Assembly (NCBI GenBank): GCA_965235115.1 | Contig: OZ249445.1 | Span: 8,432,001-8,496,000 of the forward strand | Direction of reading: 5' to 3' | DNA: 64,000 nt | Source of the DNA: Laetmonice hystrix | Taxonomy: Eukaryota | Shown: one piece after another, positions 1 through 64,000 of the stretch | Position numbering within the stretch: the first letter of the stretch is position 1 | Layout: every line of letters starts with the position of its first letter | Notes under the pieces: generated by a model | What the model was told of the DNA's origin: nothing | Database searches by the model: none | The model's input: only the letters and a program-made list of their open reading frames with translations | Program-made: the position numbers and the translations under genes

Positions 1-864
1 CTTGGGCTGGAGCAAACAGTACAGTGAGGGCTCCCTACATGTATTGAATGGCGTCATACTCGAGCAAACACTACAGTGAGGGTCTCTAGATGTATTGACC
101 GGCCTCAGACTGGAACAAACACTACAGTGAGGGCTGCCCACATGGACTGACTGGCCTTTTCTCGATCAAACACTACAGTGAGGCCTCTCTACATGTATTG
201 ACTGCCCTTGGGCTGGAGCAAACACTACAGTAAGGGCACCCTACATGTATTGACTGCCCTTCGGCTGGAACAAACACTACAGTGAGGGCTCCCTACATGT
301 ATTGACTGGCCTTATACTCGAGCAAACACTACAGTGAGGGCACTCTACATGTATTGACTGGCCTTATTGTCGAGCAAACACTACAGTGAGGGCTCCCTCC
401 ATGTAATGACTGGCCTTAGCCTGGAGCAAAACAGTGCAGTGAGGGCTCCCTACATGTACTGAGTGCCGTCATACTCCAGTACACTACAGTGGGGGCTCTC
501 TACATGTGTTCACTGAGCCTAGACTGAAACAACCACTACAGTGAGGGCTTACTACATGTATTGACTGGCCTTATACTCAAGCAAACACTACAGTGAGGGC
601 TCCCTACATGTATTGACTGCCCTTCGGCTGGAGCAAACACTACAGTGAGGGCTCCCTACATGTATTGACTGGCCTTATACTCGAGCAAACACTACAGTGA
701 GGGCAGTCTACATGTATTGACTGAGCTTAGACTGAAGCAAACACTACAGTGAGAGCTTACTACATGTATTGACCGGCCTTATACACGAGCAAACACTACA
801 GTGAGGCATCCCTCCATGTAATGACTGGCCTCAGACTGGAGCAAACACCACAGTGAGGGCTGCC
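1..864. repeat. Minisatellite, ~52-bp unit, ~16-17 copies (truncated by window start)
   Basis: Consensus GAGCAAACACTACAGTGAGGGCTCCCTACATGTATTGACTGGCCTTATACTC recurs every 51-52 bp (e.g. 10, 62, 113); no unique spacers. Confidence 0.95.
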
Positions 865-3800
865 ATCAAATAGATGTGGATTTTGTTGGTAGGGCTACTA
901 GGTACTGACCGCTCGGGGCATTAGGCTGTAACTGTCAAGTGCAAACAGAATTTACAAAATGTATTCCGTTTAGGACTCAGATGGCGCCTCGTTGGATGAA
1001 AGCTCCTGTTGTTTGAATAGATAAAAAAATATTGCAAAACAAATACAAACAGAAAGTAGCGTTGTTTCAGTCGGGTATAAGTGCTCTCGGGCTCTTGGCA
1101 AAATCTCAATGAAAACACAATGGTGTTCTAAAATCAGGGGAGGGGTTATGAAGTAAAAGTTTTAAGTGGGATCCTAAATTACGGTTGCACCTCCGAGGGA
1201 AATAGCCGTCTTCGCCGTCCAACCCCTCTTTTTTTCTCCAACCATGTCACGTATGAACGGGTAGCCTATGCTTAGGCTAAGATGCTCTTCTGGTACCTAT
1301 GTCAATCGAAATTAAAAGGTGGATAAAACTGTGCACCGTTATCACAATGAAAGATTATAATTCATGACGATGGAATAGACCTACCTCTACCCGACTTCAA
1401 ACTCGTATAGATATGAAAAGTTTCCCAGTCTTGATATATGGTTTATACTTTAGCAGGACGACACCCGCAACTGGCTGCAGGCGCCGCCTGGCGGTCAGTT
1501 TGTTAGCACAGAACCCCATTGCCTTTTTGTTGACGTTTTCCGCCCAGACTCTGCGGCCAAAGTTAACTGTCCCGTGATGTTGTTAACTATGAGAGTAAGA
1601 CGTGTCACGTGACGTTACAGACCGCTGTTAGGGCTCCCTCCCCCCGGGCCATCCGTCCCTAACCACCCTCTATGATCATACACCTGTCACTGACATCTGG
1701 CGGTACCTTTCATCTTTCTAACGGCGTCCCTCACCGACTACCATGACTACATAACCCCTACCCCCACCCCCTAAACCTAGCCACAAGTTTACAGGCTATA
1801 AAAATATGTCGCTGCGCAGTTTTCATGGCGCCTGCCCAAAAGTCCCCACTGCTGCCAGCCGGATTCCTGTCGGCTGTCAGCATACAGTCCCCGCTAGACG
1901 TGCCAGCACTGTGCCTTCAGTAATCTACGTGTGATGGCTGTCTTCAATGGACCACATACCAAGGGTAGTGCCCTGTTCGTGTCCCCCAGAACTACGGTGC
2001 TACACCCCAGTATTCCGTAATGAACACATACCAGGGGGTTAGTTGTTATCGAGGTTCACATGCCTGCCTAATAAGATCACAAGTTGCCCACGGGATCGAG
2101 TTCTTTGTACACACCTGTGGTTTTGGGGGTTGACAGGTGGGAAATGGATATTAATGGCGTGCGGTCAGCGGGGTAAGACACTTTCAAAGGGTCAGAAACT
2201 GGCCAGGATCGCAGCACTGCCTTAATCAGGACGCTCTTCCTGTAGTTTGAGATTAGGTGATTAACAATGTTGTTCTGTACCGTTATTAAAATGGAGGATA
2301 ATAATTACTGGTGGCGATGGCATACCTCCAGCCGACTTCAGGGCTCTCCAACTTGTAAAGATATCAACAGTCCCATGAATTAACTGTAACCATCAAATCA
2401 TGCGGTTTGTGTTACGACTTAAACGGAATGTGTGCTATTTCATCTTTCTTTTCTATCCAAAAAAGTGTGTTATTTCACTGTAGAGTGCGGGCCAGGGTAT
2501 TAATGTTGGGAATATGTAACAGTACACCAGCACTTAGTGACACTTATAACATTTGTTACGAAAGAATATAAAACCCCTGAGAGATTTTCTTCACACTAGC
2601 ACAACTTATTTGTTAGGATGGAAATTATGATTGCTCTCGGGGGTTGTTAAGGCCTTCCATCCGGCGCTATTATGTTAATGGATGCCATGAATAATAAAGA
2701 CATCTAAGGTGGCACTTCACTCTCACACCTTGAGACGTCCCTCAGGTTTCTCAGTGCTATAAGTCAGTGCCTTATGTAATGACAGAAAGTGCCGACCTTA
2801 GCCAATTGCCTTTGACCCGTCAGGTCAGGGGGGAGGAACAATAATACCTGTATACACACATGCGATTATCTACAAGGGAACAAAAATCGTAATGCTACAC
2901 AGAACACAGAACACCTATAGCACCTCTAATCCTTCGGGAGACTCTTGGCGGCTTCGCTCGATGTAATCCTTTGATCTAACTTAATGGTGTACCCGCAGAC
3001 ACAGGTCTGCAGGGTATTTAAGCCACATGCTAACTGCTAAATCCTTCAAGAATAAATAGTTGTTTTGCTTTAAGAAGAGTTTAAGCAAAATATTGTGAGA
3101 TTCTTGGAAATTGCAATGATACGGTCTGCATGCAGCGGTGATTTACTTGGACGTCCGTAAAGAAATGGAAACACGGGATTACGTATTACCAGGAACATAT
3201 TCAAGGGCATGTTGTCCTTGATACTAACGGGTATCCCCTCCCACAGGAACCCTTGGAGCAAAGGGTCTGTCAGACTGTCACGTCATGGGCAGTCTTGTTT
3301 CTCCTGGTGTTCTACACGACGCCAACTGTGCAGAGTTTGGTGTTTGGTGAAAACATCGCACTGAACACCCTCTTACAAGGTTGAATCGTCTCAATGGGCG
3401 TTTGTGTTGGTGGCCTTCGCCAATAACGAATTATCTATGTGGAAAAAGTGTTAACGAAGGTTTGTCATTAGGCTCTGCCTATCCTAATCTATGTAGAGTT
3501 AAGGCAGTGTTAATTGGGTGGGGCTAAGCCTAATTATGGAGAACAATGACCGTGTGAACGTGGGAATATACTGGTGTGGTTTGCTATTATAACCTGCAGG
3601 TTTGGATCACATCACTACACAAACATGGATGCTAGTTGTTGATTAATGTACACTCTCAGTCTTACTTAAAAAAGACTGCAAGAATCTCATGTAATTAGTG
3701 GTCCACAGGTAATTAGCGATCCATGCTCTAATTACTCTCTATGTTCAAATATGCGCCTTACTATAGCCCGCATGGTTCGTCCTAATAACATGAATTTATG

Positions 3801-5313
3801 AGGCCAGTAATTCAGGTATGTATATATAGAGTAATCCGTTAGTTGTTGGCGACTCATCCTTTGACACGCACTGTTAGATGCTATAAGTACTTGCACATGG
3901 CGACCTGGATCAGACATACTCGGTCACTAATTCTCCTAATCTCTCCCCATCAAGGACCAGGTATCTGTGAGCGAACCTTGTTTAGAACCTCAGTTGAAGT
4001 AGCGTGGAACACGCTATGCGAAAATAGGGTGGTTTTCTTGAATGAAATATTTGTTTGCAAACAATGGTCGTTTTGTGCCAGGGGTTCCATATTAGTATAC
4101 ACGTCTCAAACTCCCATCTGTCTACAAGATAGGTATTCTTTCTCGTCCCCTCGACCCACAAGGCAATGCTTATTCTACACTCAGCTGAGCATCAAGTATA
4201 ACTTGCATACAAAGTGACTATTTACCCCCTCTACCAAACCCTGGGTCACAGGGCTTATTAGTATTATCATTTTTTTGGCCTTGTTCTCAAGCATATCTCA
4301 TTGGTACTTGTTTGTTTGATGTGTTTCCGTTTTCCACTTGACCTGTGAATTTGAGAAAAAGATATCTGAATTCAGAATCTTCAGAAGAAAAAAGTCAAAC
4401 CAAGCTGCACTGACATTACAGTCAACAACTAAGGTCATTGTTTCTGTGCGTCAAAGCTGCCCTGCTTCCCTGTCAAGTCACTGAACCATGACAGGTCCGT
4501 CCTAAATCTCAGGCCAAACCAAAGTCCCAGCAGCCCCCAACGTTTGCTGTGAACCTGTTTTGAGTGCTCCCAGGCCGCACGCAGGACGTTTGGGCAGCTT
4601 GCCGATTTCCAAACCAGTTTGCCAGAAGGTGAAAAAGCGCATCTCGTGAGGATGTCACGTTTTTAACTAACCTCATACAATGCAAACGGTGCTGTTCGAC
4701 AAGACACGGAGGCCGGCCCCGACCCCCTCCTCCCCACGTAACATGACCCTCGACTTATACCATCCTCAAAAACAGCACCCTCAGAATGCCACATATTGGG
4801 GGAGAGGAGGCGTAAAACATCCAGCTCATGAAAAACCTGATGCCACCAGTAATTCGTCTTCGTTTTAGCGGGGGTTTTCTTTAAGGAACAAGCATGGGAG
4901 ACAGTCTATATAAAGTTTACATTTGGTTGGGCGCATTGATGGAATGTGTCAGTCTGAAGTGAAGATGTATACAATCCAGTAGTGGATCTGTCCAGGGCGT
5001 CATGCCGAGATGATACATCGTGTCAGCGAACATATGGCTGTACCACTCTCATTCCTGGACCTACATAATACACCGACCCTCTCGGAAACAAACTTTTGCT
5101 GGCCCTCTATACTTACAAATATTATGAAAACCATCAAAACGGACATGCCAACCATTCACTAATAACTACTCTGTCACTGAAACATATTCCTTTAGTTTCC
5201 ACCTTGTATGTCAAGAAGTACCTGAACCAGGGTCAATCGATGTCATTCCTGTGTAATGGGCCGGTGTGGCGCGAATATAGTGATCGTGTCAAAATTAGTG
5301 ACGATATGGAAGC

Positions 5314-5468
5314 CAGTGGCGGGTCCAGGGGGGTTTAGGGAGCCCTCTTAGGCACCCAATTTTGTATTTTTTCTCCATTGAACTTTCTGAATTGACCACC
5401 TCCCCCATCCAAAGCAAATTATCCCCTTAACCCCCCCCCCCCTTACCAAAATCCCGGAACCGCCCCTG
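5314..5468. mobile_element. MITE (non-autonomous DNA transposon), CAG(G/T)GGCGGATCC-type termini
   Basis: Imperfect TIRs cagtggcgggtcc / ggaaccgcccctg, internal G/C tracts, flanked on both sides by GAAGC (5-bp TSD). Confidence 0.75.
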
Positions 5469-5615
5469 GAAGCCTCCATTTCAATGGTTACTCACTTCAC
5501 GCCATGTCAGCCTGCCTATCGTATTCCTTCTTGATATTTCAAGCACTGACTCTATGAAAAAAAAAGTTGATATGTGTTCGGATGGAGAACTGATAGAAGC
5601 TTTGTGTATTTTCAG

Positions 5616-6220
5616 CTGCCAGTAAACGCCGGGAGACAGACTCTTTCTGGGGAAGCGCCTTGTTTGGGATTATATTACTGGCCTGGCTGGCCGTTGTTAC
5701 AGTCGTCGTTATCTTGGCTATATGTCTGTTTGTCTGCGCTCTCAAACGAACCAAACGGAATTACGGCTCCAGTCCTTCCAACTCCACCACCAAACAGGAC
5801 ATCAGCTGGGGAGAGACTGCCAACGACAACCTCTTCATTGCCTACATGCCCGACCGAAACGAAACGGACTCTGCCAAGGTGGCGGCGTACACTGGTCAAC
5901 CGGCACCGCCAGGAACCGGAACAGCTCCAGCCGGCGGCGGGAAGCCCGGAATGGGCATCCGTCGGAATCGGTCCGGTAACGTGTCCGAATACTCGTACGG
6001 ACACCTCGGCTCACCAGGAGAGGGCTTCAAGGACGTCACGACCAAATCTTTCCCAATGGAGACGGTATCCACAGAAAATGTCAACCATGTCAATCATGGC
6101 GACTTTGTGCTCATGCCGGACCCAAGTTACGGGAGTAGGGACTATATTCTGCCGCGCCAGGCAGACGGCGTGGTCCGTGCAACAAGTTCCGGCGGATATC
6201 GAACATCGAACCGGATGTAA
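5616..6220 (+). CDS. Terminal exon (TM helix + cytoplasmic tail) of a probable fourth paralogue of the collagen-stalk membrane protein family; upstream exons not found in window
   Basis: Acceptor tttgtgtattttcag|CT at 5616 (phase 1, as for the TM exon of the 40122-42796 gene). Encodes ...FWGSALFGIILLAWLAVVTVVVILAICLFVCALKRTKR, sharing the W-L-x-x-x-T TM motif and a cytoplasmic W-x-E-T with the other paralogues; stop 6220; AATAAA 6325-6330. Confidence 0.7.
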
Positions 6221-9200
6221 CAAATCTGGCATTCAATCGCCATCATGACGGATGTATCGATTTAAGCCCGGAGCTCCCCGCCCCCTTACCCCAACCACAT
6301 TACAACCCTGGGGTTATCAGCTAAAATAAAAGTGTGGCTGGGCATACTTTGCCAGTGAGAAACACTGCTGTGTTATCCAGTATCAATGTGATAAAATAAC
6401 AGAAAGAGATATGCATGATGACATGATGGATGTTGACCGTTTCTTACCACACGAAGATCCTGGCTACCTGACCTTCTTGTATTTATCTGTGATTTTTTTA
6501 CACTGTGCATTCGTGTTTCCATGAAGTGCATTCCACTGTACGTTTGTAGTGGAAATGATGGACACAGAGACCCCAACGTTTGTATGACGTGGAAGTCATA
6601 CCGGATTTCTAGCCTATAGAGCCAAAAGTTGACCATGGATGGGTGTACATTATGTGACGCTGCAAGCGGGAGTACCAATCTATGCAGTTTAACGTTACCG
6701 GGGGCCTGGCTGCCGTCAAAGTGTTAAACGGAAACGATTATAGAATCAATGCTGAAGCTGGACTTGCCCTCAGTCACAAACAGAAATATATTTCTATTGT
6801 TGGATGGCAACGTTGCAGCAATTGTTAATGGTAAAGAAAGTGTTAATCTGATAAAATATGAAGATTCAGGTGGTGCACTGGTGTAATGATCTATACACAT
6901 TATTGTTGGGATAATAGGTCGCTACTGAACTTATGATGAAGTATACTAATGTTTGAGTAAATAATACTGAAGACACATAGGACGGTCTTGCAATAACTTA
7001 CATCACTAAACTATGTAAGAGAAATATGTATTGACAAACAACCTCAGGTACTATTCGTTTTGTAAATACGCGAAGGTTGCAAGAAAATACGGAATCCAAA
7101 TAGTAACCTTTCAGGCGGTTGGTTTGATAGCTGGGGACTTGCAAGGTCATCTGTATATTTTTGCCTGACCTCGAAAAATCAATACAAAGGTGCTGGAACG
7201 AGCTGTTATCAGTTGCCGTGCGACATTCTGTGTGCACGACAAACGACTGGATGTATAACCATCAGTTTATAATTATCACTGTATGAATATCGTTTGTTAT
7301 GCTGTTACTGCCATACACGCTTATAATGCATCGATACACTATACAGATCTACAATCTTATAAGATTGTATACCATGCACGCATGAAGATTACACTCGGCC
7401 TAACTTTGGAAGAAGGCCAACCGGGCTCCCGTTTAGTTGCGATATGATATGATATGATCACTACTCTTCTAATATACTATGGAGGTAGTCTAATATATGG
7501 TAGTAGTCTAATATATGATATATATTTTCATCGAACAATGCTGCTACAGAGATTGATCTGAACGGAAGATACTGATCTAGACACTTAAGCTTGACACAAG
7601 ATTCCTTAAACTTTGTATTTATAAACTTCCTTAAGTGAAATAGCACATTCCTTTTTTGTCAGGTCCGGTGACATTACATGTGTGTAAAACATGTACAGGA
7701 TATATCATTTGTATCTTACGATACACGTGTGCTAAATGCATGGAACCACCTGAAAGTGATATTAACAGTACTAACAGTAATTTTAGCAGTTTGTCACTTT
7801 GGCGACTTCCCGGATTTCAGACTTTACTTTGTCTTTCTTTACAATCTAAAAACGAAAATGATACAGCAAAACGACGGAAGTAGTATGAATGACATGGCGA
7901 CACGGTATACTAACAGGACATGAAGACGTAACTCACCACCCTGTATGAATTTGTACATATTCCTTAATGAATATACATGTATTATATCGAGTTGCCTACT
8001 TGTTTATGGTTTCTGTAACGATTTATCATGGTCCCCTTCCATTGTTAATGTTTGCGAGCACTTTAATCAGCTAATGTCTTTGATTCAGTGTAGCAAAATT
8101 TATCATCGCGCTTTCAATGTATATTTTGGATTAGAACGCCCCTCCTCCGAAAAAAGGGTTTCCGACAGTTCGATCCAACCTTTGAACTCTAATGTGATAT
8201 TCCAACAACCCCCTCCGACTGGATGTCTATTTCCTATGGTCTTTTTTAAGTTCAGGGACAAGCTACGCAATTAATGGAGGAAAGTGCAAATGAGTGGTTT
8301 GAATTGCTATTGACAATTAATTGGTATACGGTCGCGGTAATAGTTACGGTTACCGATTACACGTGTTTACCGTAACATAATTATAACTTATGACCAGGAC
8401 ATTAACATTCCAACGTGTGTATTTATTTTTGTGATTTACATGATAGTCTCTAGTGGTGGAAACAAAAGCCAGACTGTAACAGTCTGGGGGTGTGGTTGTA
8501 TGTGTTCAGACCATCCATTGTTCTAACTCTGACTGCCATGATGATGGACATGACTTCCATGCTGCCATGCACCTTCAATGATGCCGTGCAAGTCGCATGT
8601 GGGACGGTATTTCAAAGGCACTCAAACGGGTGCCAGAACTGCTGATCACTTTGTCAAAAAGACGGTCGTGTCCCAAAGTTTAGACTGCATGGCTGCACTC
8701 AGAGTGAGTTGAAATGAGCCTCATGTATTTGTGCTGAGGTAGCGCGAGTTTTTTGTTTTTGTCTGAAGTTGTTTCAACAACATTGGACCATATACGTTGT
8801 TGGATCGTCATGCCCTTACCGTTGGATGTATGTTACCTTGATGGGATTTCCAGGCCTTATATCGGTCAGGTCTACAGGCCAATCCCCTTATAGTGTTAGT
8901 CCTAAAAAGGTGCTCGGAGTTACCGTATATCAAGTCTTTCGGAGATCTTTCACGTTTATATAAGAGTGTACAGAAAAAAAGCTGCATACATGAAAAAGAC
9001 GGTTTTAACAATATTAACATTCCAGAAATAAAGTGATAATCAAACAGTGTGTTTCATTTCGAAGTCGTTTCCTGGATGAAGAACAGTATACGACAAAAAT
9101 TAACACCAAACAATGCCTTCCCGGTAACTAAGTTAAACAGAAATCGTAAAGACATTATCAAGTATTTTTTATATATTTTTCCAACTGAACACGAATACGC

Positions 9201-11172
9201 CCTTAGGGCAGGTTATGCACCCCACACGGATTTCAATCTCAAAATGACAAGTCGCCTTACGTATTGAGTATATTATGGTAGTTATTCACCCAGTGATCTC
9301 CTTAATGCTCACTCAATTATTGCTGACGCCCACCCCCTCTGACTAGTAGAATAGCTACTTTTACCTATGGCCAAAGAAATGGTGGCTGGATGTTAAACTT
9401 AAAAACGTCTGGAAATGAAGGGTTCAATTCTTCCGCCTGTGAGTACCAGACAAACCGGTTAGATCTAACTCCGTAAAAATGGGAATCGGTGGTTGCCTCA
9501 ACTTGAAGTTTAGAAGTTGTTTCATGGTGTAAAGCTCTACACACAAAATCTCATATTACTCAGGAAACTCATTAAAATGTTGAGGTGGATGCAAGGCTGG
9601 TCTCTGGAAGAACCTTTGTTAAGTTATCAACGGGATCTCATTGGAGATTTACATCAAATCTTTTTTCACCTGCATCAAGGAAATCCCATGCACGATTGAC
9701 TTTTTCATTCGAACCGGAGATCAGTCAGGGCGGGGAGAGGGCACAATAATCTTCGTGTACCTCGAAACCACTGTGACTGCAGTACATGATGATGTACGTG
9801 TTAAGTACCATTCCTGTGATCTGGACATCGCTCAGGTTTGCCATTTTTGTCCAATCAAATTCGTCATGATGTCATAGGCGCCCAATGGGAGGCCCGCGAC
9901 AGATAGCTGCTCTCAACTGTGTTGTAATATATCACCATCACTATGGCGAGGTGGCGGCTTGTTGCAGCTTGTACAACAATTCAGCCAGTATTCAGCCAGT
10001 ATTTAATATTACAGCCAAATTACCGTGAAATTCATAGGATAACCCGACACCATGACGTAACATAGTTCCTCATTCCAGTCGTACGCTGGGAGTGAGGGGG
10101 CAGGCACACCTTCAGCCGACATTAATAAATAATGACATGAGAGGACGGGGGAACTTTAGCATTATCATGATGATGATATGCACATAGCCCATGGCGGGAA
10201 GACTTCTGGAACCCTGTGGCAGTTAGGCTCAGGTTCAAGTATCCGAGCAGCGTAGGTGTCGGAAGTTGAGGCCAGTTGGTAAGATTTGAGGGCAGTGACA
10301 TGTATACCTACATTGTGGGGAAGACTCGTCTCATATGGACCTTATAGACAATGGACACACCTGTGGCAAACCAGAGCGGTAAACGTCCTCTACATTAAAC
10401 CAACTTATAGTTTAACAATGCAAAGTATGAGAAAAAACAGGTCAATCGAAGATAGTCTCAGTGCCTCAAAAACAACATCATCTCCAAAACAGTTGTACCA
10501 AAGAAGAAAAAGAGATAATTTTCTAGGTAAAAAAGGTAACCAAAGAACCGCATCAAAACAAGGGGCCATAGACTGAGCGAGATGTCGAATAGGTGACTCA
10601 TCCCATACCAGCTTGGTGTCACACACCTTTAATGATATACACTGTATACACAAGGGTTATTTTTTGGGGGGTAGATCCTGCTCAATATATCTCCACCTAA
10701 TGCCACCAGGGGGCGGGGGGTTAATCATCGTCGACTTGTGACGGATTTAACCTATGTGCCCTGGACAGGACTTATGTGAGCCTACACGCTGTATACGCAA
10801 TCACCCGCCTACTCATAATGCTCATAACTACATTATCTGTACCTCATATAGGGAAAACACGTTTCTGCACATTTACCTTTCCTGACATGATATCCGACAT
10901 TAGGTCTTCTATTTCAGGTGATGTATTCCTCAGTATAATACTTCAAAGATATAGGCGAACTAAGAAATCGTATGTCCTATCAGACTGTTGTTTATATCTC
11001 ATCAATTTATATGTGTTAGGTCGAAGATGAAGAAAAGACAACATGACCTCGTTATCTGCTTGCCCCTGCCTGTTGATTATAATTTATACCTGACTTACTG
11101 ACATAAATCACAATCTGATTAATGCCTCCAGAGATTTTCACATCAATAACCCCAGCAGACACAGGTTTTACC

Positions 11173-11437
11173 GAGGGGCCTCGGGTGGCCGAGTGGTCTA
11201 AGGTGTCGGCTCCATCATGACACCTAGGACCATCGCCTCACACCGCTGCGACCCGGGTTCGATTCCTGGCCTGGGCTGCATGTGTGAAAGGTTTGTCAGT
11301 CAGTTCCTTCCCGAAGGTCGGTGGTTTCCTCCGGGTACTCCGGTTTCCTCCACCAAGAAAAACTGACTTTCATCTCATCTTCACCGCCGTGATATGACCC
11401 TGGCTGTTGCAAGGCGTAAAACCCCAAATACCCCACC
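11173..11437 (+). mobile_element. tRNA-derived SINE with V-SINE-like central core
   Basis: A box TGGCCGAGTGG (11186-11196), B box GGTTCGATTCC (11256-11266), core GGTTTCCTCCGGGTACTCCGGTTTCCTCC (11323-11351), perfect 13-bp TSD CACAGGTTTTACC at 11160-11172 and 11438-11450. Confidence 0.9.
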
Positions 11438-14400
11438 CACAGGTTTTACCTGGCCTGGGTAGACAGTTCAGAATGAGCAGTATAGTATAGCAGGCCGGTT
11501 TGGTGTACACAGACTAATAGCTGGTAACTAGAGCAGAGAGAGACACGACTCAGCCTGAATGGGGCTACAGGAAGACGACATAATCATTGTTTACAATCCC
11601 ATGACCCACAAATGTAGCAGTTGTCCCCCAAAATACAATTTTAAAAAAAAAGACGGAATAAAGTGAAGCATAATGCTTTGGAAATGGCAACGCAAGAGCC
11701 CGGTCTCGTTGGGCAGTCCTTCACAGCTTCCAGTAAGCGTCACTCAATGCTGTACGAAATGAAAGGGCAAATACACCTGCGAAAAAAAGTGCTGCATCAA
11801 TAGCAGCCACTCATTTAGGAATGTCGTGATTATCTTTAGTGAAGCTTAACACTTGCAAAGATGATAACAGCAGTGCCACCAATTACTGTGGGCGTTATTG
11901 GTACAATAATTGACAGATGTGTTCTTTGAGCGAGCTGTAAAGGCCCAGGAGAAAGTTCTGGTAGCGTGGGGTTGTTCCCATCACAAGGTGTCATTGTCAG
12001 CCTAGATCCATTGTGATCGTTCCGCTTCTATCGCCACATTAAGGCGTCAACAAGAAAAGGTAACTCCATTAACTTCCCTCTCACGTATACAAGTATGTAC
12101 GACCTATGTCTGTCTGTATGTTCTGCCTTGGCAGGGACTTGGACCGTGTCCTACAGTCAGACACGTTTAAGAACTGTATGCAACGATAACATACACGTTT
12201 GAATAATGCTCCAGATCTTAGGTATATTTTGATTCGTGGTCTATACTAATCTCAGGTCATTTCTATATAGTTTAATAAAGGATACTTTCTTAGAAACCAT
12301 TCCTAGAGAAACTAATTCTAAACTCACAGACTGAAGACCAGACCAATGGAATGACATTGAGTGTGAGCCCAATTATAAATGATCTAATTCCTGTTAAAAT
12401 CCTCTTGAGATGTATTCCTCAATATAATGGTGGCTATTATTGTGTTACCGTCTGATATCCTTCCTAATAGCCTTCAAATTCAAAAGGCCTGCATAGTGCA
12501 TATTTTTAGTAAGAACCTGAAGATATGAAAAGTTATGTCCTTGTACCTGACATATATATACAACGGTCCTGTTTTGTTCTATGCTATGGGTATTCAAAAG
12601 ACATTGGTGAAATATGTTCGTCCGTGCGTCTAAAATCGCCCTTAGGGTTACTAAACTTTCGTCTTTGTGCGCCAAGAGAATACTTCCCTTCAGGCCACAA
12701 GACACCACTAAAAGAAATTCACAATAAAACATATCATACCTGGTGCTCCACTGGATTTAACAGCGCCTTGACGACAATATAGCTGGCCGACTTCCAAACG
12801 GGCACCTCGGACTTGTGGGGTTGGCTTTTTCTCATACCTCCATCCTAGTTGTAAAAGAAATCAGAAAAAAAGATATTACATTTAATTATGAACTATAATT
12901 AGCACACTCATTTTAAAAATACAAATTTTAATGACGACTGAATATCTATGCCTCTGTTTCACCGCATGTCGTCTGGTTGGGTTTTTTGTTTTTCTGTTTC
13001 ATTCAGTCAACCCCCCCCCCTCCCCCAGTATGGTATACCTTGCTGGTTCACCATGAATCCCAATTTGTTACGCAATTTAAGCTTTAATATGGTGGAAACG
13101 TTTGAAGCTTGAAACGGATCGTTGTGTATATTTTTTTAAATATCGCTATGTTATAATGGCGTATTGCAGACATGAAATGGCTCTCCGCAATTAATACATC
13201 AAAGGGATACCTGTCCAGGGACTGTCACACTGGCCAGGTTCTCCACCTGTTTTTGTATGACTATTTAATGAGCCTGAGGTACAGTGTCGCAGCAAGAGCC
13301 CAAGAATCTGAACGTAAAACACCATGCATGCAAAGTAGGAACATTCCTGTTGCAGCAGACGCGGAAGCCTTGATTCCCCTAAAAAGAAAATTCGAGATCG
13401 TTGATTGAAGATTTTGGATAGGGTTCGGTGCGTACGTCTTTGTCTGACCGTGGGCCACACATCCACGAGGACCAACACCCGTGGTGCTCACAGGGACACC
13501 ACCGTTAGCTTTGGGATCCTAGCCAGACGTCGTACCCATTTTAGGAAATATCACTACCTTTCACAATCTCGTGTTAGCTTGTCGTGTCGTGAATACCAGA
13601 CAGGTCCTAACGGACGACAGGGTACAGGCCTTTGAAACACCCATGTGGAAGCTGAGGGGAATCGATAAAATTTTATAACTCCATTGAATAAATGTAGAAA
13701 GTTAAATGTTAGCTTTGTGACAACTGAATATTATAGCCACACCATTTTGTCTTATACCTACTCACAGCTATCGGTGTACGCCTACCATGATTCCCGAACC
13801 ATTTACTACTACTAAGTCATCCGAGAATAGAAGAAGGCTTTCAGAATGGCGCATGGACCAAACTGGACAGGGCTGGCCTGTTTTGTGTTATTCTTCTGCC
13901 GCAATCTGCGGTTCCTTCTAATCCCGAGAAACCGGTCATAATTTACAGGTCTAGTTTAGTATACAAGAAAGAGAGGAAGTTCCAAGAGATATCTTCTTTA
14001 ACACAGCCACAACAGTCTTCCTGGGAGGTACTGAAGAAATCTTCCTCATGTGGTTATGTTTTTCCTTGTGATGTTTGTTGTTGTGCCTCTCGTTGCTCCT
14101 GTTCACGTCATGGAATAGTAAATAACGGGTGTCAAGTACCACTCGTACAATGTATTATGAGAACCATAAAAATACAACCAAAATATTTGAACCCTTAGAT
14201 TTTAAACTTACCCTCCCAAATGATGGCCATTCTCAGCCCGAAGGAAACTCAGTGTTTAAAATCTTAAAAGGGCCTAGTTTAAACCGAATGTCACAATCTG
14301 TGTCGAGTATAGAAGATAAAGTTAGTGTACCCATGGCTTTTCGGTCCAAGCACTGCAAACAATGCACTCAAAAAGTTAAAGGTTACACAACAATGGTAAA

Positions 14401-15310
14401 TCGCACCTTCATGCTCACGGCATGAATAAGACGATGGCATTCCAGCCGCTCAGTGACGACCAACGAGATGTTTGGACCGGGGTATAAGGCCTAATCCCCA
14501 TAATCTCTCCCCGCCGCCACCCACCAAGTTCAAAAGGTACAGTGATTGTTTTCTTGGTGTCTTTTTTGGTCTCACACAGCGGTAACCAGCTGTAACACCG
14601 ATGCGGGCGGGGATGGGGCTGGGGGGGGGGGCAGGGGTACGGAACACTTAACATTTCTATGTGCGTGCACCTGTTTTAAATCGGTCGGCGGGATAAGGTG
14701 CTGCAGACGCAGAAGGATCGTGCCCAGGGGAGCCATGCTGCGTTGCATTGCGTGCAGGCGATGGAATCTATAGTCCTGCCCTGAATTATTAGAGGCAGGC
14801 TGCTGCGCATCGTCTTCCTTGACCTTGAAATGAGCTTTACTTGCAACATTCCCCCATGCAAGAAACGAGCAAGCAGGAGTCCCCTCCCGTAATATACAAT
14901 AGTTAGTAAGAACACCTGGTTCCCATTTACCAAATCTATATCCCCTCCTCTACCCTCCATACCCATACCCGGACCTTACACATTCCATATAACATTCCAG
15001 AACAGGTACTGTACTTAATTCCGGCACCACAGTATCAATAATTCAAGTGACTTTGTGTGGTAGATCCATCAAAGTAGGGTGCATCATTTTATTCAAGTGT
15101 AACTGAGTCACTGGCTTGCTCATCTGTCCAAGTGTACCATTCCGTCAGGTCCCATTCATCGATCGTTTCATAGAAGGAGCCAAATCCAGCGCACCCCTTG
15201 AGCGGTTCCGGAATATTCAGTCCTGCCATTCAAATACACTCTAATGTTTATTCATGATAAACACCCGCCGTATAAGGCAAAAATGTCCATATATGGAAAG
15301 GAATTTCCGT

Positions 15311-15413
15311 TGACGTCATTTTCTGAGCAGACGGCTCCAGGAATAGGCGGCCACCAAGGTACGAGGGCATCGAAGCGGGACGGCCTGCAGCAGTGAGTCC
15401 GGCCCGTTAAATA
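15311..15413 (+). promoter_or_regulatory. Putative promoter of paralogue 2: CRE palindrome + TATA-like element
   Basis: TGACGTCA 15311-15318 and TTAAATA 15407-15413 upstream of ATG 15535; spacing resembles the paralogue 3 promoter. Confidence 0.4.
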
Positions 15414-15534
15414 GGCCGCCCCATATCTTGGGTATACCAGAAGATTGTAAACGTTGTACGTGAGACAGACCAAGGACCTATCGAGAAAGGAATTTACCAG
15501 CTTGAAACCCCGAACCAACCCGACTGGGACTAGC

Positions 15535-18500
15535 ATGGATATATTAAGTTCACTTGGATTTGTGCTGGTGGGATGTTTGTTGCTGGCAGACTCCAATGCA
15601 CGTGAGTAGTTGATGTCTTGAACATTCCTCGACCAAACCTGGTCCATCCTTTCACCCAACGAGGACCCATAGACCGACGTCGGCTTTGGTCCAAACAGTA
15701 CTGGCCTGGCCGCGTATCTGAAGAATACTTTATATTAATCCCACTAGATATTATAACGATAACATCATATACTCGTGTATTATAATCTTGATTGAGGTTA
15801 AGGATGCGTGTGCTGCAGCTTATAATTAAGGCGAGAGTAAAGCTTTCCCGCTAAATGGGAATACGAGTAATGTAAAGGTGCAGTCGCGACACTTGTTCGC
15901 TTCCACAGGTGCACGCGGTTCGACGAGCCTGCTACCTTCTATTGATCTATAAATAATCAAACCAGGCGTTAGATGATAAACTCCAAAGGTACCATATTAA
16001 ATTTATGTGATTCCAGATCCAAGTACTCTCACTGTTTATTCAAACAAAAATCAATGAACCATACTTTATTTATTTATTCGTTTATTTTTTATCCTTGTCA
16101 CTGCCAGAATCCAGAAACCAACGAGTGCGGCAGGTGGGCACAGCCCTCGCACCCTCACCGTCTGGTGTTGACACGGCGGGCTCGGTGTTTCTCGTTAATG
16201 ATGGTTTCCTCAGTGAGGGCGTCATCTTCGCCTACGAGGCCTATTTCCGTAACCTTAACCCGGTGCGGTTTCAAGTATGGCGACCTTCGGCGAATTTGGT
16301 CAATGGAACAGACTTAAGAAGCTACACCCTCATTGGGGAAACCAGGGTGGTGCCAACTCTGAGGTTCCAGCCAGAAGTGGTGAGTATAGTCATGATATGT
16401 CATGATACTTGGTGATTCCAACCCGCCAGTCCGGGTCCCGGGGGAAGACTTAGTCCCGGACCCCATTCCCATTAGATTAAAGAAAAGAAAGTTTGAAATA
16501 ATCTGGGGCCCTGGTGAGCTCGGGTCATGGGGTAGGCCTATAGTTACCGTCCCGTTGCTACTGTAACTCCACAACAACAGTCAATGTTAAGTTCATTCAT
16601 CTGTCTTGGAAATACAATCACAGTTTTCATCTGTCGTATAGGAAGACATTTCTAGTCAAATAATTATAGTACATTCCCAATAAGGGAGGTTTGGAATGGC
16701 GAAGTTTGGGGAACCGTTTAGTTTCCACTTGGAGTCGTGACATTTCTAAAGATCAAAAACACAGAGAGGCCCATAACCCCCTAGTGATCTCACACCCCTA
16801 TAGGACGTCAAGCCTAATTATTCTTCCTACAATAAAGGGGATGACGTTTTGCTGCCGCTGGTTCCTAATCATATATCTTTGACGACAACACTGTTGACGT
16901 TAACCTAAGGCGTTGCCCTGGGTGAGGTCTGTTCACTACGCACTGTCATCAGTAGGGGCAAAACGCTAAATCTCATCATCCATACTGAAGTGGGAACGCA
17001 TTGTTCGCCTACAGAAGTAAACGCCTTATTGAACATCATTTTCTTTTATCACTCTTTATGAAAACATATTTACTTCTCACTTAGAGGATGTATTAGACCG
17101 TAAACATGCCAACGAAATGCCATCGCCAAGGGTGTGCTGTGGCTCATTCTATACGCATGTTGCCAACTGAATTCCTCACTAAATACGGCCCTGATTGGCG
17201 TAGAGAAATACTGTTGCTATCCGATAATATCGCAGACAGTAGAGTGGTTCTTAAGTCAACAGGTACTGAGGCAAGGCAATATTTCTAGGTCCTTCTTAGC
17301 GGGAAAGCAATGGTCACGACAGAATCACTGAAGCGATGTTCCCAAACGGTCACATAGGGACTCGAGCATGGCCGACTCCCAGGCCAGGCCGGGGCATTCA
17401 CTGTCGGGTCGGGGGTAGTCTATGGCGTCTTAGGTTTTCAGGGAAACCACTCGAGCGTATTGAGACGCTTCCTTCTTTTAACTTGTTCCAACTTTCATGC
17501 AACTTTCTCTCTCCTCATCTCTCTAATACATTAATAGATACCGGCTTCAATGTCAGAACGGGTGGACGGATTCAGAAATGCCGCTATTCCACTTTCGTTT
17601 ATAAATATTCAGGACTGCTATTTTAAGGCTAGACTCCTGCCGGGGTGGGTGGCCTGTGCTCGAGGCGTTGTATTGGTCGCTAATCTTTGGGCGTCCGTAC
17701 CGCAACCCTGGGCTCGCCGGTGTGGGTCAAACTGTAGTACACACTGGGACCAACCCCCCCAGTCCCAGGCTGCTGAAGCATGTCTATCCATCGGTCGTGG
17801 GAACCCTTCAAAATGATATCACACCAACTACTATATGTCACCCTCTACGACGGCGCCTTTGCATATCAAAACGATTGCTGACCCTTCTCTTGAAACCGAA
17901 TCTATAGAAATCGGACTTTCTATAATGCAGGACAGACCTTACAGCTCCGAGCTAAGTATTAGCTCCTGGCAAGTCCCACCGAGTTCAGTGCCTAGTAGGG
18001 GTCTATCAAGAGAGTGCTGTTTTTAACATCACTTCAGGCATGTACCTGTCTTTCATGTATCTATTTAAGGAAGCTTCCTGGTGGTTTTATATAATAGCAA
18101 GACACTGATGGGGGTGGGGGGGGGGGGGGGGCAGTCCAGAATCCAGACCTTATTAATAGCCTTTTATATTATACGTTCCCTCGCTCTTGTCAGGTAGACG
18201 CAGGTTTTCTAACAGGACCGTTTTTAATCTTTGTAGATCTACATCGAGTCTAAACTCGGACAGTGTACCCATGTCCAAGATCAGGATCGTTTGGGTGTAT
18301 TCTTCGAGGAGGCGCCTGGGTCTGTGTCGTACATGTTTGATCCTAACACTCCCAAGGCCCTCGCCTACACCTTACAGAACGCCTCTAACCCTGTACCCAC
18401 GGGGCAGACAGTCACCTTCGGCACACTCACCTTCCCTTATGACTTCTCAGTTGTCGCCTACATCGATCGAGGTGAGTCAAATCTCTTCCATGTCCCGTTT

Positions 18501-19878
18501 GAACGAATGATAACCAAAAGCATTGTGCAAGATAGAGGCAAACTTTTCTGCATCAGAAGTGCTAAACCGTTTACAACTAAATCGCGGCACATATGTTGCA
18601 GATTCACAGAGATTATAATATGGGATGTCTTTGTTCCAGATGTGTCCCAGTATGTGTTCAATGCGGACGACAGTGTGACCTGTCCACCTGGCCTTCTCAT
18701 CCCTGCCCATGAGGTGGTCACCATCGCGACCACCACACCACCACCTCCCCCTACCGGCCAGCCTGGAGTCCCCGGGCCCCCGGGACCTCAGGTAAAATCC
18801 CTGCTAAATCCGGAAACTTGTGAATGATGATAAACACAATCAAACAAACATATTCCTGGCTCTGGTTGGTTTAGAAATGAGGCTGTATTGTTGAGAAGGT
18901 ATAGAAGTGTCCAATCGGTACTTCCATCAATTATCATCTATTTTGGTTCCTGATCTCGACCGGATGGCTGTTTTCTTATGACCATGTATATGGACACTCT
19001 TGGAATGCGGAGCTGATTTGAGGTGTGGCGTATTTCTTTTTTATATATCTGACAGTGTTCTTATTTAATTGTTGCAGGGTGTTCCCGGACCTTTGGGACC
19101 TCGTGGTCCAGCTGGAGTCCCTGGTCCACCTGGACCAGTGGGACCTATAGGTCCAAGGGGTGACAACGGAGCTACAGGACCAAGTGGAGTTGCTGGGGTC
19201 GAAGGACCTATTGGTCCGCCAGGCCCCTTTGGCGCGACAGGTCCTAGAGGAGCTAAAGGCGACCGGGGACCCCAGGGTGTCGCTGGTCCACCCGGCTCGC
19301 CCGGCAAGAACGCTAACGAACTCCAACCGGGTCAAGTGGCTGGTGAAGATGGCAATTTCTTCTCAAATCCGACCACCGTTATGATCCTCCTTATCTGGCT
19401 CATCATTGTCACCATCCTCATCATACTCATCATTATTCTGGTGGCCACCATGCGCAGGCGACGACGACAACCCAAGATGTCGAGTGAAAGCGAACCGCAC
19501 ACTGCGCATTTCCCGCCAGGTTTGACAGCAGCAGACGACAGGGATTGGATGGGGACACTGAAGGAAGACTCTGAGGCTGGCTACAACAACGACACCATCA
19601 CCGTGGACGACAAGAGGAAATCAAAACTGAAGAAAGCTAATAGTAGCTTAAACGGTACAAGTACTAAACTTGCAGAACCAGATATGACGTCAACATTGAA
19701 ACCTCAACCGGATGTGACGACATCTGCGCAGCCGCCAATTTCACCGATAAGCCCCAAGTCACCAGATGACGGAACAAACTTCGCTTTTGAAAACGAGATT
19801 GGCGTGACGTCGGATACGATAACAAGAACATATGACAACCAAGGGAATCTCTCACACGACTCGATATCCCCCGAGTAA
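15535..19878 (+). CDS. Type I transmembrane protein with N-terminal globular domain and 30 Gly-X-Y collagen triplets (paralogue 2), 508 aa
   Basis: join(15535..15601,16108..16379,18237..18471,18640..18791,19078..19878); all GT-AG, phases 1,0,1,0 consistent, 1527 nt. Signal peptide [22 protein letters not shown]; head with [23 protein letters not shown]; collagen; [31 protein letters not shown] followed by RRRRR. Confidence 0.9.
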
Positions 19879-21950
19879 TAAGTGACGGAATGAGTGTTTT
19901 ATTAACGCAGCGTGCAGTGGGACAATCATGTGAAATGAGAGCGTACGATTCATTCAATTCGATTTTTCCACTGCTATCAAACATTGCAGTATTCAATACC
20001 TTTGCAAAAAGAGTACATTTTAAATGTATCACTTGACAATGTTGTTTTATTTTGTACATAGACGAATGTGAGGTTTGCGCGCGAGAACTAGATATCTACA
20101 GATAATGTGGACGGAAGGACCATGTTGAGTAAAACGTGGAGGTTGTATTGTTTGAACGAAAGGAGGCGCTGATTTATAAAACAATAACCTAGTCAGCGCC
20201 GGACGTTGTTTAAAAGTCGTTTATACTGTGTCTTTCCCGGAGGAGATGCTCTTCACGAGACTGAAGAGTCGCGTCCTTGTTGCCAAAAGCTACGGCGTGA
20301 AATGACATGCTCGATTTATCAATGACTACTCGGTCCAGTGGTATGATAGCAGCACAGGTGAACCTTCTCACCGAAACGTGGACGGTAGGGTGGTGTTTAC
20401 TGGCAAACCAACATGGCAAACTGCCATTTCAAATGGTTCCTCTCCTTCGATTTCCCGTGCAGGAGACATTTGCCATTCTCTGCTGTATATCACCACAACT
20501 ATTAGGGCGAGATGTACTTACTTGTACATATGATATATTTTTTAAACAAATTAAGGTGCTATACATCTCAGACGAGCAGGTCAAAAGATTCCTGTGTGCA
20601 AAACAGATTTACTTGAAAATGTGATATTTTTGTACATACATTGTTATTTATATTTATACATGTGTATATAATAAAGATATCTCCATATCTGAAATATACC
20701 AAACGTGTCGACTGTCTTTTTCAAATACAAGTCTTAGTGTTAATCCAAGCAGCATATGCAATCAGAAAGCCTATAGTTCGAAACCGTCGATGATAAATAA
20801 ACCAGCCATACCATCAAGATTATAAATAATAAACATGTTCATCCGACTATATACAGATAAAATCTACGTCTCGCATCCTATATTAGTTGACTCATAAGGT
20901 GAGAAGCGGGGTGGACCTTACCACTCAACTTGTTTTTAACCGATCTACAGACCTATCCAACAACAGTCCAGATGCGGCAAAAAATCGGATGAATTCCTTT
21001 GAGATCTCTAAGAAATCAGACAATAACAACCATATATTCAAGTATAAACCCAGACTCATTCAGGCCTGCCTGTAAGTACATCCCTTTACCAATGTGACCT
21101 GCCTTACATTCCCCTACATATTATGGAAGTATATCTCATGATGACTCGCTGCGTCTGTGACACAAATTACGAGACAAGACCCTTCATACGGCCTACATGT
21201 GAACTGAAGCCCACCAAAACGATGACATGATGTGTTGTCTAGACAACCATTATTATCACCGCTTGTTGTGAAAGCATCCAAGTGGGCCCCTTTCGTTCCC
21301 GGGAGCAGTTTTCCTGTCCTACCTACACAAAAGCATGCTAAGATCATAACCGCCAGTTGCATTCAGTTCCTGCCATTGTGCCAGGTCACATTGTGCCCAA
21401 GGGTTTACCTAAGCGGCCCCCGCATTGACATGGATATGTACTAAACCAATGAAGGTCTCTCATCTCATTACGATGTCCTACATTCCAGATTAATAGGATT
21501 CCTTACAGAAATCCTGTCCGCTGTGTCACTGTATAAATTATTAGGCAGTTCACAAAAGCTTGGGGGAACGGTTGTTCTACACTATGTAGTGTAATTACAA
21601 GTTAAAGCATCATTGCTCCAACAGACAGTACCTTGGTACCAATTAAAAGCAATTTTCAGTAAAAGCCGACATGTTGTTGGTGGCTCTAGTTATTTACCAT
21701 CACAACCATTTTGAGTAATTCAAGCAGAAGGTATGCGTTGATAAATGTAGGATGAAATCGATGACTAGCATCAGAAAGTGCGTCAACGCAAAATAGGCAG
21801 GCATGAACGAAACAGCTCTGGCGCATGCCAGGCTGATGATATTATTTATGATATTATAAAAAATATATATTTAATATGCAGGACTAGGGTGTAAAGAAAT
21901 TCCAACATATGGTCACAAACGCGGTGATATTTAGCTGCATTAGGTTTGTA

Positions 21951-22140
21951 AAATTACTCTAATCTTGATTATGTGTTGGTCGTACTGTGAAATTACTCTA
22001 CTCTTGATTATGGGTTGGTCATCCTATGAAATTACTCTACTCTTGATTTTGGGTTGGTCGTATTGTCAAATTACTTTAGTCTTGATTATGGGTTGGTATT
22101 TTGTAATTACTCTAGCCTTGATGATGGGATGGTCGTATTA
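21951..22140. repeat. 39-bp tandem repeat, ~5 diverged copies
   Basis: Unit ~TACTCTACTCTTGATTATGGGTTGGTCATCCTATGAAAT repeated in tandem. Confidence 0.85.
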
Positions 22141-24986
22141 TATTATTTATTATTTCCAGAACTGTTCTTGCATACATGTACTACATGTAGGAATGACATG
22201 TTGTGTATAGTCACTTTGATTTCACCATCCAAACTTCCAGTACAGTAGCTCCGTTTATATACGTTTTACTTTAGGGGTAAGTGTACAGAGACAAGGCCGT
22301 GTACATTATCTGTTTTCCCTTATTTACTATGTCCCTTACCAAATCTTCCAGCATTGGTTTTGATTGCCGCAGGTTTGTCTGAAAACAACTTTTTGTTCTA
22401 AAAAGTCGTATGTGTACCTCGCTGAACTTCCACTGTATGTATCTTGTATCAGAGACTAAACTGACGCCTTGTTTGCTTCGCGTTTCTTGCCAACTCTCAA
22501 AGAAACAAGCCAAAGGACATCACCATGGCACAAGCTTTTCATGAGTAACAGAACTGAATTCAACTGCCTTTGGTCTGACTGAAATTGAGGCGATTCCTGA
22601 AATCCCATCGTCAATATATGCATACATAGTCGCGTATATTCTAAAGATACGGTTGGTGTTAAACTTTGAATGTGCGGCCCCTGAATTTGACACTTGTTTT
22701 TACGTGTCACTATAGAGCACTGACGTATAGCAGACTGGCACCGTTAGCTGAGATTGAAGGTGTTGGTGGATAGCCAGCCCCTACTGCCAAGGATCCCCCG
22801 GTATGTAAGGATAGAATTTTACAGGTACACATATACAAAGACAAGGAGGAAGATCCAACACGGAACTCTCGCCAAGAGTTCACGACACCGACTCAAAATA
22901 CTTAACACTGTAAGCTCACTGCACATGTCAAAGCTGTAATATGAGCAATTGCAATAATGCAAAATCTAATAAATTTTGTGTGTTGTAGAGCACAACAGAA
23001 ATACGAAATAACTTGTGAATGATTTTTTTTCTATGTTTCTTTCCCTCTGAAATAATGTTATACAATTCTTTTTAGCCACCCCCACCCCCTCAAAAAAGAA
23101 ACGCAAACTCGTAAGTAAGGCTAACACGCGAGGGGGTGAGGTTAAGCCAATATGTTACAACATGATAGTGATTCAGGCGATGTGTGTCATGGAATTCGCC
23201 TGGCAGACTTGGCTGTCATACGACCGAGAGACATGCGCTGCCGGATGTGGTGACGTCTCCATCCGCATCTAACATCCGCCACAAGACGTACCGGCTAGAG
23301 ATCATTCAAAAAGGGAAACTTCTGGCTTTTGAAATCGATCCTGAAGTTTATCTTTAAAATCCCATATCTATCCCAAACGATAGATAGAGTATCTCTTCCT
23401 ACATCCCAAACAGAGGGGGCAGTCCTTGGCAAGGTCAACCCGTTACGTGTCGACGGGCCTGGTAACACCTGACATTCTATCACGGATTACAGACGGATGT
23501 ACCCAAACCACTTCCGTTCCATGCCCTGTTAATTACGAGTCTACCACATTTACCGTTTTATTCCGATCTTAGTGATGGGTTACTCTACTGGACCAACATG
23601 ATGTGGACAACAAGGGTTAGACTGTACCCGCAAGGCAGTCTTCCTCTTAAAGCAAACAATTGCTGTGTCTAGGTAAACGCTTGCACTGACTGATTCAACC
23701 TTGGCTGGCGTTGTATTTGCTAGACCTACATTCCCTGACCCGGCTTCCTAAAACCCAGCGTTTACTTATTCTCCTGTTTACCCCATGGCACTACTGCTCC
23801 AACAGGTGCTTCACAAACAGGGGGAGGAGGGGCTGGGTGTCGTAGGGGGCAGTTAGGGAGTGGGGGGTCTCCATATATGAACATAGCAGGCCTTAGAAAA
23901 AAAAACATTATGCTGGAATGACATATGCTGTGAATCATATAAGATTGTACACTGAGATCATTAGTGTACTAACTGAAGGTTCTGTAGACGTGGCCTGTCC
24001 TCTTACAATGTACACGAACCTCGCAGTAGCGGGTCCTGGACTATGGCAGGTAGATCTCGACGGGACATTTGACAAGAAAAGAAAGGCAGTAAGGAGACAT
24101 ATAGAAAGAAAAACTTTCTCCCCCGCCCCCTTCCCGCCCATGCATCTACGCCTGACTTTGCCAGTCAATTCGTTCATCTCCCACTGTTTTCTTTTCGGCT
24201 AGAAGCCTGCTGTGCAGGTTTACGTGTTTGCAGACTTTTCCAGGGTGTCTATGAACGCGGAATTTGGGTAACATTAATATTTCGGGCAAATAAGCTTCTG
24301 CATTCAATGATAGGAGATTTACTTTTCTAAAAGCAGAACCCTTTGATGACCGACAAAAATCCTCTGTGGAATGTCTTTGAAAGCTCTATTACAGCTAATG
24401 AAAGGCTGACAGTAAAAACGGTAAAGGATATCTCAATAATTTAAGTTTGGAGATTTCAGAAGGAAACTTTTCTCTCCTTTTTTATGAGTAGATCATTGTA
24501 TTAGTCACCATCTGGGATTGGCTAATCATACTCTCGTCGACCTCTATAACTTTTGAAGGTCGCGCACGACAAACGCAGCCAGAGGGGCAAATGATGTGGG
24601 CACATCCACACAAGTTACACAAGGACTGTTTTGCTTTGGAGGCATTAATAATACAAATAGCTCTACAGTGAGACATATAACATATTCACGCTGGAAACAT
24701 TCACAGTGCCACTGTACACCTCCCCCCGTCCCCAAACAACACGATGATGTCATATAGCTTAAACAGATTATTACCCTCACTCCGCTTCCCCACCCTCCAA
24801 GGTAACTGTGGATCCAACCTGTGAAACCGGAAGTACCACCCGTGGTTATTGCTTGTAGTCACTGACGTCGCCTCGCCAAAATCTGGATTTGGCGACTTTG
24901 GATTTTTCAACATTTTTACACATTCTAAAAGCTGTGCAAGGACTAGGAACAAAAACAACACAAAAAAGTAATCCTAGAGATATATC

Positions 24987-25059
24987 CGACCACGACGAGA
25001 CTCGAACTCGCAATCTTCTGATTCGAAGTCAGACGCCTTATCCATTAGGCCACGCGGTC
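24987..25059 (-). tRNA. tRNA-Arg (anticodon UCG), intronless, 73 nt
   Basis: GACCGCGTGGCCTAATGGATAAGGCGTCTGACTTCGAATCAGAAGATTGCGAGTTCGAGTCTCGTCGTGGTCG folds to a cloverleaf (acceptor GACCGCG/CGTGGTC, anticodon stem TCTGA/TCAGA, loop CT-TCG-AA); T6 Pol III terminator at 24962-24967. Confidence 0.97.
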
Positions 25060-25748
25060 ATACTGAAAAAGGGATTTCGGGTATAAATCAAATTAATTTT
25101 AAAGTAAAACTTTGCAATTAAAAATTACTGATCAATTTGCTGGCACTCATGCCTCCTGTGATTTTTCTCCATTCTGCCCTATAGCTGTCTGTCTATCTGT
25201 CCCCGTGTCTCTCTGACCCTCCCTCCCTCCCCTTTTGGCGAACACCTGTACAAACCACGGCGTACAGGTTTGTGGCAAGCGCTTTAGAAATCAAATTTTT
25301 GTTTAACCGGTTCTGTCGTTTGTAAATGTCCAGTCGGAAAATTGCGGTCCGAGTGATTCCGTTTTGTGGTTTCTTTTTTATCACTCAGGCCCCTGTTCGG
25401 GAAGGGGACCTTTGGTGTGTGAACAAAAGAGGCATCCCCATGAGCTATGGGAATTACGGAAATCGATGGGAACCAGTCCTACTGTTATACCAAACGGTCC
25501 GGTGGTTTCTTTCTTCTGAAGCCGTATTGAATGGTCCGGCCACAAAACACATACTGGCACATATTCCAGGTGATTTCACCCACCTTTTCCTGTCAGTCTT
25601 AACCTTGTTTAAAGTGCGAAAAATACATTTCCACGGAAGAATGCATGACCTGGTATGGTAATATATATAGGCCAAACATACTAATATTTACATGTATCTA
25701 TTATCAGGCATTATTATCTATACGCCGCTTCATCCTGTATGCAGACTG

Positions 25749-25850
25749 CTCTTCTCTCTGTCTTTCTCTATCTGTCTGTCTATCTGTCTGTCTGTCTGTA
25801 TCGGTCTCTCTCTCCCTCCTTCCCCCTCTCTCCCTCTCTCCCTCCCGCAG
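25749..25850. repeat. CT/CTGT simple-repeat, pyrimidine-rich tract
   Basis: ctctctgtctttctctatctgtctgtctatctgtctgtctgtctg...ctctccctctctccctccc seen directly. Confidence 0.85.
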
Positions 25851-27429
25851 ACAGCGAGGGTGTAACAATGCTCTAACGAGTACCATAAAGAGAGATTTCT
25901 CATGTCATTATTCCATATTTATGAGACCTCATTTCTCGTCCCATATATTTATCACATCACCTGAATGTACCCATCCGTCTATGCGTTACCTAATACAATG
26001 ATGTCATTGTGTTTTTATAGATGGGTAGTTTTACCCCGTGGAGAAACGTGATCTACATGGACACTGCATGGGAAAAACTAAGGTATCTCTTCCTACATTC
26101 CGATTCGGACGGGGTGCACGAAACCAGCTCGGGGGGTTTCCGACTATTGTGTTTTGATACTATTTTCGGGTCCACTTCGTGCCGATTGTATCTCATGCCG
26201 TGTGTCCTGGGCCTAACCTTAGAACTGGCTATTTAATGCCCCGACCATTAAAGACAGGAGTCGCCAACAACACCGGCCACTACTATTTATAGGCTCATCC
26301 CTACCGAAGGCATGCTCCCGGGCCACTTTTTGTGATGGGGTGTTTCACAAAAGTACACAAAGGTACACAAAGAAAAGGCAATGAAAGAGGTCATCGTTTG
26401 GGCAGACTAATGGTCAATCCGCTAAATTAGGGTTGCTTATAGCAAGTGCTGGCCGCTTCAGGGGTAAACTTATTGTTTTCCTTCACCCGTAACACAAGCT
26501 CGCCACAAGGATGACAAGGACGGGCAGTCTGTACAATTGCTATGGTTTAGTCCAATCTATAAGTACTGAATTCACACAGCGACCACCATGAAAGCCGACC
26601 TCGAATGTACAAACATATGTTGAACAGCCTAGAGAAAGCCGCATGTCCTTTCAGGCATTGTATAATCCGAAACGTTTCAACGATGAATTTAGGACGGCTA
26701 TTGGTTACGCAACATGCCCGCAGGGAGAGACGCTGGGGACTTGGTGTGCAAACCGTTAGTAAAACGACACAAAGCTTTCGTATTGATCTAACTTCACATG
26801 GCGTGATTTCTACCAACAATTCTTTTGATGGGGATTCATTGAAAAGATCAATTATGGCTGAATGATTAACCGTGATAGGGCAGGAAGATCGATTATATTC
26901 CGTATATTCAATGCAATGAAATATTCAACGAATATACAAACTATTTACTATGTATTTACTAACTTTTAGACCATGTCTCAAAATGACAACCGACTTATTA
27001 AAGCTAGAAACCATATAATGGGTTCTCAGTAAAAACGTTCGCCCAAGCGGGTCTTTCTTTCATTGAAAGGCCTCGTTGCAGAAACTTAGAAACGGTATCC
27101 GATTATCCCGCAGGTAAAAGGTGATTCAGACAGGATGCATACCATCAAGGATGCAAATCCAAACAATTGTACAACACCTCATTACAACGCCATCTATGAC
27201 TAACCCAAAATATCTGGCGGGAGGTAAAGCGGCTATCCCCTGCTGGCCACATTCCTAAAATAACTTCGACCACTTAAGTCACCAAGCGGTGATGGTGTAA
27301 AATGACTTCGGCGACATCTGATAGGCGCAGCCCGTCTCAATCGATGGCACCCGACCAAAGTATTGATCACGTAAATATTTCCTCCCATTGCTATAAAAAA
27401 ACGTTTCCAAACAGTATGCCCGGAAAATT

Positions 27430-27837
27430 TGCATTTTGATATGGTAGATTATTTCTTCCGTCATCTCAGAATATCGGCCGTTCCAAAGTGACATGCATGC
27501 ATACTCAAGGTACGCCAGACGCCATTATACCTTTGCGTCTCATTTGATAACTGGAACACCTGCACTGGATGGAAACAAACCCGAGTCAGACGCACGCAGT
27601 TACTCTGCCACTGGAGCAATACTCTTGAACTCTTGCATTTTGATATGGTAGATTATTTCTTCCGTCATCTCAGAATATCGGCCGTTCCAAAGTGACATGC
27701 ATGCATACTCAAGGTACGCCAGACGCCATTATACCTTTGCGTCTCATTTGATAACTGGAACACCTGCACTGGATGGAAACAAACCCGAGTCAGACGCACG
27801 CAGTTACTCTGCCACTGGAGCAATACTCTTGAACTCT
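27430..27837. repeat. Perfect 204-bp tandem duplication
   Basis: 27430-27633 and 27634-27837 read identical base for base by eye. Confidence 0.92.
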
Positions 27838-27920
27838 ATAGTGGGGATTCCAAGCCGTGCAGGTGGATTCCCTTACCAGGAAGTTTTTATGTCCTTATAA
27901 GGAAGTTAGGTCATGAGAAA

Positions 27921-27994
27921 TGACGTCAGTGTTCTCCATGGTTGAGCACACCTGAACGGCGGCTCACTCTGAAAGTGTGAAGGTAGATATATAA
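27921..27994 (+). promoter_or_regulatory. Putative promoter of paralogue 3: CRE + TATA box
   Basis: TGACGTCA 27921-27928, TATATAA 27988-27994, ATG at 28128. Confidence 0.55.
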
Positions 27995-28127
27995 GGAGTA
28001 CCGTGCAAGGTGGCCGCATGTCGGCTCCGGATTTACACTAACCTGCACAGGGACCTGTATCCCTTCCGCCTGACAACTCTAACGGTTCAGACGAAACCTC
28101 TGGAATACGGTCAATACGAATTCAGTG

Positions 28128-31100
28128 ATGGCAATCAGATGGGGGTTAAGTTTGGTGGCCATCGGTTTGCTTCATCTTGTCGGCCTCACGCCGTTTGCCC
28201 ACGGTAAGTGATGCCTGATTTTGTATGTACAAGTACGAACGCGTTTATTGGCTCCATGTCTCCGCCATGACCGCGTCGTCCCCTTCAATGATATAATCCT
28301 ACATGTATTACCCGTCATGGATTATTCGGGAGAGCTTCAAGTGTCATATTTATCAATATATTTATCGACACAGTACCCTGGCCCATGCTCAGGCAGTGCC
28401 TATCCGATATATACATTTTGTACAGGTGTATATAGTTTACCCCCTCCCCCCATGTTGTATCAAACCTGGTGGATACCGTGGGAAGGATGGGGGTCGGCCT
28501 ATAGATATTGCTCGGGAACCCTGATCGTCTCGGCCACTGGGTGCGGGTTGTGAATGGAGAGGTGTTTTGAGTGGTCGGTGGCCCGAGAAACACGGGGATC
28601 CACTCGCCTAGTCCATGTATAGTGCATGTTTGACATGCTATAATGATCACGTCACGGCATGGTCTAACAATGAAGGATGGCCCCGGCCGGGGGGGGGCGG
28701 GGGGAAGGGTACCTGCCACCGCTGCCTGCCGTACGTGTGCGGCAGCGGTGGCAGGTACCCTCCCCCCCCCCCCGCCCCCCGTACGTGTGCGAACCACAGA
28801 GACGTATTTAAAACACTCAGCCTTTATGAGGAACATTGGCATAAAAAAATACACATTAATTACATTAGGAACGTGAGGGTCTACGCTGCACTGCGTGGGC
28901 CATAACATTAAGTGATTGTCGCAGAACGCACACTCAGCAATACAGTAAACAACCTATCGGTTGTGGAAAGAGGACCTTAGATAAAACAGCTCTCTTTATT
29001 AATTCATCGGGACGTATTGAAAATGGACCTATCTAAGTTCTGTTTCATGAGGACACACCTTTTAATCCGACCCTGGAATGTTTACACCTCCCATTGTGGC
29101 GGCAGTTTGCCCAAAGCAAAGCCAGTGAACCATTCATCATCGACTATATTTATGTTTTTAAAATGTCTGTAAAATAGCATGAATTAATTGCCTGTAACAA
29201 ATAACGTCCTGTTTTAACCTTATTGCCAATTACATGCATGAGGGAACAGATTATAGTCAGAGACGAAATGAGAGAAAAGGTTTTGTTTGTTTTATTACTG
29301 TTAATTTAGTCCGGAACTGTATTTAACTCGTCACGCTGGTTATTTTAATTTGTTTCTAAATTTAGTTTTAAACAGATTATTCCTATGACGTGTTGCAAAC
29401 AGAAAACAGCCATATAAAAAGCTGACAATTTCATCTACTAATTTACAGTTTATTGTATTGCAGGCAATGTTGTACGCCTGGGGAACGCGCTTCAAGCGTC
29501 AACATCTGGAGTTGACATTCCTGGCGTCATATTCCTCATGAATGACGTCATCTTACAGGAAGGAATTGTGTTCGCCTTCTCCGCCTTCTTCCGGTCGTCT
29601 AAACCAATCAGGATCCAGATCTGGCGGCCCGTCAACCCCAACATCGAACAGGAACCAGAAGCCTCTAGGCCCTTCCGGTTGTTATTTGAGACCCGCATCA
29701 TTCCGTCAGTCATCAACCGCCGGGAAGATGTAAGTGTCACCACAAACACTATAATACAGCTACCACGAGCAAAGCACATCTTTCAGTTATACTGTACCCT
29801 TGGTGAAAACATTATGAGCGGTTTGAAGCGTGGTGTATAAATTGATTCCAAAACGGTGTCCACTTACTGAGTGTATAGCGTACTAAAATGTTGTCTATAA
29901 AGGTCTGGTGTATCTGAGCTATGTGAGAACCCTTTCAGTAGCGGTAGGCCTACAGGTCTATTGCCCGGGGCAGCTACAAGGCCATAACATCCCATGAAGG
30001 GCACTGGGGTTATTTCCCATGACTAAAATACGCCACCATTTTGGAGGCGCCAAAATAACTTTTATTGAGAGAGGAGCAGTATTGCCTATATTCCAGGACA
30101 CTTTTATAAGTGGTCTTCTCAAAGCAAGACTAAAATATTTAAAGTGCTTCCAGATAATAGTAATTTGACCCAGGAATGTGTCAAGCACATGTTAGTTCAA
30201 GGTTCACTTTGTAAAACGTGCATTTAATCCCCGGAATGGCATGGTTGTTTTGAAGTAGGTTTATGGGGATTGAAGCCGATTTACTGGTGCGTTAAAACCA
30301 CCTGTAATAAGCGTGGGGTCGGCCCGGTTACTCGACCATTACTGTGAGAGCACCCATACTGGCTTGGTAATCACTGTCCCGACTCGCATTAAACCACAGA
30401 GAGACCGGCTTAACATGTTTTACTCCAGTAACCTCAATCAAATACCACTTCAACACCACGCCAGAAATAACTGACAACTGAAAAAGCATGGATGCAAAAC
30501 GGGATTACTCTTAAAACTGACAAATAAAATAACTATAAAACAAGAGCTACCTGAAATAAAAAGGCCTTTCACCTCCGGCACAGCAACAATGTGACACTAG
30601 AGACCCGCAGAATATAATCTGATATTATAGTTTGATTATAAAGGGACTTCATAAAAACCCACTTGAATGCGTATGTAACCTTGGGAATCTAACACTGGCG
30701 ATTCTAACACATCAGTCCTATATCACTATATGGTCTGGTTTCAGATGTACATTGAGAGTAAGCTGGTTCAGAGGTGTGTCCGTGTCAACCAGGGCGACCG
30801 CCTGGGTGTCTACCTGGAGGAGGCTCCAGGTGCTGTCGCCTACTTCTTTGACAGCACCAAACCCGACGCCCTCGGCCACAATGTCGGCAACAACCCTAAA
30901 CTCAAAATCAACGACACAGTCGGCTTCGACATCCTCAAGTTCCCCTACGATTTCTCCCTCTCTGCCTATATCTTCACAAGTAAGTATGCATGTACCCCTT
31001 GCTGAATCCCAACTGGGCATTGTAAATTCAGCTGTTCCTGAAACTTGGTGTAATGAGCTTTTGTCTGAGACCTGTATCGCCTTTATGACAGACATTATAT

Positions 31101-32323
31101 GTGCGGACATATGATAGGCCACTTATGTTATTGCGCTTCTGTATTTTCGGCCTGAGAAGAGCGAGATGTCCTGACTTTTATATTTTCCGTAATTGCCACA
31201 TCGTGCAAGGGATTGCCGTCTGACGTCTCAATATGTAATGCATTAGCAATAATCATCCTACCTTCCTGTGACTTCCAGATCTAACTCATTTTACGCCCAG
31301 TCCATACGGCTGTCCCGTGGACACCCTGATACCAGACCACGCCAACCCAACTCTGCCGCCCACCACGGTACCTACCATCGCCCCAGGAGTCCCAGGTCAA
31401 CCTGGCCCACAGGTTAGTTCAATTACAAACTTCTGCTAAAACAAGGGGCTCATTGTAGTCGATGTAATTATCCAGAGAACCTAGTAACAGAAACCCTCTC
31501 TTAATTCTCTTTAAGAGGTAAAAACTACATAATATATTATTTTGACTCAGTAATCGAAACAATGCTTTATATTGGTGTCTCATACGTACAATAATGTATT
31601 GAAATACAATTTGTATGCCTTTCCCATCTTCCCATCTTCAGGTCCATACTTTTAACATGCACACTAAAATGCCCACAAAGTGTTATCCGGTCAAATTAAA
31701 ACCGACAATATTTCACTTCACAGGGTCCAAGCGGGATTGTGGGTGGCACTGGACAAGTTGGGAGACCTGGACCAGCAGGTAACCCCGGACCGGCAGGCCA
31801 GGCGGGTCAGGTCGGGGGCGGCGGCGCGGACGGTCCTGACGGCCCGACAGGACCGGCCGGACCGGAGGGTCAGATGGGAAACCGAGGGATGGTCGGACCA
31901 AAGGGCTTTGTGGGGGACCGCGGTCTGGCAGGTCCACCTGGACCCCCCGGGTCGGCGGGACTGATAGGCAACAAGACGGTGGACGAAATCCCACAGGCAG
32001 TCTTTGGTCGCACCATCAACCCCACACTCTTAATGATCATCCTCATCTGGCTCATCATCTGTACAGCCATCGTCATCATCATCGTTATCGTCATCCTGTG
32101 TATCCGCAGGAGGGAGAGACAGTATGAACACAAGCGGCTACCTTCAGACCCTGACTTCAAACCGGCCTGGATGGAAACAGTCAGTGACGAGGAGGACTCC
32201 CGCTACATGACCCAGGACACGAGGCGCACCTCGCTCGAGGCGGCCATCATACCCGAAAACATTCCCAGCTATTCATTTGATAACAGTGTTCTCACTATCG
32301 GAGATGAACCACACAAGACTTAA
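28128..32323 (+). CDS. Type I transmembrane protein with N-terminal globular domain and 31 Gly-X-Y collagen triplets (paralogue 3), 436 aa
   Basis: join(28128..28203,29464..29729,30745..30979,31279..31412,31724..32323); GT-AG, phases 1,0,1,0 identical to paralogue 2, 1311 nt. Signal peptide MAIRWGLSLVAIGLLHLVGLTPFAHG; AFFR..PIRIQIWRP, YIESKL..C..V..GDRLG, FPYDFS; TM NPTLLMIILIWLIICTAIVIIIVIVILCI-RRR. Confidence 0.9.
28689..28791. repeat. GC-rich hairpin / inverted repeat in intron 1 of paralogue 3
   Basis: Perfect 21-bp arms AGGGTACCTGCCACCGCTGCC (28706-28726) / GGCAGCGGTGGCAGGTACCCT (28741-28761), 14-nt loop, extended by complementary G and C tracts. Confidence 0.85.
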
Positions 32324-32879
32324 GTTTTACGCATTTCTTATCATCTTGCAGGTTTACACCTGAAGGTATTTTCTCCTAGTTGAGAAAATCCCGTGATTGA
32401 CTGCTATGAAAAAGACATATTTAGGAGTTTGAACACTCCGCCCTACCAGTAACAGTTTACGGCCAAGGTGAGCGGTGCTATAGCCGAGTATAAACAGGGC
32501 ATTAGTGAATTCGTACATGTCTCATAATGCAACAAGTTCCATTTCTTCGGAAACAATGACACTATGATTCGATGAGTGGATAAATTTCTGTAAATAATTG
32601 CCATGGACAAGTTGCATTTTTTCCCTTCAGGTTTTACGGTGTGTCGCAGTAAAACAAGAGTTGATTCTTCGTCTCAATAACGTGGTGTGCACTGTATGCA
32701 AACGGACCTGTATAATTAGGCCTGAACCACAGAATACCGGTGTGACTAAATGAAAGATTACGATAACATAACCGCTGTAATAATAGGGGCTATTCATAGC
32801 AGCTAGGTTTATGCATACTAAACCAGAAGAAAATGAAACGTGAACTTTTTTTCTCTGGGTGAGTTGTGTTCAGCATGCA

Positions 32880-33541
32880 CAGACGAAACCAGGAGGAGAC
32901 AGAGAGAACATGTCTGACATACTTGGAGGTCTGTGTGCGTACAGACGAAATTATGAGGAGGCAGAAGGAAGCTGTCTGACATACTTGGAGGTCTGTGTGC
33001 GTACAGACGAAATCAGGAAAGATTGAACATGTCTGACATACTTGGAAGTCTGTGTGCGTACAGACGAAATCAGGAGGAGGCAGAGAGAACATGTCTGACA
33101 TATACTTGGAGGTCTGTGTGCGTCCAGACGAAATCAGAAGGCAGAGAGAACATGTCTGACCATACTTGGAGGCCCTTGTGCGTACAGACGAAATCAGGAA
33201 AGATTGAACATGTCTGACATACTTGGAAGTCTGTGTGCGTACAGACGAAATCAGAAGGCAGAGAGAACATGTCTGACCATACTTGGGGGTCTGTGTGCGT
33301 ACAGACGAAATCAGGAGGAGGCAGAGAGAACATGTCTGACATATACTTGGAGGTCTGTGTGCGTCCAGACGAAATCAGAAGGCAGAGAGAACATGTCTGA
33401 CCATACTTGGAGGCCTGTGTGCGTACAGACAAAATCAGGAAAGATTGAACATGTCTGACATACTTGGAGGTCTGTGTGCGTACAGACGAAATCAGAAGGC
33501 AGAGAGAACATGTCTGACCATACCTGGAGGCCTGTGTGCGT
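32880..33541. repeat. ~60-bp minisatellite, 11 copies, with 241-bp higher-order structure
   Basis: Units of 57-64 bp (ACAGACGAAATCAG...AACATGTCTGACATACTTGGAGGTCTGTGTGCGT); variant order A-B-C-B repeated from 33060 and 33301. Confidence 0.95.
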
Positions 33542-34206
33542 ACACATGGCTGTCAGTCTGTACATATTAAAACGTATAAACAATAATCACAAAGATTACG
33601 TGTATATAATACAATTATAATTGTATGAAGCGTCTTGTTTTAAACAGATACGGCCTTTTATCGATCTCTATCTCGTGTTGTATATAGTGTAATATATGAT
33701 GTAAATTAAGAGAATAAATTATTTTGAAATTTACATTTTATAGTCTCTATTATGATGGTTGCATTTCTATAACTGATAAGTGGGCATCGTCGATTAAATA
33801 GTATTATTATATTTCAATAGGAATGACCGAGCCCAAGTCAACGATATAGATTTAGTAACACAATTTGCCATGTACAGTACAACGATTTCGGTCGGTGAAC
33901 CACTTGCAAAAATCAGAGCCATCTAGCGTCGAGCATTATCACAATTTTGTTGGTCCATCTTTATATGAATGACTTGACAACAATAATCTCATTTATAATT
34001 TCCATTGATCGGCAATATGATCACTCATAAATTTTACTGTTTTATCTATCGTACTAATAATTTCTCCAATCCCTTTGCTGTGGTGGCAGGCATCGGAGTG
34101 GCCAAGTGCCTTTCCAATTAATGACATTATTTTCCACCAGGTGGCGATGAAATCATCACTGGCAGTAAGCGTAGTCATATATTCACAGTCACTATTTGAA
34201 GGTAAT

Positions 34207-36054
34207 TTAATGCAATAATGTTTGGAATGGGTATTCTCCATAAGACAGCGGCAAGAATACTGTGGCCACGGTAAGTATGCCTGGGCCACCGAAGTCGTCG
34301 TTGATAACCGTGTGTGGGTGTTGTGATCGTTCAGTCATTCGTCTTCCCAATGATCGGACCATCCGTAGCTGGGCTGCCAACCTCCTCTGCATCCACAATA
34401 CGCGGCTCACCAGTGGCTCTAATCCACTCTCTTGTTGCAGTAAAACTTTTTCGCTGGCACGGTTATTGATTAATAATAAGTTTCCGTTTATTGTTGTCTC
34501 AGGTTCAGATTGTAATAAGCAAGTTTCCTCTGATGGTTCGTGATGCTCAGCTATAGATCTATGATGTGCAGCTGTTGAACCTAATTTGGTTGAGGTACCA
34601 TAGACATAGGCGCTGTTTGCAGAGGAACAAACTTCTACTTGTTTCCCACACTGCTGTACTGTTGACCGCGCCCATGCAGTTCGCAGGTACGTGCAGCTGT
34701 TGGCCGTTTGAGGCGACAAGCACGTTTCAGCAGTGATCTTCGTTCTGACCGCTAGGCTCGCGCTAGCTATCCCCTGGCGGTGAGTTTTAACATCAATATT
34801 GGCCTGGCTGACATGGCGGCGGCTGATCAAGGGTGTGGCGCTCAGTCCCTGAGTTCTGGTCACATTGCTTATTACTTCCACAATGGGAGATTTCGATGTG
34901 AGCGTCTTCCCTTTCGGATTCTGTTTTATGACACGACCACTGCCTCTAGATGATAACTGAGGCCTACTTCTTGCTGTGGGTTCTGTCTTTTCCTTGAGGT
35001 GATGCGTTTTTCCCCTTGTTTTCCCGCCCATGGAATTATCTTCTTTATAAGAGACTGGAATTTTCGCTGGCTTTCCTTTGTCACATTCTTTGATGTTGGT
35101 AGCAGTAGCGTTAGGCAAACCCTGGGGACATACCTTTTCTAAAACTCTAGATGTCTTCTTTTTGAATGTCACAGTCTTTACCACAGTCGTAGAGTTTAAT
35201 ACAATTTGTTGTCGCCTGGCATTCTTTGTAGTGCCCAAACTCTGAATCGATGGTAATTTGGCGCCTTGTTTTGCTGGTACTACGGATACAGACTTTATCT
35301 CTACACCTGTTTGTTCGATGGCCTTACTGCCGCCATGTAGGCCTTTATTTGGGGGAACAATAGTTTTCTCCCTATTTTCCCGTATAGGCTTCTGTTGTAA
35401 GTGATCTTTGGAAGGCTTCTGTTGTAAGTGATCTTTAGAAGGCTGGTAAGAGTTTGGAGCTCGGATAGTGATACATTTCGTGTCACTTATAGTACCAACC
35501 ATTGTTTTGCCCTGGTTTTTAACTAAGCGGGTGATGGGTCTTGGAATAAGGCTCTTCTTGAACACCTCCGTCACATTTCCACCGTCCTTGCAATCGCTTG
35601 TATTGCCTTTCATATTTGCACCGGTCGAGGAGTTACCAGAGTTTAGGCCAACATTTTCTACCCTTATGTCATTGTTTTTACCAACTCTTGATTTCATCCG
35701 ATGGACTACAGCTTTTTTTATTAATTCGAGTGCCGAGGGTTCGACAGGTGGCTGTTTTTTCTTTTCTCTTGAATCTTCAGCTGCTGAAGTTTGAAAATCC
35801 TTTGGAGGCTCTACTTGTGTCGATCCTGGTGTATTCTTTGTGGGGTCTCTCCGAGTTTTGGACGCAATGGAAGTGGCATGGCCTGAAATCCATGCTTTAT
35901 TTCTTTGTTTTTCTCCATCACTTGTATGCCCCGCCCTACTGGAGTTTAAAATGCTGACTTTGATGCTACTTCTCTTTTTATCTCTGATTCCTTTCACTTG
36001 CCTCAAGAAGGTGGTCACTGTTGTGGACTTGGACTCGGGCGTTGAGTGGCGCAT
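34207..36054 (-). CDS. Intronless orphan ORF, 615 aa, Lys/Arg/Ser/Thr-rich, probably disordered; no recognisable domain
   Basis: 1848-nt open frame; ATG has A at -3 and an in-frame stop 33 nt upstream; frame-preserving 27-bp internal duplication (PSKDHLQQK x2, 35387-35444); TATA box and CRE cluster upstream. Confidence 0.7.
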   Translation of the reverse strand: MRHSTPESKSTTVTTFLRQVKGIRDKKRSSIKVSILNSSRAGHTSDGEKQRNKAWISGHATSIASKTRRDPTKNTPGSTQVEPPKDFQTSAAEDSREKKKQPPVEPSALELIKKAVVHRMKSRVGKNNDIRVENVGLNSGNSSTGANMKGNTSDCKDGGNVTEVFKKSLIPRPITRLVKNQGKTMVGTISDTKCITIRAPNSYQPSKDHLQQKPSKDHLQQKPIRENREKTIVPPNKGLHGGSKAIEQTGVEIKSVSVVPAKQGAKLPSIQSLGTTKNARRQQIVLNSTTVVKTVTFKKKTSRVLEKVCPQGLPNATATNIKECDKGKPAKIPVSYKEDNSMGGKTRGKTHHLKEKTEPTARSRPQLSSRGSGRVIKQNPKGKTLTSKSPIVEVISNVTRTQGLSATPLISRRHVSQANIDVKTHRQGIASASLAVRTKITAETCLSPQTANSCTYLRTAWARSTVQQCGKQVEVCSSANSAYVYGTSTKLGSTAAHHRSIAEHHEPSEETCLLQSEPETTINGNLLLINNRASEKVLLQQESGLEPLVSRVLWMQRRLAAQLRMVRSLGRRMTERSQHPHTVINDDFGGPGILTVATVFLPLSYGEYPFQTLLH

Positions 36055-36160
36055 CCTTCTGTGGAGTGTGACAGAGGTAGGCCGCTATCCTAGGTGTGTT
36101 ATCTTGAGATATTCAGCAGACAGAAAGTCATTATCTTTGGCCATGAATCATCGCTGCAGT

Positions 36161-36737
36161 TATTTATAGTGCGACCAGAAACATTGCTTGTACTACCGGC
36201 AAGGCTGCCTATGGTTAACAACGTGATCAATGACAATCACAACCCCATAGCAACAAGGCAGACAGGGATAACTGAATGTGACGTCATAAGTTCAGACGAC
36301 ACAAAGACTATGCGCATAAAGACTGTGACGTCACAATCTCTATTGCACAGACAGTAAAGATTCTTTATTGTGACGTTTCCCTTATTGTTAATTATTTGTT
36401 GTGACGTCACCGAGCATGGAAACGGCTTAGGGTATCATGAACCATATCACCAGCAGGATACAGCAACACTGAAAGTTAGACATGTAGACCAAAACGTAAC
36501 CAATGCCAATCACAACCCCATAGCAACAAGGCAGACAGGGATGACCGAATGTGACGTCATAAGTTCAGACGACACAAAGACACCGCACTGTACTGTGACG
36601 ATGGGCATAAAGACTGTGACGTCACAATCTCTATTGCATAGACAGTAAAGTTTCTTTATTGTGACGTTTCCCTTATTGTTAATTATTTGACTTTAAACCA
36701 ATCATAAAGGAGAAATCGAATTATTATTGTGACGTCA
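36161..36737 (-). promoter_or_regulatory. TATA box plus homotypic cluster of six perfect CRE palindromes upstream of the 615-aa ORF
   Basis: TATAAATA on minus strand at 36161-36168; TGACGTCA at 36279, 36326, 36402, 36552, 36617 and 36730, plus TGACG half-sites. Confidence 0.65.
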
Positions 36738-36851
36738 ATAAGCATGGAAACGGCGTAGGGTATCATGAACAGGGTGGAGGGAACCCTGGGAGAGATTGAT
36801 GAACCATATCACCACCACACAACTGAAAGTTAGACATGTAGACCAAAACGT
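36235..36851. repeat. Diverged tandem duplication (~273-bp offset, with insertions in copy 2)
   Basis: aatcacaaccccatagcaacaaggcagacaggg...gttagacatgtagaccaaaacgt occurs at 36235-36497 and 36508-36851. Confidence 0.88.
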
Positions 36852-36974
36852 CTCCACAGGGTGTTTCTTTCAGCTTTTAATGTAGTTCACCCTCATGTGG
36901 TATGAACGAAATAACGTTAAACGTGAGTAAATAGCCTTGACACGGCTATTTACTTACATTTGAATTGATATTTG

Positions 36975-37020
36975 GTGCCTTTCCCCGGGTCTTCAGGTTT
37001 CCTCCACCACTCAAACTGAC
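36975..37020 (+). mobile_element. Degenerate fragment of the SINE core seen at 11173-11437
   Basis: cctttccccgggtcttcaggtttcctccaccactcaaactgac resembles ggtttcctccgggtactccggtttcctccaccaagaaaaactgac. Confidence 0.5.
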
Positions 37021-40000
37021 TGCCTCATTGTGACTATAGCTGTATCTGAGGGAAATGCTGAGTAGTCTGATTCGTTTTTTAGAAGACATCCAGGTTAAAA
37101 CAATAACTTACGGGCTGGTACATCAGCCAAATCACACAAACGGAGAAGGCAATTTGTGGGTTGGCCTTCACGCAGTGCAGCGAATCTGGGGCTGCAGACC
37201 AAACAATGTATACATATACAATACTAGTAGGCTACAATCTTAGTAGCCTTCAATCTTTGTGCAGACTCCCATTAACAATCAATGGAAAACTATGCCACCA
37301 AAGAACATAAATTACTACCGACGCGAAGTCATGGATCAAATCCAGCAGGGGGCAGGGTAGTCGATCGTTGTAATTTGTCACCTTTGTTATATAATGTACC
37401 TGATACTAGGCAAGACGGAAGTAAGTTTTAGGCCCGGCATTTTAATTTTTTTCCTCGTTCCACGTTCTGGCTTTGTACTGTCGCACATTTCAGGGCGAGT
37501 GGAGTCGAGGATTTTAAGGACAGAGGTGGTGATCAGACCACTCGTATTTAAAGATGTTTCAACGTTTTGCGCAGAACTGGCCTAAAAATTTGCATCATAC
37601 CGCGTTTACAGAGGTGAGAAATTTATGATTGTTATCAAATACTATTAATTTTTAACTTTGATTTTAAAATTATTCTTGTATTACTTGTACATGTATGCCT
37701 ATTAGATAAAACTAATGTTAATATTGGTTCAATGCTTGGTAACATGAATAATAATGTCAAAGGATAGAAATAGCATTGGAGCATCGTTTTATGGTAATGG
37801 TTTTATTTTCAGCAACATGTAAAGATGTAATGAAGATGGCACATATACACACAATAATATAATCATTCAGCTGACGTCATCCATTCATGTATAGCCAATA
37901 TACTGCACAGCCTGATACATCTTTGTACAGGTACTATTATATTCAAAGAAAATCTATCCCTTCTGTTTTTGTGATTATGTACAAGGTCACAATGCACCCG
38001 CCATGGTTGATTACTGTTCTTAGATACTGTTTAAAAGTACTGTATTCATAATGGTTAGTAGTTGGTATATATCGTAGAGGTGTACATTACTGAAATGATG
38101 TGACATGTGTTCGCCCAGTATTCAAATGGTAATATTTGTACACTTGCCTGGGTATTTTGAGACTAGAATAGGATTGCTCCGTTACTAAGGTGACGCTCAT
38201 CTTAAGAGTACCACACGCCCTGACCAGCAGTATAAATTATTTGGTCAGTATGGCCGCTGAAGCCGTCGAATGTTGGAAAGACGGCATACAGGCCATGGAA
38301 GTATGGTGTGCCAACTGTATGTATGCCTCACATTCCAGCCGTCCATCCATGCATGAACTTTCAAAAGTAGGTTATGACTGCGGTATTACCTTACTTCAGC
38401 CAAGAGGGGGACGCATAGGCCCACGAACTTATCTTATTCAGTTCTATTTTTAAGGGTAAATTTTTATCGTCATGTAGGCCTATCAAGCATTCTATATTAT
38501 TCACTCCAAGTTTTATTTGCTAGGGTGATACGGTACCAGAGAATACTACTTTCAGAGTACAAAACAAAAGACCAATCCGTCAAGAAAAGTTCTGACGTCT
38601 GTTAAAAGACCGTTTTAGACGTTATTGCACATGGTAGTTGATCATAATGTGCATGGTCATATATGATGCTTGCACCGGGGCCGTCAAGACCCAAATAAAT
38701 ATAAGTCGATAAAAGAGGGGGGTTGACCGTGTTTGAGCCGAGTAAAGTAAGCCACGGCAAATAAAAGCACCACGGTTTTACCATAATATTACCCCATGTA
38801 CGGTACACCTTACAACGTTAAATAAAGATCGCCCATTCATCCGAAACCGTACCAATTTACATAACGATATCCGCTTTAGGATGGTACCCATGCTAAAACC
38901 CAAAAGGTTACGCATAAACAGGTATAAATGGTGTTGGGCAATGCATTCATACGGAATAACACACCCATGAACCATACATATTGGAAATGGCTTTCTAACC
39001 CAGGGTATTATGAACCAATGTTTACTTTCAATCAAAGTTGCGAGTGGACATAGGTGTATTCTCATTCCTTTGAGATGCCGGTGCGCTGGACAAAAGGATC
39101 CGGGGTTTTGGCGCACCTATTGGTATATAGGAAGACTAGGTATATTAGGCTTTTCAGGTGTGGTATCCACTGGCCTGATTCCCGGATATATCACACACAT
39201 GGACACATCCTACCTATCCTCGGACTGATGCGTCATTGTTCGTCACCCTTGAACATGTACCTACAGTACGTGATGCTATTGCCAAGTGACGGCATTCGTT
39301 CACGCGAAATGTGGCCAGGTTTCGGTACAAGCTGATGGGAAAGTTGGGATACTTTCCTCAAGTTAAGAGGCGGTGTTGGTTGAATCATCACTCGCGTATA
39401 AATCGTCGATAACAAAGGATTCCGCACTTTTTGGACGAGTAAACCCACTCGTTCTGACGTTTCGTGGGTTCAAAACACATCAATTCCACATTATCGACAT
39501 TCAAATGTCTTAGAAATCGCGGTTTCCTGATGATAAAAATGATGAAACAGTACCGACATTGTAAATAAATAAATACTTTGAGCAACACTGAAAACATCCT
39601 GAGGCCCAGCCTCCTGGATATGAAAACGTTCCTACTTTTGACAGTCAGGTGGCTGTTGAAACAGGCACCTTGCATTGCTTTCTCACCTCTCTGTGAAAGA
39701 CACTGGTTAGCAATGGTTAACGTGACCGTCGGTCATGTGTGTTGACATGATGTGATGGGTTGGGTCTGGGCCCTACATGTATGGACAGGTCACGTATTCT
39801 TACCAATGTCTACACCTCAAGTATACTTTGATCAATGAGATACTTGATGTGCATGGTCATATACTTATCAAACTGATGAACATGTAAAAGTAGGGGCCTA
39901 CAACAGCAACTCTGCCGATTCCTTAATCCCAACAAAAGTGGGAATAGTTCCTACACCGTTTACCAAACCATCACTAGATATTATGCATCATCAGCAATTG

Positions 40001-40121
40001 TGCCTCTTTTGGAATACTGAATTCAGCAGTTCTGCAGTGTAACAGCCCAACGAACGTAACTGTAACTGTAACTGATCAACAGCGATGAACATTGTCAGAC
40101 TGACTCGTACCGTTCCTTTAG

Positions 40122-42796
40122 TCAGAAAGCAGTCCGGCCCTCCTGTATGGAGTCATAGGTGGGCTCCACGCCGGGGTTGTCAAAGCCACCTGGGGTTGAT
40201 GTGCCGTTCGGGCCCTCGTATTTCTTCCACAGATCGTTTTGGCTGTCGGCCCAGCGCAGGTTATTGTTGTATTTGTTTTTCCGTCGACAAGTGACACAGA
40301 GAACGACACTGACCAGGAGGATGGTGACCAGAGTCAGCCAGATGATGAGGCCAAGGATCAGATATGGATTCAGGAAGTTCCAGCACCATGTGCAGTCCCC
40401 AACAACCGACTCTGATATCATAAAGAAAGGAGAACAATTAGTACAAAACAATCTCTCAAATGCCTTAAAGTGAAATGAAAAAAATATATAATGATATGGG
40501 GAGTTATCTTTCAAAACGCTATCCGATGTCCTCCCATACCATGTGTCCAGGTTCGAAACCCTTGGCCTTAAAAAGTACAAGTAAAACAAATGGGATACTC
40601 ACCCATTCGAGTTTTCGCTACAATGGCAGTTTGACCATCGTGTCCAGGGGGACCCTGCTTTCCTTCTGACCCTCGAACACCCTGGGGTCCTTGCTGACCG
40701 GGGGGTCCTTTGGGACCGGCAACACCCTGAGGTCCTCGGTCTCCCCTGTCACCCTTGTCTCCTCTGGATCCCGGCAGTCCTGGCCGTCCAGGGCGACCCT
40801 CCATGCCGGGAGGTCCTTCAGGTCCTGCAGGCCCTTGGGGTCCCATTGCACCCTACAGTGACAGAAGACTCCATTTTTAATTCACAAATTTAATCAACAT
40901 TTTCTGCAAATTGCAGATCACATTATATGTTAGAAACTGTACGGTATGCTGAGAGGTGTTTTTCTAATGTTCCTAATGTCTTATCAATCTAATGGTTTGG
41001 GTGTTTTAAAGACTTACCGTTGCTCCAACCGGGCCGCGGACTGAAGGTAGATCGGATGGAATTGCCAAAGTCTTTGGACAGTCTGGCTGACCGTTTGTTG
41101 GATAGAAACTCATATCTGTAAAACATGTAGAGGAATATAATTGTCGATGCCTTAAAGGTCATTATGTCTACCACCTTGTTTTAAATGTCATTATCTTCAC
41201 GTGACCAAAGATTTGTATCGTCCTAACCGCTGCTATTGGCTACAGCTTTATGGACCAAGTGATAAGAAGATGCGTACCGGTGTCGACATATGCGGCAGCT
41301 GAGAAGATGTAAGGGAAGGCGAGTGTATCAAACGAGACGACCGAGCCGACTGTGGGCACCTCGGACTGGTTTCTGGCCGTGTGTTGGTAGGCCTCAGCCT
41401 TGCGCCGGTCAAACGTGTAGGCCACGGAGCCGCTGACCTCGGGGTTATAGAGACCCAGGCGGTCATTGTCCAGAACACGGATACACCGAAACCCCTGGCG
41501 ACTGTGGATATAGATCTGGAATAAATGGAGTTATCTTTAAATATTATTATTGTCAGAATTTGTCAAATCTTGTCTCTTACTCTAACAAGTTTTTAGGAGT
41601 TTGCGAGCGATAAGAATTATTACAATTATTGACACTGGAGTCTGGGAAATTAACGCAATCTTTCCATCGGTACGCTGCACTTCGTTTTGCCCAGACTCCT
41701 GTATGGCCTCTTATATTCCTACTATTCCTGTGATTTAAATCGTTAAAATAGATTGTCAATCAATGTGTGTTCGTGAAATTTCTATTTTCAGGGACTTACA
41801 TCTTCTCTGCCACCACTGACAGCTGGAGTAAAAGGCCAATCCATGACCAACCGGAAGTGTCGAGTCCTGTTCACTGGTCGCCATATTTGGAAATGGACGG
41901 GGTTATTGTTACGGAAGTAGGCAGAGAAGGCAAAGACAACGCCCCTCTGGAGCGCCACGTTGTCAAGTAGGAAGGTTGTGCGCTGCCAGTCCGCGCCAAC
42001 GCTGGAAGCCGTTACTTCATTCCCTACACGCTCAACACGACCTACAGATTCAACAGAAAAGGTGCATCTGGTATTGATGAAGGTTGACTTGGAATGGATG
42101 TTCCAATGTTAAAATTAAAAGCAAAGTTTATCATGCTTACGGTTCCAGGTCCTAACAAAAGGCATTGACTATATATTTCTTATCCTGTACATCTCACAGA
42201 AACACATAAATATTCTGAGGATGCAGGTATTATTCGGTCACAAAAAAATCGACATGTAAGCGCAGAAAGAGCAGAGGCAGAGAGCATAAAACTTTTACTG
42301 GCTATACATTTGAACAGATCTGAATGTCTATATACAATTCTTGTCGTTTTTGCAGCTGAAGTGAAAAAAAAGGGGCAGAACAGCCCTGTTTTATGTGTTG
42401 CACAAACAGTACCAACCTGGTTCGAGGTTTAAAGTATGTTTCTTGTAATGTTATATCTTTATAAAAATGGCCTTTCAAAGAAAATAACGAATATTTGTTT
42501 TTACAGAAAAAAGTCTTTGCATTGGATTCTCCTTTCAGCGCCACTGTATGAACCATACCCGCACCTCAGAAAACAGTATCAAGTCAGACACCTCGTGACA
42601 ACTTACAGAAATGGTGTTTTTATTGTTACTGTATTACCTTTGTGCCTGTACTTTTTTCAATGAAACTTAATAGAGTAGGCTTAGTCGCGCCACGTTTGTT
42701 TTTCTGAAAATGTATAAAGGGAACAGCCAGCTTACCTGTGGAAACTAGGTGAACCAGCACCGTGAAGAAGAAGACATCAATTGCTCTGGCTCGCAT
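40122..42796 (-). CDS. Type I transmembrane protein with N-terminal globular domain and 27 Gly-X-Y collagen triplets (paralogue 4), 392 aa
   Basis: complement(join(42736..42796,41800..42041,41278..41515,41018..41115,40603..40852,40122..40411)); GT-AG, phases 1,0,1,0,1, 1179 nt. Signal MRARAIDVFFFTVLVHLVSTG; AYFRNNNPVHFQIWRP, DNDRLG, FPYIFS; TM NPYLILGLIIWLTLVTILLVSVVLCVTC-RRK; C-terminus ...GRTAF. Confidence 0.9.
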
Positions 42797-45700
42797 TTTG
42801 ATACCTGTCAAATCACAAAAGAGAAACCGTTTACCCCTTTAACTATTAATAAAGGCAAAGTGACGGCTACTTTATGGAACACTATTGGGTAGAGTTTCAC
42901 GACCTATAAAAATCAAACAAGATTTATGACGACTTCATGGTGAGCTGAAAGGGCCAAAATTGCTGAGTAAACTGCCTCAAGATATTTTGATGGTGGGAAA
43001 GTTGCCTATGAATAGAAGCCTGATATTGGCCTTTTATAAAATCCGCGCGTTTTTACGATGTGCTCAATGTTTGTGCTATTCGAAACCGTTATTGCAAACC
43101 CTCGACTTGACCCTTGAAAGGAGCATACATCTGTCTATATATAGACGAAACATTTCCCATGCTATTCGCAGCATCTTCTAAAAATATTTACAAGTCGGCG
43201 ATCGTGAAGAGACTGTAAAATCTACTCTCCGTTCACATTAGGCCTATATTAGTTGTAAAACGTCTCTCCATAATACTTCCTACTATGAGTAGTAATTCGC
43301 AGGCGCTTCATAAATCATTCATAAGTCAAATCAATAAACGTCAGTATGGACACATTAGTGATATTGGATTATGAAGACGATTTTGTCGATACATAACCAA
43401 ATTATACCGTCACGAGATTGAATGCGTGAGTCGAACTATTGATTGGAACTGATCGAACGCTGCTCTCAGGGCAGCAGTCTGTATCGTCAACATTGAAAAC
43501 GTCACCTTGGAAACAGGCCAAACTCTGCGCCTCTCATCTGCCAGCAGATGTGGCTATATAAGGTTATATTATACCAACAGCTATCTCATCTAATCATGCT
43601 AGAAATCGTTATTGAAAGAGGGACCATAATTATGATGCCCATCATTACGTCATACCATGACAATGAAGACAGTAATCTCGTAATGGCAACGGTCCCTCCA
43701 ATTCGGCACTTTCACTGTATAGTATTTAGTACGCTCAGAAGACTGCAAAATATTCAAGCATATATTCATAAATGGAGTTGACACACATACTTGAAGGCGT
43801 CATGGACGCCAATATATTCTCACGCTGTCAAGCCCTAGGGGCCTGGTGCATCTCTGCAAGACGTCCTTTTGTTTAAAGCCGCAAGCATCTAGGCAAGTCA
43901 GTATCAAAAGGAATGCCTAATTTAGCAGCATTCCAGACTTCTGACGTAGAATGGCCAACAGTTACTTCATTGTTTTCACATAAACGATTAATGTAGAAAT
44001 ACCACAGATTGTCCAGAACATAATTAATATGGCCTCTGCCTATTCCATATTGCGCAGACCCTTTTAAGACAAAATTAAAATTCGCCTTTGACATTCCAAA
44101 GTCATGATGCCATTTGCAAACTACATAGACTTCCTTATGGGAGGCATGCCAAGTCAGAAAGGATAACCTGGCGGGCCACACGGATATGTTTGGATATGGT
44201 GCATCAGGGAGAGCCCAGTCTTGAGCACCGGTCACCGGCCTCCTGTTATTTAGGGAGTGCGTGTTGAGCGCTTCGCTCTCGCCGGTATTATTTCTTTGAA
44301 TTTAAAGGACGAAAGGCAAGTGAACTGACCTTTAACCAAAGTGCAGGGCAGGTCGAAATCAGAGGCCGCATCGTGCTGGCTCAACCGTTAAGCATATCTT
44401 TTCGGGGTGAGCATAGTTCACATGTAAAATCGCTACCAAGCCTATATTTGAACACCCAAAGAAATGTTCTGCTTGACTGATTTAAAAAAAAAGGATTTTT
44501 GGTATCTATAAGTGCACACTCAGTATATTGATGACGCTACTTGACCGTAGTTACAAAAGCACGTGAGCTGAGTAGGCCAATATTCCAAATGTCATTTCTT
44601 CATCTGAAGAATTGCCATAATATTCCATTGTATATTAACAGTGTGGAAAGCATGTTAAGTGTTTTTCGGCATTTTCATTGTTGACTCAGGTTTAACATTT
44701 TAGTTAAATGTATTACTGGTGGGACCTCACATACTTTTGGCCAATTTCTTGACCTTTAGGTCATCTATAGATGTAAGAGAATAACTCATGAAATATACCT
44801 AAATTCCGTGAGGGGCCAACAAGGCAAGAGACCACTCTACACTCAACCTTCCATTACACCGGAATGAACCAATAATTTTCACAAAGAAGGACCGATACTG
44901 ACCTCTATATGTGCATGCCGCACCCAAAGGTTGATGACGACTGTGGTCTTAAGCGTTCAACCCCAACACAGCAGAGGGTATTGTAACAATGTATTGTCAC
45001 TAAAGTATGAATGCCAATATTTGGCCTAGCGGTATACTCCATGACAAATACTGGTTGGCCTGTCACGACAATCAATGGAATCACGTAACTTGCAGTACAC
45101 AGTCATCTTGAACTTACCTGTGATGTCAAGGTGTATCCAAAGTATCCTGATGCCCGTCTCGTGGCCTGTCTCCAAGCACTGGCCACACAGTGGTAGGGGA
45201 GACCTGTTATATTGTCTGTTGTCTGACCTAGCAGTTAGTGCCTAACCTCTCCGCCCCACGCCGTCATTCACAGGTGGGCCAACTGCCTTCACTGAATATA
45301 GGTCTCCACCACGCTTCGCTGATTAACTGAACCAGTCCACTCCGTATATGGAAAGTCCAAATGGGAATGAATAGCCGCAGACTATACGGAAAAGTCGATT
45401 GAAAATCCCCCCGTGTGACGTCAGAGAAATGACGTGTCACGGAAGTAGAGTATTTCCGCCCCAATTTTGTTGCGTATAGTTGAGTAAAACATTGGTTTTG
45501 GATATCGACACACGGTTTATCCCCGATACACCCGGAACGAAACCGAAAGCTTTTTCTTCAACATTCACCCCAAATTATCAGAACTACAACTCACTCTCCC
45601 ACTGCCTTCTCCACATATGTACGTGTACATATACGTGTCTGGGTAAAGTCTGTTGCTCACACTCGTCTTAACAGTCTACAACCAGGTGTGAAAACTAAGG

Positions 45701-48700
45701 GGAGTAGGCATAGTATCTTGGTATAACTGTAAACTGACTTACTGGTCATTAACCATTGTTTTCACACTCTTCACACCTCGGAATATCCAATCCGGTGTAA
45801 CCTCAACGGGGCAAAGACCAAACGACGTTTTGATTGAATGTTATTGTATGTCCCATTAAGTAGAGTTACGGCTATTTTGAGCACGTTCTCTGCAGGAAAA
45901 TGCGACTTCACGCCCGATAATGGTATGTTATGCCATAAATAGGGCAAGGCATGCACGCATTCACTCTGAGAGTAAATAAAGAATAATTAAGCCATGTGCA
46001 TTCCATGAATGTCTCTACAGAAATACGCTTTTATCGTGCATGAAGACCTTTCAAACACTCGTCAATGGTGAATACGAGACAGGACTTGCTCTATGATTGC
46101 TTAAAGAGGCCTTAAAGTGGGAGCGTCAAAACAAGTCTCACGACCTGTACAAGATCAGGCTGTTTCTTATTTTTGATGGAGCGGAAGTAAGTTGGCTGAG
46201 ATTCCTTCTATAAAGGTTTTAGCATCCGCAAGTTACTGGAAATGTTGAATGGAACCAGATTACTGGCTTACGGGAAATCCCCAGTTAGTATATCAAACAA
46301 CCAATAGGCCTTCTCTTCTCCCCCGCAAGTATATCAGCCCCGCTCCCCCGCGATACGACCCCCCCCCCCCCACGCGACTCCTTGGCTCATGTCATTGTCT
46401 GCGTGCCCATCACAGTCACGTGCCACCCTCACAGGTATACGTGGGCTCCCTCATATACATGATCCACCAAGGAACGCATGATGACTCAACTGTCTGACAA
46501 CTTGACAAGATACACGTACAATAGAAACGTGTTAACAAATTACAGGCGTCTTTCATGTCCGTCTGGCGGGCACGGATACGACGACACCCAGCAGTTACAT
46601 TAAACAACTCGTAGTCACCTACTCCCTATCATACGACCGTTGATATGTTGGCCCTCCATCAAACCACTGTTGACTTGCCTCCCATGCACAGATCCCATTT
46701 GTCAGTCGTCAGAACCCACAGGTATGCCTGTACTGGGACCATTCATGACATACCGAGCCGCCTTCCACACACAAATAGTGTTTAAGTTCACATTTCTTCG
46801 TTACTGACGAGACGGGAGGAGTACATTTGTAACAACTTGGTTATATGAACCCAAAGAAAAGGTTCTCAACCAAAAATTGTTCGCATGAGCTGAAAAAAAT
46901 CCGAGTAAAACTAGGGCATTAACTGCTTAACCAAAGTGGGATTCCTTTACATATGACAGCAGGTACCCGAATGTGCGTGAATTCAAGACACGCACATTAC
47001 CTGATTACCGGTTTAATTAAGAACTTGGTGAGAACATACATCAGGCACGGGTCGTTACCGTAACTCAATATAGTCTGCCTGGCCGTGTTTATACCAGGGC
47101 CCTTAGTTAGGCCACATTAACACACAGGCTCACTCACCCCGTCCACCCTCAGGACTGCCAACCGGCATACGGGTTCATGTATTATTAGTATACCAGCAGG
47201 CCTTACATAACAAGTCTTACAAGACTGGTACTCAAAGTAATGGCCTGACTAGGGACTACCTATATGTGGTGGTGGACATGTAGTACGGCGGTACTGGCAG
47301 AGAAAAACTCTGGTCCACTATTTTGATGGCGAAAAAAGGCCGGAGGCAAGAACAGGTATCAAAACTGTCCGAAGGGGGAGATGATGCACAACATTATCCT
47401 TCCTTCTACATGGCAAGGGATACCTCAATACTGGGACACAAAATGGTCCGCGTAGGATCCACTCCCACGCGATAGGCCTTCGCCTTGGCCGGCCCATGCA
47501 GTGTAGGGATGCGCGTCAAAATTCCCCGATTCCGTCATGATCGGAGGATGACATAAGTAATGATAGACAGACTTAAAGGTGGTGATTCAGCACCACACAG
47601 ATTATGTACAAATTATGGGCGCCACCCATGAAATCAGTAACTTCAACCTCATGATTACGGTGAAAATTGAGGGTCACGAGCTGACCTGAATCACGCCTGA
47701 ATCACCCGGCAAATTCGTGGTGGCAAATTCGTCGTGACAATAACGTGGATTATAAATGACTGACATAATGCCAGCTTCGTGTGCGCACGCATGAAGGTAT
47801 TAAAACAAGGTTTCAAACGAAAGAAAAGAAATGTTGAGGCCCTGATCCAGTTGTTCTGCGACTATTCAGACCCAAACAGTCAGCTATTCAGACCCAAACA
47901 CGTCAAAAGAAAAACACTTAAAATATTGTATTTGACGTGTAAATAATTAAAACTTAGTTGGAATCTGCAGTTACGAGCTGCTAAACAAAAGTATAAAAAA
48001 AAATCCTTGTGACAAATAGAAACATTGCATGTGCCCTGGGAAAAAGACAAAAGGCGATTGGATGGTGAGAATCGAACATGTTAACTCCCTCGGACTTATT
48101 GTAAGTCAATGAAATCGATCCCTTGTCTGTAGCCCCACTAGCCGCACACAGCATAACCAGGGTATGCAGCTGACAATATGTTTGTATACTCATCACCCGT
48201 GTGCAGCTGCTAACTAGCTTACATAAATTTATGCAAAATGTTTGATTTTCACTGAGATGCAGTTGGACCCCAGCCTGCATACTGATCACTTGGGTACAGC
48301 TGCCAAACAACTTCTATACCCAATGTGTACTGATCATTGCGGTGCAGTTGGCAACCAGTCTGGTTCCGTGCCGACTACACCAAGATACCGTATATCCTTA
48401 TCGGCAGAATGCTCTTGAAAATCTCACGGAATTGCCAAGCTCGTTGTTTCTTACCTCTACATATCAAAACCTTCAACAAGACATAATACATACAACAGTA
48501 TTACATGCTATCACTTAATCACTGGATGTCTTTATGCTACTGAAAGCTCCATTTTTCAGCAAACACACGCACAGTCCCTTCCAATTCAAAGAACACAATA
48601 TGACTAACTTAACTTCCCAATATTATTTTCGGTTCCACAACTTCACAACCACAGACTGCCCTGGCTTTGCCCGTCTGGCATTGCCACTTCTTCATGCAAA

Positions 48701-48956
48701 GCCTATAAGTTTGTTATTGACCAGTCAACTTCCATGATAGTGGGAATTTTATGTCAACATCTCTGTATGCTTGGCATAGTACTTTTTTAACTTAAAGAAT
48801 CAGAGTCAACCTTAAATTCACATTATCAATATAACTGTATCTGATCTTTTATGAATCCACTACTTTCTACACGTAAGCATCTATAAGAACAGTATAACTC
48901 ACATGAAAGGGTAATAAAGAGAAGGAACATGGACAGAAAACCTTTCCTTCCAGTAC

Positions 48957-51900
48957 TCAAAGCTCCGTTGGAAACTCCTCGGCGCAGACTCGACCGTAGA
49001 AGTCTCTCCCAGAGACTTGCCTTGGCCGCTTCTGGTCAGAGTCCCCCTCAGACTGGTACTCGGTGACGAAGGTGTCTTGGATAACCTTTGGTTTCACTAC
49101 TCCTACCCGCGGCTGGTCGCCTCGCCTCGCAACCAGCGAGCCTGCCGTCTGGGGAACCAGGAAGAAATAACTTGGGGTTTACCGGCATTTTATTATTAGT
49201 ATCACATCTGGTCTATTTCACTCATTCAACATTCACAACAATTCACCCCAAATATTTATAGCTTGACCATATCTTGATTTACGTATTTGGAAAAGGACTA
49301 TTTCTGACCCCCTCCCCCCTTACCAAAATCTTGGATCCGCCCCTGATGATTAGACTATTATTTGATACGATCACTAGATAACTTTTCACAGGTTTGAGAT
49401 CTTCACCTGGCTTTGTGTGGCGACAACAGACTTGTTTTTTCGTTTGGCGGCAGAGCCCGACACGTTCTTGGTCAACTGAACGCTCAAGGTCTCATACAGA
49501 CCACTATCCATCATCAGTGGGTTGTACGCCTCAGCCTCGGGAACCTACCGATAGGGGGCAGCAGCTACTCAGGCCCATATCTACACACTTAGAAACTCAA
49601 GTGGTAAAGTTCCTACCTTGAAGACATTATTGCCTTTTCATTGCCTTTTTATTTATATATTTATTCTATGTATGAAGTAACAAGTCTGTAGTATTAAAGT
49701 ACAGGCGCCGCGTACCTAATCATACCTGATCTAACGCATCTCCTACAAGCTTGACGCTCTCAGACACTGGGTCCTCTCCGACTGTGACGTCACAAGGCAT
49801 CATGAGTTCCCTGACAGCCACTGACTTGAGCAGCAGTGTCCGGCTGTGCGCCGCCACCAGGAGAAAGTATCCCCTCACCTCTGGTGGCGGCACCTGGTAC
49901 CGAAATCCCGAACCACGACATGGAGCCGGCGACGGTGGCTCAAGTCGGGCGAGGAGTACTTGATCCTGGGATACAGAGAGGACAGTCGTTCGTTTGTTCA
50001 GATATAACGTCGTAACGTACAATATAACAAAGGAGTGAAATATAGTAATGTGATGGCACATGATAGGGATTAATCTCCTTCCAGTGCCCATCTTCCTCTG
50101 CCCTGTAAGGATGATGGTTTTATTAATAGAAACCTTAAACTTATTTTTTTTAACTAAAGATGCCATAAGTTTGTCGATATTACCCTTTCCTTCAGAGACC
50201 GACAGAGGGCAGTGAAGTGCTGGTTGTTGGTTTCCAGATCATCCCAGTCCATCTTCCAACACGCGGTGGCTCTGACAATGATCGGCTACGACCGCATGAA
50301 TTATAACACATACAAAACTATATAACACACACGTCAAGAATTCATGTATTACTGGCAGCAAGGACAAAGCATTATGATTCGGAATACTTTTACCCATTAT
50401 AAATTAGCATAGATATAGCCTATATAGATTGCAGAGGAAGCAAACATAGGCCTGTGTGTCCCATCATTACGGCCTGGATTTTTAGGATTTATAACAAAAT
50501 AATCAATGATACAGGCACTTACAAGACCAAAGAGGGCGGATTCACATATTGCGTCGGTGGGCAGCCTTCTGGTGGCTCTGAGCACATAGACCGGCAGAGT
50601 GGTTCCTGTGCTGCCCTTGACTGATCCGCCGCTTGCACCGGGCCTCGACCCAGGACTGTCACACTGTACCATCTACATCCCCACCCAGTCAGTCATACAC
50701 ATTCACTAATCACTGATCTCCACTTCTATTCAACTTATGGTTAAATTGCCTTTTTCTTTAGAAGCTGAACCAGGCAAGCTAAGAATCTATGTTCCACCCG
50801 ATCCTGATGGGGAATCCTCTTACATGAAAAACAGTCCCTATTTCATCAACTCTACAAAAAACGGCATAACTTTTTATTTGCTTGACTAATTTTGATGAAT
50901 TAAAGATTATTTTTCATGTAAGAAGATTCCCTATCAGGATATGGGGAACATAGGTTCTGAGGTTGCCTAAGTTTGGGCTGGACATTTTTTAGGACACCCT
51001 GTATCAATACTATATTAGTCTGCTTACTATCATAAAAAAAAATTAAAATCACCTAATGTCGGCATTTTGTTGAAATCATAATCATGCGTTTATACATGTA
51101 TGCGCCTTGAAAACATGAATCTGATGCTTACAAATTGGTTCCCCCCAGGTAGCTGGTCTGGACTTAGAATTCTCTCGTGGATATCGCACTTAATGGAGAG
51201 AGATTCACCATCTGTCAAAGCATGATGGTCAAAGACATTAAGGCACGTCCATGTTCGATGGACATGATGATAATCATGTTGCCACTTTGGCAACAAACAT
51301 GCACATAGGCTAATGACAAGTTACATACAAGCCATAAATCACCTATTTTCCCTGGCATTACATGAACCGCCTGATGGGCAATTCATAAACTATACGTGTA
51401 TCTCAGACAGGTATAAATAATATAGAGGCACCTTCTTGCCCTGGTAACAGGAGATGAAGATGTTCGGAGTCGGTACTACAATCCTGCAGCCACGTTTTGA
51501 ACAGGTTCTCCAGACTGAGGACATCTTAAAGATAGTAAAAATATCAATCATACCTTCACAGCATTATATGAAAAATACCAGATGGGATAACGCAACAATA
51601 TTATTACCAGCAAAGGGTGTGCGTGGCACATAATTGTAATTTTAGCTCCCATCATAATCTCAGTTGCCCAATAGTTCACATATCTCTCATGATCAAACCT
51701 TGTTGGACAGGCACACATTCGACAATTCCACCAATGTCGCTGTCGCTCGACTTCTCACTCTCAGACGTCATGCTTACTTGACTACTTGCTACTACTTCTA
51801 CATCCTCCTCCAACATAAACCGTTCCGGATTGTTCATGTAGATGACCTGTGCTTTCTGAGACAAAACAACCATGTTACTTACTACAACATGTCGCCTGTA

Positions 51901-54616
51901 ACTGTAAAACTCAGACATGTTTGGTGGCAAAACGAGGGAATGGGATTTATCGAATTCACAAGGAAAAACTTTTATTTCAGCTCTACATCCATAGAATGAC
52001 TTAATACCCATGATATATTTTTCACACTCCAGGACTGCACGTACTTACGCACCCATGCACATACACACGCACACACACCCAAGTCTGTGTACCTGCCTAC
52101 CTTGAGGCTGTCCATGTCTGCCTGCCGTGTGGCTAGTTCCAACTGTTTGACCACAGCAGATGGATGCCGACACGTCAGGACACTGATCTCTAGCTGGGCC
52201 CAGTAACCTGCAGTCTGACCAAAATCAATTCCCATCATGGAAGGAACCTTTCAGTTTAAGGTCTTCACTTAAAGAGTAAAATTTAATACAATTTAATATA
52301 CCTTCAAGAGGTATATGAAGGTCAGTCCCTGTACCTTTATAAGAAATCTAATACTTTTTATGATCAAACGGATAAAGCTAGAACTGAAGCTGCGATGATG
52401 ACACTGTAGCAGTGGTACCTGGAGCAGGTTTTGGGCCTGGCGCCGGAACATTTCAGCGGCTTGCTGCACACCCTGACTCAAACAGCCGCCACCACCGGCC
52501 CCGATTCCGGCCGCCCGCCTGCACGCCACCAACTCGGTCAGCGCCCCTCGTATCCGGCCGAAATTACCCCGCGTATTTTGCAGAGGAAACACCGCCTAAA
52601 CAGATAGCTTCCCCATGAGTTAGGATGAATGACCTAATTATCTGTACACGGAAATTCCCAGGTGCCATGCTCATTAAATTCCCTTCACAAATTTGTCATA
52701 ATAAAATCAGGCGCAGATCCGGGGGGGGGGGGAGTCCAGGGGGTCCAGACCCCCCCCCCCCCCCCTGCTCGGAACCAACTTAGGTTTTTGCTATGTTATC
52801 GGGGAAGGGCCCCAGAGTATTGCCCCCTCCCCCAGCGGCTCGCATCTTTCGGACCCCCCCCCCCCCCCCCTGCAAAAATTCCTGGATCCGCGCCTGAAAA
52901 TAGGCATGAGCAATATGAGCCCATACACACGCACATATAACCTACTAGTCTGCGTACTGCCTACCTTGATGCTGTCCATGTCAAGGAAATAAGTACGTAG
53001 GCTCAGCTACATAGATTAGTAATATTTAGTAGGTCTATTTATAACCACATTAATCCATAGAATAGGGGGCCTATGTTGACTACACAAACATAATGATAAA
53101 CATAAAGACACACAGTGACACAGCAAGACAAACCCGTGAAGCACAGTACTATAAGTTGTCTTCAAGACCGATACAAACCATCACCAACAGAACCATAATG
53201 TAGGCCTAGACTATAAAATGATACATAATCATGCTAATTACAAACTATGCAGCCTTCACATCAATACCGATATCGCCTATAGGATAGGCCTAAGCCTACC
53301 CGTTACAAATAGGCCTAGGCTTAGATATGATCAGTAAGTTCATTCAGTTATGGGTTCAACTAACCTCTGGGTATGCGCCTAGAGCAAACAGACCAAAAAA
53401 TGGGAGTCGGCATGGCCCACCGAGACTGCAGACCAACGAGAAGAAGTGCTCAAGGGCCTCCTGAACAACGAGACAGGCCTCCTCATCAAACTGGAAGCTC
53501 AGGTCCACTAGTAAAATACGGGCTGCAGCAGAAATGGCAAGAACCCCCCAGATAAACATTGAAGGACCCAATGAATGGGACTAACATATTATATTCAAAT
53601 ATTAATTAAATCTTTGAACGCCCCCCCCCCCCCCGGCACGGATCATCAAACTGCCCCTCCCCTCCCCCTCTCCCCCTGCCCACGGTCTGTGTTACACAGG
53701 GGCAGATTTTGCAATGGGGGGGGGGGGGGGGGCAATACATCCAGGATTTTGCAACGGGGTGGGGGTGGGGGTGGGGGTGCTTGATGTAGGTATAAACCCT
53801 CTTTGCCTTAGCCTTAGGTGCGCTGTAGACACATTGCAAAATGATAACATGGAGTAAGCTGAGGGGGGGGGGGGGGTGTTCACACTTGAGCTGCTTCGAT
53901 CCATGCAGCCAGAGATGTCCCAGGCGCGGATACAGGCTTCATAAAAGGGGGAGGGGGGCCGCCCCCCCCCCCCCAAAAAAAAAGAAAGCTCCCCAGGAAA
54001 ACCTTTTTGAAAATAAGTGTTAGCAGGCCCCTATCTTATCGATTTCTTGGGAAGTGAGAGCAAAAATTAGTATCTTTATTCTGGCGAAAATTTTTCATTT
54101 CCTGAAATAAAAAAATCACTTCTCAGAAAAAGGGGTGGATAATATCATCTAACGTGACCGGTGCCAAGTTCAGTTCGAGCAGGCATCGGAAGGGTGACAG
54201 ACTCACTAGGCCAGCCTAGGTAGTAGCATCACAGATGTGGTAGCATAGACCACGGCTTTGGGAAGACCAAGCTGAGGCAGCGCCGCCATCTTGGATTTTC
54301 TAGCACGCTAACCGCTGCACGGCGCCACCTTCCGTGCCGGGATCTCTGACTGACCCTCAAGTTCACTGGTCAACGTCGCGAAGAGGGTAGCCTAACATGA
54401 TAGCTGCGTTTCTTCTTTGTAAATTCATGAGTGTGCAAACAATATATAGGGCCTAATAAATAATAACAATCCCAACAAATAAATGCGTAACCCCCATTAG
54501 GCCTAGGCCGTCTCGGCAAACTTCGAGTAGTGAGGGCCGAGCCCGACGGACGACTTACCAGGTTGTCGGAGGAAACTCGACCTTTGCATGGACCCTGTGG
54601 GCTGTGCCATGGTCAT
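48957..54616 (-). CDS. M1AP: Meiosis 1 associated/arrest protein orthologue, 12 coding exons, 552 aa
   Basis: complement(join(54559..54616,53365..53522,52419..52595,52101..52214,51699..51855,51432..51524,51132..51211,50523..50672,50184..50285,49726..49965,49407..49544,48957..49148)); all GT-AG and phase-consistent (1659 nt). Segments EALEHFFSLVCSLGGP, CESALFGLPIIVRATACWKMDWDDLETNNQHFTALC, TLLLKSVAVRELM and YNPL match my recollection of vertebrate M1AP (EALQNFFSLACSLMGP; CWQLDWDELETNQQHFHALC). Confidence 0.85.
50784..51003. mobile_element. Foldback element remnant with Tc1/mariner-like right end, in an M1AP intron
   Basis: Imperfect ~52-bp inverted arms 50784-50836 / 50905-50956; terminus ...ggacattttttaggacaccctg|TA (reverse complement TA|CAGGGTGTCC); left terminus decayed. 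Confidence 0.55.
52708..52896. mobile_element. MITE of the same family as 5314-5468, in M1AP intron 2
   Basis: TIRs caggcgcagatcc / ggatccgcgcctg, G/C tracts, 5-bp TSD AAAAT on both sides. Confidence 0.8.
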
Positions 54617-57342
54617 CTACCAGACTTCTTAGCTATTCTGCAACGAATTAAAATTAATAATAGCCTCGTGTATAATCCCTCTCAGAGCTTGCCTTTAGCA
54701 GTCTGAGACTACTGGCTCTAATTCACTCTAACTTTACCATTGTAGGCCTAAACGTTAGGCCTACGACGCCAACAGATCAAAAATATTATCAACATCAAAC
54801 CGGCTTCGAGTTCGACGAAATAGCTCACTTAATACGAGCCAGGTATTGACGGAAAAAATCGACATGTTATAGAATAATGTATCTCTCAGTATGTTTAGCA
54901 GTTACCTTCAATACTATAAAAGTATTCGGTCACGGTACCTGAAGTAAGCAGGCAGTGGCCTCTCCTCTCCCGACCGGCGCGTTTACCCTGCGCGTGTGGC
55001 ACATTATCAAGTTCCGTTTTTAACCACCAGACGGCGCACAATATTACCAAGTCATCTGGCGCGCTCGGCAGTCTGCCCACGGCCTTTTAACGACTGCTAG
55101 GACGACCTACTCGGTTAATATAAATTCCTTTGAGATTCCTTTCCTATATAGCTAGGCCTAGGCCTACTATCGGTTTATATATAGGCATAGAGGGACGATT
55201 TTAAAATTAGTAGGCCTAACTGGCATGCAGATGATAGGCCTATCATGTTCCAAATAGCCTATTATGGGGGTAAAAATTATAGAAGTTACAGTCAAGAAAA
55301 GACTGTTCCAAATTTTTTTGGCCCACCCGATATATCCTAGTAGGTAGCCTATAAGTTCCAGAAGATAGATGTCTAGGGGGTATAGGTCCTAGAATCTGTG
55401 GATGCACAAGCGGCCAAGTTTATCCATGATACATATCTCACAATCCGTAAACAATAGGCCTATAGGCCTAATCAGCATTAATAATAGGCCTATCTAAAAA
55501 GAAAAACGATACTTACAATAATGCAAATTAAAAATGAAAAAAATTTACACTTGACTATCAGATAAAAAAAAGAATATAAGAGACACTTATTTTATGCATT
55601 CGTTTGATATTTGTGCATTCTTATACGCTTTCTTTATTCGTATATCTAGTTACACCAAATCCACACACCCCCACCCCCCACCCCCGACACACCTACCCAC
55701 ACACTTTATCGTGACCCATGGAGGTATATCTATAGGTCGTCTCTGTAAGCATGGAGCTATGGAGAGGAAAGTATGGGGCTCCCTACGCCAGAAGTTACTG
55801 ACATTCTATAGAAATCTTTCGGAAGCATATTCCTATTTATATTTTATCGTAAACCACTTGCTATATGGCACTGCCTCATAAAAACATACCAATGAGGCTG
55901 GCTTTGCAGTGTTACTGTGCACATTATGTTCATTACTATAGTTTGAGGAGGCTACTTCCAACTGCTTTAGTCTTTTTAGGAAAAAAGTACATTTTAATAA
56001 AAAGAACTTTTAGCAGAATTGACTGAGGCAGTATGGGTGGGCCGTCGGAAAAGATAGTCGATATCAGCAATTTGGTGAAAGCGACAAGAATTAGTACTCG
56101 ATCCACAGAGAGCAATATAAGGACTAACATTGGAACAGCAGCACGTCATTTCAGTAGAGTCTCAATGTTTATAGACGCTGAAAAAATGTACATAGTTCAA
56201 ATACCGGTAAGTGGCAGCCCCACCCCCACTCCCCAACCACCTTTACTGTGGAAAGAACACATGTATAGCGTGAGCTTTGGAAGGGAAGAATTCGCATAGA
56301 ATTCAAATATGCACGTTTCACTGTACGCATTATCTGTCTCATAAGAAGGGGTACGCCATCAATTGTACATTACACAGAGTAAAACGGTTTACACACACAA
56401 ATTTATGAACATTCTGCCTTATGCTACAGACATCGTATACTTGCAAGTCATTGTGCTGAGTAGTACTCTCTTCGTAATCTTCATTTGAAAAAATGTTCAG
56501 ACTAAAAAGACATTGCCTAGATTTCTAGGTACAAGCCAATCTGCAGTACATGTATGATCATTCATTATGTTTCATCTCTTGAACATTATGCAGTTTATTA
56601 CCGTGTCACGCAAATTAACGCAAATGAAGAATACTTCACTGACCTCTATAACCTCCACACTTCATCCCTACGAACAATATATCACACAAATCCACCAAAA
56701 TATCTCTTTAAGATAATACTGCAGGATACTGTTTTGTCGACGTTACTGTTAACGTATCTTTGTGATATATAAACGTGGAATGTTTCCTGATAAACCTTTG
56801 AAGGTACAATGTCTTACAGATAGGCCTATATGTTTCGGTTATAGATTATTAGGCCTATAATAAAATGAGACATGCAGAGCATTTCGTTAATACTTTCCAG
56901 ATACTTTAATGCTTTCCTGAATAAATGTATATTTTCATGGCGTACATGCATGATGGATGGAGGGAAACAGACCTAATAAAGTTCAAAGAATTTTTGTGGA
57001 CAAGCATAGCTTCTTTGTTTACAATTTTCCGAGTATCTCTATATTTATGAGAGGGTGTATAGACTACACTATACAACACATAACCTTCGGCTACTATTAG
57101 GCCCTACTGTACCTAATTATTCCAATAACTTTGAGGATCATCTTAACCACTGACTAGGGAAATTAGTATTTATGGCTTCAAAAACATTAACAAACAAAAT
57201 GTAAGCCTGTTTACTTGTCTTTGCGAGGCATACTGCTGGGATCAGGTAGGCTTATGCAATCTGAAGCTATATATAAGGAAATGAATCTCTGAATATTATC
57301 TCAAACTTAAAGGAGATCAGTACGGTATACTGACCGTAAGAC

Positions 57343-60300
57343 TCATAGCCCGACAGAGACACTGAGTCTTCGACTTTCCAATCTTGTAATTTGAATATCT
57401 TTTTCATCCACGTAATATACTGCGTATACCTTTGGTGCAAACAAACACAGTGAGATCACAATGCCGTTCATGATGAGACCAAGTGCCAGAAGCGCCGCCT
57501 TGTGGTAGGCGTAGAAAGCGACGAAGTAGGTGGGCAGGCAAGCCAACCACACAAACATGGTGGTCGTCACAGCGATGAAGATGTACCAACTTTCGTTGTA
57601 GTTGTCCGGCAGTTTCCGGGTGAGGAAACCAAAAACTGCACAAAGAAGTAACAAGATAATGTTGTAGCAGAGAGGAATTAGAAGATTCTGTAGTGGCAAC
57701 TTGCACTGAAGTTCCACCCGTTCGATGGTGCGTACCGGCATCCGGTGCTGAGCCTCTGGAGGCGTGATGAGCACTGCCACCATCAGCAGTACACCCTGTC
57801 AAAGTGAACACGCACGTATTAATTACTTCACATAGATATTCCTGGAGAAATTCACGGAAAAATGGATATGTTTTACTTAATTTTCTGTTTCCGATGATTG
57901 GCCAGTTTGAAAATGTTACCTGTAGGCCTATACCTTGCCGAAATATATACCCGTTGTTGGCGGATGGTTTAAATGATAAAGATTCAGTTTATAATCTGTG
58001 AAAGTATTATAATATGCTTGAAACCAAACCATTCGTGCAATTTTCCTTATATGAGAATCATCAAACGAATCCTGCATTTATACATGCATGCTTGTGGCGT
58101 TGATCAAGTTATACCACATCATTGAAGAAAATTATTAACATCAAAATCTGATCAGAACTAATTTTGGCCCCTCAGGCTTATCCCGCTCGCTTCTGCATTG
58201 CCATTATATGTCCCTGGAGTGGTCTTCGTCTTCATTTTCTTATATGTAATGACAAATAACGGAGGCCATATCGGTCAATCATATCGCCGGTCTTCGTCTT
58301 ATAATATTCTCTTGACGAATCAGTCCTTTGACGATGGTGCAAAGACGTGTAGGTCAGGAGAAATGTATGTCACATTGCACGGCACATGAGGCCAGGAGTG
58401 GCTAAAGGAACGCCATGTTTTCAATATTGAATGTTTCGGATCGCCACCCACCATGCACTATACGTCATACATGTCGTCATGTTATTTGATATCGGCCATG
58501 AGAGACGTTTGGTGTAGGCGCATTTCGCTGAATTATTTCTTGCAATGACGCAGATTTTAATAAAACCTGCATAATGAGGTGTAGCCCGTTTCAATAATAA
58601 ATGTGGACAGTGAGCTCACGCGTAGGTAGAAAGCTTTCATCTATGAAAGCATGTTGAGCTGTCGTGCACTGCATCCATATTGTGGTTTGCCACGTGTGAC
58701 GGAAGAACCGTTTGTCGGTTAATGAAAAATTTAACTCGTCCATGTCACTTTTAAACTAGTGAATTGTACTTCCAAGAATTATTATGATCATATCCCAACA
58801 GTTTTGTGATATTTCCTAAAAATGATAAATATGTTCAATGAAATTAAAGGTGAAAAACGCAAGATCTAAAAACTTACCTGCACAAGTATGAGTAGACTAA
58901 GGACCGATATCTGGGACGCTGAACCCGCCATTCGTACCCGAGTTTTGCAGCGGTCTGCCGCACGGAAGATGCGGAACAACCTCTTGGTCTTGATAAACAA
59001 CGATCCAAAGATCAGTGAACAGCTGATGTTGAAGCCGAAGTAGTTTATGTAACAGGTCCATATTGTCGGCTTGGCAACAAACGTAAAGACAGTGAGGTAA
59101 GCAAGTGTTAACCCTATTGAAATGGACACCATGAGTTCCCGACTCGAACCTTTCACCACCTTTCGCTCCCAATGGAATTTGAAGAAGAGGGCAAGCAAGA
59201 AAACGGACATCAATCCTAGAGCTGCCAGAGTGGCCAAGCCTGAAGCGATGGGGTCGTGCCAATGCATGTAGGAGGGCGTAATGGTTTCACACGTGTTTCG
59301 GTGAAGCGGTTCCGGCCACTCCAGTTCCGGGCATACCCAACAACCCTCACGAACATCTCGCATGATCTCGTTATCGCGACATTTTGTGCACTCCCAACAG
59401 CACGGCCCTTCCACCTTACTCGGAAATTCCCCCTTCCCACAAGGCTTTGCACAGACAGATTCTGGCTGTTCCGTGTTACCATTCTCGTCTGCGGACCACT
59501 GAATGAGCGATACGTTTATCAATAGATTACGATTCGAGCTATTCCAGGATCCCACGTCTATCATGTTATAGCCTTGGCTTTTCCGGGCAAACCCCGTAGT
59601 GCTAAATGAGACTGACCCAACGTCCACCATATAATACTGAGTAGCGTTCGTGCCCATTATATAGCTGACTATGTAACTACCTAACAGATCTCCCAGAGTG
59701 TCATATTTCACAACGTCCGATGATCCCTGGAAGGTAACGTTACGTATGTACCCTAGTAATACTGAACCCTTTATACAAGTCTTCAGTTGTTCCTTGTATT
59801 TACTGGCCCGAGGGCAACGTTCAGATATGAGTCGTTCGAGCGCGAGAGCAAATGTTTTCACTATGTTCGACACTCGCCCGATTCCGTTATACATTGTGAA
59901 CGACTCGAAGTCGTCAATTGTTTTGTACTTGCTGCACGAGTTGTTGCCGACTGAATCGTTGAGATCACAGTTACTGTCTTCTAGTGTGAACTGACCCAAC
60001 CACGGATTGCCGCTTGGATCACGCCAAGGGGGCTGCTTCCGGTAGTGACGCTCAAACTCTAAATCTTGATCTCTGCGTACTAGCGTCAGTGCTCGGAGTG
60101 GGATTGGGGTATGATTGGAAGCCAATCTAGGCTGGAACCCTTCAGTACCAATAAAGAAGAATTCAGACGCTGCGTTTTTCCGATAGAGGGCACTAAGAAG
60201 CTTCTCCGTTGTTGTGCCATCGACGAAGAGTACAACGACCTTTGCTTTGCTATGATTGCGTAGGTTAGTGATGACATCATCATAATCGGCATCGCTGCTG

Positions 60301-61339
60301 TCTGGACCAACTTCCCGGCTATATGCAATGCATATTCCATGCTTCTTCGCTCGTTTCTGCACCTGTACCAGGGGAAAAATGTGATTTTATTTTCACCAAG
60401 GCTATAGGGGCCATAAAGAAAATTAGCGACACACACCAGCATTGCATTATGTTGTCATTAAATGTCATTTGTTTATCCTGTGGTACGTACTTACTTCGGG
60501 TATGGCTCTAAAGAGGACTCTCAGATATAACACACCCCACTGTGAACTTCAAAGTCCTCTAGTCCCCCACCCCCTGGTCTGCCACCTCTTGCCCCTCCCC
60601 CTTACCTTCCTGGTGCCCAACCTCTGGTTCTGCACCCTCTGGTACCCCATCTTCTAGTCCCCATCTGCTCGTTGCCCGCTCTCTAGTCCCCACCCCCTGG
60701 TGCCCACCTACTAGTCCGCCATCTGCTGGTTCCCCACCCTCTAGTCCCCGGTCCTCTCCCTCCAATCCTCTTGTCCCCCTCCTCGTCTCTACCCCTCTGG
60801 TTCCTCACCCCTCGCCCCCACCCACGATCATGAATCGCATGATCACTTGCTCATGTTGATTGGCTTAAGTTCTGTTTTCAGATGTCAAATCACACCATGC
60901 TCACTGATAAAGGCGATGTTAGAGCAACCTGTCAGTACAGCGGAATGAATAAATCATTGACTACAAATCGAGTGTGCGTCACCGGGACCGAGGCAAGTGG
61001 TGCGTGTATGCGTAGTTCGAGATTTGATGCGTCACTGTCTAAAAAAAACATAGCCTTGTATCAGCTCCGCTATTCGCGTTCCTTATACTATAGGAATAAA
61101 CGTTTTCTACCCCACAAACTAAGCCTTACTTCATTGATTTGAACTCACATTATTATTATATTGGAAAGGTTTTACCGTATGAAATAGTATTATTAGTTAC
61201 CTCTCGGGCGCCACTGCTGCCGTAGCTACCTTGTGTGTTTAGTGTGGAGATGTAGGTCCAGTTGAAGTGGAGGAGGATGTCTACAATTGCTAGGACTTGA
61301 TACTTGTCCGGAGGAATGGCACGTGAGAAGTATTTGTAT
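57343..61339 (-). CDS. Class C GPCR, metabotropic glutamate receptor-like; 5'-partial (earlier exons not identified in window)
   Basis: complement(join(61201..61339,58878..60362,57343..57795)), phase-consistent. VFT segment YKYFSRAIPPDKYQ..IVDIL..FNWTYIS, nine-Cys domain (PESVCAKPC...CCWECTKC...C..CP...C), 7TM motifs KGSSREL, KTKRLFRIF, RKLPDNYNES, LFAPKVY. Confidence 0.92.
60556..60822. repeat. Degenerate C-rich short-period repeat (G-rich on coding strand) in a GPCR intron
   Basis: Recurrent ctctagtcccc(a)ccccctggt-like units. Confidence 0.7.
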
Positions 61340-61611
61340 CTGAAAGAGGGAAGGGAAAATTAAAATTACTATGCAGAAACTTACTTTAAAGTATGAACAA
61401 ATCAACAGTGCTTCAGTAAGGACGAAGGAAAGTACCGTTTTCGTGCTATCTAGAGATACACGCATCTCTAGACTGTCATGCTCATATAAGAAGTCGCTCT
61501 GGTTGCCATAGAGACGTACATTTATGCTCGAGACCCATGAACCCGCGGTTCCACGTAAGAAACTTCAGTGGAGGAGCGCGTCAGAATTTTCTTCATTAGC
61601 GGCAAACTTCA

Positions 61612-61760
61612 CAGACGCGGATCCAGGGGCAGGTATAATAGGGACACGACAAGAACATAAGCTGAATACATAGACTTAAAATGGTCGTGCATTCCTAGAG
61701 TTTGTTCTTGGAAAATCCGTTGTGTGCCCCCCTTAACTTCCCCTTCTGGACCCGCCCCTG
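61612..61760. mobile_element. Older MITE copy of the CAGGGGCGGATCC family
   Basis: cagacgcggatccagg ... ctggacccgcccctg; no TSD recognisable. Confidence 0.55.
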
Positions 61761-64000
61761 GATATGAGGCGAGGAGTTAGCGCGCCGACCGTCTTGTATG
61801 GGATCGTGACGGTTCACTCCCCACAGGTCGGACCTGGGTGTCATTCCGAGAATATCAGTATAGGTAATATAGAGGACCAGGTGTTCATTACCAGACAGGC
61901 AAGGTTGTGCCTGGTGCACGCGCCGGCTCGCTTATCATTTACAGCTTGGCAATTATTCAATAAGTAATTTGTACCGTACAGGATTACCGTCATAATAATG
62001 TTGCTACAACACCAGTGGAACATTAGTTGCCACAAAACGTCAGCCCACACAAATGTCTGAAAGGGGCGGCTCTGCCGGAGAAGGGGTTTCTGCCCCGGTT
62101 ATTTTTTAAAACTTTGTAGTCGTGGGACTGCAGAAGTAAAAATGGGGGAGAAAAAACATTTATTTTACTGTATATAGGCCACTTTAGTGGGCAGTGGGAC
62201 CAAGATGCTGACCCGTGACCTCAGGGCCTGCAGGGATCGATTCCCCCTCGAGCCAGATGTGAGTATAGGCTTGCTATTTAAACCCCTAATCACAATCCAA
62301 GATGTTACTGGTATTTCCAGCAAAACGGGCTGTTTTCCTTTTCGTTCGCCCCCTTTTTCTGTGACTCCAATTTCATTCGATACTTCTGGATAGTTCCATG
62401 TACATGTAGTGAAGACAATGGAACTGCTCGGTCATTTGCCCTTAATTTACAGCTATTTTATCGGACTACGTGCACGACCGGCTGCTGAGCGTGACAAAGT
62501 GGCGTACTGATATTGGACTCGTGAACATCCAATGCACTCAATACCCGAGTGTCGTTCCTCAGATTGGGTCCGCCATGGAAATTGACAATTGGTTTGGAAT
62601 AAACACATGATCGCGTGCAGGCCCCACGGAGGCGAGTCTCGGACACAACACCGGCACGGTAAAGATTGGGTTGCCTAAAATCTACGGTAATTATTATAAA
62701 CTGACTACTGTTGAAATGGGTTCCTCCACCCGTAATCACCTAACATTCCTGGAGTTGGTCTTCGGAGGTTTTGTTGCAACAAGTAATCAGTGCAGACCAG
62801 AGGTTCAAATGTACCGACCAATAAATATATATGGAATACATGTTGCGGAGTTGAATCACTCATGCAGGCGACTTCAGAATTAAGACTGATCACTGCTGCA
62901 TCTAAACATCGGTAGGCCTAATTATAACAATGCCGCATCCATCTTGCTCAGTAATTCTATAATGCGACAGAACCGCTTGTGATGCTGTCACACATTCATA
63001 AACATATGGCAAACCCATAACTTACTTGGACCATGCACTTTCTCCAACATTACCCACTTGGACCCAATTTCTCCAACATTATCCACTTGGACCTACTTTC
63101 CCAAACGTTACCCACTTGGACCTACTATCTCCAACAACATGCATGGTAGAAAGACGATGAATAATTGGTGATGATAGGCCCCCTATCTGTAACAGACAGG
63201 GAGGCTTCAGAAAGCCTTTGTTATAGCAGATAGAACAGTTTCTTGGCATGCTACATGTACCAGGTAATAATACCAGGTCGGGATTCCATGGGAGTTATAC
63301 GGTACAAAAGTTTCATCAATAGATCAGTCGTTCAGAAATTATTACCGATTACAAAAATGGATTTTCACAAAACATGTGGTTCAAATACTTTCGTTGAAAC
63401 CAGTACAGATGAGGAGTTCGATTGGAGATACTCCATTCAGTGTGGCAAGAAAGCATAGCTCAATGTCTGTGACATATGACGGTAGGCTTCTATTCAGTGT
63501 TAATGGTCTAGAACATTTCCAATTTTAGGGACTCAATAAATTGAGTGACACTAAATGCTTGAGATGTGCTGGTAAATGCCTGGTCTACATCTGTATATGG
63601 GTACATTCTTGTTAGAATCTACTGTTTAAAATTCGTCGACAACAGCACTAATCGTTTATCAGCGTTACAGTTCTGTCAATGACATGGTAAAATTCCGTGA
63701 ACCAATTTCTGTGCAGGTGATACATAAACATACAAGAACCCTGCGGATAATCTGCCTTGATCGATACGATAATACAAGGGACCAACGACTGGCGATTGGC
63801 ATTATTACATGGAGTACTCGCAGTTTGTCACACCACCTTATATTAGCCAATAACACAGGTTGAGGGTATTGATTTCAAACCATGTTCGGGACTGAAACAA
63901 CAGCTGTTCATCTCCGCGTAGATCCCCGCGCACCCTCCATACTGCACGCATTCACTTTAACGTTCACTCTGGGTCCTGTTGGTGACACTTGACATCATAG

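Follow-up and report, generated by a model that had tools for sequence, protein, structure and literature searches.

A gene cluster in Laetmonice hystrix predicted to encode type I membrane proteins with an N-terminal head on a collagen stalk

To our knowledge, every characterised animal membrane collagen is a type II protein, and collagen XVII, gliomedin, ectodysplasin A and SR-A/MARCO/CL-P1 are all of this kind. A 64,000-nucleotide stretch of Laetmonice hystrix DNA (contig OZ249445.1, positions 8,432,001 to 8,496,000; hereafter the window) raises the question of whether such a protein can be built with the opposite chain polarity. A first-pass annotation had read in it three complete paralogues, and probably a fourth, in which a signal peptide is followed by a head, an uninterrupted Gly-X-Y stalk, a C-terminal transmembrane (TM) helix and a cytoplasmic tail. 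We examined the gene models, their transcription, the parts of the predicted proteins and their relatives in other species.

Gene structures and transcription

The three complete paralogues, B (15535-19878, plus strand), C (28128-32323, plus strand) and D (42796-40122, minus strand), were borne out by full GT..AG models and by their head exons, two per gene, which are mutually paralogous (40-54% identity, E 1e-15 to 1e-24). The suspected fourth, A, proved to be a complete gene of six exons and 33 Gly-X-Y triplets, of which only the last exon (5616-6220) lies inside the window and the remainder extends up to 22.7 kb upstream. The models predict proteins of 541 (A), 508 (B), 436 (C) and 392 (D) amino acids, all with the order of parts that the annotation had described. 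All splice sites are GT..AG, and the intron phases 1,0,1,0 are common to the four genes. The claim of identical phases stands for the shared introns, but D has a fifth, phase-1 intron at the boundary between its collagen and TM exons, and A also has an extra fifth intron. The exons are collected in Table 1. The stop codon of gene B occupies 19876-19878 and its 3' UTR runs to about 20543.

Table 1. Predicted exons of genes A to D (positions in the window unless stated otherwise)
Feature	Position	Strand	Basis
Gene A, exons 1-5	C11:8409254-8425541, upstream of window		six-exon GT..AG model, 33 Gly-X-Y triplets
Gene A, exon 6 (last): juxtamembrane segment, TM helix LFGIILLAWLAVVTVVVILAICLFV, cytoplasmic tail, stop	5616..6220	+	AG acceptor exactly at 5616
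Gene B, exon 1: 5' UTR, ATG at 15535, signal peptide; phase-1 intron follows	15452..15601	+	X4 spliced contig
Gene B, exon 2: first half of head; GV-FA-A-FR-PV-FQ-WRP motif	16108..16379	+	junctions in contig, paralogy
Gene B, exon 3: second half of head; GDRLG and FPYDFS motifs	18237..18471	+	paralogy, spliced contig
Gene B, exon 4: neck (conserved Cys, LLIP), Pro/Thr linker, Gly-X-Y triplets 1-4	18640..18791	+	spliced contig
Gene B, exon 5: 26 Gly-X-Y triplets (30 in total), FFSNP juxtamembrane motif, TM helix, 141-aa tail	19078..20543	+	Pfam, spliced contig
Gene C, exon 1: signal peptide MAIRWGLSLVAIGLLHLVGLTPFAH; donor ACG|GTAAGT, phase 1	28128..28203	+	sequence model
Gene C, exon 2: first half of head	29464..29729	+	paralogy
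Gene C, exon 3: second half of head	30745..30979	+	paralogy
Gene C, exon 4: neck, three initial Gly-X-Y triplets	31279..31412	+	sequence model
Gene C, exon 5: 28 Gly-X-Y triplets (31 in total), TM helix, 72-aa tail WMETVSDEEDSRY, stop	31724..32323	+	Pfam, model
Gene D, exon 1: ATG at 42796, signal peptide MRARAIDVFFFTVLVHLVST; donor CAG|GTAAGC, phase 1	42736..42796	-	sequence model
Gene D, exon 2: first half of head	41800..42041	-	paralogy
Gene D, exon 3: second half of head	41278..41515	-	paralogy
Gene D, exon 4: neck, two initial Gly-X-Y triplets	41018..41115	-	sequence model
Gene D, exon 5: 25 Gly-X-Y triplets (27 in total); then a phase-1 intron absent from B and C	40603..40852	-	model
Gene D, exon 6: C-x-W-C juxtamembrane motif, TM helix YLILGLIIWLTLVTILLVSVVLCVTC, 54-aa tail, stop	40122..40411	-	sequence model

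Gene B is transcribed and spliced. A single 2275-nt contig from the public run X4, which is RNA-like and probably whole-body, has a depth of 653 and carries all four introns spliced exactly, with junctions at 15601>16108, 16378>18236, 18469>18638 and 18788>19075. The spliced joints were absent from three DNA runs of the same sample as X4, and a genome search returned no second B-like head exon; a retrocopy was therefore rejected as the origin of the contig. The junctions of A, C and D are predictions from sequence and paralogy. Of the words sampled across the span of gene D, a fraction of 0.29 occurs in X4, about two thirds of the exonic fraction of 0.44.

Stalk, membrane topology and cytoplasmic tail

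In-frame Gly-X-Y runs occupy 19078-19311 (plus strand, 26 triplets), 31724-31975 (plus strand, 28) and 40628-40852 (minus strand, 25). Each run extends into the preceding exon, and the uninterrupted totals of 30 (B), 31 (C) and 27 (D) triplets agree with the 27 to 31 claimed at first pass; gene A has 33. The Pfam model Collagen (PF01391) matched the last exons at E of about 1e-12, with 47.7 bits for B and 45.9 bits for C against a cut-off of 27.2. Proline fills the X position in 10-16 triplets of a run and the Y position in 6-9. Stalk length varies little across the family: among 58 full-length members the median is 29 triplets, 36 members have 29-31, and 47 have one uninterrupted run, as does each of A-D. 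Three members were without a collagen region, and therefore the stalk is not indispensable. Between the stalk and the TM helix lies a juxtamembrane segment of 16-24 amino acids.

By standard geometry a collagen triple helix rises 0.86 nm per triplet, which gives about 26 nm for 30 triplets. When three copies of the ectodomain of the family member P0161 (residues 21-330) were modelled as a homotrimer, the prediction scored 0.31, the mark being 0.32, a result that speaks neither for nor against a trimer. We found neither a coiled coil nor a known trimerisation module adjoining the helix. The unequal helix lengths (33, 30, 31 and 27 triplets) and the placing of the paralogues in separate ancient clades do not favour obligatory heterotrimers.

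The hydrophobic stretches at the N termini have uncharged cores of 8-16 residues, too short for a signal anchor, and, read by eye, small residues at -1/-3. These features fit a signal peptide that is probably cleaved. Lysine plus arginine amounts to 0.8 over the 15 amino acids that precede the TM helix and to 4.6 over the 15 that follow, and the excess on the C-terminal side recurs in 55 of 57 family members, in the direction of the positive-inside rule. The Gly-X-Y region, with its prolines at Y, fits a lumenal location. Judged from these sequence features, the proteins are best read as single-pass type I proteins with the head outside, and the signal-like N terminus, the C-terminal TM helix and the charge bias after it support the opposite polarity that the first-pass annotation had claimed.

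The TM helix itself carries a conserved Trp in A-D (…LIWL…), and an …IWL… motif recurs in most family members. The tail motif W-M-G-T-L-K-x-x-T-E-x-x-Y-S-N-E-T was found in 30 of 63 members, some of which carry it twice; of the four genes, B has it, C has a degenerate form, and A and D lack it.

The head and the range of the family

The head comprises about 165-185 amino acids at the N terminus and is joined to a Cys-containing neck. Its alignments show the motifs GV-FAF-AYFRS-PVRFQIWRP, GDRLG and FPYDFS, followed in the neck by C-P-x-x-L-L-I-P. Modelling shows an all-beta structure (pLDDT 89.9), and the predicted fold class is that of a lectin-like jelly-roll. The closest structural neighbours were lectin-like and phage-decoration modules, namely a cyanophage A4 capsid-unit chain (Z 10.9), the lectin-like domain of Cwp84 (Z 10.8) and a Bxb1 tail-tip protein (Z 10.4), followed by PHR, CBM32, F-lectin and discoidin domains at Z 5.5-7. 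In VIA-align, the match to Cwp84 residues 332-497 (PF18560; Z 10.8) covered 140 aligned residues at 2.8 Å, and Atlas rows with PF18560 reached a TM score of up to 0.51. Identity in the structural alignments was 7-16%. The modelled head shares the jelly-roll fold of the lectin-like beta-sandwiches (Cwp84 PF18560, CBM32, F-lectin, discoidin, PHR) but not their sequence membership; the resemblance is to a very common beta-sandwich, and the fold does not imply glycan binding.

Searches for a known family gave little. At E<=1, Pfam assigned the head exons to no family except a stray DUF4904 (E 0.072, under its cut-off), and a sequence search of the PDB with the head profile had no match at the same threshold. 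Foldseek returned nothing from the PDB at E<=1e-3 and, from the Swiss-Prot models, weak TNF and TGF-beta-prodomain rows (TM<0.31) and a Bacillopeptidase F domain (0.50). A C1q/TNF-type head was considered and rejected because the structural rows are weak (TNF ligands at E>=1e-2, TM 0.25-0.33) and the PDB gave no match at E<=1e-3; there was also no Pfam C1q match, and the head is N-terminal.

The head-exon profile found at least 272 cluster representatives at E<=1e-3, 141 of them at E<=1e-10. The named head-bearing representatives belong to annelids, a nemertean, an orthonectid and a hemichordate, and every one is labelled 'hypothetical' or 'uncharacterized'. Full-length relatives in other species are 35-44% identical to each paralogue, and a check for a characterised family of the same architecture returned full-length matches labelled only 'hypothetical' or 'uncharacterized', with no family name or function described. 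A-D each group with proteins of other species and not with one another; the subtypes are therefore old and have been retained. A search of the literature for collagenous membrane proteins of type I did not turn up any such family, which is weak evidence of absence given its thin coverage of subscription journals.

In Lamellibrachia satsuma LSAT2_001082 a signal peptide, a head, a stalk of about 30 Gly-X-Y triplets, a TM helix and a tail follow one another as in A-D; the tail motif is there, and the protein is 41-44% identical to B, C and D along almost its whole length. Paralvinella palmiformis LSH36_687g01025 has head, collagen, TM helix and tail as in A-D, and Ridgeia piscesae NP493_789g00026 matches the head profile, with no collagen found by Pfam. 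These three are family members and show no difference in kind. The multi-head relatives XP_074651551.1 and XP_074650029.1 of Tubulanus polymorphus and CAH1777351.1 of Owenia fusiformis have the same head and a single C-terminal TM helix, but they differ from A-D in their 4-7 tandem heads and in a longer collagen, which can reach 49 triplets. Both Tubulanus proteins match Pfam collagen and have cEGF/EGF_CA modules between the collagen and the membrane; in the Owenia protein a pattern search gave a run of 17 Gly-X-Y triplets. In Glandiceps talaboti (hemichordate) and Intoshia linei (orthonectid) the heads are repeated, and collagen and TM helix were not detected. Across the full-length relatives, Pfam recognised Collagen alone, plus EGF modules in the multi-head forms. 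According to the gene lists, the relatives P0023 and P0162 are intronless genes in tandem with another collagen gene.

Proposed function and known collagenous proteins

We lean toward reading A-D as expressed members of an undescribed animal family of type I membrane proteins that are trimeric and receptor-like. Three chains would wind into a collagen triple helix of about 26 nm (30 triplets at 0.86 nm each), which would keep three putative ligand-binding heads at a fixed height over the cell surface. The head would probably bind a glycan or another polymeric surface, and binding may be coupled, through adaptors that recognise the tail motif, to signalling or endocytosis. The design would be that of a scavenger receptor or membrane collectin in reverse, with the head N-terminal and the anchor C-terminal.

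A rather unlikely alternative is that the proteins are structural, with the head binding matrix, cuticle or the head of a neighbouring cell and the rod setting the distance from membrane to matrix, as in collagen XIII, collagen XVII and gliomedin of vertebrates. The 29-31 triplets of 36 of the 58 members look like a ruler-like requirement, the EGF-like modules of the multi-head relatives are typical of matrix proteins, gene B has a high transcript depth in a probably whole-body run, and A and D are missing the tail motif. However, that motif and its Tyr are conserved in distant members and sometimes doubled, which points to cytoplasmic partners, and Pfam detected no known matrix-binding domain. 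It is less probable still, and in our judgement improbable, that A-D are membrane-bound precursors of a soluble collectin-like opsonin, the ectodomain being shed or, in A and D, released by way of a poly(A) site in the pre-TM intron. Such release would suit the layout of A and D, where the TM helix and tail occupy their own last exon; reading through the intron in D ends the frame after 11 codons, the juxtamembrane segment of A contains K-R-R, and shedding is common among type II membrane collagens (PMC4678570). Yet visual inspection of the juxtamembrane segments in B, C and D revealed no R-x-K/R-R furin site, the conservation of the TM helix and tail exceeds what a disposable anchor requires, and the gene B transcript, the sole one seen, includes the TM exon.

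The inverted polarity could also be an artefact of reading, the N-terminal stretch being an uncleaved anchor or the orientation some other one. By a crude measure the signal sequence of gene D has an uncharged run of only 8 residues, but cores of 8-16 residues with small residues before the predicted cleavage site and the strong bias of Lys plus Arg to the C-terminal side of the TM helix (0.8 versus 4.6) make this very improbable. Even two spans flanking the collagen would leave the collagen and head lumenal and the C-terminal tail cytosolic. That the genes are chance frames or decaying pseudogenes is scarcely credible: junction evidence is limited to gene B, but all four genes have full open frames and canonical sites, a transcript of gene B was observed, the RNA-like run contains about two thirds of gene D's exonic word fraction, and each paralogue has full-length relatives in other species at 35-44% identity.

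The receptor-like reading of A-D can be set against known systems. The defining features of the MACITs (XIII, XXIII and XXV) are a type II topology, helices with interruptions and a Cys motif conserved at the C terminus (PMC4678570). With them and with collagen XVII, gliomedin and ectodysplasin A, A-D would share the class of membrane-anchored collagen triple-helix proteins. They differ from the MACITs in having a signal peptide and a C-terminal TM helix, not an N-terminal cytosolic domain and TM helix, and one uninterrupted run, not COL1-COL3 separated by NC regions; their C terminus is a predicted cytoplasmic tail and their ectodomain N-terminal, and they have no C-terminal ectodomain Cys motif. 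SR-A/MSR1, MARCO, SCARA5 and CL-P1/COLEC12 are like A-D in their single pass, collagen stalk, distal head and short tail. In the class A scavenger receptors and CL-P1, however, the N terminus is cytosolic, the head is a C-terminal SRCR or C-type lectin domain and the neck is a coiled coil, whereas A-D are predicted to be type I, with an unrelated N-terminal jelly-roll that has no Pfam model and with no coiled coil. C1q, the collectins, the ficolins and adiponectin are secreted and bear trimeric heads C-terminal to a short collagen stalk; A-D resemble these soluble defence collagens in joining a short stalk to a recognition head and differ in being membrane-bound with the head N-terminal.

The same order of parts and the same polarity are found in Scl1 and Scl2 of Streptococcus pyogenes, which have a distal N-terminal variable head, a collagen-like rod and C-terminal surface anchoring, appear as lollipops in rotary shadowing and use the N-terminal domain to nucleate trimerisation (PMC8968730). 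They differ in being bacterial and anchored to the cell wall, with no cytoplasmic tail, no hydroxyproline and an unrelated head, whereas A-D have a eukaryotic TM helix, a tail and spliceosomal introns. Scl1 and Scl2 are analogues, not relatives.

More tentatively, we consider it possible that the family is an independent, mainly spiralian (annelids, nemerteans and relatives) receptor type with a recognition head on a collagen stalk and a reversed chain. Its triple helix might be nucleated by the head and neck or by the Trp-containing TM helix, W-M-G-T-L-K…Y-x-N might be a new signalling or endocytic module, and the ancient paralogues kept in the tandem cluster might be ligand-specific receptors or subunits of defined heterotrimers. 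In collagenous surface receptors and transmembrane collagens, folding is thought to begin at a membrane-proximal N-terminal coiled coil, and we know of no animal protein in which collagen folding has been described as nucleated by an N-terminal head and neck or by a TM helix. A conserved, expressed family of several genes that has the reverse polarity and lacks a coiled coil would be a natural test of how short triple helices nucleate and keep register near the membrane. The tight conservation near 30 triplets suggests selection on the length of the stalk itself, about 26 nm. The unannotated jelly-roll head and the conserved cytoplasmic motif would be additions to the surface receptors of invertebrates, and the head merits a domain model of its own for genes that are currently annotated merely as 'collagen' or 'hypothetical'.

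Gene models and transcription

The window (G000:C11:8432001-8496000) is a eukaryotic chromosome segment of a 627-Mb assembly. A six-frame scan of it detected exactly three long in-frame Gly-X-Y runs, and both plus-strand Gly-X-Y exons match Pfam Collagen (E about 1e-12). When open-frame pieces were compared all against all, two more exon families were found to be common to the loci of B, C, and D, three of the four neighboring paralogues A to D. We read the exon boundaries off the DNA and assembled spliced models, in which all introns are GT..AG. The uninterrupted helices of B, C, and D contain 30, 31, and 27 triplets, respectively, exceeding the single-exon runs because collagen begins one exon earlier. 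The three complete paralogues of the first-pass annotation and their uninterrupted (Gly-X-Y)27-31 stalks are thus borne out. Its intron phases (1,0,1,0) hold for the four shared introns; absent from it was a fifth intron of gene D, also phase 1, which separates the collagen exon from the transmembrane (TM) exon. Retention of the intron after gene D exon 5 would, from the reading of the frame, yield head and collagen without a membrane anchor.

A whole-genome search with the head exon returned a copy 19 kb upstream of the window. The resulting gene A model is complete, and the start at 5616 previously assigned to the cluster, with its probable fourth paralogue, is the exact acceptor of gene A's last exon.

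Coordinates of genes and other features (window positions unless prefixed C11)
Feature	Position	Strand	Detail
Gene A	C11:8409254-8409326, 8413075-8413340, 8417208-8417451, 8419926-8420080, 8425259-8425541, then window 5616-6220		six exons; 541 aa, 33 triplets
Gene B	15535-15601, 16108-16379, 18237-18471, 18640-18791, 19078-19878	+	508 aa
Gene C	28128-28203, 29464-29729, 30745-30979, 31279-31412, 31724-32323	+	436 aa
Gene D	42796-42736, 42041-41800, 41515-41278, 41115-41018, 40852-40603, 40411-40122	-	392 aa
Gene D, retained intron after exon 5	40571-40602	-	11 more codons (GEYPICFTCTF), then stop
Gly-X-Y run, gene B	19078-19311	+	26 triplets, six-frame scan
Gly-X-Y run, gene C	31724-31975	+	28 triplets, six-frame scan
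Gly-X-Y run, gene D	40628-40852	-	25 triplets, six-frame scan
Exon family 1	16011-16412, 29442-29837, 41791-42108(-)		41-46% identity, E 1e-15 to 1e-24
Exon family 2	18237-18824, 30679-31002, 41243-41530(-)		44-54% identity
X4 contig blocks, gene B	15452-15601, 16108-16378, 18236-18469, 18638-18788, 19075-20543		
Class C GPCR, two exons	57343-60362	-	498-aa open frame: ANF_receptor, NCD3G, first half of 7tm_3
Class C GPCR, 146-aa frame	57343-57783	-	second half of 7tm_3
Open frame between genes C and D	34207-36054	-	615 aa, Ser/Lys/Thr-rich
Tandem repeat, window start	7-861		52-bp unit x16.5
Tandem repeat	21947-22139		39-bp unit x5
Exact duplication	27429-27837		204 bp
Tandem array, just downstream of gene C	32879-33544		117/181/241-bp

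This DNA is present in four public sequencing runs of one sample, three genomic and a fourth, X4 (59 million letters), which has only 41% of the words (sampled short sequences) from gene B's span. Over 15000-20900, X4 yields one 2275-nt contig at depth 653 that leaves out precisely the four introns modeled for gene B, each GT..AG, giving gene B's predicted junctions RNA support. A retrocopy as the origin of this contig was ruled out: the genomic DNA runs of the same sample contain none of the spliced gene B joints, and a whole-genome search of the assembly found no second B-like head exon. Therefore, the contig is a transcript, and it fixes the structure of gene B, UTRs included. For gene D, X4 has 0.29 of the words in the span, of which 0.44 is exonic; this word share, rather than any junction, suggests that gene D is transcribed.

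On its minus strand, the window also contains two class C GPCR exons (metabotropic-glutamate or taste-receptor type), which are unrelated to the collagen genes. The open frame between genes C and D has no Pfam match, sits in strong AT skew (-0.26), and may be either a single-exon gene of low complexity or a frame open by chance.

Family architecture, topology, and head fold

We built a profile from five paralogues' first head exons and scored it against 1.84 billion cluster representatives; 272 matched at E<=1e-3, of which 141 reached E<=1e-10. Full-length matches (384-520 aa) have the same order of parts as A to D. In 58 full-length members the stalk has a median of 29 triplets (29-31 in 36) and mostly lies 16-29 aa from the TM helix; 47 have a single uninterrupted Gly-X-Y run, and three lack the collagen region. 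The TM helix nearly always contains Trp, in the context …(L/I)(I/V)WL…, often preceded by F-F-S-N-P. A tail motif, W-M-G-T-L-K-(S/E)-x-T-E-x-x-Y-S-N-(E/D)-T, occurs in 30 of 63 tails, some with two copies; it is present in gene B (17 residues), degenerate in C, and absent from A and D. It includes Y-x-N, which we note, speculatively, as a candidate phosphotyrosine docking site.

Named members, all labeled "hypothetical" or "uncharacterized" in public databases, come from annelids (Lamellibrachia satsuma, Ridgeia piscesae, Paralvinella palmiformis, and Owenia fusiformis), an orthonectid (Intoshia linei), a nemertean (Tubulanus polymorphus), and a hemichordate (Glandiceps talaboti). Some relatives combine 4-7 tandem heads with one TM helix, and the two Tubulanus proteins have longer collagen plus cEGF/EGF_CA modules. 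In the hemichordate and orthonectid proteins the heads are repeated, and neither collagen nor a TM helix was detected.

The N termini of A to D have a short N-region and then an apolar core, in which runs of 8-16 residues are uncharged. Small residues, read by eye, precede the likely cleavage site (e.g., …LLLADSNA|QS in B), so that the signal peptides are probably cleaved. On the Kyte-Doolittle scale, the hydrophobic segment at the C-terminal side scores 3.0-3.7, and an Arg/Lys cluster (RRRRR in B) follows it. Among 57 family members, mean K+R is 0.8 over the 15 residues preceding the TM helix and 4.6 over the 15 following it, and the count is greater after it in 55. This bias, taken with a presumed lumenal collagen domain, supports a predicted type I topology for A to D and the family, with head and stalk outside and tail inside. 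Domain order and charge bias likewise support the head-stalk-membrane order, of opposite chain polarity to known membrane collagens, first proposed for the cluster.

The head has no Pfam family match and no PDB sequence match. For the head of the Lamellibrachia member, AlphaFold2 gave an all-beta model from a 32-row alignment (pLDDT 89.9, pTM 0.85). Foldseek against the PDB returned nothing at E<=1e-3. An independent search matched it to a cyanophage A4 capsid-unit chain (Z 10.9), the lectin-like domain of C. difficile Cwp84 (Z 10.8), a Bxb1 tail-tip protein (Z 10.4), a PBCV-1 capsid protein (Z 9.0), and PHR, CBM32, F-lectin, and discoidin domains (Z 5.5-7). The fold also occurs, at 13-18% identity in AlphaFold DB clusters and the ESM Atlas, in unnamed domains of mollusc, brachiopod, annelid, and sponge multidomain proteins and of bacterial surface proteins; Swiss-Prot holds no close counterpart. 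As modeled, the head is an unannotated jelly-roll of the lectin-like class, and from fold class it may bind glycans.

Age and genomic spread of the paralogues

A maximum-likelihood tree of 52 heads places the four paralogues A to D in four separate clades, each with proteins of other species. Therefore, the cluster represents old, retained subtypes, and this placement argues against recent duplication as its origin. Gene D groups with members P0170, P0171, and P0174 (support 100/96), with which it shares a C-x-W-C juxtamembrane motif.

This genome has another full member at C11:4.21 Mb and collagen-bearing members at C19:5.10 Mb and C4:5.51 Mb. At C19:7296900-7300700 (minus strand), at least three tandem heads occupy about 4 kb, resembling the Tubulanus and Owenia multihead proteins, and no collagen run was detected up to 30 kb away. 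The locus at C11:9.11 Mb has a head, and no collagen was found within 25 kb. In ENA assembly ERZ26052378, from another organism, members P0023, P0162, and P0165 are encoded on contigs of 0.72 and 1.49 Mb; two of their genes lie in tandem, separated by about 9 kb and oriented alike. Each was called as one unbroken 1449-nt ORF, so these genes are intronless, whereas A to D have 5-6 exons.

Proposed working and comparison with known systems

At the 0.286-nm rise per residue of standard collagen geometry, 30 triplets form a rod of about 26 nm. The simplest reading is that a trimer would hold three heads at a fixed height over the membrane, and the conserved tail would link ligand binding to cytoplasmic partners; by design, A to D would then be molecules of the scavenger-receptor or membrane-collectin type. 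Because there is no coiled coil, the candidate sites of helix nucleation are the head plus the neck between head and collagen, which has two conserved Cys, or the conserved TM helix. One rival reading is a role as a structural spacer or in adhesion, which would fit the conserved stalk length and the lack of the tail motif in A and D. The TM helix of A and D lies on a last exon of its own, as would suit a second rival, a soluble lectin made by shedding or alternative termination. The receptor or adhesion function originally proposed is plausible as a hypothesis.

SR-A, MARCO, CL-P1, collagen XVII, gliomedin, and ectodysplasin all have type II topology and a head at the C terminus, the end at which soluble defense collagens carry theirs as well. 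To our knowledge, the bacterial Scl1 and Scl2 are the only well-known proteins with the polarity of A to D. In these "lollipops," trimerization is nucleated by a distal N-terminal head, after which come the collagen rod and, at the C terminus, the surface anchor (PMC8968730). The resemblance is analogy and not kinship. By definition, MACIT collagens have type II topology, interrupted helices, and a Cys motif at the C terminus (PMC4678570), whereas all three features are absent here. Full-text literature searches turned up no account of a type I collagenous membrane protein in animals, which is weak negative evidence.

Taken together, these results confirm and extend the observation of a cluster of type I membrane proteins with collagen stalks and support the architectural part of its interpretation. 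New here are the inverted polarity of a collagen-stalk surface protein, its head domain, and its tail motif. The family is real, expressed, and conserved, yet at present invisible in annotation.

Follow-up and report, generated by a model that had tools for sequence, protein, structure and literature searches.

An unnamed beta-sandwich head on a membrane-anchored collagen stalk, encoded by three adjacent genes of Laetmonice hystrix

Three adjacent and intact genes in the window (the whole stretch of DNA analysed, 64,000 nucleotides) encode cell-surface proteins in which an unnamed beta-sandwich head is carried on a short, membrane-anchored collagen stalk. The head, about 165 amino acids long, is a domain in its own right. 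With a probability of roughly 0.6, the products of the three genes are trimeric type I surface receptors or membrane collagens in which the head is the ligand-binding distal ectodomain.

Gene structure and protein architecture

The exons of the three genes are listed in Table 1. The borders of gene 1 (15601|16108, 16379|18237, 18471|18640 and 18791|19078) are all GT..AG and are joined in one intron-less contig of 2275 bases from the public run X4, which comes from the same sample and covers this gene deeply; gene 1 is the one of the three with transcript evidence. The head exons of all three genes were found at the positions given by the original prediction, and the borders of those in gene 1 are matched by the spliced contig. 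Because head exon A begins in phase 1 in all three genes, its protein appears in the third frame when the stated positions are translated. The reading frames of the gene models are intact and run to 508, 436 and 392 amino acids (genes 1, 2 and 3 respectively); pseudogenes are ruled out by these frames, by the canonical splice sites and, for gene 1, by the spliced contig. In gene 3 an extra intron (GTGAGT...TATCAG) is predicted between the collagen exon and the last exon.

From the N-terminus the architecture runs through a signal peptide, the head, a C-P-x-x-L-L-I-P linker, 27-31 G-X-Y triplets and a membrane helix to a tail in which a W-M-G-T-L-K...Y-S-N motif is conserved. The triplets are uninterrupted in all three (30, 31 and 27 in genes 1, 2 and 3), and the collagen family PF01391 is matched with E 1.3e-12 by gene 1 and E 7.3e-11 by gene 2. 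The succession of head, collagen, membrane helix, basic cluster and W...Y-S-N motif recurs through the family. The conserved W-M-G-T-L-K-x-x-[ST]-E-x-x-Y-S-N is a possible phosphotyrosine (pY-x-N) site.

A fourth paralogue is represented in the window by an exon for its membrane helix and tail (Table 1). Some 15 kb upstream of the window, at locus L004, there is a head exon of the same kind, which may or may not share a gene with this exon.

Table 1. Positions in the window of the exons and features of the three genes and the fourth paralogue
Gene	Feature	Positions	Strand	Content	Basis
1	exon 1	15535..15601	+	start codon and 22-residue signal peptide, ends in phase 1	sequence read; junction 15601|16108 in spliced X4 contig
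1	head exon A	16108..16379	+	N-terminal half of head, strands 1-5, FQVWRP	spliced X4 contig, motif scan
1	head exon B	18237..18471	+	C-terminal half of head, Cys123, DRLG, FPYDFS	spliced X4 contig, motif scan
1	linker exon	18640..18791	+	head end, C-P-P-G-L-L-I-P with Cys206, Pro/Thr-rich spacer, first G-X-Y triplets	
1	last coding exon	19078..19878	+	remaining collagen, membrane helix, RRRRR stop-transfer cluster, cytoplasmic tail, stop codon	
1	collagen helix, 30 triplets	18756-19311	+	shared by linker exon and last coding exon	
1	membrane helix	19372-19452	+		
1	conserved cytoplasmic tail motif	19546-19584	+		
2	predicted signal-peptide exon	28128..28203	+	MAIRWGLSLVAIGLLHLVGLTPFAH, GTAAGT donor	phase- and hydrophobicity-constrained scan; prediction alone
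2	head exon A	29464..29729	+		
2	head exon B	30745..30979	+		
2	linker exon	31279..31412	+	G-C-P-V-D-T-L-I-P, collagen helix start	
2	last exon	31724..32323	+	collagen (31 triplets in total), membrane helix 32024-32104, tail with WMETVSDEEDSRY	
3	predicted signal-peptide exon	42736..42796	-	MRARAIDVFFFTVLVHLVST, GTAAGC donor	phase- and hydrophobicity-constrained scan; prediction alone
3	head exon A	41800..42041	-		
3	head exon B	41278..41515	-		
3	linker exon	41018..41115	-	D-C-P-K-T-L-A-I-P, collagen helix start	
3	collagen exon	40603..40852	-	27 triplets in total	
3	last exon	40122..40411	-	juxtamembrane C-x-x-C, membrane helix, short tail	
fourth paralogue	membrane-helix and tail exon	5597..6217	+		
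1, 2, 3	G-[VI]-[VI]-F-A-[YF]-x-A-[YF]-F-R	16218-16250; 29562-29594; 41943-41911	+; +; -		
1, 2, 3	[FI]-Q-[IV]-W-R-P	16269-16286; 29613-29630; 41892-41875	+; +; -		
1, 2, 3	C-x-x-V-x-x-x-D-R-L-G	18264-18296; 30775-30807; 41485-41453	+; +; -		
1, 2, 3	F-P-Y-x-F-S	18432-18449; 30940-30957; 41317-41300	+; +; -		
1, 2, 3	C-P in next exon	18681-18686; 31311-31316; 41080-41075	+; +; -		

The head as an unnamed domain family

A head of some 170 amino acids had been proposed to be conserved across the three paralogues; the domain measures about 165, its copies are 42-45% identical, and a motif scan recovered all of the proposed motifs in all three genes. The heads have diverged to a dN of about 0.5-0.6, with dS saturated (above 1.6). 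Exactly two cysteines and several glycosylation sequons had also been noted. The cysteine count holds for the mature head plus linker (C123/C206, C125/C204 and C112/C193 in genes 1, 2 and 3), and "several" becomes two N-x-S/T sequons per head, with a single position in common between heads (N161 in gene 1, N150 in gene 3). In alignment A3, 25 collagen members with a single head have an aligned stretch that reaches the linker, and all 25 carry both cysteines; P0002, P0006 and P0125 are without both. This co-occurrence across the family is consistent with a putative disulphide, and the cysteine of the strand and that of the linker C-P would most likely form it within one chain and so fasten the linker onto the sandwich.

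When all six frames of the 627-Mb genome were searched with the second head exon of gene 1, its counterparts in genes 2 and 3 were matched with E values (1e-15 and 1e-13) that put the similarity well past chance, and at least eight copies of the head were found. Among 1.84 billion representative proteins 290 clusters matched at E<=1e-3, and the named relatives are all uncharacterised proteins from annelids or Intoshia. Tandem arrays of 4-6 heads, repeating about every 180 residues, occur in other proteins (P0001, P0002, P0006 and P0008). Searching for further homologues with the head alignment returned exon-sized fragments only and no wider taxonomic range, and an atlas search with one exon gave only low-score leads; structure and language-model searches also lead to unnamed sponge clusters. 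A bacterial match among the representative proteins, P0007 (3047 aa, E 6e-25), is an artefact of 17 identical repeats, each contributing 6 bits over 35 profile positions.

No characterised family matched the head region, bearing out the original failure to recognise a named Pfam domain. Neither the six single exons nor 42 contiguous homologue heads gave a Pfam match to the head; PF18560 (Lectin_like), whose family cut-off is 27 bits, was not matched at E<=10 by either set or in a six-frame search of the animal's own genome. HMMs of galactose-binding-domain-like families (PF00754, PF08005, PF22633 and others) gave nothing at E<=10 in the 42 heads, the head had no match in PHROGs, and a profile search of PDB sequences produced two chance rows only, at E 0.75. 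A known domain concealed by exon splitting was rejected because the contiguous homologues show PF01391 only.

Fold of the head

The closest full-length homologue, P0004 (45-60% identical), was modelled and stands for the heads of the window. The AF2 model is compact and all-beta, with 14 strands, a pLDDT of 93.4 and a pTM of 0.89; the C-terminal linker including the second cysteine has a pLDDT of 93-95. Strands are better conserved than loops (0.52 vs 0.37), and it is in loops that insertions fall. As modelled, the fold of the head is an all-beta jelly-roll sandwich, generally that of galactose-binding-domain-like or "lectin-like" modules. The beta-sandwich or jelly roll originally suggested is supported by the model; of the likenesses offered with it, the C1q/TNF-like one has no HMM match and superposes poorly.

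That the head might be a divergent trimeric jelly roll of the C1q/TNF type is suggested by a globular head attached to collagen and by weak Foldseek rows in the PDB to Eiger, FasL, TL1A, TNF, TRAIL and C1q (E 0.009-0.04). These rows, however, superpose with TM 0.25-0.31 and rmsd 8-12 Å, and no C1q/TNF structure is found among the 50 best VIA-align rows. Furthermore, PF00386 (C1q) and PF00229 (TNF) are not matched even at E 10 by single exons or the 42 heads, and the head is N-terminal to its collagen, the opposite of C1q proteins; this explanation is very improbable.

The three-dimensional fold of the model is the same as that of 4ci7, the solved member of PF18560, and a language-model search independently ranked two named families, PF18560 Lectin_like and PF08005 PHR, as nearest. 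The nearest neighbour in structure is a lectin-like domain in Cwp84 of Clostridioides difficile (PDB 4ci7 residues 335-497), which shares the fold of the head with 10% identity and no sequence relationship. It is bacterial and fused to a cysteine protease, unlike the head on its collagen stalk. The authors of the structure regarded the domain as lectin-like by fold only, the usual sugar site being missing (PMC4089489). Capsid-decoration and tail-tip jelly-roll domains of cyanophage A4 (9jwb_Z), mycobacteriophage Bxb1 (9d93), PBCV-1 (8h2i) and phi812 (9euf) are also alike in fold. Their source is viruses that infect bacteria or algae, their identity to the head is 5-14%, and the likeness may reflect convergence on a common sandwich. 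Middling fold scores, rated common by the tool, were obtained for CBM32, discoidin/F5-8 type C, F-type lectin and PHR, all of them galactose-binding-domain-like modules. They differ from the head in having no sequence match to it, in their signature residues, which it lacks, and in size (130-150 residues against about 165).

Proposed role of the proteins

In the model the conserved motifs (G-x-x-F-A-x-x-A-x-F, F-Q-I-W-R-P, G-D-R-L-G and F-P-Y-D-F-S) appear to occupy strands and to make up the core. Loops that follow W-R-P, and those linking the G-S-V-A-Y strand with the F-D strand, vary in sequence and length; they would form the ligand-contacting end of the head, and the paralogues would therefore differ in specificity. 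The collagen helix of 27-31 triplets would join three chains, thus placing three heads about 25 nm above the membrane, where they could bind a repetitive ligand by avidity. The ligand would most likely be a glycan or matrix polymer, with a protein also possible, and the membrane helix and conserved cytoplasmic motif may couple binding to signalling or uptake.

We know of no ligand for the head family or for Cwp84's lectin-like module, which counts against a lectin reading. The same sandwich serves protein-protein contacts in the PHR, IFT25 and XRCC1 N-terminal domains. The head could thus be a protein-protein interaction or adhesion module rather than a lectin, its partner being a protein or a second copy of the head, either on an adjacent cell or within the cuticle matrix; this is a serious, if distinctly less probable, alternative. 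A head that binds proteins would make the genes candidates for a new adhesion system. If instead it binds glycans or matrix polymers, they are candidates for surface recognition in annelids, for example in cuticle or chaetal attachment, in sensing microbes or in the recognition of symbionts by tubeworms.

NC1 and C-propeptide domains register chains and nucleate the collagen helix. The head might likewise be mainly a folding device with no ligand of its own, bringing the chains into register as a non-collagenous trimerisation domain and nucleating the short triple helix; it adjoins the helix, with the first G-X-Y coming after the conserved C-P-x-x-L-L-I-P linker. We consider this improbable. 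Nucleation of the trimer by the head had been suggested from the beginning; a homotrimer prediction with three copies of the head, run without use of the alignment, gave a score of 0.00 that speaks neither for nor against it.

As proposed ligand-binding receptors, the proteins resemble SR-A, MARCO, CL-P1, ectodysplasin and collagens XIII, XXIII and XXV in having a globular or binding end, a trimeric collagen stalk, one membrane helix and, presumably, avidity. SR-A, MARCO, the collectin CL-P1 and ectodysplasin are type II proteins, with the N-terminus inside and the head C-terminal. Whereas the known collagen receptors are type II, the signal peptide, N-terminal head and C-terminal membrane helix of the window's proteins indicate type I polarity; the head families also differ, the known receptors bearing SRCR, C-type lectin or TNF domains and these proteins an unnamed sandwich. 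The head would then be the recognition end of a membrane collagen of reversed build, and we know of no other membrane collagen or collagenous receptor with such an orientation. [quoted passage not shown] The proteins of the window do not fit this definition: their signal peptide is N-terminal, their membrane helix is C-terminal with a basic cluster after it, and their one collagen helix is uninterrupted.

A wider and tentative proposal is that the head is an old metazoan domain, present from sponges to annelids and unnamed in databases, that was recruited in annelids as the ligand-binding tip of undescribed, reversed-polarity (type I) trimeric membrane collagen receptors that would signal via pY-x-N, with tandem paralogues differing in the specificity of their loops. 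The head adds to the unnamed domains a confidently modelled extracellular family whose boundaries are clear, which occurs in several architectures and for which A3 can serve as seed alignment. The family is also a tractable one, being small and secreted, with two cysteines and a gene 1 transcript already assembled.

Sequence family and fold of the head

The head had not been recognised as any named Pfam domain, and the searches agree. None of the six exons gave a Pfam match at E<=10, contiguous full-length relatives matched nothing in Pfam except Collagen, and 42 heads from our alignment (A3), searched in isolation, returned no recurrent family. Likewise, the head found no match in PHROGs, nor did the 42-head profile among PDB sequences. 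The nearest named families in a language-model search, made without a structure model, were PF18560 and PHR; PF18560 was not found in a search of the genome.

Residues 21-205 of P0004, the closest full-length relative and 45-60% identical to the window's heads, were modelled in place of the window's own heads, which introns divide. The model has 14 strands and two helices, both very short. Its mean pLDDT is 93.4, with every segment at 50 or more, and its pTM is 0.89; the C-terminal linker bearing the second cysteine is itself modelled at pLDDT 93-95, so that it appears to pack on the sandwich. The original prediction, a jelly-roll beta-sandwich of either C1q/TNF-like or carbohydrate-binding-like kind, was right in its cautious form: the model is indeed such a sandwich, but a C1q/TNF head is rejected, as the TNF-family and C1q rows from Foldseek reach just TM 0.25-0.31. 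Foldseek with the head model gave no solved structure at E<=1e-3.

Exhaustive alignment of the model against 48,161 solved chains scored highest with the Cwp84 lectin-like domain (11.4; 138 residues, 2.8 A), a cyanophage A4 capsid protein (11.4; 147) and the Bxb1 tail tip (11.0; 154), followed by a PBCV-1 minor capsid protein (9.4), a phage phi812 baseplate protein (9.1), two carbohydrate or polymer esterases (8.4-8.8), PHR domains (6.7-7.4) and, at about 6, CBM32, CBM62, CBM29, discoidin, F-type lectin, neuropilin b1, IFT25 and XRCC1. The same neighbour list was reported for the Cwp84 domain by the authors of its structure, who named it lectin-like from the fold alone, the usual sugar site being absent (PMC4089489). 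From the model we conclude that the head would be a galactose-binding-domain-like jelly-roll sandwich, closest to the Cwp84/phage type. In sequence the head forms a new family; its overall fold is a known one.

An independent module

A profile built from seven second-exon sequences and searched against 1.84 billion representative proteins found 290 clusters at E<=1e-3, 134 of them at E<=1e-10. About twenty full-length matches repeat the whole architecture, while other relatives carry tandem arrays of 4-6 heads with a period of ~180 residues; multi-head P0001, P0002 and P0008 are without collagen, and multi-head P0006 has collagen together with calcium-binding EGF domains. Since the arrays occur with or without collagen in varied architectures, the head behaves as an independent module, and its occurrence in proteins without collagen makes it unlikely that it is purely a trimerisation device. 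A protein-binding or adhesion role is well possible, and both the PHR and IFT25 precedents and the tandem-array relatives speak for it.

All named relatives are labelled "hypothetical" or "uncharacterized". Their sources are Lamellibrachia satsuma, Owenia fusiformis, Capitella teleta, Paralvinella palmiformis, Dimorphilus gyrociliatus and the orthonectid Intoshia linei; orthonectids are nowadays usually classed within annelids. An annelid is thus the very probable origin of the window. Predicted-structure and language-model-feature searches also returned unnamed clusters whose recorded members are sponges and annelids (TM 0.68-0.72; feature scores of 0.93-0.94, with 190-194 features in common), and the same searches found unnamed domains in invertebrate proteins bearing cadherin, sushi, kringle, EGF or kinase domains. 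These model-based matches suggest that the head family may be wider and older than the named annelid and Intoshia set. The bacterial protein P0007 owes its high score to 17 identical repeats of 6 bits each and is an artefact.

The three paralogues share 42-45% identity in the head, with dS above 1.6 (saturated) and dN of 0.5-0.6, which marks them as old duplicates under constraint. Eight places in the 627-Mb genome match the second head exon in a six-frame search. One of these is a fourth tandem copy upstream of the window, and a membrane-helix and tail exon inside the window may belong to it (Table); no collagen run of at least 4 triplets was seen in window 1-5600. At a further locus (L007) a second-half exon is flanked by two first-half exons, and by its exon content this is a tandem-head gene, comparable with those for the multi-head proteins found in Intoshia and Owenia.

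With A3 mapped on the secondary structure of the model, conservation is 0.52 in strands versus 0.37 in loops. The near-invariant residues Gly33, Arg54-Pro55 (W-R-P), Leu68, Asp102 and Gly105 (G-D-R-L-G), and Pro152 and Phe155 (F-P-Y-D-F) lie within strands or at their ends; conservation is lowest in the loops at model residues 56-63 and 121-140, where insertions fall and pLDDT is also at its minimum (81-83). Such a contrast is typical of domains in which a conserved scaffold carries variable binding loops, and the head may be built likewise. Each head plus linker has exactly two cysteines, as had been noticed (C123/C206, C125/C204 and C112/C193 in genes 1-3), and the sequons (N-x-S/T) are also present, two per head, a single position being common to two genes. 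The strand and linker cysteines co-occur in 25/25 of the single-head collagen members of A3 that reach the linker; in the 26th, P0033, the strand cysteine is present and the aligned stretch ends before the linker. In the two-cysteine heads of Intoshia type the first cysteine is paired with a different one (Y-P-C-V-F-S), and the heads of P0002, P0006 and P0125 are without both. The co-occurrence would fit an intrachain bond; the pattern follows phylogeny and is no proof of one.

Gene models

The window is eukaryotic DNA with 40-50% G+C and GT..AG introns separating short exons. The first head exon opens with two bases that finish a codon begun in the upstream exon, so the protein lies in the third frame of the exon coordinates; when this phase is allowed for, translation of the six exons gives the motifs claimed for them, each in 3/3 genes. 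Furthermore, the borders of gene 1 are correct to the base, since a public run of the genome's own sample (X4) carries one 2275-base, high-depth contig spanning its exons, in which all skipped pieces are GT..AG. The kind of this run is not on record; as the gene is unspliced in the remaining three runs, as in the genome, X4 behaves as a transcript assembly. In the contig the last exon of gene 1 is unbroken from the collagen, past the membrane helix and the tail, into the 3' untranslated region. For genes 2 and 3 the signal-peptide exons were predicted by scanning for exons of the required phase and hydrophobicity, and the other borders were set at canonical splice sites; gene 3 requires an additional intron between collagen and membrane helix. 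The predicted proteins are intact in 3/3 models (508, 436 and 392 residues for genes 1, 2 and 3), and head-internal intron positions and phases are identical in 3/3 genes.

Features of the window and of related loci in the genome
Feature	Position	Strand	Details
Fourth copy, head exon B	L004, ~15 kb upstream of window start		tandem; six-frame genome search
Membrane-helix and tail exon of the head-gene family	5597-6217	+	…FGIILLAWLAVVTVVVILAICLFVCALKRTKRN…
Gene 1 exon 1	15535-15601	+	67 bases; ATG, typical signal peptide, phase-1 end, GTGAGT donor
Gene 1 contig blocks (X4)	15452-15601, 16108-16379, 18237-18471, 18640-18791, 19078 onward	+
G-rich tract, gene 1 intron 2	18104-18137		poly-G run ~18115-18131; DNA-run contigs break, many 31-base fragments pile up
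Gene 1 tail motif	19546-19584	+
Perfect tandem duplication	27429-27837		204-base unit, 2.0 copies, 100% identity; ~300 bases upstream of gene 2 predicted first exon; looks recent
Gene 2 predicted signal-peptide exon	28128-28203	+
Gene 2 tail motif	32168-32206	+
Minisatellite directly downstream of gene 2	32879-33544		117-, 181- or 241-base units, 86-92% identity; open in several frames
AT skew of -0.26	34001-36000		stands out in window composition profile
Long open frame without introns, between genes 2 and 3	34207-36168
Gene 3 additional intron	after 40603 to before 40411	-	GTGAGT donor, then acceptor
Gene 3 predicted signal-peptide exon	42796-42736	-
Tandem-head gene L007	G000 contig 19, ~7.296-7.299 Mb	-

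Architecture and a possible receptor

Each protein comprises a signal peptide, the ~165-residue head, a linker with the conserved motif C-P-x-x-L-[LA]-I-P, a Pro/Thr-rich spacer, collagen, a membrane helix and a cytoplasmic tail. The collagen has 30, 31 and 27 uninterrupted G-X-Y triplets in genes 1, 2 and 3, and matches PF01391 in gene 1 (E 1.3e-12) and gene 2 (E 7.3e-11); the stretch scanned for gene 3 was its last exon only. An Arg/Lys cluster directly follows the hydrophobic helix of ~25 residues, and this basic cluster behind a single helix, with the N-terminal signal peptide, indicates type I topology, which would make the head the most distal part, with the collagen stalk between it and the membrane. 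The tails of genes 1 and 2 and of about half of the full-length relatives carry the motif W-[MIT]-x-x-[LM]-[KR]-x-x-[ST]-[ED]-x-x-Y-S-N-x-T (W-M-G-T-L-K-x-x-[ST]-E-x-x-Y-S-N-x-T in genes 1 and 2 and in relatives), sometimes twice within one tail; the gene 3 tail is without it and terminates in P-T-Y-D-S-I. Y-x-N is the Grb2-type SH2 domain consensus, which the tail sequence resembles.

We propose that the protein would be a trimeric type I surface receptor, with three heads atop a collagen rod ~25 nm long, from a rise of ~0.29 nm per residue over 30 triplets. Through their variable loops the heads would engage a ligand of repetitive structure, with glycan or matrix the most likely candidates, and the tail would relay binding through its conserved tyrosine motif. 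Collectin-type receptors, class A scavenger receptors and membrane collagens have a similar working layout, but the proposed receptor reverses their polarity, being type I where they are type II. The MACITs are type II proteins, and none are reported from annelids (PMC4678570).

The head is not categorically new: lectin-like sandwiches are well known, as are receptors on collagen stalks, and it is common for a lineage-restricted domain to lack a name. What is new is its sequence family, set in an unusual architecture. The clean domain definition, reversed polarity, conserved tail motif and tandem paralogues make it distinctive. Some phage and giant-virus proteins annotated with collagen repeats weakly match the head model (TM 0.28-0.44; BFVD rows 5, 6 and 40), and may represent an analogous viral collagen-plus-jelly-roll layout.
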